Assembly (NCBI GenBank): GCA_013115145.1
Contig: JAAPAO010000127.1
Coordinates: 3,552-67,551 of the forward strand
Origin: Perkinsus chesapeaki ATCC PRA-425
Taxonomy: Eukaryota > Protista > Perkinsozoa
DNA length: 64,000 nucleotides
Direction: 5' to 3'
In this document: one piece after another, positions 1-64,000 of the stretch
How the letters are laid out: each line of letters starts with the position of its first letter
Numbering within the stretch: the stretch's first letter is position 1
Position numbers and translations under genes: made by a program
Notes under the pieces: model-generated
Database searches by the model: none
Told to the model about the DNA's origin: nothing
The model's input: the letters and a program-made list of their open reading frames with translations, nothing else

Positions 1-557
1 TTTCTTCTATCAACTGACCAATCGTTACCAAGCCACAGTCGAATCGTGACCTCTTATACACAGGGTCAGGTAAAGTTAGAGGGTCCAAGAGCTAAAGGCC
101 TCTTTCATGGCGCAGTAATTGTGCGCATGCGTGCACATCTGTTCTTCATCATTTTTTAATCGCTCCGGCCAACAATTCGGCTCTATCTCTATAGTAACTT
201 ACGTCCCCCGTTCACTCCGTTTAACTTAACAATCCCAGCAGTACTCTAGGATCCTCCAAACACCAACCCAACCTGCTCCTGGGCGAGCGCTACTTCCATT
301 TCTCTTTTTCCCATTGGTATTCTTTTATGGCAGCTTAGACCCTCGTTGCTCCGTCTAACCTCGATTTTCTTACATACTACAATGCCACTTAGATCTATCA
401 ATGCTTTAACTCGTTCAATGTACGATTATTGGACTTTCCACTCGGTTTTGTAGAATCGATTTGATGACGCAATGTACCGAACCTTTAGTCGTTTGCTGAT
501 AAGGTTTCCGTGTCACTTGTAGCCTGTGCCAGTCGTAGTTGATGTCATTGTGTATAA

Positions 558-2030
558 ATGGTAGACGATGCCAGCTTGTCGCCGCCGCCTTTAGAGCACC
601 GTAGCTCCACATCAAGTACAGTATCTTCGGTATCCTCTCTTGAAGATAAGCAACAGCTTGGCACCACAGCCCTAGTGCCGCTTCATGGAGTTACCATGAC
701 CAAGCTGCTTAGTAACAAAGGAGAGGCTTTCTATTACAAGCAAAGAACGAGTCGCATTCGTCAGAGACGAGAAAGTCAGCTTCTGTATAATCTCTCGGAG
801 CCCGTAGAAGAGCTCGATGAGTTCATATCTCATTCCTGGAATGCAGACCCTCAAGTTGCTGTATGGACCATGAAGCTACGAGTTAATTTCTGGTTAGCTG
901 TTATTATTAGTATCATTACAACTATAACTATGTCTTGGCTGTTTCGCATTGAATCTCGAATCACTACGATTGTCGGTATTCTGTTGTATGTCATTTTGTT
1001 GGCGCGAGGACAGGACATACCTCTCAAGCTTCCGTGCGTTCGCCGCACATGTGATAAAATGGTATTCTTCGATCGTTGTTGTATTGATCAAGTTGATCCT
1101 ATACGTAAGGTTGCTGGTATTAAAAGTATTGGAGCCTATCTTAATAAATGTGATAGTTTCCTAGTCTTATGGAGTGATGATTATTTTCAAAGGCTTTGGT
1201 GTGTATTTGAATTGGCATGTTTCCTAAAAGGTTCGGAGACTATGTCAAAACAAAGACCATTAAAGCTCTTTATGATGCCGATACAGAAGTCAGTTTTCCG
1301 TTGTATGTTTCTGACTACCGCGTATTGGCTTCTTCTGTCGGTCTCTCCGAGAAGTCTTCGTCTCCCTCTTGATGTCATTATGTCGGTGGCCCTGTTACGG
1401 TTCGTGATCCTCGGTGACCTGGGAGAAAGAATGAAAATGAGATATGCGTTGTCGGAGATCGATTTTGAAACCGTCCAGTGCACCGAGTCATCTGATAAAG
1501 AAATGATTATTGATCTTATCGAGGAGTGGTATGGCAGTCTTGAAAAATTCAAGTCCTACGTCTCGGACAAGATGTGTCACGCCGCCAAGGAGGCAGTTTC
1601 AACGGACAGGTTGATGATTCATATTTGCTGTGTATCGCAGCCTGCAATACTTTATGGCCTTGCCCATAAGGATATGCTACAGCCGGCACTGTATGCTTGC
1701 AGGGGCATGTTATCTCTGGTTGCTGTGATATATATCTCAAAGAGATTCGGTATGGCAAGCAACGAGAAGCAGGCAGTTAAGCCTAACGTATGCCGCATTA
1801 TCGTATATATAGTGTCCGTCTTGGTATCTATAATTGTGGATGTGTTGGAGAGTCGATGGATTGTTATTCGAAGTCAGCAATATTTTCAGATTATCTCGTG
1901 TGTCATCGGTGCAGTGTCCCTTCTTGTTGTTCCTGCCATCACTTTCTCATCAACTGCATCGGCGGTCTTCGGAGATCGTTTAGATGATCGGAAATGTTGG
2001 CGATGGTTGGTTGATGAATGTTCTTTGTAG
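558..2030 (+). CDS. TIR-like domain multi-pass membrane protein (paralog 1), intronless
   Basis: 490-aa ORF with FISHSW...FFDRCCIDQ...FLVLWSDDYFQRLWCVFELACF, resembling TIR betaA/betaB/betaC-alphaC motifs with the WCxxE glutamate; hydrophobic segments inside and after the domain. Confidence 0.7.
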   Translation: MVDDASLSPPPLEHRSSTSSTVSSVSSLEDKQQLGTTALVPLHGVTMTKLLSNKGEAFYYKQRTSRIRQRRESQLLYNLSEPVEELDEFISHSWNADPQVAVWTMKLRVNFWLAVIISIITTITMSWLFRIESRITTIVGILLYVILLARGQDIPLKLPCVRRTCDKMVFFDRCCIDQVDPIRKVAGIKSIGAYLNKCDSFLVLWSDDYFQRLWCVFELACFLKGSETMSKQRPLKLFMMPIQKSVFRCMFLTTAYWLLLSVSPRSLRLPLDVIMSVALLRFVILGDLGERMKMRYALSEIDFETVQCTESSDKEMIIDLIEEWYGSLEKFKSYVSDKMCHAAKEAVSTDRLMIHICCVSQPAILYGLAHKDMLQPALYACRGMLSLVAVIYISKRFGMASNEKQAVKPNVCRIIVYIVSVLVSIIVDVLESRWIVIRSQQYFQIISCVIGAVSLLVVPAITFSSTASAVFGDRLDDRKCWRWLVDECSL

Positions 2031-2038
2031 TTTACCGG

Positions 2039-2342
2039 GTATCTTGAGCTTCACCTTGCAAGATACAAAATAGGTTGATTGCTCGACTATCGTAGTTCAT
2101 AGTTTATGCCTTTCTGTTAGCCGTTCGAATTGTTGCGACGAACTGTTAGTTTCTCGCGTAGTACCTCAATTCTTGCGTTTAACTGAAAAGTATCTTAAGG
2201 TTGAACCGGCAAGATACGAAGTAGGTTAGTTGACGCACCTCCCTGTAGTCAAATGCGAACTGTAAGTTTCCCAAGTCTCCAGCACTTGAGTTATAATGAG
2301 GCGTATCTTGAGGTTAACCGGGTAAGATACAGAATAGGTTAG
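2039..2342 (+). repeat. Three dispersed copies of a 40-bp hairpin element (2039-2078, 2190-2229, 2303-2342)
   Basis: gtatcttgagcttcaccttgcaagatacaaaataggttga / gtatcttaaggttgaaccggcaagatacgaagtaggttag / gtatcttgaggttaaccgggtaagatacagaataggttag; GTATCTT..AAGATAC inverted arms. Confidence 0.9.
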
Positions 2343-2427
2343 CTTGTTGCCTTCAGTAATATTTTCTTTCTTGTGGTTCACGACTAATTCATCATCATTA
2401 TTATTAAACAGCAGACATTGCAGTTGC

Positions 2428-3984
2428 ATGGACCACGACGAGAATAACAGTAAATGTGGATGTCGTCTGCCCCGAGCCTCCTCGACTGCTAGTACTTCCT
2501 ATACCGCCTCGGGGTCCCGAGAGGATCTAGAATCGATACAGTCAACAACGCCGCCCAGTCCGACTGTTGACTTGCAGATTTCGGCGCATCAATTGGTGCC
2601 TCTACGAGCGGTTCGGACCTCTGTGCTTTTGAACATTCGAAAGACGGCATTCGAAAGGGCCGATGGGGACAGGAACGGTGAGTTGTATACCTTATCGGAG
2701 CCGGTCGAGCGAATAGATGAATTCATATCACACTCCTGGAATGCCGATAAAGCTGCGATGATGTGGACTTTGACGCTTCGAGTCAATTTCTGTCCAGCGG
2801 TGACCTTGAGTATCTTCACAACTTTGCTGCTGGCTTGGTTCACTTATATTGATGCCCGTGTCGTCACTTTGATTGGCATCTTGATCTTCATCATTACGAT
2901 GTTTTGGGGCCATAGAGTCGTCTCCGGGAGGCTGTGGCCTGGGTGGCTGAAGGACGCAAGTGCGGCGGATAAAATGGTATTCTTCGATCGTTGTTGTATT
3001 GATCAAGTTGATCCTATACGTAAGGTTGCTGGTATCAAAAGTATTGGAGCCTATCTTAATAAATGTGATAGTTTCCTAGTCTTATGGAGTGATGATTATT
3101 TTCAAAGGCTTTGGTGTGTATTTGAATTGGCATGTTTCCTAAAAGGTTCGGAGACTATGTCAAAACAAAGACCATTAAAGCTCTTTATGATGCCGATACA
3201 GAAACTCGTTTTCATGTGGACGGTAACCGCTGCGGTCTATTGGTCTGTCTGGGCCTTTACCCCACCTCAGTGGGCATCTTTGGTTGATGCGTGCATGTGG
3301 ATGCTTCAAATGAAACTGGTAGTTCTCGACGATCTTGGCTCTCGATTCACGATGGGCTGCTGCTTGACAAGCGTTGACTTTGACTCTGTTGAGTGTACGG
3401 AGGCAAGCGATAGGAAGACCATTATTGAGTTGATTAAAGAGTGGTATGGCTCCTTGGAAGCATTCCAGAATTACGCCCAGATGATGCTAACTGAGGTCGC
3501 CAAGAGCACCGTGGTGGCTCGGGAGAGGCTAACTGTTGACATCAGTTGCATGTCTATGCCTAGTATTATATATGGTTTGGCATTCAATGACATGACAACT
3601 CCTGTTACGTATACGTCTCGGGCGCTAATAGCGGTATTTCTAGTAGGCAGGTTGCTCAAATTCTTCATTCTCTCTCCACAGCATCCGGCGGCGTCAACAA
3701 CTCCGAAGAAGCTTTCCGCGCGTCGACGGACCTGCCGGATACTCTGCTACCTCTCGACGGCTCTGTTGTCAGTTTGCTTGGATGCTGGTAGAAGGTATTA
3801 CGAGCAGCGACGGCAGGCGGTGAGCTGGGCAGGCTCGCTAAGGCTTATTTCGGGTTGCATATTCGTTTTGGTGGCCCCGTTGGTTACCTATGGGCCCTCT
3901 TTATCATTGTTGTTTGAAGCGAAGGGATGCACTTGTGAAGCTCTCAAGCTGATGCTGACGGAGAGCACAGGCCTGCCTGAATAG
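2428..3984 (+). CDS. TIR-like domain multi-pass membrane protein (paralog 2), intronless
   Basis: Same motif set as 558-2030; first ATG at 2428 (the track start at 2344 is TTG). Confidence 0.7.
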   Translation: MDHDENNSKCGCRLPRASSTASTSYTASGSREDLESIQSTTPPSPTVDLQISAHQLVPLRAVRTSVLLNIRKTAFERADGDRNGELYTLSEPVERIDEFISHSWNADKAAMMWTLTLRVNFCPAVTLSIFTTLLLAWFTYIDARVVTLIGILIFIITMFWGHRVVSGRLWPGWLKDASAADKMVFFDRCCIDQVDPIRKVAGIKSIGAYLNKCDSFLVLWSDDYFQRLWCVFELACFLKGSETMSKQRPLKLFMMPIQKLVFMWTVTAAVYWSVWAFTPPQWASLVDACMWMLQMKLVVLDDLGSRFTMGCCLTSVDFDSVECTEASDRKTIIELIKEWYGSLEAFQNYAQMMLTEVAKSTVVARERLTVDISCMSMPSIIYGLAFNDMTTPVTYTSRALIAVFLVGRLLKFFILSPQHPAASTTPKKLSARRRTCRILCYLSTALLSVCLDAGRRYYEQRRQAVSWAGSLRLISGCIFVLVAPLVTYGPSLSLLFEAKGCTCEALKLMLTESTGLPE

Positions 3985-4034
3985 CATCATAATAGCTTAA
4001 CTGGCATTACGGCCGACCGTTCCTTTCCATTCCT

Positions 4035-4068
4035 GCGGTCTTGGGTTCAATTCCTGCTACTATCATTT
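4035..4068 (+). other. tRNA 3'-end-like fragment (intergenic)
   Basis: cggtc-ttggg-TTCAATT-cctgc-tactatc-a-ttt; same spacing as the other 13 fragments. Confidence 0.5.
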
Positions 4069-4142
4069 CCACGTATCGCATCTTCATTGCGTTGCCGTTG
4101 AGTTTTCAGGATTCTTCCGAGCTTACTTTGTTAACCTTCGTA

Positions 4143-6086
4143 ATGGCGAGTCACTCCTACCAGCAACCTTCCGTGTCTCGGCCACCGCCTCCTCCACCTG
4201 GGATGCTAGGATCGCCTCAACAGGTAGTAGTCATTCCCGGGAGTATCAGCTCGTCGAATGCTGATTGTTATTATCTATTCCGTATCGCCTGGACCATTTT
4301 CCTTTGAGCTGTTCGTTTTCCGTGCCCGGAGAGCGCTTGGAGACGAATCATCTATTTCAGAACGCGGCAGTTGCAGGATACGGCAATCTCAATCGACATG
4401 ACAACTCCGGTGACTCCGCCGTCCAACAGTACTAGATTGGGATGGTTGTTTGCCGTTTGATCGTTAAGTGCAGGTTGTTGATGAATGCATCACAGTTTTC
4501 TGCTGCTGCTGCCGCGGGAGTTGCCAAACCATCCACAAATGGACGTGTAGTATTACGGGTGGACGGGAAAGAATTTATTTTGCAAATGTATCAATCTACA
4601 TTCATCGGTAGCTCATGCCACAGGCGGCACTATCTCCTCAATCTCGGCGCTTCGGTTATTAAACTTTCCACCATGGCGGGATGACACATCGAATCCCAGC
4701 AGTCTCCAGCATTACGCAGTACCTGCTCTTCTAAATGAGCGGCCTACACGACTACGGTGGAATTCCAGCATCTACCTGGGAAATATGTCGAATGAATACA
4801 ATAAGATTTGCCGCTAGTCCAACCGGCACTACCCCCATTAAAGTCAGGGAGACCGTCCGCAGAGACGGTGGGATATCACTCAATAGTAGAGGAATGGATC
4901 AGCAGCTCATCAATTTCTATTTAAAATACTTTTGGGCGGCAAACTCGTTCGCCCTCCTCGGGAAGATAAATAGTCGAGCACATGTTGATATTCCGGCACT
5001 AGCTTCAACTCCCTAGTGCGCGTCAGTCACCTTGGCCCGTGTCAAGCCAGCGCGGAATTAAGCTCAATTCGGGCGGCGGTTAGTGTGTATTAGTATGTTT
5101 GAATTTGTAGAATATTTTACTTATGCGGATCCGTGAAGTGATATGAGATATCTTCCAATAATGATATGTGCTGCTGCGCACATCTACTTGCCGATGATCG
5201 AGATGCGTTTAATTCAGGCCCCAGTCCCGCCGCATAATTTGGCACCCCCTCACAAGACGGAAGAGCTTGGCCGGTAGGCGATTAGAGGAAAGAGCGGTAT
5301 GAACATGCGTGCAGTTACGGTCTCGAAGGCATGTTGGAGACAGTATCACCATCCGATACGGCAAATCAGTTCCGAAGACAGCTCCAGCTTGGGCTCGATG
5401 CCGGCTCCCTGCTCGGTGTTCCCGAGGCGCCTTTCGACACCCCCGGGACGGGTCACTTGTCGAAGGATCAGCTAAGGAGATATCGCGTGCCGAATTGCTA
5501 TTTTGTCGGTGGTGGGGATCAGAATGACCAAAGCATGTCTGGAGTGAGTTCCAAGTTGCAACGGTTTCGAGATAGATCCGTTCTCCTTCAGTTCCGGTTT
5601 GCGGTGAAGGCCAGTCATCCCAAGCAGTACCAGACCGAGACGCTCTTTTATATTTTCTATGTATTGGCCGGCGATGAAATGCAAGCGGTTGCCGCAATGG
5701 AGCTGCACGCTCGTGGCTGGAGGTTCCAGAAGAAGCTGCAGCTTTGGTTCCGAGTGGCAACTCAAGATGATATTGATGCAGCCATTGCCAATGGGGAGGG
5801 GCCCTCTCGGAAGGCCAAGGCCAAGGATTCGTCACACTATGTATACTTCGACCCGAGCGGCTGGAAAAATAGAATTTGGGGAGGCTCGTCGGCGGCATTG
5901 GAAAGTTCAGAGTTCCTCACTGCGGTTGATCATCAACATCAACTCATGGCGGCACCGGTTACTTTTCCTCTGCAAACGCATTTCGATCTCTACATGCCAG
6001 AGCCGACGGCAGCCAAGCAACAGCAAAGGCTTTTACAAAGGCAACAACAACAGCAGCAGCAGAGTAACAACCGAGTTAACGCCTAA
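4143..6086 (+). CDS. CNOT2: CCR4-NOT subunit NOT2/CNOT2 homolog, multi-exon
   Basis: Removing intron 5274-5314 gives ELGRYGLEGMLETV..LQLGLDAGSLLG (CNOT2-like); NOT2/3/5 box LFYIFYVLAGDEMQAVAAMELHARGWRFQKKLQLWF and YVYFDPSGW; 5' exons from ATG 4143 only roughly resolved. Confidence 0.8.
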
Positions 6087-6182
6087 AAGGCTACTATCAT
6101 TAGCTGTATTCGCTACTATGTCATGTCTTGTGTTTGAAAAGTTAAACACAGGAATATTCAATAACGGAAAGTAGCAACAAGT

Positions 6183-6335
6183 AATGAGATGGTTGCTTGA
6201 TGATGATCAAAAGGCGATATCTCAAGCTAGGCTGTCTCGGTGGTGGGTGATTCATACTAACGGCGAGGTTATCGATGTCTTAACAGACAAGTCTATTGTT
6301 ATCAACATCGTCTGGTCTGATAAGCTGTTGTTTAA
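6183..6335 (-). pseudogene. Decayed partial duplicate of the last exon of the USP7-like gene
   Basis: Translates QLIRPDDVDNNRLVC*DIDNLAVSMNHPPPRQPSLRYRLLIIIK versus QLIKPEDVISKELVGYDADDFAVSLDHPHP...SRYRPLTIK* at ~6894-7050; contains an in-frame TAA. Confidence 0.7.
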
Positions 6336-6893
6336 GAACGGATTCAAGGAATACCACTTGGATGGCTGGTGCCAAATGAGGTATAAATGCCTCGAGTAAT
6401 TTGCTAGCCCCAGAGGACACTATGGGAGTCCCATAATGGGACGATGGTGGATAGTCGTACAGTTCCGCCGGCTTAATAACAACAGACAGTTGACTAGGTT
6501 CGGGTTAAGTCCGACAGTCGTAGACCGTGATATACTATCGGTCCTCGACAGTAGTGCTGGGCGCGAATATCTTACCGCGATAATCATCTCGTTTCCATCC
6601 AAATGAGCTTCACGCGAATGAAAGAGATGAGCTATGTCGCATAAGGAAGTGACTCCCTACCCCAATCGGGATGTCATTCGATATTCTATGTAGCTGTAAT
6701 GACAAAGACCGCATACCGTTTTCCAGATGCGAGAGTTGTCTACAAAGATTGCTTCCTGGACTCTTCAATAAAGTCAAGGTTGAGTCATATCGTGCTTAAT
6801 GATCATCAGCTGCGTTTCGTTATTATGTTTTCGATTCACTAGTTCAACACAATCATGATCAGTTACAGAAAATAGCAATAACGAATGAGATGG

Positions 6894-9800
6894 TCACTTG
6901 ATGGTTAAAGGGCGATATCTCGACCCACTTCTTGAGCCGGGCAGTCTTGCTGGTGGATGTGGATGTGGATGATCCAAACTAACAGCAAAGTCATCGGCAT
7001 CATAACCGACAAGCTCTTTGCTGATAACATCCTCAGGTTTGATAAGCTGTTGTCTGTTGCTATTAAGTCTTTTTGATTGAGCTACCATCCACCATCGGCT
7101 CATTATGTGTTCTGGCACAAGCAATTTCTGTCGGATCTTCTCCTTCAATTCGGCACCGGTCGTTTGGCCCTAAAACAGCAATTCATATCTCTCTCAATCC
7201 CTCTCAACGTGCTTACCACAATAACCTTCACCAGAGTCGGGAATCCGAAATACATTCCACCTTGAGTGCCCCTGTCATAGTGTTGCACGTAAACCGTCAG
7301 AGGTTGCCCATCCTCGACCGGAGCGTGAGGCGTCACAATCTTAGCACGACAATCATCGTCGTCTCGTTCCAGCCGGATGTAACTATCAAATTATCGTCAC
7401 GCGCCACGAAATTATATCTTTATTTTACTCGAATAAAACATTTGTAAGCTTGTTCTGGGCAGTACTGTAACGTTGGAGCTCCTGGAAGATGTTGTCTTCT
7501 CCACCGTATACTTCCATAACCTTTACAGTAAAAATACCGAGGCCAGGAATCGAACCCGGGTGACTTACCTTCGATCTGTCGGTAACAACCATTCGGACAG
7601 GCACTGCCTTTGCATCACACTCGTCCTCGTGGATCACTCCGACCTTACGACAGTCGCTCACAAACGTCGGGTTCTCATCCACGAGGTGCTGCCACAGCTG
7701 ATTTACCGTCAAAGAAGGCTTTAAATCTGAATAATAAATGCGGGGTGCCGGGAACGAACCTATGCCTCACCACCCAGGTCATTTCCTGCTTGCTCGCTGT
7801 AACACTCTGTTGTCGGTACAACAGTCATTAAACCGTTGGCTACCTCTCTCACATGCTCATCGAAGAAACGAACCTGAGAAAATAACCGTAAATGAATGAG
7901 AAGTGTGGTATGACAACTTGAATATGAAATTTAAATGCGTTCTTGACATCACCATTGTGGTGATGATTAATGCGAAACCATTAATCATATAAAAATGGTT
8001 AATTGCACTCTATGTGGTGTGGAGTGTTTCCTTCCCACATACAGGATGCATAAATATTATATCACTATGGATTCGCGAATGATGGATCTCGCCGTCGGGG
8101 AGCTGTCGGCAATTAAGGTAGGACCCGTGAGAATATCTCCTAGAGATGACATTAAACACACTTACACATGCACATCCATTTTCATTCTCAACAAGCCTTT
8201 TCGGGACCCCGACTGCTTGCATCGTCCATTCGTGCGTTGGTGGCTGTCCCCAATGCAAAGATGAGAACTTCTCGTGTGACGCCGTCACATGGGCCGCCGA
8301 ATTGGCATCATCCAGTGCCGCCTGATGAGACCAGTCCACCCAGGTTCGATCCCCAGCGAGAGCACTTACGAAGAACCTTTGGTGGCTTCCAAGCAACGAA
8401 TGACCGGCTTCCGCACCGTTATTTAGGAATTCTTCTCGGGAAGCAGCTGGCGGTGTCCCTCCCGGAGTTAGTAAAATATCTTGCCTGAAGAGTATACAAC
8501 TACACCCTTCCCGCAACCATGGCCCGCTCTTTCGAACAGCTCCAGTTTCACAGGGTTGATTATAGGCGATCGAGTTTTGATCTTTCCGTAACCACAGCTG
8601 TCGGAAATTTCGGGAAAGTGTGTCGATTTTTTCGTATTAGGACCCAAATAAATTAAAACTAGTAATTAAATTGATATAAACTTGATATTGACTGATGAAA
8701 TTGATAACTTCATTAATATTTCTAATGATTTAGTGGAATTCAACATCTCAAGCACGCGATATTGTAAGAGTAGCAGTACTGGTTCGATGAGAATAGCTAT
8801 AATTATTAAAATGTCCTCGCCAGGGATCGAACCCGTGCCCCTACCCTTCATCAACATTGAACGTCTCTCGAATCGCTCTGGTCACTTGCGCCAAATTCCA
8901 TCTGAAATCCATCTCCAGAGTTTCAACCGGATGCGGTCGTCCATGTGACACAATCGGTGTCTCCCTAAAAACCGAAAATTTCCGGCGACATTTCTCGCTT
9001 TTTCTTACTGTATCGAAGCCGTTGACGGATGAGCGTTATTGCTATCATCGGTGCCACGGGAGAACGGCCGGTCCCAACTGTCATGCGAGCATCTGGCGAA
9101 ACAATGGAAATTTCTCGCCGAGCCAGCAGCCTTACATCCCATCAATGCTTGCTTCCTCCGCAGGGTCCACCATGTGAACAGTAACAACAACTTGATTAAT
9201 AAGACTAGCGAAGCAGTCTGCAGCTGTAAGTATCTTTTCAGAGCAGATAATGCACGGTTAACCTAAAGATTCCTCACCTTAAGTTTCGGGACCTCCGCAG
9301 AGCTCAAATCGGGCACGGCTGGGACAGGTGGATTCGGTCCGTCATACCATTGGCAAATCAAAACCGGTGCCACACCATTGCAAACGGTGACCTGACAACA
9401 TACCAAATCGATCAGCTGGGCGAGCGCTTTTTACAATCCAACTCTACCAGGTTAGTGAGCTCCTGAGGATCATCGAGTTTGACAGATGCAAGACCGGTGC
9501 GTCGCTCCGCCTCCTCGTAACACAAAATTGATCCACCGTCCTTTTCCGAGGGCACGCCTTCTGGCCAGAGCGAAAGAAACTGAATGCATATCCAAGGTTG
9601 AAGCAGGTAAGATACAAAATAACTCTACTTTGGCTAGAATTTCCTGATCAATCTCCTTCATATTCTGTAAGCCAGCAGCTTCCACCATCTCGCTGATCCT
9701 CGTTCCCAAGGCTGTCCGTAATGTCGGTGGCCCTCCAGCAGCCGTAACTCCTCCCAGGGAGATGTAATCGGCACCGAGCTCGACAACAGCGTGAGTTTTA

Positions 9801-12800
9801 GGGCAATAATATTTCATAATGACCAAAGTGCCTAATACCAAAAACGCAATACAAAAATCGCTTCGCTCCGCTAACCTACCCTGATTTCTCTCGATAATAT
9901 CTCCGAGTGGCTCAGGTTTGGCTTTTCCCAAATGCAGACGTCTGTGCACCGCCAACGTGTGGCTCGGTACCGCTAGTAACTAAAAATGACCGCTGCGCCA
10001 CGAAATTCATCCACCCGGTTCGTACTGTAATGTCTGCAACCTCCGGAGATCGATCCCTTCCTCGCTCGCTTGTTCGAGTTCCGATGGAAGTTTTCATTCT
10101 GAAAATTCAACCATTATGGGCCGGAAAAAATAGGAAAATTCCCGGAAAATTCCGGTCGTTTTTCCCCTCCCTGATTTATATAATATTTTCACATTGCAAA
10201 ATCGTTTTTCATATCATCAGGGGAGACAATGCCGTCCAATCTCGGACGAAAATCAAAACAATGGCCTCGAATTTAGTTTCTAAAATTATACCCCGCCAAA
10301 ATCTCAAAAAAATTCCCGTTATTTTTCCACGAAAAAGTCGTAAATTCGTTTTTTCCGGTGGTAATCTTACGCATCATTAAGCATCGAATCAAGTGTCCTT
10401 CCAGCACGAGATCGACTTCCGCGATGTAAATGATGATGTCCGTCGCTGCCCTGTCGGGTAGGTCCGTACATATTCCAATCTGCAGCGCCTGTGCTGTCCT
10501 CCTCAGCGCTCTCAGATACAACCATATCGCTCTTCAATTGGGACCAATCCATCTCAGTCATTCTGAAAGACGCAAGTTCGATTCCCGGCAGCGGAATTTT
10601 TAGGACTGTCCGTTACTTCTGACAATTTCGCGATAACTTGTCCAACAAAGATGCCAAGGTTAAACTAGAAAATTTCTCTCCAGAAACACAGCAAACACTT
10701 CCCTCCAAATTTTCCATCGACCAAATCCGCAATTTCAAGCAAATTTCCGAGCAGTTTTTCCCTGAAAATTTCCGAAATTTTGTCATCAAATACCCAAGCT
10801 CACCCATCAAGCCGTCTCCGTCTAAGATACGCCAAACCAATCTGTGTTGGGTCCAATTCGCTCGCCTTCTCATTAGTAGCCTTCAATGCATCAACAACCG
10901 ACTCGAAAATTTGCGGTAACTACCAAAACAAAATCAACCTCACCCGAAAAGATTCCCCCGCCTACCTCAGCAGTTCTGAGCATCCGTATAGTCGTTCCAG
11001 CGTTATCCGCTATTGCAGGAATACCAAAGCCCTGCAGTCAAGAGTGCAAACGTTTTAATGTGGGTAATTAATTCCGATTCTGAGATTTATTTCCCCAAGG
11101 TTACCTCTCCTCCCCTTAAATCCGCCGATGTCACTATCCTAACATTAACGTGCATGGCCGCTTCTTGAAGCTCTCGCTTCCGATCGTCAACTCTCTTAGA
11201 CTCGAGCTCTAAGCGATTCTTAACCTGACAAAATCGATCACGTGGTTATCAATTCAACCTATTTCGTATCTTACCGTTTCATAAGACGGATTCGTTAATA
11301 TCTTATCTGCCTCAGAAGCTTTCACATACACCAATAAATACCTAAAAATGCCCTCCCCCGGGTTCGAACCCACGACCTTCCCCTTACGCGCTATATATTC
11401 TTTGCCTCGTCACTTCCGTCGGAGATCTCAAACCTTTTGTAAGATAATCAGATGGAACCACATCGGTGCCGCCGAAATTATCCTCAACCTGAAACGAAAA
11501 ATGTAAAACGAAAAACGCTTCGCTCCGCGTGAACACTCACCGCCGCATACTCCGAAACCTTCGTAACAGAATCGTCATCAAACCGGAACCAATCAGTTCC
11601 TGAAATCGATCGATTGGGCGCGCGCTTGTAACATCACCGATAAACTCACCTTCTCCTTTTGGTCGAATAAAAGCATAATAGTGTCCCGAATTAACATCCC
11701 CGGAATGGACCTATTATGGTTATCCCCTGGTTATCCGAGGTTGAAGCGCGAATTCCAGGCTCAAAAAGATACGCCCGCGTAGAATCTTCACAGTGCGCAG
11801 CTTCCTCCACCTCCTTACCAGAACCGTGTGAAGAATATAGTCTCCTGTCCCGGGAAGCAAATTATCCAAATTCAAACGCGTTGGGAATTCAAACCGATCA
11901 TGCCTGAGCAAAATCGATCACGTGATCGATTACGAACCCCCTTACAATTTAACCATGTCCATCCTGGCGAAATCAAAATTGAATCTTTTCAGTTGAATAT
12001 TTAGAACCGGTGGGAACTTCGTAAACCGAATACCTTTCCTTGCCCTTTGCTTTCCATGACCTAGTAATCGAAAGGTCACGGGCTCAATTCCCAGTCGGGG
12101 CATTTTTATTACCTTCTGCTTCATAGGCATTCTCCCCCTCCAACATCTCCACTTGCGTAAAATCAAGTAGAGAATCTTGTAGAGTCTTCAGTCCAGCCAC
12201 ATTCAGCGATAAATCATAGAAAGGCTCAAGTCTGATAGGAGTAGAAAAAAAATCGAGTGAACCCGAAACCACAAAAGCTCGAGTGAGAATGAAGATGTCC
12301 AAGATTTTCCTGTCATTGTCGTGCATTCCCCAGCAAATATATTTGAAATTTCCCGAATTTTTCGGAAAAAATGTCCAATTTTCCCGAAAATTTCCGGTAA
12401 TTTTCCCTAGAACATCTCAGATTTCCTTAGTTTACTACCTTCTACTAGAGTAGCTTATATCCACACATTCAATAAAGTTCTCAAGCTCTCCTTCGAAGAG
12501 TTGCTGTATCGCACCGTCGACCGAAGTACCCTTCAACTTCTCCTCCAACTTGTCACAGAGGAGTCTCTCCAACTCTTGAGCCTAGAAACAGCAGAATCTT
12601 TAAATATAAAGAATCCCATAATCATCAGGTATAATAAAAGTCTATTATATCATATCATGAATAGTTACAGTGTATCTGTCAAACTACCAGTAAAACATCC
12701 CAGGTTCCATTCCCACGCAGAACACATCAAAATTATCATGTTCTCCTCCATCAACTGGCCGATCTATTTTAATGTTTATTTGGTTGCCCTAAGACGTGCT

Positions 12801-15800
12801 GTTCTACAACCTTCCTCACCAAGAACCCCACGAAAGACCTCCTTCACGTAGTAATACGTACCATACAGCAAGACTATTATTAATTTCATACCGCTCCTCT
12901 CTTACGTCATGTTGAGTAAATGCATCCATCGAATCCCATCCAAATGCTCTTATCAAATCCTTACAAGTCACCGGGACATCAGAAGTCTGCAAGTCCAAAA
13001 AGACCTGACCACAACAACTCTCAAGAGATGGATGATATAACGACCATCGATAATTTTCAACTGAGACACTGCATTGGATGCCTGGATCCCTCTACCGCCT
13101 GGTGCTCTCTCTGTGCGCTCGATCTTGGACTCTATATCAACACACTGTCCCCGATAGCGTCCAGCCTTGCGAACCAGAATCCAATCCGAAACTCGCTTAA
13201 TCCTCAAGTACAATCGAAACGACAATGAGGGAATTGCGCACCTACCGAACGCATGCTTCAACCTAAGATACTACCTTTTGCAGTGCAATCGGCAAGCTCA
13301 ATCGACCTCCAGATGGACTCATACATGCCAATGAATCTTCCTCTCCAATTTCCCCACCTTCCTCATCCTTAGCCAGACCTGAGACACCCCTCAAAAATCT
13401 TCACAGTGCGAAAGATTCCTACGTTCTCGCTCCGCTCTAGGATCAACCGAATAAACAATCTCCCGGAATCTTCCCAAATGATACAACGACTGTAGCAGTC
13501 CATTCAGGTAGCAAGTTGCCCCATGGTTTCGAAGACCAACGAAACTGACGACAGAAAAATCAAAAAAATTTTTTCCCTGCAAAGCTACCCTGTTCCTCCT
13601 CGCTCCCTATCAGTCCCGTTGCCCAGAACTGTCTCGGCTTGCCTAGCGTAAGCTGATGCTCTCAAAACCTAACAAAACAGCAAGTAAAATAGGATATGTT
13701 TTCCAAACTCGGTCGCCTTTTCACGATTATTTCTACAGATTTACTTTTCCTCCGGTTTAACATGTCTCATTCAATCACAAGTTCAATTATCTTTACTCTC
13801 GACAACCGTGTAGTGTTGGAGGCCTCTCCTGGCTCCCGTCTCGGGAGATCTTTATTATTTACCCCGAAAAACAACTTCCAAAAATTCCCACCAATTTTTA
13901 CCGAATAATATAACTTTCCCAATCTTACTTGGAAACACATATCTCCCCACTTTACGAAATTTCCCAAAAAATCGATAATTTTTCCCATGTTTTCCCCCCT
14001 ATTACCAAATTCCCTTCCTCATCCAACCAGCCTTCTTTAGGATCCAATACTTTATCGATTAACACCAGATCATGCCAACCACGATCAATCTCAGCCTTGC
14101 AGAAATTATGACTGTCAGATTTAACCTGATCATAAATCATTGAAATATTACAAAAACCTATCTCTTCAGTCACCAAGATGACCCATGCCTTGCTGCTCGC
14201 CCAGTGAAATATCTCACTTCAAAAACTAGACATTAGAGCCCCCCAGATTTCCTCCCTATTCTCACGAAGCCCAGCCTCAGGCGGCTTTGCTATGAACAAC
14301 CGCTGAGTGAATTCCAAAGTTGACCAAAGTCCACCAATACCAAACCGCTTCACCCATTTCGAGTCGTGACGGAATATACTACAAATTCACATTAATTTTT
14401 ATATTGCTTCATATGATTTATCGAATACCATATCCAACTGCATCACAAGCCCATCAGAGATTTCTTGCGCGCCACGAAACTCTACTTCCACTTACAACAG
14501 ATTTTCTGTAATCCTTCTGGTTGATAACAATAATCTGAAACTTAACACCAGCATAGACAAACCGAGGATCCATGCCTGACATCGAAAATTCACTGCGCCA
14601 CGAAATTAAAAAACCACTACTACCTTCCTCCCTCTCCTGGCATTCTACATAGGCAGCTAAATAGGTCGGCGCACGTGTGCGATTGCCGTGGGGGAAGACC
14701 AAAAGCTGAGGAGAAGTTGGTATGAGAATTCTCGTTAAAGCCACAGAGATTTGGATCCGAATACATCCGAAGCGGTGAGTCACATTCCCCTATTGAAGAG
14801 ATGTCCGACTTTTTAATGAGATTTCAAGTTGTATTTCTCCGGTATATGGTATTCTCCATTTACCATACGCATTGCAATATACTACATTTAATACGAAATG
14901 AACTATAAAAAACATATAGGATAAAATGTGCGGCACTTTCATCTACGAGCCTTCATAATTCCAAATAAGGTTCCACCTTGGAAGGGGTCCAGTTTCCTTA
15001 TAATTTTCCATTCCCGATGACTTGAACCATAACTTCATCAGAAGATCTAATGGGACAATTATACCATATAAAAGCACCCTCAAATTTCACAAAACGTGTA
15101 TTCATGAATCGCTTCGCTCCGCCTGAATATTGTTACCTTAAAAGTAAATGGTCCAGCTGTGAGGGAGGGTGAACGAATCTGCTCCATTGGTTGATATTTC
15201 GCAATATCCGCTATCTTAAACTCCAGCTCATTAGGGGCACATGGTGGAATTGTAGCTGATTAAACAAAAGAGCGGTATGAGCTGCACCAACACACACACC
15301 CGACCAAGCTAAAGCATATACTAAAGCACCGCTCTGTAGACGTGCCGAGCTTTCCAGCAATAAAAGGACGAATACGATATTCAAAAACCTTCGCTTAAAA
15401 ACGAGTCAATGCTGCTCCTCGGTGAATTAATTGAATATAGCATTTGGGCATATTTCCATTTGGCTCGATTTACGTGGCCCCGAGAATTATGATATATTAA
15501 TTATGACAACGAAGTAGTAGTAGAACAGAATAGGCACCAATTTTATCGACACAGCTACCAAAAATGCCATAATTATTAACTGCGAGAATTTTTAAGAAAT
15601 TTCCAGAAAGAAAGTTTTTATTCAATAAACCTCGGTGGTATTATCAAATAGTAGGACACTACTGTTTATCATTATCACTATATTATACCACTGTTATTTA
15701 TATTATTACTATAGAAGACAATATTGAATATCTCCCTTATATTATTACCAGCATTATGATCCACTTCTCCTCTTTGTTGTAGATCCTTCCGACTGCTACT

Positions 15801-15890
15801 ACCATCACTAGTTCGTGATGAGCCCGGTGATGAATCTCCCTTATGCCCTCGAGTAGATGACGGAGATTTCCCGCCACTCAAAATCGACAT
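6894..15890 (-). CDS. USP7: USP7/Ubp15-like ubiquitin carboxyl-terminal hydrolase (MATH + UCH + C-terminal region), many exons
   Basis: Spliced by eye: MATH (ELEFKIADIAK..SPSLTAGPFTFK|LLVFPHGN..YLAAYVE), Cys box GFVGLRNHGATCYLNGLLQSLY, DAFTQHDV, YEAEG|HGKQRARKGIRFTKFPPVLNIQLKRF, His box HTVL|VHSGDVNSGHYYAFIRP, WFRFDD, EDNFGG, YLLVYV, C-terminus IRQKLLVPE..SLDHP..PLTIK*. Confidence 0.92.
7521..7568 (-). other. 48-nt intron containing a tRNA 3' fragment (sense)
   Basis: GTAAG..ccggg-TTCGATT-cctgg-cctcggt-a-ttttt..AAAG; removal joins TDRSK|VMEVYGG. Confidence 0.85.
7727..7770 (-). other. 44-nt intron containing a tRNA 3' fragment (sense)
   Basis: GTGAG..atagg-TTCGTTC-ccggc-accccgc-a-ttt..CAG; removal restores frame (DLG|DLKPSLTVNQLW). 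Confidence 0.8.
8322..8369 (+). other. 48-nt minus-strand intron containing a tRNA 3' fragment (antisense to the gene)
   Basis: + strand ccagg-TTCGATC-cccag-cgagagc-a-CTTAC; the CTTAC is the minus-strand GTAAG donor. Confidence 0.75.
8797..8844 (-). other. 48-nt intron containing a tRNA 3' fragment (sense)
   Basis: GTAGG..acggg-TTCGATC-cctgg-cgaggac-a-tttt..TAG. Confidence 0.8.
10563..10601 (+). other. tRNA 3' fragment (antisense) at the 3' end of a ~240-nt intron
   Basis: gcaag-TTCGATT-cccgg-cagcgga-a-ttttt, directly beside the minus-strand acceptor at 10563. Confidence 0.75.
11342..11387 (-). other. 46-nt intron consisting of a tRNA 3' half (Thr-like geometry, sense)
   Basis: GTAA-gggga-aggtc-gtggg-TTCGAAC-ccggg-ggagggc-a-ttttt-AG; the following exon encodes YLLVYVK. 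Confidence 0.85.
12061..12112 (+). other. 52-nt minus-strand intron consisting of a tRNA-Thr(AGT)-like 3' half (antisense)
   Basis: CT-AGT-AA-tcgaa-aggtc-acggg-CTCAATT-cccag-tcggggc-a-ttttt; removal joins YEAEG|HGKQRARK. Confidence 0.88.
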
Positions 15891-15982
15891 ACTTCAAAAA
15901 TGATCACAACAACAACTACTGTCATACACTAATTTGCATAACAAAAATCGCTTCGCTCCGCTGTCACGCTAAATACACAAAC

Positions 15983-16009
15983 TAGCCCCTGCCGAGAATC
16001 GAACCCGGC
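15983..16009 (-). other. tRNA 3' fragment (intergenic/UTR)
   Basis: ccggg-TTCGATT-ctcgg-caggggc-t; T-stem pairs fully. Confidence 0.7.
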
Positions 16010-16123
16010 AGGCCAAGAAGATCTGATTTTTCCCAGGAAAATAGCGATACCAAATTTCCTCTAGATTCACCATAAATACAAACTTGTTTAAAAACTATTA
16101 CTGAGGGATTTGTTTGATTTAAT

Positions 16124-16148
16124 TGATCTCTCCAAGAATCGAACCCAT
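16124..16148 (-). other. tRNA 3' fragment (intergenic/UTR, degenerate)
   Basis: atggg-TTCGATT-cttgg-agagatc-a. Confidence 0.55.
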
Positions 16149-16216
16149 GCCCTCTCCCTCAACAAAATGCCAGTCACACACAGCAATGAAACGTAGTCGA
16201 GCACCCAAGTGCCACG

Positions 16217-19200
16217 CTAGCAAGGAACTGTTAAATTAAACCGCCTCTCCCGGGGATCGAACCTCCGCGGGTTTTCGTACACCGGGTTCTCGAGCAAGCG
16301 CCAGCTGCAACGCATCTCTATATATCCCCTTTGCGATCGATCGATACTCTCCATCATCTTGACTCAGAAAATTGTCCATCATTACCCCACAATTCACCTA
16401 TACAAAAAATGGTAAACATGAATCGCTTCGCTCCGCCTACTACCTCAAGTATCTTTAACTCGCCATTCGTTAGCTCGACAACGTCCACACTACAGAAGTC
16501 GATTCCTATTGCGTTTGTCGCGGCTACCGCAAGCGAAGCAATCTGATGAGATACTTCATAACCCGGACAACATTGACCAAATTCGACGTGCCAAAATGGA
16601 ACAAGAATGTAATATTACACTATAGCCAATAGTACACTTTATTATTCAGCCAAGATGGTGCGTTCATAGAAAATGAGTTGTTGGTGGTGGAAAAAGAATC
16701 TTTTAATGAATAATAAAGCAGTAAGATTGGGGTTCAAGATAGGAGCTAAAACACAATTTAAAATAGGGCCAAGATGCAGCCAATACTTTCCCGTCCTCGA
16801 CGGGCTCCCCTTGAATCCCATCACCTCGGAGCGTCACCCGTGAATTTCTGTAATTTCTCTAGCGCGCATAAAATGCAGCACCTTGAATGAATCCAGTCAG
16901 AAATGAGAGACCAGCTCCTCTCCTCCTCAGCCCTCCTTCTCCACATTACCCTTTTCCCCATATCAGAATCCATCTCAACTAACTTCGCCTTCGCACCTAG
17001 TCCCAAATTATGCTTCCACTGTAGTGGGATTATCTCATCCTTCTCAGGTACCCAGTCAGCATCTTCAACTGCAGCCAAGCAGCTCGCTATTCCCTGGAGA
17101 CAAATCAATGGCGAGCATTCAAATAAAGCGGCAACCCTAAACCCACTATCGAATAGGTTCCACTGTGGAAATATTCCCTTAATTAATTCGCCCAGCAAAT
17201 CATGCTCTGCAGGGTGGCGAAATGCAACCGAAACCCGACCCTCCAGTCGACGATCTGCCGTTCCTATAAGCTTTAAAGCTGTCAACAAATCTCCACGCTA
17301 CAAGTGCTCTTTAAACTACTCAATTCCATCAGTTACCTCTTGATCAAAAATTTCCACGGAAATTAGGAAATCGTTCACGCTCTTTGATGGTTTATGTCGC
17401 TTTGTGCCCAAAAAGGTTCTTAACATGCAGATACCACATAAACCTCCAAAAGCAAGCAGCAGCAGCAAGATGAAGTGCCACATTGTTCCCTATCTCTCCT
17501 ATAGCCCCCCCCTCCCTTTGTCCATTATTAACCTGTGCATTATGTTTATTAAGCCTCTGTGCACATAGTTCCGTTATTGTCTTGACTCCATCTCCCTTCA
17601 CCGATTGCCTCTGCTTCGAATACATTAATCTCGGTCTGCGATGGGTACATACAACCCTGTATTCATTCAATATATTCAGAAATGGTGAAACTGCCAACCC
17701 ATACCTGACAAAAAATTTCCGAAAATTTGCATAAAATCCAAAGAAAATTCCCGAAAATTTCCATTTCCCGATTCCCCAAATGACTTATTGTGGATGATAA
17801 CCTCAACAATAAGACATCATTATCAGAATTGAAGGGCCTAAGAAACCATATATTGACCATGGACCAGCGAGCCAGCTAGCGAAGATGCGTCCCTAGGTGA
17901 TGGAATAATATTTATAATGCGGAGACGTAGCGAGGATCTTTCTATGAAATAGGAAGAAAGGTCCCAAATGCTTTGCTTTTACCAGCATTTGATTCTCATC
18001 CATGAATCGCTTTTAAAGCATGTCTTCGCCTGAATTGGTGAAGGAAATTTTGAGGAAAAACAGTAAATTTTCCTTTGTTCACATTTGCGTGCTTAATTAC
18101 AGTCTTCTATGGGAATTGAACACAAGCTTAACTGACGAAAACTAACACCTATACCAGAACTGAGATTAGTGAATCAAAATCACCGATACAGAAAAATAGC
18201 CATCATCACGTTCGCAAACCTAACTAACTGAAAAGAGTTTTACCACTGCGATGTACGGAGGTAAAAATGATTGTTCACCTGCTCGCTCGAAAGAATTTTT
18301 TTAAGAAAGTGTTTTTTTTGCAATTTTTTCTGTCTTACTCTCGGCTGAATATAGTCAATATTGCCGCTTCCGCTTCTCTGACATTATGCGCCACCATAAC
18401 ATCAGCTCCACCAGTACCTAACCATCAGCTGGGATAGACGAGGCATTAAGATTAGGGAGGCAATTAGCCAAGTCATACCAACCACGAGAATTTCTAGAGT
18501 TATCCTCGTAAAATTTGAAACTGATATGACAGGGCTTAGGAATAAGATTCTTACTACCAATGATTATTAATCCTTATAAGCTTAAACGTATGGTTAATAT
18601 AGATTATATTAATACTTGACATAAGTACCAAGTTTTTATTAATACCACATTTCCGCCAAATCCTCTCTTCTATATTACCTTTCAATGGCTTTAACACTAA
18701 TGATTCCGACCCTTCCTTTTTCCAATATTTCAATACCTCCTCAACTGCACTTTGACCTTTAGGGATGTAATCTTTGGCGACAGAGCAACATGGATTAAGA
18801 AAGACTGTATGCGGAACATTTGGAACCTAAACAAATTCTCACTGCGCCACAAAATTATTGATACAGCGAATGTGAATTAATGCATGGGTGTGAAATAGCC
18901 CGATTGCCATTGAGATGAAACATGACGAGGACTTAAACGCAGAAGACTGGATGAGTACGCTACGACTGCATCACCCACACTCCAGGACGTCGAAAAAATA
19001 TATCTTTCCTCAAACAATACAAGCTCAATGTTCTAAAACCTACTCCATGTACTACCATTATCAGAACAAGGGTATGATACATATTACGGCAGGCATGGTA
19101 ATGGTCAGGCATTATTAGCTATCAGAAAAATGCGACAGAGCTACCTGTCCTGTACAGCAAATAATGCCTCCCACTGGACACAATCACCTCCGACATATCG

Positions 19201-19548
19201 ACAGAAATTCCAAGTCATTCCTCTTGGTGACCAGCTTCATCGGAGATACGGGCATTTTCCCAGCAAATATTTACCATTTCCTTACCCCGTGGTCCTCAAG
19301 CACGATGCTGGTTGCACTCTTCTCTTTGCAAATCTCAACTGCCGCCGCCGAGTTCACGTCAAACGTGTAGCCAAAAACAGAAGTCTGCCGAACCGGCGAG
19401 CTTTCTGAAAAAAATCTGAAAAATTTCCGCAAAATATTTTACTCGTTTTAAACTGTAGGATCCAGTCCATCGACATCCTGGTCATAATAAGATTCTCGTC
19501 ATTGGCAATCTCACCGAGTAGTGATATAAACCTTGCTCGTCTGGGCAT
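16217..19548 (-). CDS. RimK-type ATP-grasp ligase-like protein, multi-exon
   Basis: Spliced by eye: MPRRARFISLLGEIANDENLIMTRMSMDWILQFKT|KSSPVRQTSVFGYTFDVNSAAAVEICKEKSATSIVLEDHG|VPNVPHTVFLNP..LVLKPLK|GTGGADVMV..LQWKHNLGLGA..IASLAVAATNAIGIDFCSVDVVELTNGELKILE|VNCGVMMDNF..IYRDAL; KPxxGxGG, VD and LEVN are ATP-grasp motifs; some central exons unresolved. Confidence 0.8.
16228..16282 (-). other. Probable 55-nt intron containing a tRNA 3' fragment (sense)
   Basis: GTGTAC..ggagg-TTCGATC-cccgg-gagaggc-g-gtttaattt-AACAG. Confidence 0.65.
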
Positions 19549-19900
19549 TAAAAAGTGATGCTTCAAAGAGCTTGATATCATCGGTGGTATTTTACTAGGG
19601 ATAACCATTACAACAGAAACAAGTGCAGGAGACTTAACTGTACGATTAGAAGGAAATACGGTATAAAAAATTAACCTAATAATTTTGTTCGGCCAATAAT
19701 ATATTTTAGAAGTTTGAGTTTTCAAAGAGTACCCTGCGAACTTTTCCAGGATGGTCTATTTCGATGAGTAAATTATCGATTGCCGGACAAATGCTGAAAC
19801 GCTGACGAGTGATACATGTTGCCAGGATTCCGATTGACCTGAATAATCCTCAAACAAACCAACAGCTTTTTTTTCTGCTAGTACGCGGAAAACACTCCGA

Positions 19901-19953
19901 CTAAAAGATAAAAAAACAAATACCGTACCCGTGGTTCGAACCCGAGTCTTCAC
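19901..19953 (-). other. Probable 53-nt intron containing a tRNA 3' fragment (sense)
   Basis: GTGAAG..tcggg-TTCGAAC-cacgg-gtacggt-a-tttgttttttt..TTAG; the host exons are not resolved. Confidence 0.6.
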
Positions 19954-20274
19954 CACGACGGAATCCCGAGCAAGTACATCCTCAAGCGTCTTTTCATATG
20001 CTCGCCTGTTCGCTCGATTTCCTGCATTTCAGATTCTCAAGGAAGTCGCGCGATTCCTAAGGACGCTTGCTCGTACTCTTAACCTGCGTCTCATTCTTCT
20101 GTTTTGGGTTCACTTTGCAGCTCGAGTTTTAGATCAACCCGTCTGAAAATTAGGGTTTCTGTGCTGCAATTAGATATTTAGTTAGTTTTAGAGCTAATGA
20201 TTAGTTTTGGTAAAGAACAATACCCCATTTTCATCGTTGTATTATTGCTGTCCCAACCGCAACAAGCTAGCTCG

Positions 20275-21409
20275 TCAATGAAGATGGATCCACTGTTGGA
20301 GCCAATACTAGGGGGCACCGAGGTGAGACAATGTGACTATCTCAGCACCGTGGGACTCTCGGCACATATCAGAAATCAGAAATCACAGGCTGCTCCTTCA
20401 ACAACCGATAAGCGACAGACCTTGCATTTCGATGTCCATTCGGATGATAGGGATGAGCATGATAAGGTATTCTTCAAATGTCGGTATTTCCCCCAGCAAA
20501 GGGATGCTCATCTACAAGATTCAGTTGGCAGCTACATTGATGTTGTCCAGATCACCTTCGGAAGATAATATGGAGCAGATCATGCTTACGAGTGCTGAGA
20601 ACATCTGGTGAAGAGGCCGCGAATGTCAAGCTTTAACCAGCCCCGGAGCAGATTTGTGGGGATATGATGTTATTATCGGTGGTGATGTTATTATGGAAAA
20701 ATTAAAAGCTGCTAAATACGGTATCAGAATGAACCCTACAGGGGACTCCAAGTTGAGAAATCAACTGGTGATGAGATTCCGCTACAGGCTTTTCCCAAGG
20801 ATTTATGATAATCCCCCGGATGTGTACCAGATAGCTGCGACTAATTTTGCACGTGCATTGGGACTGGTATCAAAGGTGAGCCCAACGGGCCGCCAACGCT
20901 CATTACTGAGGGTGTGCTTGCTGATGTAGAAAACCTGTGCGGCTTACTTGTTGTTTAAGTACAAAAAGAGGAGTAAAAGTTTGCAAATACAAAGGATGCC
21001 ATTCTTCATCGGCAAGGGAGGATACAGCGAGGTGGATCATGCGGGGTAAGTTTGACGGCGGTTCACGATAGTAAGTAAGACTTGAGCCCCCTTCAGCATT
21101 TCGGTCGAACTGAAATTCAACATGTCTCAGCTTCGCCTGTTGGGGTCTAAGGTGAAAATAATGACATTGCGGCAACCAATCATGGGGAGAGATCTCATTA
21201 CTCAATCACATCAGTACGCTAAACATGCCAAGGAAATGCTCGCACGAGATGGAGTCTATGTCACTGAACATCCTGGAACACCTCGGTGGGTGACCGACTC
21301 AACTTCATTTGGATACGAATCAAGGCTTTTTGCCAACATCAAAACTATTATTATTTACCTAACAGGAGGTACGACCGATTTTCAACCTTGGTGCGGATAC
21401 CGTAAATAA
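20275..21409 (+). pseudogene. Frameshifted ORF remnants, possibly retropepsin/retroelement-derived
   Basis: Overlapping broken ORFs; YDVIIGGDVI resembles the retropepsin C-terminal D(V/I)I(I/L)GxD motif; no other motif seen. Confidence 0.3.
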
Positions 21410-22401
21410 ACAACTCAGACAGCTCTTAAATGAGAAAGTTTGTAGTATTTGCCCATTGTATTTTCTCATTGATCTGTCTTCAAGTTGTCCTCTTAATCAT
21501 GGTATGTCTATCTTTATGTGAATGCTGTCATGCTGTTCAAATGGGTGTTTCGAGTTACTAGTCAACAGCAACTTTTTGAAGCACCTTCTTTGCGTTCAGC
21601 GCCACACATTAGAAATAATTGAAGGCTATAACATTCCCACGATACGTATTAAAATCGTTTTGTTACTCCAGCTTCCGTTGCCTGTGCTTGCGCTCACGCC
21701 GATGAAAATGGATGCAATGCTACTCTCTATAAGACTGGGGCGGGCGAAGTGGGACCGCTGCAGTTCGTATTTTAATACAGGATAACTTTCAAAAGCCAGT
21801 TCAAGACGCCGACTCAACGCCATGTCTTCCAGATATGGGGTATTGAGGATGCGGACATTGGCGGACGTCGAAACAATTGGGCACGCACAGAGAGCTTGGA
21901 CTCCAAGCTTGGACTCAACTTAGATCTCCAAGCTCTGGAGATATAATTTGAGTCGCAGTCGGAATCTTCATTTATCTGTGCTGCCACTCAATTCTATGCA
22001 AAGGAAAGGTTTACTATGTTTCCTTAACCCTGATGTCTAGACATCCTTAACCCAACAACAACAACAACCTGAAAGTCATAGTTCTTCCCGGTCGAATTCA
22101 TCCAACTGACGGAACGGGCACATGAGAAGAGCCTCCAACTCTGAGGCCTTCTTCGTTGGCAGTTGTACTGCCGCAGTTCCTGTCACTATTCAGCTCAACG
22201 CAGCGCTGTCTGATATATTATAACGTATAATTGATGCCAAGTAAATGTAAGAAAAGTATATAACTGACCGATGAAAGGTAAACTTGAGGTAGAGAGCAAC
22301 CCCTTCATCCTCCAGAAACCTGTCGTGCGCGTACAACAAAGCTTGTCATCTCAAATCTCCTATACGGAGCTTTCACTGGGGAAGGTCTAACGCAGCCATC
22401 T

Positions 22402-22881
22402 TTATTGAACAAGCTTAACCTCAAACTGTGGACCGTTCTCGAGTTGAACATAGAATTTACATCCATCCTTCCAGAAGTCGAACCTGTGAGGGCTCAGACC
22501 AATATGCTCATGTATCTTAGAAGTGCAAGAGCTCACGAGGGTACATCGGGTGATGTCGATAGTTTGGCATAGTGTAGGTTCACAGGTGAAATTACCCTTC
22601 TTCGTCCGAAAGCCAAATGGCATCATATACGAGGATTCCGTCTCCGCCTCCTTCGGTACATTCATATGCATAGTATTTCCGGAAAAGCTGCCTTCATATA
22701 CGCCAGCATGTATCAACCCTGGTGGAGGGCATCCCAGAATACAAGATGCTACAAACCATATAGCAAACCATACCGTAAGCTTTCTGGCGCTCAATATATA
22801 GTATGCTTTTAGGGCCCTCTGGGCCTTACCATAGTTGCCGTTGTACTCGTGGAGTTCAGGGGAAGTGGGAGAGGAAGGCAT
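22402..22881 (-). CDS. Cys-containing secreted/surface protein family, copy 1
   Basis: Start MPSSPTS at 22881 is conserved across paralogs; hydrophobic segment LTVWFAIWFVASCILG; intronless. Confidence 0.75.
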   Translation of the reverse strand: MPSSPTSPELHEYNGNYGKAQRALKAYYILSARKLTVWFAIWFVASCILGCPPPGLIHAGVYEGSFSGNTMHMNVPKEAETESSYMMPFGFRTKKGNFTCEPTLCQTIDITRCTLVSSCTSKIHEHIGLSPHRFDFWKDGCKFYVQLENGPQFEVKLVQ

Positions 22882-23675
22882 AACAATAAAAGTAGTAGTA
22901 TAACTTTGAACTGCGATCTTAGCGACGTTCTTCCGAAGAAGCCTCCTCGAATGAACCGATTCATACCGGGAGCGCCCTACAAACGAAATTCGTTGAACGA
23001 ATAGCAATACTTTGCACTTATACATGTCACGGTCACAATGGCACCAAGAACTTTGGCCAAGTTACCTCACTCTGAAAGGCTGCCTCATCTACCTTGCTCT
23101 CAGGGCATCCTTCCATACCTGCAACAAGGTCCCAGGCTACAAAGCTTGAGGACAACTTCTTCAGCTGTAGTGTATGGCAACGATTGGTTGCCATCGTAGG
23201 TGACCGAGGCCGGGATTCACGTACCATCTGGCGAGCGCGAAGGACATGTCACCTGGGGCACAAGGCGCCAAGTTGGGTAAACCATATCGTCCGCATCGGC
23301 GATGTATCATATCGGCATATGTACATGCAACGGGCTGTTGCATGTGTCTTGCACAGCATTTTAATGCAGTGACTGCGTCGCAATCAACGTTGAGTCATCA
23401 TAGTCTCACTCAAATATAGTAACCGCTTAGACTGAGGTGGAATTGATTGTCCGAAAGACGAGATTTCTGATTTCCCTGAGCAAGCGGAATTGAAGGCACA
23501 TTCTGGGTTCCGAGGCTGAATACAATTCAATCGAACATCTCAAGACGAGTGTCCCAAATGGGAACAAGATTTGCCGGTATCGGATTCGACCTCCATGTTC
23601 GCTCACCGCCGAATTCGACGTTTCCAAGGACGAACTAGATACTGTGAAGGTGTGCATACATTGATAGGAAAACCT
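22640..23675. repeat. ~1.04-kb segmental duplication, copy A (copy B at 26246-27291)
   Basis: Near-identical sequence covering the 5' half of the gene plus ~800 bp upstream. Confidence 0.92.
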
Positions 23676-24078
23676 CCGTTTTGAACTGTAAGATGTAAGA
23701 CTAACAGCCTGAACCTTACTGGTACAGGACCGCCTTAATAAGACGGCCTTATGACAAAGCCCTTGCTGACGAGACTGCTTCAGAGAAGTGCTAGTGATTT
23801 GCTAGTTGAGACAACACTACACTGGATGAAATAGGGAGGGAATTCCTAGAAATAAGCCAATAATCACTCGATAGAAATGCTTCGACTTCATAGTCTTCGC
23901 TTAGCTCCTATCTTCTTACTACATATAATATTATACAAATATCTACTAGGTCTTCGTGACGAAGCGGCGGAGCTCGTTCAGCTGCTATTTTGCTCGTTGT
24001 TAGTTCGTCATCACACGCGTAGGGCTTTGGAGGTGCGAGCGAGTGATCAAATCGCGCGGAAACGATTTAGAGAAGAAG

Positions 24079-24109
24079 ACGTGGGTTCGACTCCCACAGG
24101 CCGCATTTT
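24079..24109 (+). other. tRNA 3' fragment with perfect T-arm (Leu-like)
   Basis: ac-gtggg-TTCGACT-cccac-aggccgc-a-tttt; no matching 5' acceptor strand upstream. Confidence 0.8.
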
Positions 24110-26007
24110 CCGTCAAGTAATGTTTTTGCGCTTCCACTCGACACACGGGGTAGCTTTCAAAAAATTACAAAAAATAATTTTCTTGGCATCCCCAGAGGGA
24201 GGGGAGTTTTTTCGTATACAGGTCATCAGCTAGTTCGCTCTGGTTAACGGGAAATAACTCGTACGCACGCACGCACGGCGAAATGATCCATTTCCAGATA
24301 ATAAGCCCCGCTCGCTTCGCTCGCTCCGCAATTGTAATGTATGACATGTTCCAATCACAAGGCATCAACTTCGAATAGGCCTGGTTGTCCAAACCCTGGC
24401 GGCTAGGGACCCGAAGTTCGGGACCCGAGCGTGTGAAATGTGTAGGTGCATCTAGGGTCGTTCAATAGACCGATCTTCAAATTCAGGATCAATTCCAGAA
24501 CTGCATTTTACATGGCAAATGCGATGTTGGAATCGATTCTGAATCCCAGAATTGGTTCAATAAACACTGGGACTGATACGCGGAGCTTCGTCCAGAATCG
24601 GGACAGCCGGATAATATGAAGTCGAAACTGGCTGAACTATGGCACTGTCCGACAGTAACTGTCGGGTGTTAAATTGGGTAGACCCATTCAAAGAGTCGAG
24701 ATCAGCCGTCTTCAAGGCGCTACAACTATGACAGTTAACTTATTTAAGATCGACTATAGGCCCGGTCGATATAATAAACCAAACAGATGGATTATAGAAG
24801 GATCCAATTGCTTATACACTAGTATATACCTTACGAAGTATACAGCATTAGCTAGGCTTAGATATCATATGTAACACAATGGGGACAAGCTTTGTGTTAA
24901 GCTTATACTACACGACTGAACTCATCTATTGATAGTATCAATTTGATACCACTTGAGAGTTGAATTCTGTGGCGGGACCTTCAGGTCATTAACGCTTGAT
25001 ACTAAGATCCAGTCCGGAGCATGCGATCCAGACTGGACCAGTCCCACGACTGCCGTGGCACGACAAAAGAGTTTGGTGTAACTGCATTGGTTTACCAGTT
25101 CAGCTTGACCTTAGCGAAGTTCTGCCAAGGCCAATTCACGTCGTCTGCTTGATGCATGACATCTCATCAACTGAGTGCCGTGACGGTATATAGCCGACCG
25201 ATTATCGGATGATTCGAACAGTTCTAAGTCCGAATAGTTCGGATGAATCGAACGTATAATCTCAACCATTGTATATAACACAAGGAAAGCCATTGGACGG
25301 ATAACGTGGGACAAAGGAAAAAGCCTTAGCTGGCAACAATGATTGATTCTCTACAGTTCTGGAACACTCCAAGCAGTTATTGGACTGTTCGTGGGACCCA
25401 TTCAAGCACAGGGGTACTGACACCCCGAACTACCCACATATCACACCATTGGCAAATCAGTACAACGCAACACGTAGACAATTCAATACCGGAACAAAGA
25501 AGTCTGAACTCTGATGCTTGAAGTCCAATTACAGGACAATTTCAGACGCTCTCGACCGGAGCCTCATACAGAATGTCATAATTCATCATCAACAACAAAC
25601 TGGTTACGCCGTGGCACCAAAGCTTGAGACTTGAGATTCTATACGGAACTTTACTAACAAAAAGTCTGTTGCTTACATAATGGCGGCAGGACGGCAACAG
25701 TCGTGACTCAAGGTGACCTATCTTAGTCTAAGACTTGTACTCTAACTTCAGCACTGAACTTAGAGTATAAGTCTGTGATTGTCAGCATAATCCATATAAG
25801 TCACTGGAAATTACTGGTCTGCAATTATCACGACTGAAGAACTGGCATCACAGTGTGATGATTATACAATATAGAGCAGGCGGGAACTGTTCAAAAATGT
25901 GCTCAAGTAAAGAGTCTCAACACTGTTAGAGCAACAATGACTGCAAGTAGCCAGCGTTGCGCAAGGCATGCATGCATGCATGCCAGCTAAGCTAAGCTGG
26001 CCCAGCT

Positions 26008-26487
26008 CTATGAAACACGCTTAACCTCAAACCTTGGACAGTCTTTGAACTCTACAAAGTACTTCTGGCCATCCATCAGGAAGTCGAAGTAGTCGGGGCT
26101 GATACCCATATACTCTTGTAGCTTAGAAATGCAAGCGGGAACAAGGGTGCAGCGTGTCCAACCATTGATTTGGCATAGCGTAGCTGGACAGGAAAATGGA
26201 CCCTTCGGCGTCCGGAACCTCAAGTCCATCATGTACGCGCTTTCTGTCTCCGCCTCCTTCGGTACATTCATATGCATAGTATTTCCGGAAAAGCTGCCTT
26301 CATATACGCCAGCATGTATCAACCCTGGTGGAGGGCATCCCAGAATACAAGATGCTACAAACCATATAGCAAACCATACCGTAAGCTTTCTGGCGCTCAA
26401 TATATAGTATGCTTTTAGGGCCCTCTGGGCCTTACCATAGTTGCCGTTGTACTCGTGGAGTTCAGGGGAAGTGGGAGAGGAAGGCAT
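26008..26487 (-). CDS. Cys-containing secreted/surface protein family, copy 2
   Basis: N-half identical to copy 1, C-half diverged. Confidence 0.75.
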   Translation of the reverse strand: MPSSPTSPELHEYNGNYGKAQRALKAYYILSARKLTVWFAIWFVASCILGCPPPGLIHAGVYEGSFSGNTMHMNVPKEAETESAYMMDLRFRTPKGPFSCPATLCQINGWTRCTLVPACISKLQEYMGISPDYFDFLMDGQKYFVEFKDCPRFEVKRVS

Positions 26488-27291
26488 AACAATAAAAGTA
26501 GTAGTATAACTTTGAACTGCGATCGTAGCGACGTTCTTCCGAAGAAGCCTCCTCGAATGAACCGATTCATACCGGGAGCGCCCTACAAACGAAATTCGTT
26601 GAACGAATAGCAATACTTTGCACTTATACATGTCACGGTCACAATGGCACCAAGAACTTTGGCCAAGTTACCTCACTCTGAAAGGCTCCCTCATTTACCT
26701 TGCTCTCAGGGCATCCTTCCATACCTGCAACAAGGTCCCAGGCTACAAAGCTTGAGGACAACTTCTTCAGCTGTAGTGTATGGCAACGATTGGCTGCCCT
26801 CGTAGGTGACCGAGGCCGGGATTCACGTACCATCTGGCGAGCGCGAAGGACATGTCACCTGGGGCACAAGGCGCCAAGTTGGGTAAACCATATCGTCCGC
26901 ATCGGCGATGTATCATATCGGCATATGTACATGCAACGGGCTGTTGCATGTGTCTTGCACAGCATTTTAATGCAGTGCCTGCGTCGCAGTCAACGTTGAG
27001 TCATCATAGTCTCACTCAAATATAGTAACCGCTTAGACTGAGGTGGAATTGATTGTCCGAAAGACGAGATTTCTGATTTCTCTAAGCAAGCGGAATTGAA
27101 GGCACATGCTGGGTTCCGATGAAGTTGAATACAATTTAATCGAACATCTCAAGACGAGTGTTCCAAATGGGAACAAGATTCGTCGGTTTGGGATTCGGAC
27201 CTCCATCTTCGTTCACCGTCGCGAACTCGTTGTTTCCAAGGACGAACTAGATTTTCATTAAAAAGATGTGTATACATTGATAGGAAAACCT
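26246..27291. repeat. ~1.04-kb segmental duplication, copy B
   Basis: See 22640-23675. Confidence 0.92.
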
Positions 27292-29386
27292 GTATACATT
27301 GATCAGGCTTCTCTTATGTCACCTAAATTGTCTCCCGGGGGAAAGCTCTTTCTTTTATCGAGTAGCTGCTACTCAGTAGCATAACTTCCGCTTTGTTAGA
27401 CTTGCCCATGCCAGTGCGTCGTACGAAAACGTTCCTGTCAAACCCCCTCTCCGCTGATAGATCCACTAAAGACCTAACCAGCAATAATGCGTTGTTGGAG
27501 GATCAGTTCTGGGATATATGCAGGCTCTCGCCTACGTACGCTGGCGATTTTAGGGTGAGTCGAACTGTGCTACGGGTTAAGCTCGCACGTAAGCAAGTTA
27601 TTACTGCACGACAGCTCCTTGCAGGTATGCATAGAGCTATGGTTCATGGGCCACGAATCGTGGCTCCGCAACTTTGAGCAGTTCAACTTGAACCCAACAC
27701 AAGACCTGCCGAAAAGCTAATTAAATGAATGCTATGGCCCTGAATGATTGTGCAATAAGGGTTATGAGAAACTCCAAGTGCAGAGCAATTGTAGAGCCTG
27801 ACACAGCTTATAGCAGTTCATTACTGAAAAGATATTCGTTACACAATTGCAAGAAAGCTTGAAGCTCCGGCGCGAAACAACTATGTTACAATGATAGGTG
27901 GGAATATATTGCTCCTTAACCAGTCCAAGGAAGTCCATAAACTCAATACATTGAAGTGTCTCCAAGTGCGCCAAGAGAAATGACACGCTTTTGCAGCTGG
28001 ATCACCGGCAACTCTCGCGACCGAAGGACAGCATCACACAGTTTAGAGTAAACAGAGCTCGCTCAACAGACAGCTGTGTGCAGTTGGAAGTGTGGATGGA
28101 TCTTCAACTGGTCTTCCAACAGTGAATGTGAACAGGTCGCTTGGTGCAAGCATTATTCAACTGTCACGACCTCAAACTTAGGGCCATCGCTGAGATCTAC
28201 AAAGGACTTGCACTTCTGACGAGAGAAAAATAACCCGTTGGAATTCAGGCAGGTATACTCGCGTAGTTTACCAATGAAGTTGTCTGTAATAAGACATGCA
28301 TTGGAAGTGAAATGGTTGCGCTTTTAAACGGCGCTGAAATATGCACCCAATACCTATCTTCCCTTCAACTATATAAACAGTCACCCTACATTTACACTAA
28401 GATCGTCTTTTCGAAAAGGCCCTCTTCAAGGCAGCTAAATTAGAAAATAGATATATCATCGACATTACGCTACAGCTATCAGTCTGATGACAATGTATTA
28501 TGGATTCCATGATGGAATTTCCATCGTACACTGCTATCGTGAGTCATGATTCATAAGTTATGAATCAAAACACGGCCGCCTTGATTTTATATCTAGGACT
28601 CCCAAGACTGGGAGAACGACGTTTTAGGATTCCCTAGACTCAGTCCAAGTCGAACTGATTTCAGTTATCAAGTAAATCTTTGTCGATCAATTCAATACCT
28701 CAGGAATAGATAAGTGCAAATACAGTATATTCCAAAAAGAGGAAAGTTAACCATTTGCGGTTGAAGTTTTGCACCTCGTGGCCTTAGTTGAGAGCGCTCA
28801 TCATCGCCACGTTACCCTATGCAAGGTACTGGTACCACGGTGGTACCAAATCGGATTGCTTACACTGACGGGTAGTTACTTCCCATCATTTACATCTTTT
28901 GAGTGCATGATCCAAATATAAACGCAATACTCAAGATAATGTATGACTGAGTAATAAGCAGGATGAACGGATCCAAGTACAAAGCAATTATAGAGCGTCA
29001 TAATAGTGACATTGTTCATCATCAACAAAATGTTGAATGGCCCCGCCACGCAACGTATAACAAAGATCATTATCTTGAAAGTCCCGCACGGGATAACTAC
29101 TAATAAGAATGCTGACATCATGGCGGCAAGTCACATTAGATGACTGAGCTTCGTACGCTGATAGTAAGGAATAGAGCAAATCAGCAAGGTCGCTACCAGC
29201 ATGGTGATCCGAGAGCTACGCTTTTGTGACTGGCTCACCGACAATACTCGCGACGGCAAAAGGGCAGCGTCACACTATGTAGGCCAAAACGATTCTGTTT
29301 CATAGAAAGCTATGCAGCTGAAATGACGTGTGCAGGTTAAAGTGGCGTTGCAACAGGGACTGTGAGCAGCCAGCGTGGCGGTGGCT

Positions 29387-29875
29387 TTAGGATGTACGGA
29401 CGACCTCAAAGTGAGGGCCTTTACTAAAATCTACGTAGTACTTGCAGTGAAGCTCAGAGAATGCAAAGAAGGCAGAGTTCACACCAATATATGCCCGTAT
29501 CTTGGATCTGCAACTGTCAGAGGGAGTACAAACATGATTAGTAGGATCCACATCAGTAGTGCATAACGTAGGCTCACAGGTAAATACACCATTCGGCGTC
29601 ACAAAGCCCAATCCCATGTAGTATTCGACATCAGTCTCTGCTGCCTTCGGCACGTTCATTTGCATGGTATTCCCATCAAAGTTCCCTTTATACACACCAG
29701 CGGTAATGCTACATTCAGGAGGGCAACCAATCATGCAGGATGCTACAAACAACATAGCAAACCATGCTGTAAGCTTCTTCAAGCTCAATATAGAGTACAC
29801 CTCTAGGGTATACTTGACCTTCTTCCCGCCACCGGTATACTCGCAAAGTTGAGCAGAAGTGAGAGAGGTAGTCAT
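29387..29875 (-). CDS. Cys-containing secreted/surface protein family, copy 3 (most diverged)
   Basis: KLTAWFAMLFVASCMIGCPP..GVYKGNFDGNTMQMNVP..FTCEPTLC..GPHFEV aligns with the other copies. Confidence 0.78.
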   Translation of the reverse strand: MTTSLTSAQLCEYTGGGKKVKYTLEVYSILSLKKLTAWFAMLFVASCMIGCPPECSITAGVYKGNFDGNTMQMNVPKAAETDVEYYMGLGFVTPNGVFTCEPTLCTTDVDPTNHVCTPSDSCRSKIRAYIGVNSAFFAFSELHCKYYVDFSKGPHFEVVRTS

Positions 29876-31504
29876 TAATGAAGGCTATACAACCCCATCG
29901 AGCTCATTCTAGAAGAGTCTCGTCGATGGGTAGTGGACGCGGTACATATCAACTAGCGAATAACGAGCACAAATACTACTTTTCTCCTTGACCGGTCTCG
30001 ATTTCCTCTCCAGAATTAGCCAACTGTTTCGTTTCCCAGCAGCCGTACGTGCAAATGTCATAGTCTAACTGTGACAGTCACACCGGCGCTCATACCTTTC
30101 ATGAAGTCATCTCTGCCATGAGACGACTTAAGGAGAGCCTTGCGAAGCCTTTCCTAGGAACAATTCGACCCGGTTTCCTCACATAAGATCTTAGTAACCT
30201 CGTGCTAGTACCTTCTTGTGCAATCGAGGGAGCACCGATGAAGGTTCACGAAATCCATGCTTTCCGGAACTATTTCGGAAACCATGATCTAAAAAGCTCG
30301 GTCTCTTAGAGACCGTCGCTACTAAACTTTCCGATGAGCTGCGTATCCGCGTAATGATACTGGTTCTCCAGGGCGAAGTGGCCGAGCTGCTTAGTTTTAG
30401 GGCTCCAGCAGCGTACATGTATGCTTCGACCGCGCCACTGTAGTCGATTTTCGGTCACACGAGCCAAATGTATGTTACACTGCGTGAAGGAGGGAAAATT
30501 ACCAAGTGAGATTTAGCAAATCTAATTCAGTTGCAGTTGCTTCGAAATGTGCACTTGCACGTCATAACACTTGTTCTCTTCGTAGTTATGATCGAGAATC
30601 GCCGTTAGAGTGCGTTAAGGCTCTGCTGAGGTTCAGCAGAGGAGCGTTTGTGATAGTGGCGGTGACAGAGTGTTATTCATTGCGCTGCACAGCCAATCAA
30701 CCTTCGTTATGTCACTAGAGAAGAAGTTCCGGTAGTTACAGCTGCTTAGGAAAAAGGTATGACCCTTGTTATATTGGCAAATGTGGAGAAAATCACGTAG
30801 ATCCAAGCTACACCTTTCAGCTCAAACGTTTCAAATCAAGCTTGTTCTTTTAAGCCAAGCCAAAGAGCTCCAATCCGAGCAAAAGGGTTTGCTTCAACCT
30901 TATTGATCGACCTTGGAGAAATCCAGCCAAGACCAGTTCACATGAGTTCATGGGTGAGCCCCATCATTGTCTGTCAAGTGAGTGTTGTGACGATATATCG
31001 CCGACCGATTGGTGGGTGATTCGGGCGTGTCTGATTATCGGTTGAACCGATTCGGTTCTATAATATAACCATGTTTTATATAACGCAAGGGTAGCAGCTA
31101 TTGGATGGACGACTTAAGAGAGAGGGAAAAGGCTTATATTCCAGATTCTACAGTCTATAACACTTGAAGCAGTGATAGCAACATTCATGGGGACAAGTGC
31201 AATAGCTGAACTACTCAACTGAGGGCTCTCCAAGCACACGCGTACTCCTGGCGTGAGTCTCCTGCTCGTGCCCACATATCAGTGGGGCACGCGGAGCAAC
31301 AAATAGACAACAATAATACAACACAAACTTGGACCCCCGAGGAGCTCCGATACGGAGCTTTTTTTGAGAAAAAGTCTGATGCTGGTATGTGCCAACAGCT
31401 CAATGCACGCAGCTGCGAGCGCATGTTCAAGTAGAGACGCGCAACAGTGCTGGGGCAAGAGTGACTGCGAATAGCCAGCGTTGTAAAGGCATGCACTGCC
31501 AGCT

Positions 31505-31984
31505 CTATTCAACACGTTTGACCTCAAACCTTGGGCCGTCTTGAAACTCTACAAAGTACTTCTTGCCATCCTGGAAGAAGTCGAAGTAGCCGGGGCTCAG
31601 ACCAGTATACTTGTGTAGCTTAGTGGTGCAAGTCTTCACCAAAGTACAACGAGTTCGCACGGTGATCTGGCACTCCGCCGGTTGACAGAAAAACATGCCC
31701 TTCTTCGTCTGGAAGATCAAGTCCATCATATACGCAGTTTCTGCCTCTGCTTCCTGTGGCACATTCATATGGATCGTATTCCCGGAAAAGTCGCCTGTGT
31801 AAACGCCAGCAGGTATGTACCATGGTGAAGGGCATCCCAGAATACAAGATGCTACAAACCATATAGCAAACCATACCGTAAGCTTTCTGGCGCTCAATGT
31901 AGAGTATGTTCTTAGGGCCCTCTGGGCCTTACCATAGTTGCCGTTGCACTCGTGGAGTTCAGGGGAAGTGGGAGAGGAAGGCAT
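31505..31984 (-). CDS. Cys-containing secreted/surface protein family, copy 4
   Basis: MPSSPTS start; same Cys pattern; 3' flank 30984-31500 is homologous to 25176-26000. Confidence 0.75.
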   Translation of the reverse strand: MPSSPTSPELHECNGNYGKAQRALRTYSTLSARKLTVWFAIWFVASCILGCPSPWYIPAGVYTGDFSGNTIHMNVPQEAEAETAYMMDLIFQTKKGMFFCQPAECQITVRTRCTLVKTCTTKLHKYTGLSPGYFDFFQDGKKYFVEFQDGPRFEVKRVE

Positions 31985-32225
31985 GAATGAAGGGTATACA
32001 AACCTAGTGAGATTGCTCTGAACAAGTCTCATCGATTGAGTCTATCTACACCGGTAACGCCCAATAGCGAATGGTCAATTACTTGCTTTTGCAGCAACTG
32101 TACGTATACATGTCACGGTCATTTTGCACGGGCTGTGAAGAAGCACCAATCGAAGGGGCCTTGTTTGGTAGAACTCCTGACACTCCAGCTGTTACTCGAG
32201 TACAGCTCATTCGAGGACGTTTGTT

Positions 32226-34864
32226 TTGCCGCTAACCTCTCGCTCCACACAACAACTGTGGCTGAATGGCCTGGTATCTCATTTTCAACGGGATACTGCC
32301 AGACAATCGGGCCGTAGAGGTTCTGGCAACGGAATGGTGGTGTTGATACTTATCATGAGCATGGTGCTGTATCTGTGGAGAATGATACAAGATGTACGAT
32401 CTCGTTCCGATCAGCGAATTGACTTGTATAGGCCTAATTATAATGATCGTGTTCATGAGTCACGGACCCGCATGTATGATGATGCTACGAAGCGCTGTGA
32501 GGAAGCTCAACTTCCTCCAGGTGGACCATATTCTGGTCGAAAAGACCAGAGATCCATCCTTAGTTTTATTCAGGAAGTGGAGCGAGTCCCAGCCTGGGAC
32601 CTTGGTTATGGAGTTAGCCCTGCGTTCTTCCAAGGAGCGTATTTGGAACGCTGTCTGAATGCCAATATTCGAGAGATTGTTATTAATACTGTGGATAAGC
32701 AACTTAAGGATGAAGGTTATCGAGGGTATGAAAAGGCTATGCTACGTGCTTTTCGTATTCGTGAAGTGTTGATTGATCGGTTGATTCAAGACGTCTGTTG
32801 GTGGATCGCTGCCAGCGATTCGCTGGGAACACTTGTTCTGGGATGTGAAGAAAGAGTCGTTCGATCAATTCTATTTAAGATTTGACTATACCCGTATGGC
32901 TGTTGATGCACAACGTCGTCATCCCCTTACAATAGAAGATGTTGCTGATAGATTATTTTCAAGCTTTGCTGATGATATCTGTGAAGATATTTTACACCAA
33001 TATGGAAATTCCCCGACCCTAAATGATTTGATTGAATTTGGTAGACGTCATAGTGATGTTCTGCTTCGTAGGGCTTCTCGACGACAGCCCCGTAATGGCA
33101 CTGTGAATGCCGTGGACATTGACGATTATGATGACGAAGATGGTGATACTGTTATGCCTGTTGATATGGCTTCGAATACTGATCGACTATTCTTAACTAA
33201 TTTATCCTACACTGCTACTGAATCTGATCTGATAAATGCATTTCGAATCGAAATGCATCGAAATTTTCGATCCATTTTGAAGGTTGGTGGTGTGAAACCT
33301 ATATCTCTGAGGGTATGCGAACGAACAGTATCCAGGTTCCAAAAGATAAAAAAGAAATGTTAACTCTGGCCGCAGCATTATACCCGAACCTTGGAAATAG
33401 GGATAAAGACGTCCAATTGAAGATAGCCCGCGGTTGCATCGGTATAGCTTTCTATATGTACAACATTTCCACTACGCTAGATGATACACAGGAGATGCGT
33501 GGAAAGCCTCGTGTGTTCATTCTAGTCCAGGCTGATGAACTGCGTATCGGAACTATAGAACTGAATAGGTTGATAATCAAAGAGAAGGAGAGTGATTCAT
33601 TCTTAGATCCGGCGTTATTCGTTGAGATTGCACCCATTATAGCTATGTCAATAAACGCACCGTATTTGGGTGCTAAAAGAACTATAATAAAGCCGAGTGA
33701 TAAACGAGTACAAATAGAAAAGAGTCATCTGGCTGCGATGTGGAGGGTTTACAATTGCCAAAGAGATCTGATTCGATTCATCACATTCAGCTATGATGTA
33801 CTCGGTTCCCTAATCGAGAAATACGGATCGTTGATAGACCACACTATGGTGCTTTTTGGTGCTTTTGAATAATCGACGAGGAATTGCTGAACTTCCCATC
33901 CTGAGGAAATATAGAGAGATGAGGATGCAGTATGAGCCTCAGGAGAGGCCATTCGCCGCGTTGATCAACCGCGAAATTATTCCCACTGGCTCCTGGCACC
34001 GCGAGGCGCCGTTTTTGAGCCGTTTGATATGGTTTTTCAGCGCCCTCAGCAGTGACGATTTTGCGATGTTTGCGGGTGGTGAAAATGAAGAGGCAGACCT
34101 ATGCTAGGAGCAGATCAGCTCCTGTGCTCCCAGCCAGAGGGACCGCTTTTTCGGCTGTCGGACAGCCGAAAGGAGAAAAAGCGGTAATAACAGTGGCTTG
34201 TTGTAGCACTGATTGCATCATCTGACCATTCATAATCAGCATTTCTGCTCCGGACGCGTACCACGATCGGCAGGATAGCTGATTTAATGATTTGATGTGT
34301 TCCCTATGTTGTCAGCTTCGGCGAAAGCCCCCCGAGCGGGAGAAGGGATCAATTGATGTTGATCATGTTTCTAATGATGATGGTAGTACCCGTGCTCGGC
34401 TCACTTTACCGTGGCTGAGTGCTGAAAGACCCCGTTCCTCCACTTTAGGGCTGTCCCGCAAGGCAGCTATTGCTAGGGATCAAGCTACGTGTCGACGGTT
34501 GAAGAACATGGGTGGGTCGTGATATAGTGATATGTGTAAGGAGCTGGATAAGCTGGTGAAGTAAGGTGGTTCACGAAACATCGTCGTGGGACTCGAAAGA
34601 TGTCCCCATGATGTCATTCAGGGTATCCATTCTCTTTTTCGTACTGTCCCTCATCCACAACCACGTTTTGTAGATTTACGTAAAGGTTTAGCAGTTTTTC
34701 GTGATGCTGCTGGTAATGGTTGTATATGTGCTGACGTTCGTGGCATTAAGAATGGTCGCCGTCTTGTTGCTCGTCAGGCTACTTTGAATCCTAATTGGAC
34801 AATTCCCCGTTTGGAGCTGTGTTCGGAACACAGTGTTCCATACTACTTGGATACGGTCTTCTAA
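32226..34864 (+). mobile_element. Decayed BEL/Pao-like LTR retrotransposon (gag-like region + RNase H fragment)
   Basis: Frame-broken ORF chain; gag-like ESFDQFYLRF..VNAVD; LAVFRDA....WTIPRLEL matches the BEL/Pao RNase H signature; no RT core or paired LTRs seen. Confidence 0.62.
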
Positions 34865-35535
34865 AGAAGGTTTTGGACCAGAAGGATGCGCTTATAAGTT
34901 AGAATTACGAGATTGGTCCTATATGGCTTCTAAGCGACTCTCAGTAGAATGCGTCGGTTCTGCGCGCGCTAAAAACTTCGCGCGCCAAGATATCAATTGT
35001 TAGTCATGAAACGGTTGATAGTTTCAGTGTCACGTTTTTTATTCTTGTTATAGTACTCATGTTTAAAATTTCACTCTTTAACACTCAATATTGAGTGACA
35101 AATCGATAAGAAACGAAATATTCTATTTCATTGCGTGGTACATCACCTCCATTCGTGGCTAGCAATGACTGCAATGTAGGAGCAGCTCCCCACCACCTTA
35201 AGACTGCCCACCGCCAAATGGGAAACGTGGTTGCTGTAGTAGCCTTATTCAGCGGGATGCCTACGAGAGCGTCCCGAGCAATTTTGCAGCACTCCCGGAC
35301 CGTCTTTCGCTTTAGGGGCCCTAGCCGACACTCTGGAGTAACTCCAATATATGATGGCACGTACAGCCCTACTGAGAGCATCCCAACAATGATATGCTTC
35401 CGCGTTGGCGTCCGTGATGCCATATTGACCAACTCAACCCGTCAGCCCTTCCGCGAAGCAATGGTTTATAATTGTGACAGTATAAACTTAAAGCGTTGCT
35501 ATCATTCAGATGGGCAATGCGGTCATATGAACTTT

Positions 35536-37051
35536 TCAACGGCGGTAAAATATATACCTAATACGAGATTCCTCTTGACCTGCCACAACACCCCCTCCCC
35601 TACATTAACATGAACATCGCCACTACAAAGAGGGCTAAATATATCATCGATCTTCCGCTACCACTATCCATCATATTTTGAAGCTTGGACATGGTCCCCT
35701 TTAACATCTGAAAGAGAGACTACTTTCAGTCATTGAACAAACGAATCAATGTTAAGGTATACAAGTAAAGAAACGAGATGATTCCTTAAATGAGGATGCA
35801 TGAGGCATTTCATGGTCGCTTTTTGATGGCCCTACTGAGACCCCTGCCGTCCAACCACACTAACATCTCCTCTCTGGGGTATTTCACTAATGTCGATATC
35901 CACGACTGCGCCAAAGGAAGCTTGTCGCAATTCCGTATTCCAGTTCCTCCATTCCGGTCTTCGCTATTTCTAACCTCCACCCATCTGCTTTCCCCCAACT
36001 CTATTACATCTCCAGCCTTGTCAAATTGTCCTCCCATGCCACTAAGTATATTATTAGATTCTCTCGCCTCCCGACCGATACCATGCGCCACTTCCTTCAC
36101 AGCTCGCACTCGAGCATCTAACTCATCAAGATACTCATCGTTTTGCTGCTCTAGAACTTGAGCGCTTGCCCCGTTGCCACCCTGACCGCCGTGAATCTCG
36201 CACTTTTAATAAAACAAAATGGCTCACTCGAGGTTGCATTTCACGACTGCTGGAATAACGGTTCCCGAAAAGTGCGGCGCGCTGGTCAACTTCGAACCTA
36301 AAACCAGGATACCCTCGATAATGCGACCCTCACCATATCCAGCTCCATCCTAACGATCCTGACTTCAATGCTTCGATCAGGGTGTCTTCTAGACTTGAAG
36401 TATAGTGTTTGTCGGGAAAGAAAGGAGGTCAAACAGTGTGAAGATACAACCCGGCAAAAAGGAGACCGAAAGGAAACGTCAAATTCATTTCTTCTAGGTA
36501 GCCAAGCATCTCATATCTCCATCACTCGAGCGTTACAATGAGAAATAATCATCTGTGATGTTTATTATATTACCAAGTTGGTAATACGAACAACATGACA
36601 ACAGCTATTCTGTTTAATATTATTGGCGGGTGTCCGTAACCGGGGTGAAGTAGATACTTGGAAACCAGTATTACACGAATGCTATAATAACTGCATTGAT
36701 AATAGTAAAATCATTCTACACTAAGCTCATGTGTAGTTCGTATTATTCATAATATCTATTATAACATAGTCGTGATCTCCTACTGTTGCCTTCTTGAGTT
36801 GCCTATAATTCCTATCAGCCCATTGTGATTCGATCTACCTGTGATTTATACGCTCCCTAACATCATAGGATCTACTTTGCGGCGGCGGTGGCTCTTGAGG
36901 TTGATACTGCCGATTCGATGCCCCCAATCCATATCGGTCACCGTAATTTGATGACATTAAAACTCAAAATCACCAACTACTACCTCTTGTTCATCTGGTC
37001 CCGAACATTATATCCGTCCGACCGACCGCCATTACGCTGGTACCCAGACAT
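35536..37051 (-). CDS. BET1: BET1-like Qc-SNARE, multi-exon
   Basis: QRAALF..LEQQNDEYLDELDARVRAVKEVAHGIGREARESNNILSGMGGQFDKAGD|MLKGTMSKLQNMMDSGSGRSMIYLALFVVAMFMLM|YIFYRR*; 5' exons (candidate ATG 37051) uncertain. Confidence 0.8.
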
Positions 37052-37150
37052 TGACCTCAAAAATATCTTTCCGTTTCATATCTCTCCCACCAAACTCAAC
37101 ACTGACTCACTGCGAACCTTTAAGTGAATAGCTCGTAAGGTAAACGTAGC

Positions 37151-39787
37151 TTAGGTGATTGGGGAGCGACAGAATCGATTAGCAGCATCCGCCATGGGGG
37201 AACTAATCCCCGACTCGGCGACTTTACAAATATTACTAGTGGACAGTAACAACAATTTCAAGCTGCATACAAACATACACTTATCCTTCTTACATAGCCT
37301 CAGCATTTCTTGCGCGCCCCAAATTGCTAATAACTGCTCTTAACTTTCGCAGTGGTGACACTATTGGACTTTGATCTTTCAAAGATACTCCCACCAGAGC
37401 TATCTGACCGTTATTAGCCTCGGACATCCCGACCCATTCAACCGATGATTCAAAATCACCATTAACGTTCACTCGAGCCTCTAAGGCACCTAAGACATGT
37501 CAAATATCAAATATAATACACACACGTGATCGCCTCCGTCCCCCCCCCCGACAGAGGCGTCAAATCTACATATTGCATTACTAAGGCGGTCCTGTATGAG
37601 ATACTCGGGAGCTATCTGCATAAAGCCAACTGCTATATCCTATCACGCTGAGTTCAAGTCTATGATGAGAAAATCGCCTCCCACTTAAGCAGCACCGAAA
37701 CGTCCATAAAGATACTTCTGCTCCTCCCCAGAATCTTTAACAAAAATTCTTACCAGTGCGCAAGTCAATTCGCCCTGCAGCGAAATCAGGATGCTCTTTC
37801 GTAGACGTCTCTTGCCAAAGCACATACAACTTCTCGGCATTTGATTCCTTATGGGCAATTCCAATCACTGGTCCCGGAGCTCTTAGAACTCTCTCAACAA
37901 CCAGCGATGCCGATGAACCATTCAACCTGAACAACAGCACACCCCTCGCCTTCCATGAGCAAAATAGATATGTTGCCGATTCGGCAATCGCCAATAAATA
38001 ATTCCAACCACGAGCGACATAGTCATTTGCCCCGAACAATATAGAATGATTTTCCCCTATCATTTCAGTTCAAGTTTGTAGAGAGCTCCGAAGCCTGTAT
38101 GTTCAACAACCGCTTACCGGTTACACGGATTAATTAACGCGGAAATGTTCTTCCAGCGCAAAAATGGTTGTAAATGCGAGTATACGACAACAGTCAGCAG
38201 CCAACATGTTTCTAGAGCAAAATACCGTGTATACATTCTGGGATCATCTCGCTCTCCTTTGAACCCCCCCCCCCCCCTGAATCGCTACAGAATCCATAGC
38301 ACACAAAAGCTGTCCCCTTAGTGTACATAATTAAGCACGTTACTCTATTATATACAACACCGGTCATCTGGAGATGGAGAATCGATGGGCAGCCGTAACT
38401 TCTTCAAAAATGAGAGTTTTGAGGTATTTTTCCCCTAGACAGTCCCGATATATATCTACACGGTAGGATAGGACAGTGGTTCCTCAATTCAATACAATAT
38501 CAATATATACTGCCATCATGGCAAAATTATCCCAATCCTTACCTAACAATTTGCAGCCATCCTGGGTGCTCCTTAGTAGCAACAACAGCCTGCCCACTGC
38601 CCATCATCTCCGCCTTGGTTACCGCACTCCCGGTGTTCAAGTGCAGAACTGCCTCCTCATCATCAACACTGTTCATGCACTTCTTCAGACCACCATCAGA
38701 GAGCACCGCATATGTGGTATTGCTGGACCTGATTAATATCGGTTGCTTCTGGTTCAGTGGGAAAAGGTTAACCAATCTCGAATTCCAAAGTTGAGTCTCC
38801 AAAGGCTATTTTTGTCTACTTGTAATTTTATTTTTCCACGTGAACCTTAGAAGCTGTCAGCTTACGGCTTCGCTATTACCCCGCACTACAAGGAAAACGG
38901 TATCGCGTGAACCAAAAGCACTGTGGAGGCGAGAGATTCAACTGAGGGTGAATTCCCCACTCAAGCAACTCATGAGTGTGGCCATGTTGAGGCATAATAT
39001 TATAGTATTTGCTCTATTAACGAAAGCACGTTCCCCCGATACTGATTATTTCTTCTAAATTGAACATTGAAGCCATTGGCCTAGAAGTAAGCCACACTTC
39101 ACGTGAACCTTCCATATCCCCACTTACCCAGCAACAGTGACGTCCACTATACTCATTCCCTTGGGCACAACACAATCTATGTCCCCTCTCAACTCGGGCG
39201 AATATATGCCGCCCTAAGTGGCACGAAAACAATAGACGTGATGGTAAATAATAAAGCATAGAAAGTTATGTATGATGATGAATGATGGACGAAACCATAC
39301 CCCCGCCGGCGAAAGAAGGCCTCATCAGGAAAATTGGAGCGCCAAGGTGTGAAGCTCTACTCGAAACCCATGTTCTCTAAACTCATAACGTCGACTATTT
39401 TTCTGAGAGGAATGACTTCTAATTGATATCAAGATGAAGCGTCCCTCAGACGCCTAAACGTTCCTGAGGCCTTTTACGTTTATATCCACATTTATTGTCT
39501 AATCCGTCCAGGACTCGACTTAGATTTTACCACAGTTTTCGACGTCGACAGACTTTCATCTCGACATCTCTCGCTCCCCATACCAAGCGGCCCACCTCGT
39601 TGCTGGTGAATACCAGGCCGAGCTCAGGAACGTTGCTAACACCCGATGGTCTGAAGAATGCTGGCCAGACGTTGTTATCCGGAGATGGCTCCGCGCTCGG
39701 GAAAAAGGCCGCTGAGAGCCTTCTGGTGAACTCGCCGTTACCGAAGGGATTGGAATCAGGCCAACCTGAAGCACGAGGAGGTGCCAT
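37151..39787 (-). CDS. Hypothetical multi-exon protein, possibly beta-propeller
   Basis: Series of open minus-strand segments (37290-37472, 37737-38063, 38539-38802, 39017-39259, 39527-39787) bounded by GT/AG; no family recognised. Confidence 0.45.
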
Positions 39788-40135
39788 GAGACATTCAATA
39801 GAGCGATGGCTGAATGCTGTAGAGATTATTATGACACTCTGATTCAGGCTTTTTCAAATAAAGCGACTTCACCCGCAATGGGATGAACGCCTGCGAGCAA
39901 AACAGGTCACATTTCACACAGCTCCAAACACGTCGAAAACAGATGTTCTACCACCAACTCCGCAAACTAACTTTTCCAACACATTTCAATGAGTAGTTAA
40001 TGGATTTACACTTGCTAACATTTCCCATCCTACCCCTCCTGATACCAATTCCACAATTTTCTAAAAACATATCTATTCGCTGCTTGATGACAAAACGGTC
40101 ATTGTAATTATTGTGCGCGCAAGAAACCATGGATC

Positions 40136-42560
40136 TCATATTTCCTAGTAAATTCAAAGAACAACAATGTACAGGCTCTCTCAAGTAGATATCCAAATTC
40201 TTTCGAGTGCGCATCGCCGCCGCCCTCCACCTACCCCAGCGGTATCCAGTAAGAACTGCGATACCATAGGCCAGTCCGAACAACCAACAGAAGCCCACTG
40301 CGACACATGCCTGGTTGAAACTGTGCCACGGTAACGTCTGAGTTTTCAAAGATGCTTTGTATGTCTCAGGTGCTTCGCCTAGAAAATAAAAATGCCCCCA
40401 CCGAGGATCGAACCTGCGTCCTCCTTACCATCAATGAACTCAGGGCTCTGCAGCGACCTGGCAACCTTCTTTGCCTCTTCCTTCTGCTGCTTTTCTGCAT
40501 CCTTCATCCACTCTGAACGAAATTAGCAGTTTTCTATATATATCAAAATCCTTCCAAAAATGAGCGTTAAAACATGCGCTCAACTTCATATTTTTTCTTA
40601 CCCGAAGGTGTGCCGGATTGCATCCGAGATATCTTCCTTTCAGGCTCCCCCCTATCATCCGTAATCAATCCCTCCTCCTTGCTCTTCTCGAAAGATACGC
40701 TCTTGCTCACTGAAAAATCTTCGCAGTGCGCAACCGTAAAGATTCTCATCCCTTACATTCTGATTTCTTCTTATCATCCTGCTCGGCTTCCTCTACACTC
40801 GACTTCGCGTCCCACAAAAATGTCTGCAACGACTTAACTTGTTCCTCGAATCCTTGAAGTACCACCGCAACCGCCTAAAATAGCACCACCGAGATCAACT
40901 TCATAAGTTTCCAACTTGATTTCTAAACAAATTCCCTTTTCAACTTTTTATCATACTACATGTCACCACTTACACACATCTCAACATTCAACCACAATTC
41001 ACACACCAAAAAGGGAGCTGAGAAAAGTTAAGTATGATTTGCCTAGAGTAGTATACATCTCAATCGATTGTGAGGCAGATCTGGTCCCAAACCCCAAACG
41101 AACTTGAAACCTCTGTTATATTTTCAGCGAGTGTCCACAGAATATAAACTTTTTTATCATCCAATTTGGTCAAACTTCCTTCAATACTTTCTCTCTACCA
41201 AAAAATAGATCGATAATTTACAAAAATTTCGCAAAAAAATATTTCCTAAGATTTCACGCAGAAGTTCGGAGATGATGCGAAACGGCGCATTCTTACATCG
41301 GGACCATCTTCAACTCTAATCTGGTCAGCTGATAAATCCTTAGGGACACTATAGCTAATCTCACTAGTGTGGACATTAAGGAAATATGGACGCTTCTTGT
41401 TAGTGGCATCATCTGTGAACTCTAATCTTACCCAGTGACCTGACCGGAAGAAATAATACCACATTTCCGCAAACTTTGCAGGCGACTCCATTATCAAAAG
41501 ATGCGATGATGCGGATTTATGGTACACATGATCTCAATATTACTTGAATCAATATCATAATTATACAGTAATGGAATTAATAATACCACATTTCCGCCAA
41601 TTCAATATGTCGCTTCACTTGAAAATAATGCTATATATTATTAATATGTCATTACATATGGGGCATGATTGTAGCGGACGAGAGTACATCTTATAGCAAT
41701 AAGATAACTAACGTTTCATAAAGATAATCAAATAAGAATCCTATTTTATTAAATAATACCGCATTTCCGCCAATTCGTAATTACCTGGAGACTCGTCCCC
41801 ACCATCATTATCATGTCTATTCGGAGCACGAACGACATCGCTGGCCTAAGCAGGAAAATAATAAAGACAAAAGACGACTGCGTTACGACTACCCCATTCA
41901 CAAGCCTCTTGCGTTCGCCGACAAGCCTAGCGAGCTCCTTTCGATCGGCATTGAAAGCCTTGCGCAACCTAAGATACACGAACTCTGCGCCTCGACCTGT
42001 TGCCTATCTTGCACGGTCAACCTCAAGATTCTCTTACTGCTTGAGACGTTTCTCCTGCTCAGGAGTGAACGAGGACTTCGTCGACATTTCCCATTCGCCC
42101 AACAGCCTCTGCAATGAATCCTCAGTGTTCCTGAAAACGAAAATCTTCACAGCGCGCATCCTCGATATAAAAATATCCACAGCGCGCATCTTGAATTTAG
42201 AAATCCTCGCATTGTGCGTCTTCTTATACAGAAATCTTCACAGTGCGTAAAGATACTTCCCCTTCATTACCTGCAAGCCTTCTCCAATCTCTCACACGCA
42301 TCAACAGCATCAGAAGCATGTTCCGCAGCGCTTTTCTAACACCAGAACTCTCCACGTCAAAAGCGCGCGCCCATCTAATCGATTTCACCTGCGTGCTGAA
42401 ATGCGACGTGTCAATGCCGCTTCGTTTGAGTTCTTCTTTGGTCTTCCTAAACGTATGGGCCTGTCTGATGACCGGAGCCGCTGGCACTGCTTTAGCGACT
42501 GGGGTTTCTTCCTTGATATCCTTGCCTAAATCTTCGCCGTCAGCCTCTGAAAAAAATGGG
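40136..42560 (-). CDS. Hypothetical coiled-coil protein with C-terminal TM, multi-exon (may continue the 42863-46116 gene)
   Basis: TQ|KSAAEHASDAVDACERLEKACR|NTEDSLQRLLGEW..YLRLRKAFNADRKELARLVGERKRL..CVAVGFCWLFGLAYGIAVL; both ends uncertain. Confidence 0.55.
40379..40428 (-). other. 50-nt intron containing a tRNA 3' fragment (sense)
   Basis: GTAAG-gaggac-gcagg-TTCGATC-ctcgg-tgggggc-a-ttttt..CTAG. Confidence 0.8.
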
Positions 42561-42862
42561 AAAAATTCAAAGAGTTCGACGAATACGACTGGGGAATGAC
42601 AAGAGTTAGTCTCATATTTATAGTAACAAATGACAAACTTATATGACAAAAACTAACGAGATTTCTCTCGGTGGTAGCTTGAAATTTCTGGGAAATTGAG
42701 CAACAGTATTGAACTGCTCAACGTTGTGGCACAGTGAATGGGTTGCTCAAAAATCCACCACAGAATCATTTCCAGCACAGAGCAATCATTTATCCGTCTT
42801 CACTAACCGATCATTTTTTATAATTTAAGCAAGCCATTATCATGAATTATCAGGTCAATGTG

Positions 42863-45800
42863 TCACTGGAAATGTACTGGAGAATGCCTCCAATGCGAGA
42901 CTTCGCAGCAATCGCTCAACATATTTTTCCCCAGCCTACCTTGAACCTTCTCATCAAGTCCCAAGATATCAATACTCGTCACTGCAGTGTACCTTGTCGG
43001 CACTCCACCGTCCATTTCAATGCCCATATACGCCAGGAAACCAATCCAGAAGAACATAATCAAACAGATAAATACAAACAGCCACTCAGCGACGTGGGTG
43101 GTTTGTTGGAACATCTGTACAGTGGCACCGATTCCAGCCATGATCTGCGGAAGTGCGCCCAAGAACATCATAAGTATCCATTCGTAAGTGTTAGTATAGA
43201 GATTCATGTGCATGTGCACCAAAGAGAAGGCGTCGAGGATGAGCACGAATGACCTGATAAGAGAACCATCTCGGAGATATGCTGGGTCACATCGGCGAGC
43301 GCTCTGATAGAGACCATGAAGCCTTGCTGGAATAAATCCCTGGATTCCAATGATAATGAATCGAAATGATTAAACGTACTCCAATGCAATATACGAACAT
43401 TTTCATAGATAAGAAAGATGCAAGAAGCTTCCCTTTGGAAAGTCTGTGCGCTCAAGGTTCGATGTTCCAAGATGACTCTTAAAAGATGGGGATACACCCC
43501 TGGTGAAAGATACTCCCAAAACTCACCATGCACCCCAAAGATGGGAATTGACCATGAAGTAGGCCAACCCCATATATGTGATGGCATCAAGCAGTTGATT
43601 AGTGCCAATAACCTACATAGAGAACAACACTTATATCAATGCGGCGCCCGAGGAGAACTACTGTACGAAAATCTATTATATAGTATAGTTTTAGAAAATG
43701 ATACATGATATAGTTAAATTTCATATCATATATAGAGTTTTGTCATGAAAATTATACCAATCGATTCCCCTTGTCTTATAGCCATATCCCTAAAGGTTCC
43801 AGCCAATTTTGATCACTCTAACGCGAAATATTTAATTTTAATCAACTTGCTCAACAAACGCGAGCGCACTGTACTATATGAAATTGCGATGTTTTCTGTA
43901 TCTATCAACTGTAGCTCAAGGTCCTTCAGTGAAGGACATTCTTAGCACAACCGACAAGCCTGAAGGCGCCCTTTCAGACCACATCTTAGTAATAATCATT
44001 ATAGTACTACTTCCATGAAGATAATATAAAGTGGGCGAAACTCGGCAATGTCTTTGCCCCCCCACATGAAATGATTAATAAAAAAGGGAAATTCCCTTCA
44101 GTGAAAATGAAGAGTTTTTCCTATCGGACTTTGTCTAAAGAAATGAAAATGAAGCTTCTCTGATTCTTACCAACTTTCCCCCAACTCTTGGTCTCCTCCC
44201 CCCCCTACCATGCAGACTCTGGTGTAGGCATCGAATCCTTGCCAATGCTGCTGTAGTTGATAGAAAAGATAGAAATGTTCCAAGAATAGATTGTAGTCAC
44301 CAACCAGCTCATCCCGAACATAGGCATTGCTCATATCGATTTCTTTCTGAATAAAAACAGATGGAGCAAGAATTGCCACCATTGAATTTCTTAGTCCATA
44401 AAAATGCCCCGCCCCCCCCGTGCCCCCGTTATTACCTCCTTCAACGCATCTTCCAATCGGCCATCTCCCTGTCTACGGACTTCACGACCGACTTCTTTGA
44501 ATCCGGGCACACGACTAAATACAAAATTGAATTTAATCTACTCGAACCACGAATCCTCTAAAAGAATCCAACTAATCCAACTACAGCACCAAACCCAATA
44601 AAAAACGGCCGAGTGTGATCGAAGCCAATGGTAAGTGTTATTGTTGTTGATGACATGATTATTGATGCTGGTTTATATGATCCCAAACAATAAAGCGACC
44701 AGCGACACATGACAGTCCTCATATTAATACTTCTATAAATAGTAATGGTTACAGAGTACGAACATGTTAAAATTATAACTACCAGAAAATAATAACTCCA
44801 AGGCATTTCCCAATAAGACCATAGGCAATCCTATCAGGACAAGAAAGCGAATGAAATGCATATGGGCTCCTCTAGCAGCAGCATTTTCTTGTTCATCTGC
44901 GGCAGCAGCAGCGCTGCTCCTTTGGTCAGGCAGATAGGCGTGCCAATGAACGGTGAGGGTTGAGCACGAGCAGGAGCAGCTTAAACCACGTAGTGGATGA
45001 ACTCTCTTATTTAGAACGCATCTGTCCTAACGAATCTCTATCGATCTAAGGTGTGATCGAGCAAGCACTACCCCCATTCTAGTGAGCCTATGCCCTTAAC
45101 TACCACCTGACCCTTCCCCAAGCACTACCCCACAATAGGTATCCTGAGCATGTCCACAACTCCTCCTCGTTCGTATTCAACCGCACCAATACCAGTGGTG
45201 GCATTAATATTTTCCCGGCCAGGAACAGGAAGACGTAACCACTGAGTGAGCAATCGGACCTAGGACGACCGCACTATAAAGAATTTAAGATACTTTTTAT
45301 ATTACAGCAAACGTCTGAGCTGTGATCGAGGCGTGGATGGCAAAGAAGATCGAAAGCATAAGGAACAGTACTGCAGTTCCCAAAGACAAAAGATACAACC
45401 ATACGAGCCAACCGGGAGTACCTAGTAAAAACCATTAAATCAGACCGCTGGACTATACATTTCTAATAGTAATAAAAACCAGTACAGATAGAAAGCAGCG
45501 ATACCGCTTTCCTGTCAAACAACATTACCACAGCTAGTATATAAATAAGACTGCGGTATGAGATAACCCTGATGAAGTATGTCGAGTGGATCATATACCA
45601 GTGAATTGCATGTGGTCCTCAACACTCACAAAAACTGATCATCTGTGGGACACTCAGCAAAATAGACAACCAAGTTATAACTTGATATTTGTATTAATTT
45701 TCAACCTTATATACTCTCTACCGTAGTCCAGTAGAGTGAACTAATGCCCTCTCATCATTAACACCGTTATTATTATTACCTTGGGGCACTCGACCTTCAT

Positions 45801-46116
45801 AGAAGAATCCTCCGGTAAATGCCAACATAAGCGTATTGACAATCAAGTAGTTATCCATTTTGGAGATGGTAAGATCGAAAAGGTCTCGAATATCCTCACG
45901 GTATAGTCTAACTTGGTCAAACCGGCATTTCTGTGTATGGTACACCTACAGGCCAGAAGAGAATCTTAGGGTTGAGCGTGCAAGATACATAATAGGTTAC
46001 CAACCTGCCCTTACCCTTTTCTGATTAATCTTCCTATTGAACATAAAGTTCTGCCTATTGTACTCAAAGATGCCCTTAACACCTTCAAACATCGAACCGA
46101 CTTCCAAGCCTCCCAT
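42863..46116 (-). CDS. Hypothetical multi-pass membrane protein, multi-exon
   Basis: FEYNRQNFMF..|..QVRLYREDIRDLFDLTISKMDNYLIVNTLML..LRLPVP..HFYLFYQLQQHWQGFDAYTRVCM|VIGTNQLLDAITY..; several TM segments; resembles an alveolate family I recall but cannot name. Confidence 0.6.
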
Positions 46117-46895
46117 ATTAGCAACTGCTACAGTAACTTATCAATAAATAGGAGATGGGCCGCCCAAGCAAACACAAAGCTGAGAGAAGTCAATAGAACA
46201 AGATCTCCAGTTGCTCCAATGACGAGGATTATGTCTCTTTGAAACTATACGATACATTATCCCCTAGGTATCGGAGTAGGCCCTACCCGATCCGTATTCA
46301 CTAAGGCTTACTGTTCCACCAGACTTAGTGGATTCTAGCAAACGTCAAAGGTGGGACCCCTACATTCTAGCAACCCTTGGGAATCCTACAAATGGTGTCA
46401 CACAAGCTAACGGGAGCCTCAGCACTGTACTGTGAGGGAAGTGTTAGACGAGGGAAGCTGAAGACGATTATATAAACTGCGTTAAAACGTTACCGATCCG
46501 ACCCTCGGATAAGTTTACACACGTATAATCGTCTACTCATCTGATATTGTTAGACTAGGCAAAGATCGGCTGCAAAGTCTGGTTTCGTATCTCCGTATCA
46601 AGTCTAGCCGCAATACAGGGTACTGCGAGAAAGGATCTTCTGTTTTTCTGAATGCGGAGCGAAACAAAAGATGCCCAGCCGTTTGTGAGCTGAAGAGCCA
46701 TTCGCTATTTCTGCCGTGTGAATCAATTTGACACTCGAGTCGGGCTCCGGGCTACGGCTGGGCAAGTGAATGGCTACATAGAGAAATGTCCTACTGGATC
46801 TGGATTGTCGTTGAAAAAGAAGCATCCTGAGCGGTATGTAACATTGTATCGTCATTATCTCCGCACCATTGTTCGTTGAAGCCTGTAGTTGATGG

Positions 46896-47714
46896 TTGAA
46901 AAAGTGCCACAGTTGTTATATTATGCCAGGCATCATCTGTTCTGTTAACTATTTATCAAAAGAACTGGACGCTTTTATCTCAGAGTACAACTTGAGTGCT
47001 AACTTCAACGAATTGCTCCGCTACTCCTATCCATCTCATATCTGCCATAAACTACTACGCGATTGCCGCTATCTACCCACCCACAAGCCCTCTGAAGAAA
47101 CCGTGGAGGAGTTCTTAACCGAAGAGCTGCAGAGGCGAAGCTATCCCACTAGCCGTGCTGTGCTGCGCTCCGGTAGCATTCTACAGTGGCTTCTCAGTAC
47201 GCCTGTGAAGAGCCGTTTTCATATCTTATCTGATCTGAGCCTCGGTCATATAGAAATGCTAATAGATGAGTTTTGTCATGAAGGAACAGTCGATCGATCA
47301 GAGTACGATCGCCTTCGATATGAAAACGCCTACGACGCCGTGGCCCACGAAATATACCTTGCCATTAGAGGAAGCGCTGTCTGGTCATCTACTACCGTAC
47401 CCACGCCGTCAAGTGGCTACAGGGAGACTTTCAGGTACTCTAGAGGTTCAACTGGTTACCGTAATGCAGAACTGAAACCCCGGAATCAAACGAGATCTCC
47501 GCGACCTCGTTGCCATGATAGTGGTAAAGGATTCAATTCGAGATCGATGAACCATCCGTATCGGCAGCGAATGTTATCTACGGCTGAGGCAGCCGAGCCT
47601 ACCTGGAGGGACACAAGTGCAACTCGGGTTAAATCGGAAACGCCTGAACGAACTTCCAACCTACCGTGGTGGCAGCTGATAAGTCACCGACTCGATGGTT
47701 CTGAATGGAAATAA
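46896..47714 (+). mobile_element. Intronless ORF, possibly gag-like
   Basis: 272-aa helical-looking ORF with EETVEEFL and a basic/Ser-rich tail; no pol found nearby. Confidence 0.3.
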
Positions 47715-49005
47715 TATAATAGTTTTCATCTATGCCAGAGTATGGCAGCCAGACTGTCAACATTTCATTGTTCACACTTTCTTTGCTGATGTACGTTTTC
47801 GTCTCTGATCTCATCTCGGGTTCTTGTTAGTATTATACAATAAACCCATCCTGGGTCATCTCAAAATGCGAGTAACAGTCCCATCTATGATGCACTCTGT
47901 TCACATTGATTTCCTTTCCCAAGTTTGATAATATGAATCGCCTCCTTGCATTCGTGCTTGTAGTAGAATCCAACACAGGTGTATTTGCTCATAATATACT
48001 ATAATCATAATATTGTTATGAAGTAAAAACCACGGCCTCAACCTCCCAATGGGACGCTGCCATCGATCAATCGAGATAGCCAATGAGGCGTGTACTTGAA
48101 AAAACTCGGAACATATCATATACTCATGCCTACTTTCCTTAGCATCAGCATTGCTACATGTTCAGAAGCCAACGAGGCAACCAATGCAACATACACTCTA
48201 TAACGACTAGTTAGAGTCGGCACTGTGGCAGGTGGGAACATCAACGAACAGATCAAGTGGCAAGATCAGAAACGACAATTAGGGGAAAACGACGGACATC
48301 TTGTTACACCTAGTACTGCTGCATTCTGGGAACAAAACATTTTTATTATAATTCACACATGCATAAAAGTGTGTGCGTGGGAGCGAGCGCGACGCTCTCA
48401 GGAAGTACTACCCCGATCGCCCACAGATAGTCATGTTTACTCCACCTCAATCTTGTGCTTTGATTCACCAATTTGGTGAGCTTACTAGAGTGGCTCCTGA
48501 TAGGATGGAATGTAATTTTCGTCTAATTCAGGATGATTTCGTTGCTCGAGCGTGCTGATCCTGTTGTTCCGCTAAAAACTATTCGGTCCTAGCACTCTGG
48601 CACCTGGCGACATCAGGCCGTTTTAGCCAAACACCGTTCGCAATTCGCATGCAACAAGATCACTCGGACACATCTATAGCGCAGCCTGTAGTCATCATTT
48701 AGGGACCAACGTTTGCGACGCGTCGATTTACAGTGTCACTTAAATATGTCCTGGCAGCCAACAGTAGTATGCGACCAATATCGGCGCTGACATCGTCACT
48801 GATAATTCATCAGTGCTACCATTTACTCAACACTATCAAATCTGGTGGTATCAGAAGCTATATTCAGCAAAAGAAGGAAAAGGATCATCTAATGCTGCTA
48901 TTTGGTGACTGGCAGTCACTCACTGACTGTTTTGACCAAATAGATTGGGTAGGATAGACCAAGTCGATGGTGAGACGTTTACAAAATAGTCTACCATACT
49001 TGACA

Positions 49006-49764
49006 TTACCTTATAAAAGGTTCAAACGGCGACTTCGACTGGACGGTCCCGTTGTACAGCGAGAAGCTGCGAGAGAAAGACTTGGATAAGCTGAAGTAGT
49101 TAACGTTCAGAGTTCCATACATGTGCCACTTGAGACCATCTCCAGAATCAGCCGCAATCTCCACACTTACCCTAGTAGTCGACTTATCATCACCTTTACC
49201 AGTGGTAACCTCTTCGTCAATCTCAATTAGACTGAACATACGCATAGGTACATAATCTACCAACTCCTTGTAGTGAACCTTGCAGCTGCCTAGAGTTGAG
49301 AAGGGCAAACTTATATCTTTCTTGCCCGACTGCTTTATGTCGATGTCTCCCTCAACATAAAAGTCCAATTCTTTCCCTCCATAAATGTCATCTCCACCTT
49401 CCTCCTTCACGGGTGGAATCGTAAATCGAACGGTGATGTCCATGCCCTCATCGGCCAAGGTCTGTTTGAGCACAGTACCCCCAAGTCCTTCCACACGAAC
49501 CCTGAAACTGCCTGTCTCATTAGGGACAGTGGCTCCGCAGGCAAGTTCAAGATCGGTGTAGGCCTTGTTGGTGAGGTCGGCAGATTTGAGACGGTAACCA
49601 CCAAGTAGAACTTCGGAGTTACCCTTAACAAAGAAGCAGTTTTTATTGGGAATCTTCTCACCTTCGTAGCAGTTCTTAGGACTGATAGCCAGATAGTCTA
49701 TAACCTGTTGCGAAAGGGCGACAACACACACCAACGCCAGAATGCCAATGATTGAGAGGATCAT
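49006..49764 (-). CDS. Hypothetical secreted protein, intronless
   Basis: 252-aa ORF with N-terminal signal peptide MILSIIGILALVCVVALS. Confidence 0.75.
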   Translation of the reverse strand: MILSIIGILALVCVVALSQQVIDYLAISPKNCYEGEKIPNKNCFFVKGNSEVLLGGYRLKSADLTNKAYTDLELACGATVPNETGSFRVRVEGLGGTVLKQTLADEGMDITVRFTIPPVKEEGGDDIYGGKELDFYVEGDIDIKQSGKKDISLPFSTLGSCKVHYKELVDYVPMRMFSLIEIDEEVTTGKGDDKSTTRVSVEIAADSGDGLKWHMYGTLNVNYFSLSKSFSRSFSLYNGTVQSKSPFEPFIR

Positions 49765-51239
49765 TTGGTGGGAAAGAGCTGAAGGATTACCTCAGATGAG
49801 CAACTTATCGTTGACTCAGCGACGCTGACCCAATGAAGAAGCAGGGGTCTACCACGGGAGAAAATTACGACTAGAACTTTACGACGGAAGGAGATTCGAC
49901 GATTGTCGACTCCTTGCACTACTAGTAGCACTCAAGAGGGTAACGATTTGATCAGCTTAATTAGCTCAAGCTGCGGGGAATACGTGCAGCCCGGTTTGGC
50001 TAAAAAACGAACAACCGTATTAATAGGGATACAAAACGACATCATGTCAGTTCTTGGTAGACGGGCTAAATGGTGCAACCTCGCAGATGTACCGAAGATC
50101 ACTTCTATGGAGAAGCAGTAAGCTTGCCCTCACAAGTAGTTCGAGAATTTATATGGTCACCGTCACATTCCTCGTCGCCACTGAAGCCGAGCTTACCGAG
50201 CGCTTTCTTATTTTGTAACAGAAACAGCGAGTGTACAGACTCTCTACTAGAGAATCACCTGCATACGCAAGTTGCAGCTTCCGCTTCACATTGCCTGCAT
50301 TCCCGAAGCAGGTGCACTTCTGCCAACATTAGAAGATTCTAAGGCTTAGAATCTAAGCGTTCCGCGGACTTAATTTCGGACGTTCTTTCGTTGGTCGACA
50401 TTAATGCATCCCTGAATCCGGGACCATGATCTAAAGGCTTCTGAAAAGTCGCAACGGTAGAGTTCCCTATTAGTGATCCGTTATCTGGGGTGCGGCCGAG
50501 CTTCAGGTTCGAGTATTCCACAGGTGGTAATGTGGCATTCCGAATGCCTACACACTCGGAATGAGGTACTCCCGCGTTTGATGGGATGTAGATACGCGTG
50601 CAGCTCGTGGCGCGCACCGCGGGTGTAAAAGAAGTGGATAATGTCTATTTATTAGCATAGGCTATGTCACTCTATTTGCACTAGTTTGAGATTAGCTGTG
50701 CTAGGATTTCAGTATAACTTAGTCAGTGTAGGTAGCTGAGAATTGTTATTTTTCCACTGTCCTTTGAAGTTGCACAGTTTGCTATTAGCTATGTGATCTA
50801 CTCTGTTGCACGCATACGTTAGGCTTTTCTGCGCCTTGGGTTGGAAATTCTTTCTGGCACTCAACAAGGGTGGTTCTTGCATTACTCGTGATACGCAATG
50901 CGCACTGCGCATCCACGATGCAAGCAGTGCTTAAGCATCGTGGTCAAAATCATCCTGCGGGAGTTCCTTAATCCGACGCGCGTGTTCCTGCCGGCACGAC
51001 GCGGTGGGTAGGTGTTTTCCAGCTCTGAGCAGTATGGAGGAAAGCACCGAAATAGCAGAATTAAGAAAAGTATAGCTATTGAGCTGATAGTACACTCTAC
51101 TGAGTAGACTCTACTCCGAGTAGACTACTTGTATAAGTTAATCTTATCAGAAAGAAAGGTTCCCTGATTATTTCCCTAAGAAACTTACTAATATTTTCGG
51201 GGATTCTTCCTTGATTTTCCCCTGTCCCACTGTAATATC

Positions 51240-51527
51240 TTGCGTAATGACTTGGTGGAGGGATTAGCCTGGGACATATCTAGGCATTGGTCAGCTTGTA
51301 GAGAGTATTTGTTCAGAATAAAGCAAGTAGACAGCCCTTTCTGTAAGCTATGCAGTTTGGATGATAATAGTAATGCTGTAGATGGTATTGATCACATACT
51401 CCTTTTCAATTGCCGCAAGAATGAGAACATTCGAATTACTTGTTCCGGAAGTTCTACAATTGTGGCAGATAGAGACGACTTTGTTAGTAGGAAGTTCCTA
51501 CTAACAAAGTTCCTACTAGGAACGTAG
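51240..51527 (+). mobile_element. Non-LTR retrotransposon 3' remnant (C-terminal zinc-knuckle region)
   Basis: YLFRIKQVDSPFCKLC..IDHILLFNC matches the YLxRI..xSPxCxxC..H...C pattern at the end of LINE ORF2. Confidence 0.55.
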
Positions 51528-51843
51528 TTGATGTCGCGCGGTTCGTTGCTTTAGCGAGGGGCTTATGATAAATATTCTCCTGCCTTCTCCATTCCGTCGA
51601 ATGGAGTTCAGGTGATACCACAGCACTGCTTATCAACGTAGCAAAGTCTGTGCTGCGGAGGGCAGCGCAGGACTCGGAGGGGCACCCCCTCCGAGGGAGT
51701 CAGATCTGATGATCGGATTCTGATCGTGAGGTCAACATACAACTAGGAGATCTCTGTCTTTTTCAGTAAATGCGCGAGTTATGACCAGGTCATTATGACC
51801 TACTGCCAGTAGGCTACTGGTACACCTTCATCACCGAGGAACA

Positions 51844-52224
51844 TCACTTCACCCCAGCCGCTGCGACTATCTTATGCACTAGCGGCCGTGTACGATCAGG
51901 CTTTGCGACAGGATCAGCAGCTCCCGGATCGTGCCGTGACAGTTCCTTCATCAGGCGTGGTTGGCTGATGTGGAGGTCAAGTTGACGTCCCATGCAATCA
52001 TGCACATATAAGAATATCGAACTTCCAAACACAGTTTGCCTGTGTAAATGCATATCCTGTTTACGGTCCGAATCAGCTATTTTCAAAACGCATTTCTTCA
52101 AAGGACCGATTCTAGCGGCCCAGCAGCCTGAAAAGACCATGGCTTGCTGTGCGACTCTGCACCGAGCAACTCTTGGCAGATATAATATATTTTTGATGAT
52201 CAGTTTCTGATCGGATATATCCAA
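51844..52224 (-). pseudogene. Possible tyrosine-recombinase (DIRS/Crypton-like) remnant
   Basis: AMVFSGCWAARIGPL weakly resembles box I (xxxGxRxxEl), but the catalytic Arg is absent; a downstream frame gives HLNSIRR. Confidence 0.25.
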
Positions 52225-53739
52225 TCATGCTATGGATCCCATCATGGAGTTCCGGTCCGGAACTCCAGCATTTCCGGAACTTCCGGAAATTCTATTCCCA
52301 ATGGACATTTCCTATACCACTTCTTATTGAGGAGTCCTTAGGTAATACCTAATGAGTGAGAGCACAGCTTCGGAATTGTTCGGCACTGACCATCCTAGGT
52401 CTTGCTAAACAGTTGCCAAGTAAGTAGGTTTGCTCAATCAAATACCAAACCTCACGCGGATGGCATATCCCACCTCTTTTCATGAGTGTGTCTACGACCT
52501 CATCTAGTCTGGGCATGCAGCTGCCAAGTAGGATAAACACGACAGCGAATACCTGTGATATTCACCGATATTATATCATCGATGAAGACATAATCTTCAT
52601 TCATGATTCATCAAAATGTGTGTGCGTTGAACAGACGGCGCCACGACCAAAAGTGGCATGGTTTCCTCCGGGAAACCAAGTATTTCCGGTACACATGTAA
52701 AAAAATCGGAGCAGGCTATCCTGCACCTTCAAGGCGTATCAAAGACTTCGGAAACACGGGTGTTGTTACGGATACACAATCTCCGCGCTATCACATCCGG
52801 GTCCTAAACCTTAGGACTTAAGGGTTCCGCAGGAGCGACGAGTGGCCACTTTCAGCTTGCCCAACGTGTCTCAGCCACCGCCAATACCGAATAAGAATAC
52901 TTACTCAATAAGTACTGTCTCTGCTTTTGCTTCCGCAAAACGCTTCTCAGCTGACAGCCACAAGTCATATATATCTACTCTCTGTTACACGCGCTCTTAC
53001 ACAGACTTATCCGGATTTCAGAACTTACCGAACATACAGTCCTCCAAATAAACTTAGAATATTTTGAAATAATATCATTACTTCACAACGGGAACGAGTT
53101 TAGTGCTCATCTTCGGATATGTTATGCATATGGTAGTTCAGACCCACTTGTCAAAATATTGTACGGGACTCACGCATAGGCAGAAGCGGTATTTATTAAG
53201 TATTCTTATTCGGTTCACGGCGTCGTCGACCCACCCAATGCACAGCCTAGTAGGCTAAATCTATCGCCGATAATGCAGCCCAAAAAATAAAGTGTCGTTC
53301 TCATCGTTCCGACGCATATCCATCAAAGACTTTCTAGCGAATTATTGGGGACTCACCAATCATTCGAGTAGTGCTCTCCAATTGACTGTCCATTATGGAC
53401 AGCTCCATTCACTCAAAAACAGTTGGTTCGAGTAAGTGATTTTGCGAGCTGCTCAGTGATTGTGTCATTCACTCTTATTTACTCTTATAACACAAAATAA
53501 GCGCTTGGTAGAAAGGGATTTCGGTAATACCGAATCGGCGGTATATTAGAAAGTAAAGCCTTGATCATTACGAATTGATCCGTGCTTAGCTGTTGGCTGA
53601 GGAAACCAACCAGGTGATGCATACCTAATAACGAACAACCAGTTGCCGTATAATACAACTTGCCTGAAGCTCAAGCACGCCATGGAGTAGTCAAGCCTAA
53701 TGTAATCCTATCCTAATGAGCTCTCACTGTAGTATTACA

Positions 53740-54050
53740 AATTTATAAACATATTGTAATCATAGTAACATAAGCTAATCTATATACTATTATAACAGTA
53801 CTTACACTATATAGTAATACTATAATATATAATAAAAATATATATATCTACATCACAATTTATACTCTCTTATAGTTTTTAGATTCATTATTGATGCATA
53901 CTTGTTAGTAACAAGTCACAAGTTGTTACTTTATAATCTATATACTATTTTGATACTTATACTATATATCAATAATAATACATAATACAATATAATAATA
54001 ATAGATCTATATTACGATTTATATTACTATATAATTTTTAGAATCATTAT
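53740..54050. other. Extremely AT-rich low-complexity island
   Basis: ~300 bp dominated by TATA/AAT runs in an otherwise mixed-composition region. Confidence 0.8.
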
Positions 54051-56916
54051 TGATCCACACTGGTTATGTACTCCATTACTGGATTTACCCCACTGCCTGG
54101 TTCACCCTCCCCTTACAATCCAGTCTTATATTTATAACACTGCCACACACTCCATCCACTGACCAGACTAATACCCAACAGCGCCATAGCTGACAAACGA
54201 TAATTACAATTGGAGCCCCTCAAATTGAAGAACACTTACACAGAAATCTAGACTTCCTCGATTTGATCCAATATGGAGCCCGAACTGCAGCCAAGAGAGA
54301 TAATCCGGATACTATCATCATCGATGAGCAGAAGAGGCCTTCGCCCAGATACTGACCGCGAAACTGCGGCAAATTGAAAAAAATAGTTTTAAAGAAAATA
54401 GGGAAAAAGTTTGGGGCTACTTACTCCTTTCAAAATGTACTCTGTATTTCCATTCCTATCTCGTCCGGAGAATATCATCCCATTAAGCAGGTTATAGAAA
54501 ATACCAGAAGTTGATATCATCTGAACGAGCCATCGGACGACCAAGGTTCGAACCCCGGGGCTTCCTACTTCTATCAAAAGTGCTGCAATAATGCATACCA
54601 CATGCCACCTTCTGGCTGCATATAGTCCATAAATAATGAGGCCGATTGCTGCTAGGATGAGACACCATACTTTCACGGCGTGCTGAGAATAACTAGTACT
54701 CAGGTGAGATGCGACAAATATCCCAACAGACGCAACTGTGAAATTTGGATGACGAGAAACAAAAGGAAGCCATCGAAGGACATTAAACAGACCCGTTCTC
54801 GATAGATCTCTGCGACGAATCTCCTATGTACGTGATTGGATAATTCACCTCAACAATTCTGCCAAAAGTTTTACTGAAACGCGTCACGCTATCGATTTAT
54901 TTTCTCGGACTGTAAGGCCTAGCTGAACTCGGCTAGTTCTCTCCCATAGAAAGGAAGGCAAGTGTGAGTTCCTGGCAGAGTCCGTTACAGATACCCTCAT
55001 TCCCTTACTACCATAACTCTCTCCTGTTTGGTAGTGTACGCTTCTACATGCTTCCCAGTTTTGATATTCATCCAATCGAGTATCTCACCAACTGGTGGTT
55101 CTAACTTGGTCTGATGGTAGATCTCCGATGAAGCTATCTGATATTCTCTTAGGGACTTCTTGTACTTCAATTTTGACCCTTCATGGAGGTGAACCTATGA
55201 GCCAAATTCAGGCTAAGCAATCGGTTCTCCTGAGCTGGCTTTGAATGTTCCATTAAGGTACACTGCTCGAAAAAAGTATAAAAATGAACGTGCGTGAAAA
55301 CTACGAGTGTTTCAGCCCCTAGCCAAACGTATCAAATTGAAGAGCAGAGATCTAATGCCAGCCTCTTCCATAGTCGGGCCTCCAATTGACAGTTCCTACA
55401 ACCGAGCCTTCTCCATATACTACCAAATGTGGCACTGACTTGAAGCCGTGCAGCCTCTGCAAGTCCCTATTATGAAAGGCATTCATTTCCACAAAGAACA
55501 CTGGCTCTTCATCTTCGTCTGACTCTCCTACCGCTCCCGCCTGAGAAATCGGTCAAGTGTCCGTCATTCTTCCCGCCGAAAAAAATCTTTTTAAAAGACT
55601 CCGCAACCAGTTTTACATTGGAAGCGTTGTTCACTTCAAAACTATTTCCTCTTCATGGCCCGGACTCGTTAGGAGAATAAAATTTATGTTAAGCTCATAT
55701 GGGCTCTTCCCATCCCCGTAATAGATCCTCGATGGATAAACCCCCGAGCCCCGAGGTTGGGGAATCCACTGTTATTACCATATAATGTGACATGGCCGCC
55801 TTATCGAATGCCTCACCAATAGGACCACAGACATCACATACCGCTCCCGGAGCGGTAATGAGGACAAATGCATGGTATGGACGAGGGTCCTCGAGAAGGA
55901 GCCTCCTGTATTCTTCAGTGCTAAGGGATATCTTGGCCGACCTGAAAGGAATCTTTCCAATGGGAAGATATATTTATAATGTGATATTATTTCTTATTGT
56001 ACTAACTCCAGCTGCTCGCAATCAGCCACTATTTCGAACAATGTCTCCCGTTTTAAGGCGGACTCGTAGGTGGGATTGTTATCGAACAACATATTGCTCG
56101 GTATAATAGTATATGCTACCACTACTAAATAGACTGGATTTGAGGCTTTGGAAACCTCAGAGAAGCATCAGGAAAATGCAGACAGGAATCAAAATATCTG
56201 ATAAACTAATTATTTCAACGTTCAATTCTAGAAAAAAAAGCAAGCTTTACTCTGAGTGTTACGATGTAGCAGATTGCTGACTCCGCTGGTATCCGTATCT
56301 ATATTCTCTCGGGTGCGCTACTCTCTCGAGTGCGCGGATGCAAGAAGATATGCACATCATTGGACAGTTTCAGAGGAAGAATGTAACAGTGACGATCGGA
56401 TGATGATTGATAATTGTGATAATTCGTCTACTCATTGATCATATTGTATATCTCTCAGTGGTTCTTTCTTCCTCTGATTCACTTGCCAACTCGGGTACAG
56501 CTCGAGTCCCTAATCCACACTATTACGGAGAGCGACCTTGAGTTGTTCAGTGACTCGGAGTACGAGGACTACGAATCAGCTAACGAGATGACTACAACGA
56601 ATGACACTATTATTGATATGGTCCAAATCTACTACAACAGGTTCTATAGTTGGTACCAATAGTGTAAATAGTAGTATTGACGCTATTACGTCTTAAAGCG
56701 AGTAGTTACTCTTGATAATCTAGCATTGCATTTTACAGTAGCCTTTAGTCGTTCTTAATTCCCATAATACCCATACTACCGGCCTCCAGTCTCCTCGTAA
56801 GCCTCCTGTGTGAGTTGTTCAAGCCTATGCTTCTTAATTTCACCATTACTCGTAGCGTTAGTACTACAGTATATTGTAGCTAGTAGTAACAATAGGAATC
56901 TATAAGGAACCATTTA

Positions 56917-57032
56917 CTAAACAAAGTAACTGTCAATAGTTGCCAATAGGTTCAATGACTTATTAGAGCCTCCTCTAAACAAAATAACTGTCAACAGCCG
57001 CCAATAGCTTCAATGACTTATTATAACCGCTT
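56917..57032 (+). repeat. Two-unit 58-bp tandem repeat
   Basis: ctaaacaaagtaactgtcaatagttgccaataggttcaatgacttatta / ctaaacaaaataactgtcaacagccgccaatagcttcaatgacttatta. Confidence 0.85.
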
Positions 57033-57418
57033 CTTTCATTTAATATAGGCTTCCCCGGAACAAAACTGGATTCCGAGTCGGGTTGGTAGAGTGCTTTGAA
57101 ATACCTGGTTACCTGATCTATACATTTTATTGAAAAAGATATGCATCAATCGTGGCACGCGAAACATCGCGACATTTTTATCAACTACCTTAACAGCTAG
57201 AGCCCAATGATAAAAATACGATTGCATTAAGACCGGATTTGTGGATTATTCGACATAGTAATACTATGAATGTATGACATTATAGTGTGAACGGTTTAAA
57301 GCAAACCGTCTACGTGAGAAAGGATCTTTCTTGCACTTTGCGCGAAATTGGCATTTAGGCGTCGAACCGGACAAATAAACGGTTACCAGTCTCCAGTAGT
57401 ATTGTTATTCTCCATGTT

Positions 57419-58252
57419 ATGGTGACATTCTTTGACAAGTTCACAACAGTGATTGTCATTGGAGCTCTCGTTGCTCTCGCTCTACAAGGGTGCCCAACTA
57501 AGGCAGATCAGCAACCTCTATCAGACGTCTCGACTTGCTCCTGGGCTGGTAACAATGGTAACAGTATCGACCTGACCAAAAATGGGAATGTTTTCATGTT
57601 GAGCTCTTTCACATGTGGCAAGGAAACGCGGTGAGAAAAAATTTTGGTGACTGAAAATTGTGCTACGTTAAAGTTTGAAACGAGTCACTCAACTTTAATT
57701 AGAGCATGTGCACTTTTTGGTCTAAAATTCGGAGAAAATGCGGACACGATGGATGCGCACGAAGTTGCTCGTTGCTTTCTCGGTGAAGTATTCAATTTTA
57801 GAGTCCCGAAAATGGACGTCCTACGGTGCTCGTTCTAGTCGGATTTCTTCATTTGCTATTCCACTTCTCCAGTAGTCTCTGAGTGCATATAATTCGTGCA
57901 CTTAGTTTTAAGAAAGTGTTCGGAAGGTACACTACACAGCACCTCAACCAGCACAGTAATATGGTGGCAGCGTTCACTGTGTCATCCGACGAGAAAACCG
58001 CTTCTAATTGCAAGGAGCTACTCAAAGTGGTTGCTAATAAACTCACCGATGAGAAACAAAAAGCAGGCAAAAGCTCGTGGTTTGGTCATTCAAAACCTGT
58101 GCAGTGGCAGGATGTCTCGCAGACTCTCTGCCTTTTGGCCGAAACGCCGGGAACTGGTCACTTCCAAGCACCGTCCCTTAATCCATTACAGAGCCAGGCA
58201 GGCTTCGTTCAGCAACAGCATCAACAACAACAACAACAACAGCAACAACAGC

Positions 58253-58284
<32 letters not shown>

Positions 58285-58605
58285 CTGCCCAGACAACAGG
58301 CGTCGGTCGCTCCGGCGCTTAACCAACCTCAACCAGCTCAGATTTACACTGGTGCGCAGCAACCAATAGGTGTACAAGTACAGCAGCAGCAGCAGCACCA
58401 GCAAAGCGATGCTGCACCAGTTGACGGGGGGCAACCATCTAATCCAGTAATAGCGGCGGCCCCATTCCAACCTGTTCAAAATCTTAACCAAGCACCACAA
58501 GCTCAAGAGCAGCCTGCAAATAGTGCAGCGACGCAACAGCAGCTAAACACTGGAGTTGGTCAGCCTGTGATGGCGGTAGACGGTGGCCAAAGAGTCGGCG
58601 GATAA
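57419..58605 (+). CDS. Hypothetical secreted protein with polyQ/Q-rich C-terminus, probably multi-exon
   Basis: Signal peptide (VIVIGALVALALQG), GTGAG donor at ~57630, downstream open segments 57644-57838 and 57883-58605. Confidence 0.55.
58209..58284 (+). repeat. CAA/CAG microsatellite (polyQ, ~20 consecutive Gln)
   Basis: Directly visible (CAA)n with CAG interruptions. Confidence 0.95.
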
Positions 58606-58770
58606 GAAATGATTTATAACCATGTTCTTCATGTACCTGTGATGTTGTTGGTAAGATTCGATTGTCTCGTTGTTACAAGATAATAAACACTCTTAGCGAG
58701 TATCAGTTGGTCGAACAAGCGTTACGAGTTGTATCCGCAGCTATTGTTGGTTATACAACAGTCTAGCAAC

Positions 58771-59910
58771 ATGTCCCGAGAACCGGCACAGCCTTCGAAT
58801 ACATTCGATGAGGTATGCACCGTGTTTCCGAATCACCAGTTCTAAGGGACTGTCGCTGTGTGGTCACAGTGTGATCGTCTACGTAGGAGAAGTGAGAAGC
58901 GTTCATCAGGTCAACCTTGAACGAGGTGCACGGGTTGACGGAGCTGAAATAGACATTTTAAGGGCATACTTTTACAAAGTTGTAATAATTACAACTTGCA
59001 CGACCCATAACCGAAGGCTCTTTCTAAATTATTACTTCTCCGATATCCCGCTTTTAGAGCTCCCAACACGGCGTGTGTTCCAGCGAGGACCTTCCTGGAC
59101 TGATGCGTCGGTGCGGTTTCGCCCCGTCAAAGAAAATGTTAGTCGCGTACCAAGTAAACGGGGAGCTGGCGTTACCTGATACAAGCCACCACCTTTGGGA
59201 CTCACTGCCCACTTACGCGATATTATATTATTATTTGACAGGCTGTAGTAGATGGCACCTACAGTAGGTGACATACTGAATCCCATCGTCAACGGGCGTT
59301 TTGCAATGTCACTGATTGTGGCAAACCGGCTCTGGTGGGAAGGGACCTTTACCCTTCCCAGGAGGAAATCAAGGACGCGGGAGACTTGATGTCTTTCGGC
59401 ACTTTCCTCGACTACTGTCGTCGGTGTCGCACGGATACGCCAAAGTACAGCCTGGATGAGCTGCTGGAATTCTGCAAATCACTGAGTAATGACGAGAAAG
59501 ATGGTGTTCTACCAGTCAAAGTGATCAGGTAGGTATATCTTATAATCATGTTGGGCATTATCCTGTTCCTTCGCCGGATGGGGATAGGCCAAGCGAATGT
59601 GAAAATTCAGTCCAACTAGCGGCGACTACCGAAGTTGGGAACAGCATTAACAGAACGTGCTTACCAACTACGAGTTCTCCGGTTAGCAGGCCTTGTTACA
59701 CTCCTTGACTTTATGATATTGAATTGAGATTACGGGTGGGCTGTCCCAGTATGGGGTCACGTCACTTTCAGGAATCTCCTGGGAAATGTCGGAGAGCCAC
59801 TGGATGAAATCGAGCTAGAAAACTTCACCCGTGACTTTGCAGACAGCAGATCGGACAGCGTGGACTGTGCGCATATGCTTAGACGTGAGCTTAGAGCATC
59901 GATCATTTAG
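58771..59910 (+). CDS. EF-hand / myosin-light-chain-like protein, multi-exon
   Basis: GRDLYPSQEEIKDAG..SFGTFL..DELLEFCKSL..DGVLPVKVIR|NLLGNVGEPLDEIELENF resembles calmodulin/MLC lobes; 5' exons approximate. Confidence 0.6.
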
Positions 59911-61396
59911 GGGAATAGTTTCTCGCGTGAGGAGTAATTTCTTCGAGTAATCTTCGACGAAAATATCTGTTCCTGTCCAATTCATCATTTGTGGAGCGAG
60001 GTTTGTTTCCAGATCTGCTACAACTCTATAGGCAAGTCACATGCGCTTGCTAAACCTATAATCCATTGTTTCAAGTCGGAAGGTTTGGAACGTATTTCTA
60101 CGAGCCAGAATGATGCATGAGCGCAAATTGCGCTCATGCGGTGCGATGCGCAATGCGAGTGCTCCTATGCGCATTCGCTGGCTGGGATAGTGTGCCGATG
60201 TCGGTAGAAGAGTTGTGCACCGATTGTGCTTTATCCAGCCTGGATTGTGGGATCAACCGATGTTCACCGTTAAACTAGCGCTGTTGATTGCGTAATGAGA
60301 ATTCATGTCTATATTCCTTAGTCACGAAATTTTGAAGAGCGGTTTCGCCCGGTTCAGAAGAATGGGCCATTCGAGGTCTGAGTCGAGAGTTTTGACCCGA
60401 AACCAGTTTTGAGCTTTTGTGAAAGCATGAGTGTCGATTTCGATTTATGGGCCTAGCCTGTTGAACAACCCATCTGGCTGCAATGTAATCATTTTTTCGA
60501 ATCATAGCCTTTGACCTCGGTAACATCACTTGAACGCACGCGTGCGCGCACGCTGCGAGCCACGGAGTTGAAGCGACTCAATGGCGGGTTTCAGTTTCTC
60601 CGCTTTTCAGAATTGGCAACAGCACACGACCAAAACTTGGACGGCTTCGTTTGATAAGTGTCGAGTCTCCCGTCTCCCATCAAACGTGTTTAGTTCAATG
60701 GGGTTAAAACAAAAGGAAGTGTGGCACAGACCATCTTTCAAAGACGTGGATCGTGTTCCAGATGTGAATCACTTCCCATGGCTAACGACCGCTCTGGCTT
60801 CATACAAATGGGGTTGTGGGCTGAGTGAGGATCTCTCAAGCAAAGCCTATGCGTGCTGTGAACACTGTTCTTTATGTTCCTCACTCGCACTACTTTCTAT
60901 GCGCTCGTGCTATTTGGTCTCGGCGTCGTTTAACTCGAATGTTTTGTAGATGAGTCTCTATTTCCGGCTTTGGCACTACTATCGAGGCATTGGTCATGCA
61001 CATTCTTGCACTAGAACTGGTTCACGAGCAGGCATGGTGTTCCAGTGGTAATACTGTTGAGAAGAATTCGGTGTCAACTCTTCTATCTGTGCCGACCTGA
61101 CATTTTCGCCACTGTTTTTCCAGTGTTCTAACACTTCGCATTTATTTCGGTTATCTGTACTCCGTGGGAAGTAGCCACTTTTCTCGGTCACGTGACGCGA
61201 TCACGTGTTCATTGCAATAAGAACCATCTAGTTTTTCACTCTTTCTCAAGAGTTTTCCCATCTCCGTTCCCCTCACTGCGTTGGTTAATTGCCACATATC
61301 TATGCGTCGGCTCTTGAGTTAGGCATTTGCCTGGGGTGGTAAGGGTCGCACAAGGGATAACTTCAACCCCACAGTTTTTTTCAAATTCTTATCGCA

Positions 61397-62479
61397 ATGA
61401 TAACTTTCTATATCATATTATTATTGATAATCTCCCCTTTTCCATCTGATGCTGCACATTTGAAAGCGATTGAGATTAATGTATCTAGTACGAAATATTT
61501 CGCCGCCCCACCATCTAACCTAGTGTATCTTTGCTCTCGCAGTGTGGTCGATGAAAGACGGAAATCATCTAATTGGCCATCGGGGGACCTCACCATCCCG
61601 CGTAGCGACTGCCTCAGCTACGAGGACCTTCTCATCAATGATAATTGGCAGTCGAGGTTAACATGTGTTTTGGATACTACACGAGTCCTGTTAGAAGCCT
61701 TAGACTCAGTTGGTATCAAAGAGCGCTTCATAGCGTGGGGTAACCTTATCGGCTGGGTGAGGCACAATCATGGTTTGGTCCCATGGGACTATGACGCTGA
61801 CATTGCCCTTACTAAAGAGTCATGTCGATCTAGTATGCAAGAGCTGAAAAAGCGCGGTCACAGGAATATTGCACAAGTCCTTCAAGAGATTCTTCCGGAA
61901 GGCTACATGATGGCTAGGATAGCCAAAACCGATGTCCATAATCTCGATGCCTTTGACGATTGTGAACAAGACGAGATAAGAATCGAACAGTTTGCTGACG
62001 GCCGTAGGACATGCTTTGTCGATCTATGGTTCACTACTAGAGAAGCTACACCTAATAGCGGTTGTACATGTGATGATGATGTACCATCACCAAGGATGTG
62101 TTTCAACAGCTTTGATGCTAAAAGAGGATGCTTTGCTGAAGAAGATATATTCCCTTTGACAAAAGGACTATTGAGCAACACGGTAGAGGTTGAAGTGCCC
62201 AAAAATGCTGAGAAGGTTGTTAAGCGAATGTATCCCGATGGTGTTGGTATTGAGAATCTTGCGGCCGTTCCTGTAAATGTTTTCTTCGAACACGGCTGGA
62301 TTATGGTTGTGGCGAACGAAAGAACTCCCTTCGCTGTTATCAAACACTTGGATGCAATTCGCATCACGCTTTTGCTGGCTCTCGCCGTAAGCCTTGTATT
62401 AATCATCATTTTCTCTTTACATCGCAATAATTGGAAGCTCAACTATGCTCGGCCATCCGGAGCCTTGGAGTTAGAGTAA
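61397..62479 (+). CDS. licD: LicD/fukutin-family phosphotransferase with signal peptide and C-terminal TM
   Basis: WGNLIGWVRHNHGLVPWDYDADI matches the LicD GTLLGAVRH..IPWDxDxDI motif; also VDLW and EDIFPL. Confidence 0.85.
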   Translation: MITFYIILLLIISPFPSDAAHLKAIEINVSSTKYFAAPPSNLVYLCSRSVVDERRKSSNWPSGDLTIPRSDCLSYEDLLINDNWQSRLTCVLDTTRVLLEALDSVGIKERFIAWGNLIGWVRHNHGLVPWDYDADIALTKESCRSSMQELKKRGHRNIAQVLQEILPEGYMMARIAKTDVHNLDAFDDCEQDEIRIEQFADGRRTCFVDLWFTTREATPNSGCTCDDDVPSPRMCFNSFDAKRGCFAEEDIFPLTKGLLSNTVEVEVPKNAEKVVKRMYPDGVGIENLAAVPVNVFFEHGWIMVVANERTPFAVIKHLDAIRITLLLALAVSLVLIIIFSLHRNNWKLNYARPSGALELE

Positions 62480-64000
62480 TGAGCTACAATATTCGGCTTT
62501 GCCTACAACAGGCGCCTTGTGTTCATTAGTGTCAGATAGACCAGGACCGAATGTAAGCAACCTGTTTTAATCTGCCCTCATTTCACGAGTATTGACAGTG
62601 TCAATTTGACACAATAGAGTAGGTTCGAACTGTTCGTTAACAACCCTTTTCGGTCGATCTCTTGACTGTATTCATTCTCTAGCGCCGATGCGGGCAATAT
62701 TGTCTGGTGGAAAACGAGTCGGATAATAGTCGATATGAAGCTCATCGCGTTGAAATGTTGTATCCCCAGCTCTACGTCGACCGAGGTTGCGCTACTCATC
62801 CAGCCCCTGTTGCGTATTGACGCGTAAATACGACCGATCTTTAAGCTCATCAACTTTGATGAATGTTCCTAAATTGTAAGCTTTGCATCCCGCCAAATTT
62901 CTCATGCTTCCCAATAAACCACAGTGTGGTTACCGCACCGGCGGCTGAACATATTGCTCGAGTAACTTTACAACCTAATAGGGGCACATTGGCACCGTCA
63001 TCGAAATCTGTAGGCACTGCTGGATCGCCACTGCTAAGTCAACACCTCGGTATCTTCCGCTCTGGGTCCCGTAGTGATGTGTACCGAATAAAGAGTACTT
63101 AAGAAGCCTTCAGAGCACTAGATCATCTAGCCTAGATGCATGCATTCCCATGTATACGGGAAAGAGACCTGGGAGCCGCTTATACCATGATTCAGTACCA
63201 AACGTATAACCACAGACTGTGTGGCCCACAAGAGGCACCTTTTAAGAGTCTCCGACTTTATCGCAATCATTCGGATCATAGGTAATTCGTCAAGACTCAT
63301 TGGCGACGATCTGGGATCCCGCCGTGGACTCGAAAGTTTCAAGACTGGAAATTCGAGTCGAAAGACATTTGTCCTCTTCATGAGGACCTCTTGTACGTGG
63401 AACTTTAAATGATAAAGACTGATCGCATTCGAATGAAGATGTGAGTATTTCATGGAGATGAGCGTGCAATGGGATAGAACATTCATCGGAGACCAAGGTC
63501 GATTAGTAACTCACTCAAACAGTTACTTATATTAACGATTGTATTTCAATCATATACAAGTCTACCCTCGCCTGCTCCACCATGGATCCTTGATGTGTTC
63601 AGCACAAACTCTTAACATGTTACGATCGTATGTTCATACTCATTGCTATTTCAACCAACAATGAACCGGGAGGGGATGGGATAACACTATACATCATGCC
63701 AAGTGTACTGCCGAGCGGCTCGATAGATCCGTTTTGGTGTTGCCTGTGATCTCAGCGCCGCATTAGCAACAGCCCATCGGCTGGATCGTCTCCCTTTCGT
63801 GGAAGTGTTCCGCCCCGCTGTTCGGAGTCCGAACCCCGGACCATCGATCGACTGGCACATAACTTGCTAAATTTCGAAGGGGTCGCGTTCCAACGTGAGC
63901 AGCGAAACGGACATTCCACTCGTCACTCTGTTGTTGTGCAACTGCACAACAATGGAGCCTTAAGCTCAGCTCGACGCTAGTACTGCTACTAATGTACTAA

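Follow-up and report, generated by a model that had tools for sequence, protein, structure and literature searches.

The 64,000-nt stretch of Perkinsus chesapeaki DNA analysed here (the window) contains a hairpin element of about 40 nt that occurs both between genes and within very short introns, which raises the question of whether the element makes introns or is kept for some other reason. Perkinsus chesapeaki is a parasite of clams and, to our knowledge, gene control and the recognition of very short introns are almost unknown in Perkinsus. The explanation that we favour, with a probability that we would place just short of even, is that the element belongs to an old, dispersed family of ~40-bp motifs that is kept as the recognition site of a putative sequence-specific factor.

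The element consists of 8-nt inverted arms, GTATCTTG and CAAGATAC, at positions 1-8 and 21-28, with a 12-nt loop between them and a tail, AAAATAGGTYRA, through which the conserved sequence runs on, on this one side only, to about position 43. Its borders are sharp, i.e. information content rises at position 1 and is at background level after about position 43, and no similarity between copies was found beyond 43 nt. The constant parts are both arm sequences, the loop core AGGT-TGA and a second AGGT in the tail, and adjacent tail positions differ strongly in conservation (56% vs 92%). Among 79 copies the left arm varies by T2 to A in 16 and by T6 to C in 14, and these variants were never accompanied by compensatory changes in the right arm. 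The stability of the RNA hairpin is not unusual (folding z -1.0 to +1.2). As the arm variants are uncompensated and the hairpin is unremarkable, what is conserved is the sequence and not the pairing. A search of window positions 1900-2500 with the Rfam covariance models gave no match at the gathering score.

Scored with a sequence model that was derived from 73 copies, the window contains five full and three partial copies; shuffled versions of the window lead one to expect 0.00-0.05 matches, compared with the 5 found. Three full copies lie between genes on the plus strand, at 2039-2081 (40.0 bits, E 2.5e-11, model 1-42), 2190-2232 (39.4 bits) and 2303-2345 (44.4 bits), and the first-pass annotation was right to list all three, as each can be read directly at full length (~39-44 bits, E ~1e-11 to 1e-12). 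The first begins 9 nt past the stop codon of an upstream TIR-like ORF (558-2030), and none of the relatives of this protein reads on into it, all stopping at the same residue. The third is sense to a second paralogue and ends 84 nt upstream of its ATG at ~2429 (a position derived by comparing the 518 aa of P0005 with the 546-aa ORF beginning at 2344). The 70-nt spacers upstream of the second and third copies of this intergenic array are 57% identical, with an alignment score that was reached by 0 of 500 shuffles; these two copies are a local tandem duplication and not independent insertions. Within the duplicated units the element is 82% identical, compared with the 57% of the adjoining spacer.

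Other copies in the window are found in introns, four of which (9580-9628, 11225-11274, 41968-42036 and 45946-46014, all computational calls) serve as examples. The 49-nt minus-strand intron 9580-9628 had been described as filled by the motif in antisense; a plus-strand copy is indeed present in antisense at 9588-9629, but it is partial (model 10-42 at 9596-9629, E 5e-4) and its left arm, ATATCCA, is degenerate. The host of this intron had been labelled USP, a label that a Pfam search did not confirm: the ORF around 9.5 kb gave no match, and the only UCH match (11945-12166) fell below the Pfam cut-off (17.2 vs 23.9 bits). The further claim that the right half of the element opens the 50-nt minus-strand intron 11225-11274 as GTAAGATACGAAATAGGTTGA held: the half copy at 11252-11274 (minus strand, model 20-42, E 2e-4) provides the donor with its GTAAGATAC, and our parser also called the intron. 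Three copies had been overlooked, all of them in minus-strand introns, namely a full copy at 41989-42031 (minus strand, 40.6 bits), which is sense and begins 6 nt past the donor GTAAGA of intron 41968-42036, a full copy at 45961-46003 (plus strand, 43.0 bits), which is antisense within intron 45946-46014, and a left arm and loop at 9251-9272 (minus strand, model 1-22, E 1e-4), which lies just past the donor GTGAG of an intron at 9234-9277 or 9218-9277 and has its right arm displaced by a ~14-nt insertion. Two more sites are doubtful. The 'weaker copy' of the first-pass annotation at 11733-11775 (plus strand, in the minus-strand intron 11711-11818) could not be upheld, as its arms are readable only with a ~13-nt insertion between them and it was below detection by the model at E 10. 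A left half GTATCTT-AGGTTGAAGCATGC at 13240-13274 (minus strand) directly follows a donor GTA, lacks the right arm and was not detected by the model.

Beyond the window, the 41.7-Mb Perkinsus chesapeaki assembly contains at least 150 full copies and 302 right halves (family searches gave 302, 151 and at least 150 matches, and reversed-pattern controls 0-1). The 40-mer therefore belongs to a family dispersed through the genome, and the first-pass reading does not fail for want of further copies. Among the best 150 matches, 32 pairs are separated by less than 10 kb compared with ~5.4 expected, a clustering that is typical of regulatory sites. Two three-copy sense arrays terminate 84-105 nt before a start codon, and inverted pairs on one contig are inconsistent in orientation. 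No paper describing this family was found in the literature.

Taken literally, the earlier reading implies an introner or MITE that still moves and that creates or remodels introns at present. The number of copies, their local clustering (e.g. three variants that have the loop AGGTTGAAGC occur within 4 kb of the window) and the presence on another contig of a 34-nt stretch that matches the 9588 copy at 97% identity would all be in keeping with such activity. However, target-site duplications, which had been named as a check, are absent, the best border repeat averaging 2.83 nt over 78 copies compared with 2.90 +/- 0.10 nt for 200 shuffled pairings. The copies share no flanks, and the assembly contains no second allele or paralogue of window positions 1-14000 or of the flanking exons, either with or without the element. 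The 26-nt pattern is also absent from metagenome, viral and prokaryote collections. A search of 1.84 billion representatives with the window ORF 9473-9955 returned one weak, unrelated match only.

A copy inside a RabGAP-TBC coding exon (L051) bears on the same point. Exactly the 27-nt palindrome is translated there, as YPEVEHARY, and all nine residues recur unchanged in P. olseni FOZ62_027661 and in a third ORF (64% identical), whereas the proteins are 64-66% identical overall. Three Perkinsus lineages carry this copy in the same position, which argues against current mobility, and we consider it very improbable that the element is still moving. This cross-species comparison covers one copy, which is coding and was compared as protein sequence; the conserved block reaches ~9 residues upstream of the element (DGELxIRQ), and selection at the protein level could add to its conservation. 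Together with the absence of target-site duplications, the lack of similarity past 43 nt and the variable splice-site offsets described below, the conserved residues indicate that the family is old and probably under selection.

We determined the gene context of 74 copies with a home-made, splice-aware dynamic-programming parse that used trained site matrices; it was validated against two introns only, both called independently by the first-pass annotation (9580-9628 and 11225-11274), and 26 of the 74 copies received no call. An intron caller with 60-nt open flanks had proved too permissive, its controls scoring equally, and strand calling via ORF coding potential was too weak. Half of the copies lie in tiny introns, a third in DNA without coding signal and a few in ORFs; one ORF that reads through its copy (L039, 443 aa) had no homologue that we could find. 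The introns called around these 37 copies, which are on different contigs, measure 44-77 nt (one measures 199 nt) and consist mostly of element, and 24 of the copies are sense and 13 antisense. Similar sequences in many copies thus make up introns in unrelated genes, as is the case for introners.

The splice sites do not follow the element in the same way. Of the 24 sense copies, 23 have the donor 0-15 nt ahead of the element and the other has it 72 nt ahead. The element itself contributes the donor bases in 2 of these 24 and in 3 of the 13 antisense copies, and the acceptor bases in 6 of the 24 sense copies; according to the parser, the AG at element positions 34-35 is the acceptor in 2 of 24. 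Sense copies place the hairpin close to the donor, antisense copies close to the acceptor. As the splice sites are at variable offsets and mostly outside the element, with no fixed position in it, the element does not come with splice sites of its own, i.e. it does not supply them from fixed positions as an introner would. Parts of it resemble splicing signals: the arm CAAGATAC is a good donor once the preceding C is T, the tail may finish with CAG, which is an acceptor in sense, or with GTRACC, which is a donor in antisense, and the loop has an invariant A in a branch-site-like TYRAS context.

Introners of Micromonas, Aureococcus, fungi, dinoflagellates and Amoebophrya (PMC7789003, PMC9860276) provide the closest comparison. 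In the related Amoebophrya, introner families with inverted repeats are described (PMC7789003), and its introner elements have direct repeats as well (PMC7789003, PMC9860276); such families are also described for many other eukaryotes (PMC9860276). Like these, the element is multi-copy, forms entire small introns across many unrelated genes, has an inverted repeat capable of forming a hairpin and occurs in a lineage next to the dinoflagellates. Unlike them, it lacks direct repeats or target-site duplications at its borders, has most splice sites outside it at a variable distance, has many intergenic copies and one coding copy and is only 40 nt long; unlike lineage-specific introners, it is conserved in place across species (one copy traced). 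With MITEs it shares short length, dispersal, lack of coding capacity, an inverted repeat and occurrence in both orientations, but it has no target-site duplication, has half the length of the smallest usual MITEs and, because the 12-nt tail follows the second arm, has no terminal inverted repeats; no autonomous partner was noticed. These differences, along with the end of all similarity at 43 nt and the intergenic arrays, tell against the first-pass claim of a MITE-like element that creates introns, of which the dispersed family, the filling of tiny introns and the occasional use of element bases as donor or acceptor stood.

A question separate from present mobility is that of origin. Introns of 44-50 nt that contain a 40-nt element are hardly conceivable without it and are unlikely to be older than it, so an old intron-creating origin is possible, and the copies might be what is left of an ancient burst in which a tiny, non-autonomous introner-like or MITE-like element created many of these introns before the split of the Perkinsus species; the copies would now be immobile, and either neutral or co-opted later. 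The hundreds of dispersed copies with unique flanks, the presence of both orientations, the splice sites that element bases do provide, the GT directly before 22 exact right halves genome-wide and the inverted-repeat introners cited above would fit such a burst. The missing target-site duplications, the internal position of the inverted repeat and the lack of fixed splice-site positions would not; nor is conservation that is uneven, and higher than in spacer of the same age, expected of plain neutral decay, and tandem arrays and an in-frame exonic copy are unlike the remains of an intron-generating insertion. We judge a burst of this kind improbable, but note that it is compatible with the recognition site that we favour.

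If the family is selected, the selection could act on the transcript or on the DNA. A hairpin in the transcript might bind a putative splicing or RNA-processing factor, or help to define very short introns and, upstream of genes, the acceptor region for spliced-leader trans-splicing. The concentration of copies in tiny introns that they nearly fill, the start of sense copies shortly past the donor, the loop A and the upstream arrays, whose orientation is that of the gene that follows and which could be part of its outron, are all counted in favour of a transcript signal. So is the palindromic nature of the arms, as an antisense transcript would form the same stem. However, the non-palindromic parts, i.e. 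loop and tail, are kept equally well in antisense copies: of 12 tail positions, 9.4 are retained in sense, 9.8 in antisense and 9.2 in non-coding copies, the tail having been left out of the criteria by which copies were found. Given this equal retention and the 24 sense and 13 antisense intron copies, the orientation of the element does not matter. The changing geometry to the splice sites, the rarity of the AG at 34-35 as acceptor, the missing compensatory changes, the ordinary folding energy and the copy that is translated and conserved within an exon also argue against a transcript signal, which we hold to be unlikely, although a little less so than the ancient burst.

A recognition site for a putative factor would allow the element to act wherever it is placed, i.e. 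in tiny introns in either orientation, in short upstream arrays and, in rare cases, within coding sequence. Recognition on the DNA would be somewhat likelier than in the transcript, which would make the element the site of a putative transcription or chromatin factor, and the use of its bases as splice sites would then be incidental, its ends sometimes serving. The data show the family itself, its anatomy, the placement of its copies, the missing transposon hallmarks and a single case of cross-species conservation; selection on the intronic copies, the binding factor itself and the level at which it would act are what we infer. Several observations fit a binding site less easily: 40 bp is long for a single site; half of the copies are intronic, which a splicing role could also explain; and the conservation across species comes from one coding copy in a block that extends upstream.

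CTCF sites in animals, the B-box 'extra TFIIIC' sites of yeasts and, as a formal analogue, bacterial REP palindromes are known dispersed systems with which the family may be compared. Like CTCF and 'extra TFIIIC' sites, it appears as hundreds of copies of a long motif, independent of orientation, intronic and intergenic, often clustered and conserved at orthologous places (one copy traced); the likeness to all three systems is one of behaviour, and a protein binding the element is putative. We tentatively suggest, as something possible rather than probable, that Perkinsus keeps hundreds of sites of the 40-bp motif and a sister motif as putative docking sites, possibly an ancient introner burst that was co-opted; such sites would work alike in introns, exons and upstream arrays. 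If so, they would constitute a system for organising the genome or regulating genes that has no described counterpart in alveolates, and if the burst also took place, introners would have built part of the parasite's tiny introns before being co-opted. A long motif in hundreds of copies offers a handle for fishing out the binding factor and could be tested in the P. marinus transfection system. For the introner debate, a family that is introner-like at first sight and behaves as a conserved functional element is either a warning against calling introners from repeat content alone or a picture of a long-immobile introner family. Derivation from the spliced leader, a tRNA B-box or U2/U6 snRNA, and a GATA or AP2 site inside the arms, were considered and dropped, as the resemblances were short or unsupported.

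The sister motif, TATCTTT-CGCACTGTG-AAGATT, has 81 copies compared with 0 in controls, and combines nearly the same arms with another, shorter loop. Common arms with differing loops would suit a transcript signal. The arms are 12 nt apart in the element and ~9-10 nt apart in the sister family, and this unequal spacing is a poor fit to a fixed DNA dimer, and so to a binding site of that kind, and a better one to a reader of hairpins. The same genome contains other intron cassettes (tRNA 3' halves, GCGGAGCGAAGCG and AATTTCGTGGCGC), which are unlike the element in sequence but are likewise short, conserved modules that fill tiny introns and, as does the sister hairpin, recur across contigs.

A sequence-only model of the hairpin element, built from 73 copies and used to scan the entire window without filters, identified five full copies (E-values 1e-12 to 4e-11) and three partial copies (1e-4 to 5e-4). 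Three of the full copies (2039-2081, 2190-2232 and 2303-2345, plus strand) are the intergenic copies listed in the first-pass annotation and are present as read in the sequence; the other two lie at 41992-42031 (minus strand) and 45961-45999 (plus strand). The partial copies are a left half, i.e. first arm and loop (9251-9272, minus strand), a stretch matching model positions 10-42 (9596-9629, plus strand) and a right half, i.e. second arm and tail (11252-11274, minus strand). Mismatch-tolerant pattern searches of the window gave 5 matches each, against 0.00-0.05 expected from window shuffles. The presence of the element in the window was confirmed, with corrections: the weaker copy claimed at 11733-11775 did not match the model and is readable only as arms split by an insertion. 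The right half does provide the predicted donor (GTAAGATAC) of the intron at 11225, an exception among the copies.

The genome-wide search proposed in the first-pass annotation was run on the P. chesapeaki assembly (G000; 41.7 Mb, 3544 contigs), and the counts were far above controls. The right half (17 nt, at most 1 mismatch) matched 302 times in the whole assembly compared with once for a reversed control, and the hairpin (26 nt, at most 2 mismatches) matched 151 times compared with once. The model search found at least 150 copies, the best 150 candidates all having E < 0.01. We found no description of the element in the literature searched.

Copies can be aligned over 43 nt without gaps, and consist of a left arm GTATCTTG (positions 1-8), a 12-nt loop AGGTTGAGCGTG, an inverted right arm CAAGATAC (positions 21-28) and, 3' of it, a tail AAAATAGGTYRA. 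As positions 1-2 and 29-43 played no part in finding the copies, they give an unbiased measure of conservation: G1 is found in 84% of copies and the AGGT of the tail (positions 34-37) is kept in 81-95%, while position 33 has the consensus base in just 56%. Outside the stretch from -3 to 43 the composition is at background, and the flanks differ wholly from copy to copy, no two copies sharing them. Left-arm variants are frequent and never compensated by the right arm, the RNA fold of the element was no better than that of shuffled sequence, and a search of Rfam matched no family; together these results indicate that the sequence matters, rather than pairing as such. The non-palindromic tail is equally conserved in sense-intron, antisense-intron and non-coding copies, which is most readily accounted for by recognition of the element as double-stranded DNA, although equally old copies that are merely decaying would fit this too. 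The best fit, which we hold tentatively, is an old family kept by selection, in which the element would be a site recognised by a putative sequence-specific factor. That the element instead acts in the transcript is rather improbable, but is a live rival.

Context was predicted for a sample of 74 hairpin copies, from the window and 60 further loci of the assembly, using a splice-aware parser that scores coding potential with a three-periodic Markov model, splice sites with trained donor and acceptor matrices and intron length with a prior; on the window, it recovered both introns named in the first-pass annotation without prior information. The parser placed 24 of the 74 copies in sense within an intron, 13 in antisense within an intron, 3 across an intron edge, 8 in an open frame that it read through, and 26 without a coding chain around them. 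Predicted host introns measured 44-77 nt, apart from a single one of 199 nt. For sense copies the predicted donor lay 0-15 nt upstream of position 1 (one exception, 72 nt) and was the element's own GT in 2/24; the element AG at position 35 or 40 was the predicted acceptor in 6/24, the acceptor of the others lying 6-25 nt further downstream, save one at 87 nt. The reverse-complemented tail (GTRACC or GTGAGC) served as predicted donor in 3 of the 13 antisense copies. According to these computational intron calls, the element is thus usually flanked by splice sites outside its own sequence. Genome-wide, 22 exact right halves have GT directly before them. At one fetched locus (L007:1123-1587, plus strand, contig G000:C608) an antisense copy lies in the intron directly after the exon for a U1 snRNP C zinc finger (Pfam zf-U1, E 3e-18).

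The first-pass annotation had read the element as MITE-like and able to create or remodel introns. The many copies predicted within tiny introns agree with this, but an active introner is not supported: direct repeats at the element borders, the target-site duplications it had suggested looking for, averaged 2.83 nt compared with 2.90 +/- 0.10 in shuffled pairings, i.e. no excess, and the inverted repeat is internal rather than terminal. Neither the first 14 kb of the window nor the exons adjoining two element introns have a second allele or paralogue in the assembly. A purely historical introner origin is also a live rival, though we consider it unlikely; it is difficult to see how introns of 44-50 nt consisting almost wholly of the element could have existed in its absence. 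Origin and present role are partly separate questions.

For comparison across species we selected element copies in long open frames, visible in the protein sequences of relatives. The single case, at the protein level, is a RabGAP-TBC frame (L051:848-1936, minus strand, G000:C3279) with an in-frame copy in its coding exon (L051:986-1028, minus strand). The frame, on another contig than the window, matches the annotated P. chesapeaki GenBank protein FOL47_010349 with 100% identity, and its protein shares 66% identity with P. olseni FOZ62_027661 and 64% with a third ORF, from a public read assembly. The copy is translated in the GenBank models of both species. No usable GT...AG pair surrounds it, so it is most simply exonic. 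Its 27-nt palindrome encodes YPEVEHARY, with 9/9 residues invariant in the three lineages, and the conserved block takes in DGELxIRQ directly upstream; downstream the frame is unchanged and the residues read from the tail vary between lineages (KIGQ, GKAQ and KAGP). The copy matches the family consensus at 27/28 positions, which cannot be chance, and was therefore present here in the lineages' common ancestor, its core having been kept.

Two three-copy arrays have the same orientation as the gene that follows them and stop 84-105 nt short of its start codon. One is the intergenic trio (2039-2345, plus strand), in a 400-nt gap between tandem paralogous ORFs; the other (L063:1522-1820, minus strand, G000:C564) has the same layout, with copies 123-133 nt apart, ends ~105 nt upstream of the start codon, and is accompanied by a fourth copy in a downstream intron of the gene. 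Among the best 150 model matches, 32 pairs lie less than 10 kb apart, compared with ~5.4 for a uniform spread. These arrays and the clustering resemble regulatory site clusters. Tandem duplication produced copies 2 and 3 of the trio, which are 82% identical to each other and whose upstream spacers are 57% identical, an alignment score for the spacers reached by 0/500 shuffles. The flanking paralogues (558-2030 and ~2429-3984, plus strand) are 45% identical, and encode a membrane protein with no Pfam match. P. olseni has orthologues of them, and Symbiodinium has distant relatives.

A sister hairpin family, TATCTTT-N-CGCACTGYG-AAGATT, has 81 copies in the assembly (at most 2 mismatches; control 0) and is seen on the minus strand of the window at 11711-11818, 13379-13422, ~40710-40756 and ~42223-42295; part of its copies form 30-35-nt tandem arrays. 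Its arms are nearly those of the element and its loop is different and shorter, and this difference in arm spacing counts against the element being a simple site for a dimer on DNA. The right half of the element is also found alone and, as the module AAGATAC-N5-AGGTYRA with the left arm absent, in tandem arrays with periods of 36 nt (G000:C1906:17321-17720), 26 nt (G000:C1906:27948-28042 and G000:C3260:12430-12550), 25 nt (locus L070, C1478) and 89 nt (locus L001, C42).

Predicted exon starts after the acceptor tend to GT (G 47%, T 62%) and exon ends to AG, giving AG|GT junctions, a tendency possibly inflated by the element-enriched parser training set (window and 60 loci). Between 8500 and 14400 (minus strand), almost all tiny introns carry a short cassette, several of which recur elsewhere in the genome: tRNA 3' halves (11342-11387, 12061-12112 and 10563-10616), GCGGAGCGAAGCG (9832-9879 and 11489-11540), AATTTCGTGGCGC (9980-10025) and, beside the acceptor, CACGTGATCGATTTTG (11904-11945, 11225-11274 and 11600-11649).

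Follow-up and report, generated by a model that had tools for sequence, protein, structure and literature searches.

Recurring short modules in the ultrashort introns of Perkinsus chesapeaki are old, selected cis-elements with a probable role in intron definition

Perkinsus marinus has an unusually large number of tRNA genes, which Dada transposons target (PMC3706591). For a 64,000-nt stretch of DNA from the shellfish parasite P. chesapeaki (the window), an initial annotation proposed an active introner-like system, in which introns would still be gained or remodelled as small structured DNAs, pieces of tRNA genes among them, are captured. The shared toolkit, the sharp-bordered modules with many copies, the chimeric introns and the species-variable content of that interpretation stand; ongoing gain does not, and the modules have long been working parts of introns and did not insert recently. 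The intron-rich genes studied here lie on the minus strand, as do all introns given below, which are predictions from GT-AG borders, reading-frame continuity and exon conservation. Their cross-species comparison covers one gene, USP7-like and very rich in introns, and one species, P. olseni, whose locus L001 is orthologous and collinear with it. The other host genes include an ATP-grasp-like gene, identified by a single weak RimK match (E = 0.029), and a gene at 35-46 kb with no Pfam match.

Between 7.2 and 46 kb of the window we count at least 40 ultrashort GT-AG introns that bear one of about eight or nine module families, which makes the earlier figure of at least 25 conservative. The modules are 11-41 nt long, in host introns of about 42-60 nt. 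One family corresponds to the 3′ end of a tRNA gene, comprising the T arm with its B box, acceptor-strand sequence of exactly 8 nt and an oligo-T terminator; another, GCGGAGCGAAGCG, has a T-rich tail that reaches the 3′ splice site. Further families are AATTTCGTGGCGC, GCACTGTGAAGATT (module D), GCGCnCGCCCA..GATCGATTT, the GTATCTT..AAGATAC element (module F), GGAAATTTTC tracts (module G), GCGGAAATGTGGTAT and a 20-bp CACGTG palindrome, ATCGATCACGTGATCGAT (module P). Motif counts are 10 for GGTTCRANYCC, 14 for GCGAAGC, 30 for GTATCTT, four for TTTCGTGGCGC, five for GATCGATTT, three for CACTGTGAAGATT and four for GAAAATTTCC. Every cassette motif named in the initial annotation was found in its place, and an unbiased repeat search re-derived the same families, namely GCGGAGCGAAGCG (repeat D6, five copies of 41 nt), the F element (D7/D12), tRNA 3′ tails (D8/D16), GCACTGTGAAGATT (D10, six copies) and GCGGAAATGTGGTAT (D11, five copies), the last of which had been overlooked. 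Among 133 predicted short introns, 88 9-mers are common to at least three introns, compared with 22.0 ± 7.4 (maximum 38) in dinucleotide shuffles. In the part of the USP7-like gene that was cross-validated against P. olseni, 27 matches to module cores fall in 1014 nt of intron, spread over 16 of 20 introns, and 1258 nt of exon contain none (binomial p = 3.5e-10). Module-bearing bins show a 3-12 fold pile-up of DNA contigs from the same organism; module borders are sharp, and many more copies lie elsewhere in the genome, where they are paired differently. That one toolkit of short modules fills the introns of different genes is borne out.

In the USP7-like gene, sense tRNA 3′ tails occupy four introns: 7521-7568 (48 nt; T arm, 8-nt acceptor spacer and oligo-T), whose ortholog L001:6676-6722 carries a tRNA tail that differs in its acceptor part, with the GT of GGTTCGA serving as donor; 7727-7770 (44 nt; AGGTTCG.TCCCGGCACC in common with L001:6881-6932); 8797-8844 (48 nt; CGGGTTCGATC in common with L001:7417-7467); and 11342-11387 (46 nt; 16-nt exact block with L001:10604-10663). 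Antisense tails are found at 8322-8369 (48 nt; same position in L001:7251-7301), at 12061-12112, a 52-nt intron that is itself an antisense tRNA 3′ half (L001:11343-11395 likewise holds an antisense tail), and at the 3′ end of the long G-tract intron 10563-10803 (CCGCTGCCGGGAATCGA conserved in L001:9608-9762). Module C is present at 7383-7428 (46 nt; ATAATTTCGTGGCGCG; 16-nt exact block with L001:6534-6583) and 9980-10025 (46 nt; TGAATTTCGTGGCGC; 15-nt block with L001:8933-8986). The B-type introns are 9832-9879 (48 nt; TTAGCGGAGCGAAGCGATTTTTGT; 24-nt block with L001:8783-8832; family alignment A1) and 11489-11540 (52 nt; 17-nt block with L001:10765-10824), where haplotype differences fall outside the core at 11516-11528. 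Modules E2 and E occur together at 9392-9447 (56 nt; GCGCTCGCCCA..TGATCGATTT; ortholog L001:8300-8355) and 11600-11649 (50 nt; AAGCGCGCGCCCAA..GATCGATTT; 14-nt block with L001:10884-10941). An antisense F element (TATTTTGTATCTTACC) lies in 9580-9628 (49 nt; 16-nt block with L001:8488-8582), module D in 13379-13422 (44 nt; GAATCTTTCGCACTGTGAAGATTTTT; ortholog L001:12568-12618) and, together with GTATCTTTTT, in 11711-11818 (108 nt; GCACTGTGAAGATT; ortholog L001:11003-11090). The palindrome AATCGATCACGTGATCGATT (20 bp) sits in 11904-11945 (42 nt; 13-nt block with L001:11176-11227), with copy borders sharp at 11911 and 11931, and the long intron 10099-10370 consists of GGAAATTTTC-type tracts; its P. 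olseni counterpart has such tracts too, but they cannot be aligned.

Modules also occur in further predicted introns: 8965-9008 (44 nt; CGGAAATTTTCGG, module G), 9224-9277 (54 nt; an entire GAATCTT..AAGATAC element, module F), 13196-13274, which begins with the F half GTAGTATCTTAGGTTGAAGC as do the P. olseni introns at L001:10536 and 12058, and two introns within 14438-14623 (14438-14495 and 14576-14623) with module C in each. Between 15079 and 16440, predicted introns hold B modules (15110, 15949, 16424) and sense tRNA tails (15995, 16135, 16253). Predicted introns of the ATP-grasp-like gene (17705-19953) contain a G tract (17705-17801), an H module (18642-18656), a C-like module (18844-18856), a second G module (19421-19429) and a tRNA tail (19901-19953). 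Those of a further gene, between 40379 and 42256, contain a tRNA tail (40379-40428), module D (40710-40756, 42142 and 42233), module H three times (41456, 41583, 41756) and module F (41969-42037), and a predicted 69-nt intron at 45946-46014 carries an antisense F element.

Comparison with P. olseni shows that these modules are old. Twenty intron pairs of the USP7-like gene have exactly matched borders, and all 20 lie at identical positions, mostly with the same module, while only 48 of 152 four-fold degenerate sites (31.6%) are identical between the species, which is saturation. The longest exact block shared by orthologous introns has a median of 10 nt and reaches 24 nt; in non-orthologous pairs the median is 6 and the 95th percentile 9, a value exceeded by 12 of the 20 orthologous pairs. 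These blocks coincide with modules, and two module-free introns that keep their positions, 7170-7216 and 13545-13588, share at most 4 and 5 nt. Two P. olseni assemblies differ at 7 of 197 module-core positions (3.6%) and at 71 of 656 other intron positions (10.8%; p = 0.0011). In a divergent second haplotype of P. chesapeaki, no substitution falls in the tRNA intron 11342-11387 and 19 fall in its flanking exons, and the changes in two other introns sit just beyond the cores. Because silent sites between the species are saturated, the modules are under purifying selection; from shared positions, exact blocks at saturation and slower change of the cores it therefore follows that they are ancient, selected cis-elements.

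Such conservation bears on two further accounts. In one, the modules are functionless debris of tRNA genes, SINEs or MITEs, decaying in the old introns into which it was inserted. The abundance of transposon-targeted tRNA genes in P. marinus speaks for this, and a decayed whole tRNA does lie inside a P. olseni intron (L001:1640-1710). Yet exact blocks of 10-24 nt persist despite saturation, substitution density is three-fold lower in cores, and an intron free of substitutions lies between exons with 19 differences; the conservation tests contradict this account, which we find scarcely tenable, and with it the SINE or MITE insertions into old introns that the initial annotation had named as its own refutation. 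Alternatively, the introns could be precursors of short stable RNAs released after splicing, tRNA-fragment-like or with a Sm-site-like AUUUUUG tail. Several pairs are conserved over nearly the whole intron (86-89% identity across about 45 nt), and module tails resemble RAU(4-6)GR, but neither an Rfam match nor fold stability above that of shuffles was found, and the number per gene would be implausibly high, making this very unlikely.

Module content is not fixed. It differs between the species in five or six compared introns: the 46-nt intron 10920-10965 has GAATCTTTTCGGGTGAGGTTGA and its ortholog L001:9879-9946 begins with GTACGAACCCCGGTGGAGTCATTTTT, and the 50-nt intron 11225-11274, correctly described at the outset as a chimera of two families, joins CACGTGATCGATTTTG to the right arm (GTAAGATACGAAATAGGTTGAA) of F, a hairpin element; its ortholog L001:10491-10536 has the GTATCTTAGGTCGAAGC half only. 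The P. olseni intron L001:8488-8582 has an additional B module, GCGGAGCGAAG, another of 358 nt holds tRNA, B and F modules opposite a P. chesapeaki counterpart of 73 nt, and the interior of 11711-11818 is unalignable in the second P. chesapeaki haplotype. The slow turnover of modules is real, as are the chimeric introns, and modules are now and then swapped, gained or lost within an existing intron. Since one intron can hold several modules and existing introns can gain one, insertion into pre-existing introns certainly happens.

The variable content, the unalignable interior and the different pairing of modules at other loci speak for ongoing intron gain or remodelling through captured small structured DNAs. 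This proposal is nevertheless largely refuted here, and we regard it as very improbable. All 20 matched introns share their positions with P. olseni despite saturated four-fold sites, no intron or module is present in one and absent from the other of two P. olseni assemblies diverged by 7%, and purifying selection on modules is the opposite of what fresh or decaying DNA would show. A search for flanking microhomology or TSD-like repeats gave nothing above chance at intron borders, and the modules are sequence motifs rather than generally stable structures: fold z-scores of 20 introns centre on 0, the palindrome intron 11904-11945 (z = -2.7) being the sole exception.

A possibility that we rate as less likely than not is an older origin: modules, or units of about 40 nt that contain them, may have made many introns in an introner burst before Perkinsus species diverged and then been domesticated, which would be compatible with either present-day role discussed below. 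In many cases a module extends to a splice site or provides it, with oligo-T before the AG; the donor is GTAAGATAC of the F arm in some cases and the GT of GGTTCGA in 16095-16144 and L001:6676-6722, and the B unit runs to the 3′ splice site. Tens of near copies with sharp 5′ borders exist elsewhere, the orientation bias is that expected of elements bearing splice signals, and the USP7-like gene is very rich in introns. Against such a burst, intron borders lack TSD-like repeats, pairing between intron ends was looked for and not found, the first 4-17 nt of introns are unrelated within a family, and introns may hold several modules or acquire them later.

We consider, with moderate confidence and from sequence comparison, that these ancient selected elements most likely act on the pre-mRNA, as signals by which tiny introns are defined or spliced; the splice sites of these introns (G|GTRRG ... 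YAG) carry little information and yield weak weight matrices. The entry of modules into introns, or their part in founding these, would predate the split of the Perkinsus species; modules would derive in part from pieces of RNA polymerase III genes, and would act in cis today. Copies of families B, C, D, E and H are on the sense strand in 23 of 23 cases, although all host genes lie on one strand here and 'sense' is inseparable from absolute strand; two of three E2 copies are sense. Non-tRNA modules are followed by an A and then a U run near the 3′ splice site, and the likeness among B-type introns extends from the core to that site. Counting against a role in RNA are an antisense E2 copy inside a plus-strand P. 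olseni gene, the conservation of tRNA tails in either orientation, the lack of a recognisable branch-site motif inside modules, and lengths of 11-24 nt, far above those of usual splicing-factor binding motifs.

Alternatively, the modules could be sites for DNA-binding proteins (the B box for TFIIIC; CACGTG, ATCGAT, GCGC and GGAAATTTCC palindromes for other factors) that would organise chromatin or transcription and would lie in introns as the main non-coding DNA of a compact genome. This we judge unlikely overall, though far from negligible. Palindromes occur in many modules, general RNA structure is absent, and conservation of the F element extends to intergenic DNA, where a DNA-level role fits better: three intergenic copies (2037-2072, 2188-2223 and 2301-2336, unstranded) lie within 2037-2336, alternating with GAACTGT(T/A)AGTTTC, and one F copy is conserved with CGACGAACTGTTAGTTTCTCG downstream of the orthologous P. 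olseni gene. Strict sense orientation in five non-tRNA families, the conservation of B-type introns as a unit through to the 3′ splice site and a module density of roughly one per 150-200 bp of gene, a very high value for factor sites, speak against it. The tRNA tails keep the B box and its surroundings while the acceptor part drifts, and both orientations are maintained; this family may instead, or also, act on DNA as a TFIIIC site. TFIIIC binding is the main rival role for the tRNA tails, whose B box can be likened to that of 'extra TFIIIC' sites.

The window is eukaryotic in sequence (G+C content 40-51%), and a dynamic programme over codon bias and GT-AG pairs, which infers splicing from sequence, predicted many clean introns of 42-60 nt in it. 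Two RNA runs contained none of the window, and introns outside the USP7-like gene are predictions only. Splice-site matrices trained on the predicted introns were weak, with a G/GT[AG][AG]G donor and a [CT]AG acceptor. The USP7-like gene (7.1-14.2 kb, minus strand) has its Cys box at 13394-13606 and its His box near 11700, and MATH and UCH domains are annotated on its P. olseni orthologue. Comparison of the Cys-box exon with representative proteins returned no Perkinsus protein, the best match being 47% identical across the gene, and word-index protein searches from the window found relatives only in P. chesapeaki and P. olseni, none in P. marinus. Of three USP7 homologues that were placed, those with DNA sequence are metagenome genes that lack introns. 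The ATP-grasp-like gene gave a single, weak RimK match (E = 0.029), which did not establish a horizontal origin from bacteria, an event that would have dated its introns. The gene at 35-46 kb had no Pfam match. Neighbouring plus-strand genes (5331-6086, 61397-62479, 558-3984) include those for CCR4-NOT subunit 2 (NOT2/3/5 C-terminal domain, E = 6e-21), a LicD-family protein, and two tandem paralogous membrane proteins that are 46% identical to each other. A tandem duplication of ~3.6 kb at 22396-32032 contains four paralogues of one protein family (159-232 aa); two of the four share an identical 94-nt intron, and the only relatives of the family among 5.8 billion proteins are P. chesapeaki's own copies. 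A CAA run of 24 copies (58213-58285) in a plus-strand open reading frame would encode a polyglutamine tract.

Many of the short introns carry recurring modules of 11-41 nt. Every motif named in the initial annotation is present in the window and falls inside predicted introns, and the recurring families it described were recovered by a repeat search blind to the claim, which added one family that had been missed, GCGGAAATGTGGTAT (module H). Module H (TTGGCGGAAATGTGGTATTA) occurs at 18636-18662, 41450-41476, 41577-41603, 41750-41776, and 44161-44187; three of these copies fall within 330 nt of a single gene, and another is in the ATP-grasp-like gene. The estimate of at least 25 module-bearing introns proved conservative, as the region from 7.2 to 46 kb yielded a count of at least 40. 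In the set of 133 predicted short introns, 88 9-mers were common to three or more, compared with 22.0 ± 7.4 in dinucleotide shuffles, and where the structure of the USP7-like gene was cross-validated, module cores matched 27 times in 1014 nt of intron and 0 times in 1258 nt of exon (p = 3.5e-10). The earlier remark that modules sometimes lie outside introns holds for the F element, an inverted repeat of the form GTATCTT..AAGATAC found three times in intergenic DNA (2037-2336); it has also been kept next to a further conserved motif on the downstream side of the P. olseni orthologue. An intergenic motif, CGACGAACTGTTAGTTTCTCG (variant GCGAACTGTAAGTTTCCC), alternates with the three F elements at 2120-2270, and this motif, together with one F element, is retained past the end of the orthologous gene in both P. 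olseni loci (L001:3528-3555; L002:8472); it could be a 3′-end or termination signal, or an array of small RNA genes.

One family derives from tRNA sequence. GGTTCGAnnCC-type cores are found in at least 13 introns, with no A box or functional tRNA gene, and the tRNA family is always the same piece, in which the T arm (stem, loop, stem) is followed by exactly 8 nt and then by oligo-T. The 8 nt correspond to the acceptor strand plus discriminator (usually A) and the oligo-T to the tRNA gene terminator, the modules spanning tRNA positions about 44-73 plus terminator. Since the 8-nt spacer and oligo-T are present, the source was a tRNA gene or primary transcript rather than mature tRNA. ARAGORN identified no tRNA genes in the window or in either P. 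olseni locus, and Rfam detected no RNA family in the window at curated thresholds, with three chance-level matches only at E up to 10. A decayed near-full-length tRNA-like sequence, running from a D arm (AGCTCAGCGGGTAGAGC) through GGTTCGAACCCCGG and not called by ARAGORN, is present at L001:1640-1710 in a plus-strand P. olseni gene, where it probably sits in an intron.

Other families are built differently. B-type introns are alike from an invariant CGGAGCGAAG to the 3′ splice site while their first 4-17 nt are unrelated; within families in general, similarity is confined to the module plus, in B-type introns, the 3′ tail. One arm of the F element, GGTAAGATAC, makes a good 5′ splice site and serves as the donor of intron 11225-11274, in agreement with the proposal that modules abut or supply splice signals. 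Inverted repeats are limited to the F and palindrome families, and RNA folding of 20 introns gave z-scores around 0, with the palindrome intron alone reaching -2.7; RNA structure was thus rejected as a feature common to the modules, and their description as structured DNAs did not hold for the introns tested. Modules B and C may loosely resemble the 3′ end of U6, E2 may loosely resemble 5S rRNA, and the F arm may resemble the 5′ end of U1. Families B, C, D, E, and H together are on the sense strand in 23 of 23 cases and E2 in 2 of 3, while tRNA tails are not strand-specific (~9 sense to 4 antisense), though this test is limited in that all host genes here are on the minus strand.

The age of these introns was assessed in one gene, the USP7-like gene, and one other species. 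The P. olseni locus L001, reached via a neighbouring single-exon gene, is collinear with window 6894-14128, and global alignment yielded 20 intron pairs with donor and acceptor at exactly corresponding places; among the introns compared, none was confined to one species. The exons that separate these introns are 90% identical at first and second codon positions, while at four-fold degenerate sites identity is only 31.6% (48 of 152); silent sites between P. chesapeaki and P. olseni are saturated. An 8-mer test for conservation at recurrent positions was dropped as too permissive and replaced by exact-block and core-based tests. The longest exact block had a median of 10 nt (up to 24 nt) in orthologous introns versus a median of 6 nt and a 95th percentile of 9 nt in non-orthologous ones, and 12 of the 20 orthologous pairs exceeded that percentile. 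The exact shared blocks are the modules themselves (TTAGCGGAGCGAAGCGATTTTTGT, CGGAGCGAAGCGTTTTT, ATAATTTCGTGGCGCG, TGAATTTCGTGGCGC, AAGCGCGCGCCCAA, GTGATCGATTTTG, and TATTTTGTATCTTACC), including tRNA-tail/B-box blocks (AAGGTCGTGGGTTCGA, CGGGTTCGATC, and AGGTTCG.TCCCGGCACC). The module-free introns 13545-13588 and 7170-7216 provide an internal neutral control, with shared blocks of only 5 and 4 nt. Within tRNA tails, the B-box part is retained between species while the acceptor part drifts, as in intron 7521-7568, where the acceptor parts are quite different.

Comparisons within species gave a similar picture. Across 6.6 kb of the USP7-like gene, L001 and its counterpart L002 from a second P. 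olseni assembly share 92.7% identity; the two differ by indels of only 6-26 nt, in long low-complexity introns, and no intron or module gain or loss was found between them. Substitutions between these loci affect 7 of 197 module-core positions (3.6%) versus 71 of 656 other intron positions (10.8%; Fisher p = 0.0011). A divergent haplotype is present among the DNA contigs from another P. chesapeaki sample; it is ~10% different over a 263-nt contig and similar in depth to the reference haplotype (window 11170-11970). Polyploidy or heterozygosity has been reported for these parasites, and the second haplotype fits it. In this haplotype the tRNA-tail intron 11342-11387 has no substitutions, against 19 differences, spaced in threes, in the two exons on either side of it. 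The changes seen in intron 11489-11540 spare the GCGGAGCGAAGCG core and those in 11904-11945 spare the 20-bp palindrome, lying immediately beyond each. Because cores are spared in both the L001/L002 and the haplotype comparisons, and blocks are kept past saturation, these alignments indicate that the modules are under purifying selection. This contradicts both the reading of the modules as young insertions and their reading as neutral litter. The intron gain proposed in the initial annotation likewise found no support as an ongoing process in the material compared, as all 20 matched introns are at P. olseni positions, none is polymorphic between L001 and L002, and the modules are conserved.

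The modules are nevertheless spread widely and are not static. When the organism's own DNA contigs were aligned to window 7400-13300, depth reached 3-12x baseline in exactly the bins that hold modules, and pieces of other contigs matched the modules over ~40 nt with 4-6 differences (~86-88% identity). Loose contig ends define sharp borders, namely 9871/9874 and 11528 for the 5′ edge of GCGGAGCG, 11911 and 11931 for the palindrome, and 13251 for F. Apparent joints connect the tRNA tail with the palindrome, F, or B, the palindrome also with E2, and C with F, which implies that other loci set the modules side by side in other combinations. The picture of a shared toolkit gains support from this. 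About nine module families are mixed within one gene, even within one intron, and their content differs between species and haplotypes. An additional GCGGAGCGAAG module is present in P. olseni intron L001:8488-8582; L001:10013-10370 holds 358 nt with tRNA, B-like, and F modules opposite a P. chesapeaki counterpart of 73 nt; the modules of introns 10920-10965 and 11225-11274 are not the same in P. chesapeaki as in P. olseni; and the interior of intron 11711-11818 cannot be aligned in the second haplotype. Turnover inside existing introns therefore happens, slowly, and it is this part of the proposed gain or remodelling that survives, whereas the gain of introns does not. Overall, the vocabulary of modules is ancient, selected, and mostly intron-confined. 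The 20-mer GCGGAGCGAAGCGATTTTTG was also encountered in three contigs of one metagenome (L005:9849-9868, L006:7213-7232, and L007:6685-6704), where its copies sit in a different conserved repeat, GCTGAACGGAAAAACGCCGCTT...GTCCGGGAGGGAAAATAAAAAT, with no other Perkinsus module on those contigs. The metagenome scan thus yielded no distant perkinsid; the match looks like an unrelated coincidence.

As to function, we favour a role on the pre-mRNA, in which the modules would help define tiny introns, because five families are strictly sense, the order of module, A plus U run, and YAG is conserved, and the splice-site consensus is weak. The main rival is a role at the DNA level, with TFIIIC putatively binding the B box and other factors the palindromes; tRNA tails tolerate both orientations, the F element is conserved in intergenic DNA, and some cores are palindromic, all of which would suit such sites. 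Concerning origin, it is possible that the modules began as intron-founding units before the genus radiated. A broader scheme, which we consider rather unlikely, proposes a domesticated introner system with tRNA-gene parts at its core, in which modules that spread long ago as intron-founding units would have become indispensable, adding a combinatorial layer to the way introns are recognised. A small set of long (11-40 nt), nearly invariant internal modules would provide one mark per tiny intron, several of them recruited from the ends of RNA polymerase III genes (the tRNA tail with B box and oligo-T), and every module would have its own reader, either a protein or a base-pairing RNA.

Families of repeated introns tend to be young transposon copies in decay, and the conserved elements known from introns tend to be short, degenerate motifs to which proteins bind. 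Here, by contrast, most introns of one gene carry long, near-invariant modules that have outlasted full saturation of silent sites. If the modules help define introns, they would explain how introns are distinguished from exons in a lineage where introns measure 45 nt and splice sites are weak, and would provide a concrete case in which the spliceosomal system has reused tRNA-gene parts. If they act as DNA sites, the genes of Perkinsus would contain exceptionally dense sites for TFIIIC-type and other factors. P. marinus is transfectable, and either role is therefore testable. Perkinsus gene models and analyses of intron evolution should treat the modules as functional elements, not as maskable repeats. 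Full-text literature searches found no description of these modules; Perkinsus intron sizes have been published (PMC3101222), and P. marinus is reported to have more than 500 tRNA gene copies and Dada transposons that target tRNA genes (PMC3706591).

Among known systems, the introner elements of Micromonas, Aureococcus, fungi, and dinoflagellates also form sequence families across introns of unrelated genes, in many copies genome-wide, and some Perkinsus modules similarly carry or abut splice signals and show a sense-strand bias. However, introner likeness extends over nearly the whole intron length and both ends, while here it covers 11-41 nt only and the 5′ part of the intron is unrelated. 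The Perkinsus copies are ancient and under purifying selection, about nine families mix in one gene or intron, and the comparisons made revealed neither target site duplications (TSDs) nor lineage-specific or polymorphic insertions. The testable features that define introners are thus lacking, though the family structure resembles theirs. In the introner elements of Amoebophrya, borders are non-canonical, inverted repeats of 8-20 nt bring the two intron ends into pairing, and direct repeats of 3-5 nt lie at the borders (PMC7789003). They too are repeated intronic elements, in a related alveolate lineage, and inverted repeats occur in a minority of Perkinsus modules (F and the palindrome), but the borders here are GT-AG and neither feature of the ends exceeded chance. 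The terminal helix was 4.52 versus 4.50 in controls, and the longest TSD-like direct repeat across donor and acceptor 3.51 versus 3.60 ± 0.09 in permuted pairs; both were rejected, and the flanking microhomology suggested as a check was not found above chance at these borders.

Like tRNA-derived SINEs and MITEs, the modules include tRNA-related and short inverted-repeat elements that lie in introns in either orientation. A SINE, however, starts with a tRNA-related 5′ head bearing A and B boxes, continues through a body to a LINE-like or A-rich tail, shows TSDs, and decays neutrally, whereas the tRNA-type modules comprise a tRNA 3′ tail only, with its own terminator, lack TSDs, and are conserved. 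Extra-TFIIIC (ETC) sites are B boxes without a tRNA gene that are conserved between yeast species. The isolated Perkinsus B box GGTTCGAnnCC, with no A box or functional tRNA, is likewise kept across species while its surroundings drift; unlike ETC sites, these boxes are packed very densely into spliceosomal introns, retain the 8-nt spacer and oligo-T, and make up only one of about nine families, and the likeness is one of sequence. Intronic splicing enhancers such as G triplets are sense-strand elements inside short introns with weak splice sites and are under selection. Known enhancers are degenerate and 3-7 nt long, whereas the modules are 11-24 nt, nearly invariant, and partly derived from tRNA genes; yet in their intronic location, their strand specificity (the tRNA family excepted), and their purifying selection, the Perkinsus modules resemble such enhancers.

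Follow-up and report, generated by a model that had tools for sequence, protein, structure and literature searches.

The window analysed here, a stretch of 64,000 nucleotides from the Perkinsus chesapeaki genome, raises the question of why short pieces resembling the 3′ ends of tRNA genes lie again and again inside very small introns, and which part of them, if any, is still used. The preliminary description had listed 14 such sites, and a T-loop/B-box sequence like GGTTCGANNCC was found within one to two mismatches at all 14 of them. As a null, the whole window was resampled 200 times on both strands by a first-order Markov model which keeps the dinucleotide frequencies. Against this null the exact B box occurs 10 times (0.36 expected), the B box with at least four of five T-stem pairs 11 times (1.96 expected), and 10 sites (0.30 expected, null maximum 3) combine a B box of at most one mismatch with purine 73 and with a T-run whose start lies exactly 12 nt past the box. 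These counts bear out the list of sites. Two to three more sites were found, at 12703, 54521-54568 and possibly 57336-57386. The strict pattern GGTTCGANNCC-N10-R-TTTT has 524 matches genome-wide and its reversed control has 0; 26 of 30 sampled matches are fragments and not tRNA genes, with GT..AG context for most. No paper on tRNA-gene tails in tiny Perkinsus introns was found in the literature.

A covariance model built on 11 host tRNAs was run over the window and placed 10 listed sites within its top 12 matches; singly these are marginal and partial (E 0.04-5; 7-13 bits), the best being 12061 with 12.7 bits. Intact tRNA genes were not found in the window by ARAGORN (0), and no Rfam tRNA match was obtained at the gathering score or at E <= 10. 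The 5′ half with A box, the anticodon arm and the paired acceptor stem of a functional tRNA gene do not come together at any window site, and the T-stem is completely paired only at 7521, 15983 and 24079.

The intron location was examined by cross-species alignment, which places seven listed sites (7521, 7727, 8322, 8797, 10563, 11342 and 12061) in introns of a USP7-like gene; with 12703 this gene carries eight relics. The orthologous GT..AG segments of P. olseni differ in length, by a non-multiple of 3 in four of six curated pairs, and the exons flanking the relic introns are 82% identical in protein. The spliced product aligns unbroken with human USP7 (E 2e-22); removal of the 11342 intron, for example, joins IYSA directly to YLLVYVK and leaves this alignment unbroken. 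The orthologous segments together with the human alignment confirm, at the level of sequence comparison, that the relic segments of this gene are spliceosomal introns. No RNA run was found to match the window, and two small runs with its species label gave no alignment to it. Ten sites had been proposed as intronic; seven are secured in this way, and three more (16228, 19901 and 40379) are probable introns by GT..AG ends or by an ab initio model alone, the latter calling 40379 under both penalty settings. The four remaining listed sites (4035, 15983, 16124 and 24079) have no intron assignment. It had also been proposed that all sites are bare 3′ fragments without a 5′ half, which holds for most and appears to fail for 4035, where a covariance-model match (3980-4065) includes acceptor pairing. 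This site is probably a whole, decayed tRNA pseudogene, and its counterpart is absent from P. olseni L082 and from Logan contig L083. The coordinates are given in Table 1.

Table 1. tRNA-derived relics and related features of the window (L082, P. olseni).
Feature	Position	Strand	Details
Decayed tRNA-like sequence, intergenic	3980..4070	+	B box 4044-4054; between TIR-like and NOT2-like genes
48-nt intron, sense relic	7521..7568	-	Exact B box 7546-7556, T-arm 5/5 pairs, acceptor CCTCGGT, A73, TTTTT
44-nt intron, sense relic	7727..7770	-	B box 7750-7760, 1 mismatch
48-nt intron, antisense relic	8322..8369	-	B box 8343-8353 on + strand
48-nt intron, sense relic	8797..8844	-	Exact B box 8823-8833, A73, TTTT; orthologue near L082 7417-7467
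Antisense relic, 3′ end of a longer intron	10563..10608	-	B box 10575-10585 (+ strand); 5′ limit uncertain, up to 10803
46-nt intron, sense relic	11342..11387	-	AAGGTC (variable loop) to T-run; exact B box 11360-11370
52-nt intron, antisense tRNA 3′ half	12061..12112	-	Anticodon loop to T-run; orthologue L082 11343-11395
Intron with decayed antisense relic	12582..12716	-	B-box-like 12703-12713 on + strand; not in preliminary list
Relic	15975..16012	-	T-stem 5/5, B box 1 mismatch, without T-run; between ATP-grasp-like and USP7-like genes
Relic	16124..16171	-	B box 16135-16145, 1 mismatch, A73, without T-run
Candidate 53-nt intron, sense relic	16228..16280	-	GTACGA...AACAG; exact B box 16253-16263; GT..AG ends only
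Candidate 56-nt intron, sense relic	19901..19956	-	B box 19932-19942, A73, long T-run; contig L085 does not extend to it
Relic, best-kept T-arm of the window	24079..24115	+	T-stem 5/5; B box 24084-24094 without mismatch; A73, TTTT; outside gene models
Probable 50-nt intron, sense relic	40379..40428	-	B box 40404-40414, 1 mismatch, A73, TTTTT
Candidate 48-nt intron, antisense relic	54521..54568	-	GTAGGA...TTCAG; exact B box 54545-54555 (+ strand); not in preliminary list
Possible 51-nt intron, weak	57336..57386	-	Exact B box 57358-57368; few other tRNA features

The ancestry of the pieces can be read from their layout. Between the B box and the T-run of the relics there are exactly 11 nt, the last of which is A73; CCA is absent from all listed sites, and A73 followed by a T-run is present in most. 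In the 26 sampled fragments position 72 is always a pyrimidine, C48 is kept in 23 and G46 in 19, and the full AGGTC variable loop in seven. Several window relics have an AGGTC remnant upstream, 12061 extends back to the anticodon loop, and decayed, nearly complete tRNAs occur elsewhere in the genome (L061, L104). The 5′ limit of tRNA similarity varies from tRNA position 32 to 53 and the 3′ end is always retained. The missing CCA, the 11-nt spacing to A73, the T-run and the AGGTC remnants support the view, already taken in the preliminary description, that tRNA genes and not mature tRNA supplied the pieces, which are 3′ ends with the Pol III terminator attached.

The differing acceptor strands had been taken as a sign of many source tRNA species, a conclusion which is not supported by the P. 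olseni orthologues, as these differ at a neutral rate in the acceptor (24/56 identical, against 0.357 at fourfold sites). Since the acceptor strands drift neutrally, their present differences are uninformative on the source tRNAs. Positions 63-73 were matched to an incomplete host set of 16 isoacceptors, and only one of the 14 fragments, 10563, gave a specific match (10/11 to tRNA-Asp-GTC); on the same set the summed best-match score is 101 against 80.6 for shuffled sequences, mainly via generic positions. By this match 10563 is the sole relic provisionally assignable to a host tRNA type, Asp/Glu.

The splice signals of these introns are built in part from tRNA parts. In sense copies the T-run stands where the pyrimidine tract before the AG would be, in agreement with the double role proposed for it earlier, while antisense copies gain their 5′ splice site, GTAAAA, from the T-run together with the AC behind it. 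The B-box GTTCGA or GTACGA serves as donor at P. olseni L082 6722 and 9946 and at 10025 of the window, and the P. olseni orthologue of the 7521 intron (L082 6676-6722) begins with the GTTCGA of the B box itself. The 5′ splice site GTAAGT of the 8322 intron abuts relic position 73 directly, and the 12061 intron takes its donor GTAAT from the sequence just past the T-run and its 3′ AG from anticodon-loop positions 32-33. The conservation of Y72-A73 and the T-run may reflect branch-point or pyrimidine-tract needs and not Pol III.

Age and conservation were studied for one gene, the USP7-like gene, against one other species, P. olseni. All eight relics lie at orthologous intron positions there, and no intron of this gene is confined to one of the two species. 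Fourfold-degenerate sites are 36% identical (0.357), which means saturation. As all eight are common to both species despite this saturation, the relics are ancient and not fresh captures, and recent capture or intron gain is not supported. Of the single orthologues, that of 7727 carries a B box free of mismatches and resembles it in the acceptor, that of 8322 is also antisense (L082 7251-7301), that of 10563 keeps 6/7 of the acceptor, and that of the decayed 12703 relic (L082 11942-12046) retains an exact B box. P. olseni has four further intronic relics that are missing from the window, where the same introns exist free of relics.

The eight relics are kept unevenly along their length. The fixed positions of the B box are identical at 62/72 (86%) against 24/56 (43%) for acceptor positions 66-72 (Fisher p = 4e-7), and under a null that takes the best of 30 anchor offsets none of 2000 trials exceeded 48 matches. 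Just 4-10 nt from the B box, the acceptor bases change at the neutral rate, and the B box is equally conserved in the antisense copies (8322, 10563, 12061 and 12703). The orthologous comparison shows in this way that the B box is under selective conservation, and its persistence in both species, although their neutral DNA is scrambled, makes it probable that it is still in use. The USP7-like introns are overall more conserved (0.60) than fourfold sites and carry other conserved cassettes, so the B box may be one among several intronic elements. RNA structure is not kept: pairing in the outer T-stem is 0.42-0.50, with 0.35-0.38 in a slid control, and has decayed to chance level. This conservation of the B box is the main point which was absent from the preliminary description.

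We favor the reading, with a probability of about 0.6, that 3′ ends of tRNA genes have survived here as ancient relics in which the B box is selected as DNA, most plausibly as a predicted docking site for TFIIIC. The relics run from the variable loop through the T-arm, the 3′ acceptor strand and the discriminator to the Pol III terminator; they lie in either orientation, mostly within the 44-56-nt spliceosomal introns of this Perkinsus genome. The tRNA itself is dead, with its 5′ half lost, the outer T-stem pairs decayed and the acceptor strand drifting, and the persisting parts are the 11-nt B box and, at a fixed distance, Y72-A73 and the T-run, which with the bases beside it doubles as a splicing signal. 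The constraint is most likely on DNA, as the B box is conserved whichever way the relic faces in its host gene. TFIIIC would then be its most plausible reader, by analogy with the extra-TFIIIC (ETC) sites of yeasts, and from this we infer a possible downstream role such as a boundary, a chromatin element or a polymerase roadblock. Canonical tRNA genes with B boxes are present in the genome, as is a homologue of the TFIIIC subunit Tau95 (44.8 bits, above the Pfam cut-off). An exon-by-exon search gave no match to PF04182, the family of the subunit that binds the B block, which is a weak negative in so intron-rich a genome. A wider version is tentatively put forward, in which several hundred or more intronic B-box sites may form a network read on DNA by TFIIIC or another factor and concentrated in certain genes, and tRNA-gene 3′ ends may also be a major source of splice signals for tiny introns. 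The donor would come from the T-loop GTTCGA or the variable-loop AG/GT, and the T-run would give the pyrimidine tract or, reversed, the donor.

Other explanations of the relics are also to be considered. Many tRNA genes or pre-tRNAs may have been captured into coding sequence by break repair or retroposition, each creating a new intron of about 50 nt, as the preliminary description supposed. Such a fragment would be pre-adapted through a GT of donor type, in its variable loop or its T-loop, and through the T-run before an AG. The splice sites are demonstrably tRNA-derived (GTTCGA and GTACGA donors, T-run tract, antisense GTAAAA), but a 35-nt relic in a 46-nt intron must touch both splice sites, so adjacency proves little. 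The constant 3′ end with variable 5′ extent (32-53) is as expected of 5′-truncated copies, and the P. olseni-only relics speak for capture as such; these relics, however, lie in introns which the window also has, which fits insertion into existing introns, or loss, better than intron creation. Drift accounts for the diversity of acceptors, a specific host match exists for 1 of 14 fragments, and no species-specific intron was seen in the compared gene, where the eight relic introns are common across saturated divergence. We consider this explanation unlikely. A single mobile family of SINE, MITE or introner type with a tRNA-like core and diverged copies would account for the hundreds of genome-wide copies in both orientations inside genes, yet nothing is shared outside the tRNA-like module (no consensus at positions 38-43 upstream and 78-85 downstream). 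Terminal repeats or duplicated target sites were not seen around the relics, and the search of two fragments with up to 3 mismatches gave mostly scattered single loci and real tRNA genes, with no young, near-identical copies. The positions are orthologous in P. olseni, and such a family is most improbable.

The B box could also act at the RNA level, where a T-arm-like hairpin or GGUUCGA would aid the definition or splicing of short introns, or where the excised intron would give a tRNA-fragment-like small RNA. Sense copies are commoner, about 17 of the 26 sampled fragments have an AG within 12 nt past the T-run (judged by eye in the strict sample), and A73, 7-20 nt upstream of the 3′ splice site, is at a plausible branch-point distance. 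The chance-level pairing of the outer T-stem, the lack of compensatory changes in the orthologous pairs and the equal keeping of the B box in antisense copies, whose RNA sequence is different, make this quite improbable. It is very improbable that the relics are neutral and functionless and that the apparent conservation comes from ascertainment, a low mutation rate or tRNA-gene conversion. The window sites were indeed selected for having a B box, but P. olseni keeps the motif though it was unused in site selection, and the anchor-choice null stays below the observed count. The nearby acceptor bases evolve neutrally. Gene conversion could draw on hundreds of tRNA gene copies in the genome (PMC3706591). 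An 11-nt tract is in general too short for gene conversion.

Among known systems, the ETC sites of yeast are occupied by TFIIIC but not by Pol III and serve as boundaries or tethers (PMC3395662). Like these chromosome-organising clamps of budding and fission yeast, the Perkinsus sites are lone, species-conserved B boxes that lack an A box and the rest of a Pol III gene; ETC sites, however, are few and intergenic, whereas the Perkinsus sites number hundreds, derive from tRNA tails with a terminator and lie in tiny introns, with TFIIIC binding only predicted. The intronic tRNA pseudogenes and tRNA-derived SINEs of animals and plants share the internal Pol III box and both orientations within genes, but in SINEs it is the 5′ part of the tRNA, with A and B boxes, that is retained ahead of a body and a tail, and the copies form families of similar sequence, while the relics are 3′ ends with the native terminator, have no body or family consensus, and make up almost the whole intron. 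The introners of Micromonas, Aureococcus, fungi and dinoflagellates are likewise short, fill whole introns in both orientations and supply splice sites with their ends; in contrast to the ancient, orthologous relics, alike only in the tRNA core, they are recent, near-identical and mobile, and their presence varies. In the same genus, Dada DNA transposons target the tRNA genes of P. marinus, which are unusually numerous and struck by mobile elements, each family inserting at one fixed point of the D-arm region of the tRNA and leaving a target-site duplication (PMC3706591). Dada inserts into intact tRNA genes, whereas the relics lie in introns of protein genes; their 5′ limits vary from 32 to 53 and no duplicated 6-mer, transposon end or other transposon sequence adjoins them, and the suggestion of Dada-type footprints is not supported.

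If TFIIIC binds these sites, no other known set of TFIIIC sites independent of Pol III would come near that of Perkinsus in density, and the set would lie within Pol II genes. Since culture and transfection are possible for P. marinus, this would offer a tractable system for their roles in boundaries, chromosome folding and polymerase interference. The relics show a promoter element and splice signals on one piece of DNA, and they give a datable record of the building and reshaping of tiny introns in an alveolate lineage near dinoflagellates and apicomplexans. They also explain the thousands of partial candidates which appear in tRNA scans of Perkinsus genomes; the scan of the present genome gave 4092 first-look candidates.

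The relics considered here are 3′-end pieces of tRNA genes (T-arm with B box, 3′ acceptor strand, position 73 and Pol III T-run), most of them lying in tiny introns. The T-loop or B-box-like motif was present at all fourteen sites (4035 to 40379) put forward by the preliminary description. Expected counts for the window were taken from 200 Markov-resampled sequences; the exact GGTTCGANNCC occurred 10 times against 0.36, and the combination of a B box (one mismatch at most) with a purine and T-run exactly 11 nt further on occurred 10 times against 0.30 (maximum 3). A covariance model built from 11 host tRNAs placed 10 of the listed sites within its 12 best window matches, every single match being marginal, and a fully paired T-stem was found at three listed sites only. 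No intact tRNA gene was detected in the window by ARAGORN or Rfam. For site 4035, which aligns across the entire model with some acceptor pairing, decayed full-length pseudogene is the more fitting term.

The relics are tRNA-gene tails. CCA is absent, and A73 and the T-run follow the B box at an exact 11-nt spacing; both features bear out the proposed source in tRNA genes or pre-tRNA rather than mature tRNA. The AGGTC variable loop is retained in several copies, and relic 12061 extends back to the anticodon loop, where the remnant reads AGT in the window and AAC in P. olseni. Among 26 fragments sampled genome-wide, C48 is present in 23, G46 in 19 and a pyrimidine at position 72 in all; G1 is near-universal in tRNAs, and a pyrimidine is expected opposite it at position 72. 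Decayed near-complete tRNAs are found elsewhere in the genome (L061, L104). Beyond the stretch from position 44 to the T-run the 26 fragments have no sequence in common, and so, as the preliminary description held, the copies are not reducible to a single SINE consensus. The differing acceptor strands had been read as a sign of many source tRNA species; orthologous copies differ there too, so the differences reflect drift and are no evidence for many sources. When positions 63-73 were compared with 22 distinct host tRNA 3′ ends, site 10563 matched tRNA-Asp-GTC at 10/11 positions and no other site was singled out.

The window is part of contig C299 in the 41.7-Mb host assembly, in which the strict pattern GGTTCGANNCC-N10-R-TTTT occurs 524 times (reversed control, 0). 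Fragments made up 26 and tRNA genes 4 of the 30 strict-pattern sites listed first, and most sampled fragments either have a GT on one side and an AG close by on the other, or finish with T-run + AC, which is GTAAAA on the other strand.

Very short GT..AG introns are numerous in the window genes, and Perkinsus olseni is the nearest named relative of their proteins. Seven listed sites and 12703 belong to the USP7-like deubiquitinase gene. Its comparison with P. olseni, by global alignment of the orthologues and a gene model guided by conservation, yielded 82% protein identity across 1194 codons. Each segment carrying a relic begins with GT and ends with AG in the window as well as in P. olseni. 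Segment length differs between the two, and in four of six curated pairs the difference is not a multiple of 3. Among the predicted relic introns of this gene are 7521-7568, 7727-7770, 8322-8369, 8797-8844 and 12061-12112. Removal of four predicted introns, including the relic intron 11342-11387, gives a peptide aligning unbroken to human USP7 (E 2e-22), with the junction ...IYSA/YLLVYVK opposite human ...TNAYMLVYIRES. Comparative sequence analysis thus confirmed these eight relics in predicted introns of the gene. Sites 40379 (at 40379-40428), 16228 and 19901 are probably intronic as well, on weaker grounds; self-trained ab initio gene models outside the USP7-like gene, being too weak or too permissive, give soft support only. 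The earlier figure of ten sites in introns is reasonable, since seven were confirmed by comparison and three are probable; the tally leaves out 4035, 15983, 16124 and 24079. The clustering of relics is strong, with eight in the roughly 7-kb USP7-like gene (7.5-12.7 kb, spacing 0.2-1.7 kb) and 12-13 in its P. olseni orthologue; no more than one relic was present in other intron-rich window genes, such as those at 40-46 kb.

Coordinates of the relics and other features (window positions unless a contig is named)
Feature	Location	Strand	Remark
Two tandem paralogous genes	558-3984	+	~500 aa each, 46% identical to each other
Z221/R21b C/D-box snoRNA-like match	2315-2406	-	23.3 bits, gathering score 44
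Decayed tRNA pseudogene	4035		intergenic spacer, adjoins NOT2-like gene
USP7-like gene	~6.9-14.2 kb	-	
Additional relic	12703		decayed
Additional relic	54521-54568		
Additional relic	57336-57386		possible
Introns with the B box as 5′ splice site	9980-10025; L082 6676-6722, 9879-9946		
Cassette GCGGAGCGAAGCG	16436, 15961, 15122, 11528, 9871	-	usually followed by T-run
Orthologous introns with identical GCGGAGCGAAGCG cassette	11489-11540; L082 ~10764-10825		
Cassettes TTTCGTGGCGC and (CACG)TGATCGATTT	14605, 14479, 10005, 7411; 11920, 11240, 9414	-	
Partial U6 snRNA gene copy	L119 (G000:C633:1-2581), 1204-1255		3′ half and terminator
Region colinear with L082	558-14128		P. olseni, GCA_013115115.1

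Each of the eight USP7-like relics (8/8) is matched by a P. olseni relic of like orientation at the orthologous position; P. olseni has four additional relics in introns present but relic-free in the window. Fourfold-degenerate sites are only 35.7% identical between the species and are thus saturated. The nine fixed B-box positions are identical in 62/72 comparisons of the relic pairs (0.86) and acceptor positions 66-72 in 24/56 (0.43); the acceptor identity is indistinguishable from the neutral rate (p = 0.27) and B box and acceptor differ significantly in identity (Fisher p = 4e-7). A null accounting for anchor choice gave at most 48 matches in 2000 trials, against 62 observed. A73 and the T-run are likewise retained, C56 is invariant, and the B box is kept as well in the antisense copies (8322, 10563, 12061, 12703) as in sense copies. 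We therefore regard these elements as ancient remnants of tRNA tails that lie in introns and whose B box is under selection, with a probability of about 0.85.

The suggestion that the T-run doubles as polypyrimidine tract holds, and tRNA parts appear from their sequence to act as splice signals. In antisense copies the reversed T-run + AC would supply the donor GTAAAA, and the predicted donor of two P. olseni introns is GTTCGA or GTACGA from the B box itself (contig L082, 6722 and 9946), with the same GTACGAACC donor at window 10025. The GTACGA form resembles a T-loop in which mutation has improved the donor. The 5′ splice sites formed by the B box read AAG/GTTCGAATCC and GAG/GTACGAACCCC.

The acceptor bases, only a few nucleotides from the B box, serve as an internal control and speak against pure neutrality. 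A role of the relic at the RNA level is likewise not favoured: outer T-stem pairing is at chance genome-wide (0.42-0.50 vs 0.35-0.38), no compensatory changes were found between orthologues, and conservation does not depend on orientation. If the copies formed one mobile family, a consensus would be predicted; none is present, and the positions are orthologous in P. olseni, so this reading also loses ground. Capture and intron gain had been suggested as recent events, and no sign of either was seen between the two species; creation of the introns by tRNA-fragment capture in the distant past is possible, although nothing in the present analysis supports it. Dada transposons cut tRNA genes at fixed sites (PMC3706591), whereas the relics have no uniform 5′ limit and so do not fit the Dada-type footprints proposed earlier.

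On the preferred reading the relic is dead as a tRNA, but its B box is under selection whatever its orientation. Conservation in either orientation points to recognition of double-stranded DNA. TFIIIC binds Pol III promoters with high affinity at the B box, and in yeast position C56 is critical for TFIIIC binding. Canonical tRNA genes are present in the genome, as is a homologue of the TFIIIC subunit Tau95, located at G000:C3278:2559-2660; the B-block subunit domain PF04182 was not found, a negative of little information value because this intron-rich genome was searched exon by exon. TFIIIC is a tentative candidate for the reader of the B box, at somewhat below even odds, and the relics would then be docking sites embedded in introns, similar to the extra-TFIIIC (ETC) sites of yeasts. 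ETC sites, tRNA-derived SINEs and introners are the closest known systems, and the relics differ from each. A full-text literature search returned no paper describing spliceosomal introns that derive from tRNA or carry a B box, whether in Perkinsus or in other organisms.

For the neighbouring regions, the 4035 element is absent from Logan contigs L083 and L084, both of which end ahead of the USP7-like gene, and the P. olseni NOT2-like protein admits more than 200 splice solutions. Exon 16824-17297, searched against the whole library, matched one 3-kb contig (L085) that ends before reaching site 19901; exon ORF 9470-9955 and single-exon ORF 49006-49764 found no relatives. The tandem paralogues have no Pfam matches, with relatives in P. 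olseni and in Logan contigs from SRR12548988. A permissive-threshold Rfam search of the window gave two matches only, both chance-level; the weak snoRNA-like match, opposite the 2344-3984 ORF region, is probably due to chance.

Near-identical genes for tRNA-Arg-TCT, Gln-TTG and other tRNAs form dense arrays on host contigs C2943, C2831, C2406 and C1502 (loci L005-L019, L040), many without a T-run immediately 3′. These arrays may be linked to the Dada transposons and the large number of tRNA gene copies reported for P. marinus (PMC3706591).

Other conserved cassettes recur in short introns. The GCGGAGCGAAGCG cassette includes the GCGAAGC mini-hairpin motif; its reading with the T-run as a U6 snRNA 3′ end, which would have spoken for retroposed Pol III transcripts, was rejected as the host U6 end differs. 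The partial U6 copy has the same downstream flank as the full gene on C2699, which suggests duplication at the DNA level and not retrocopying. USP7-like gene introns average 60% identity between species, and the cassettes TTTCGTGGCGC and (CACG)TGATCGATTT are conserved base for base, at the sites open to comparison, in orthologous P. olseni introns despite the saturated fourfold sites.
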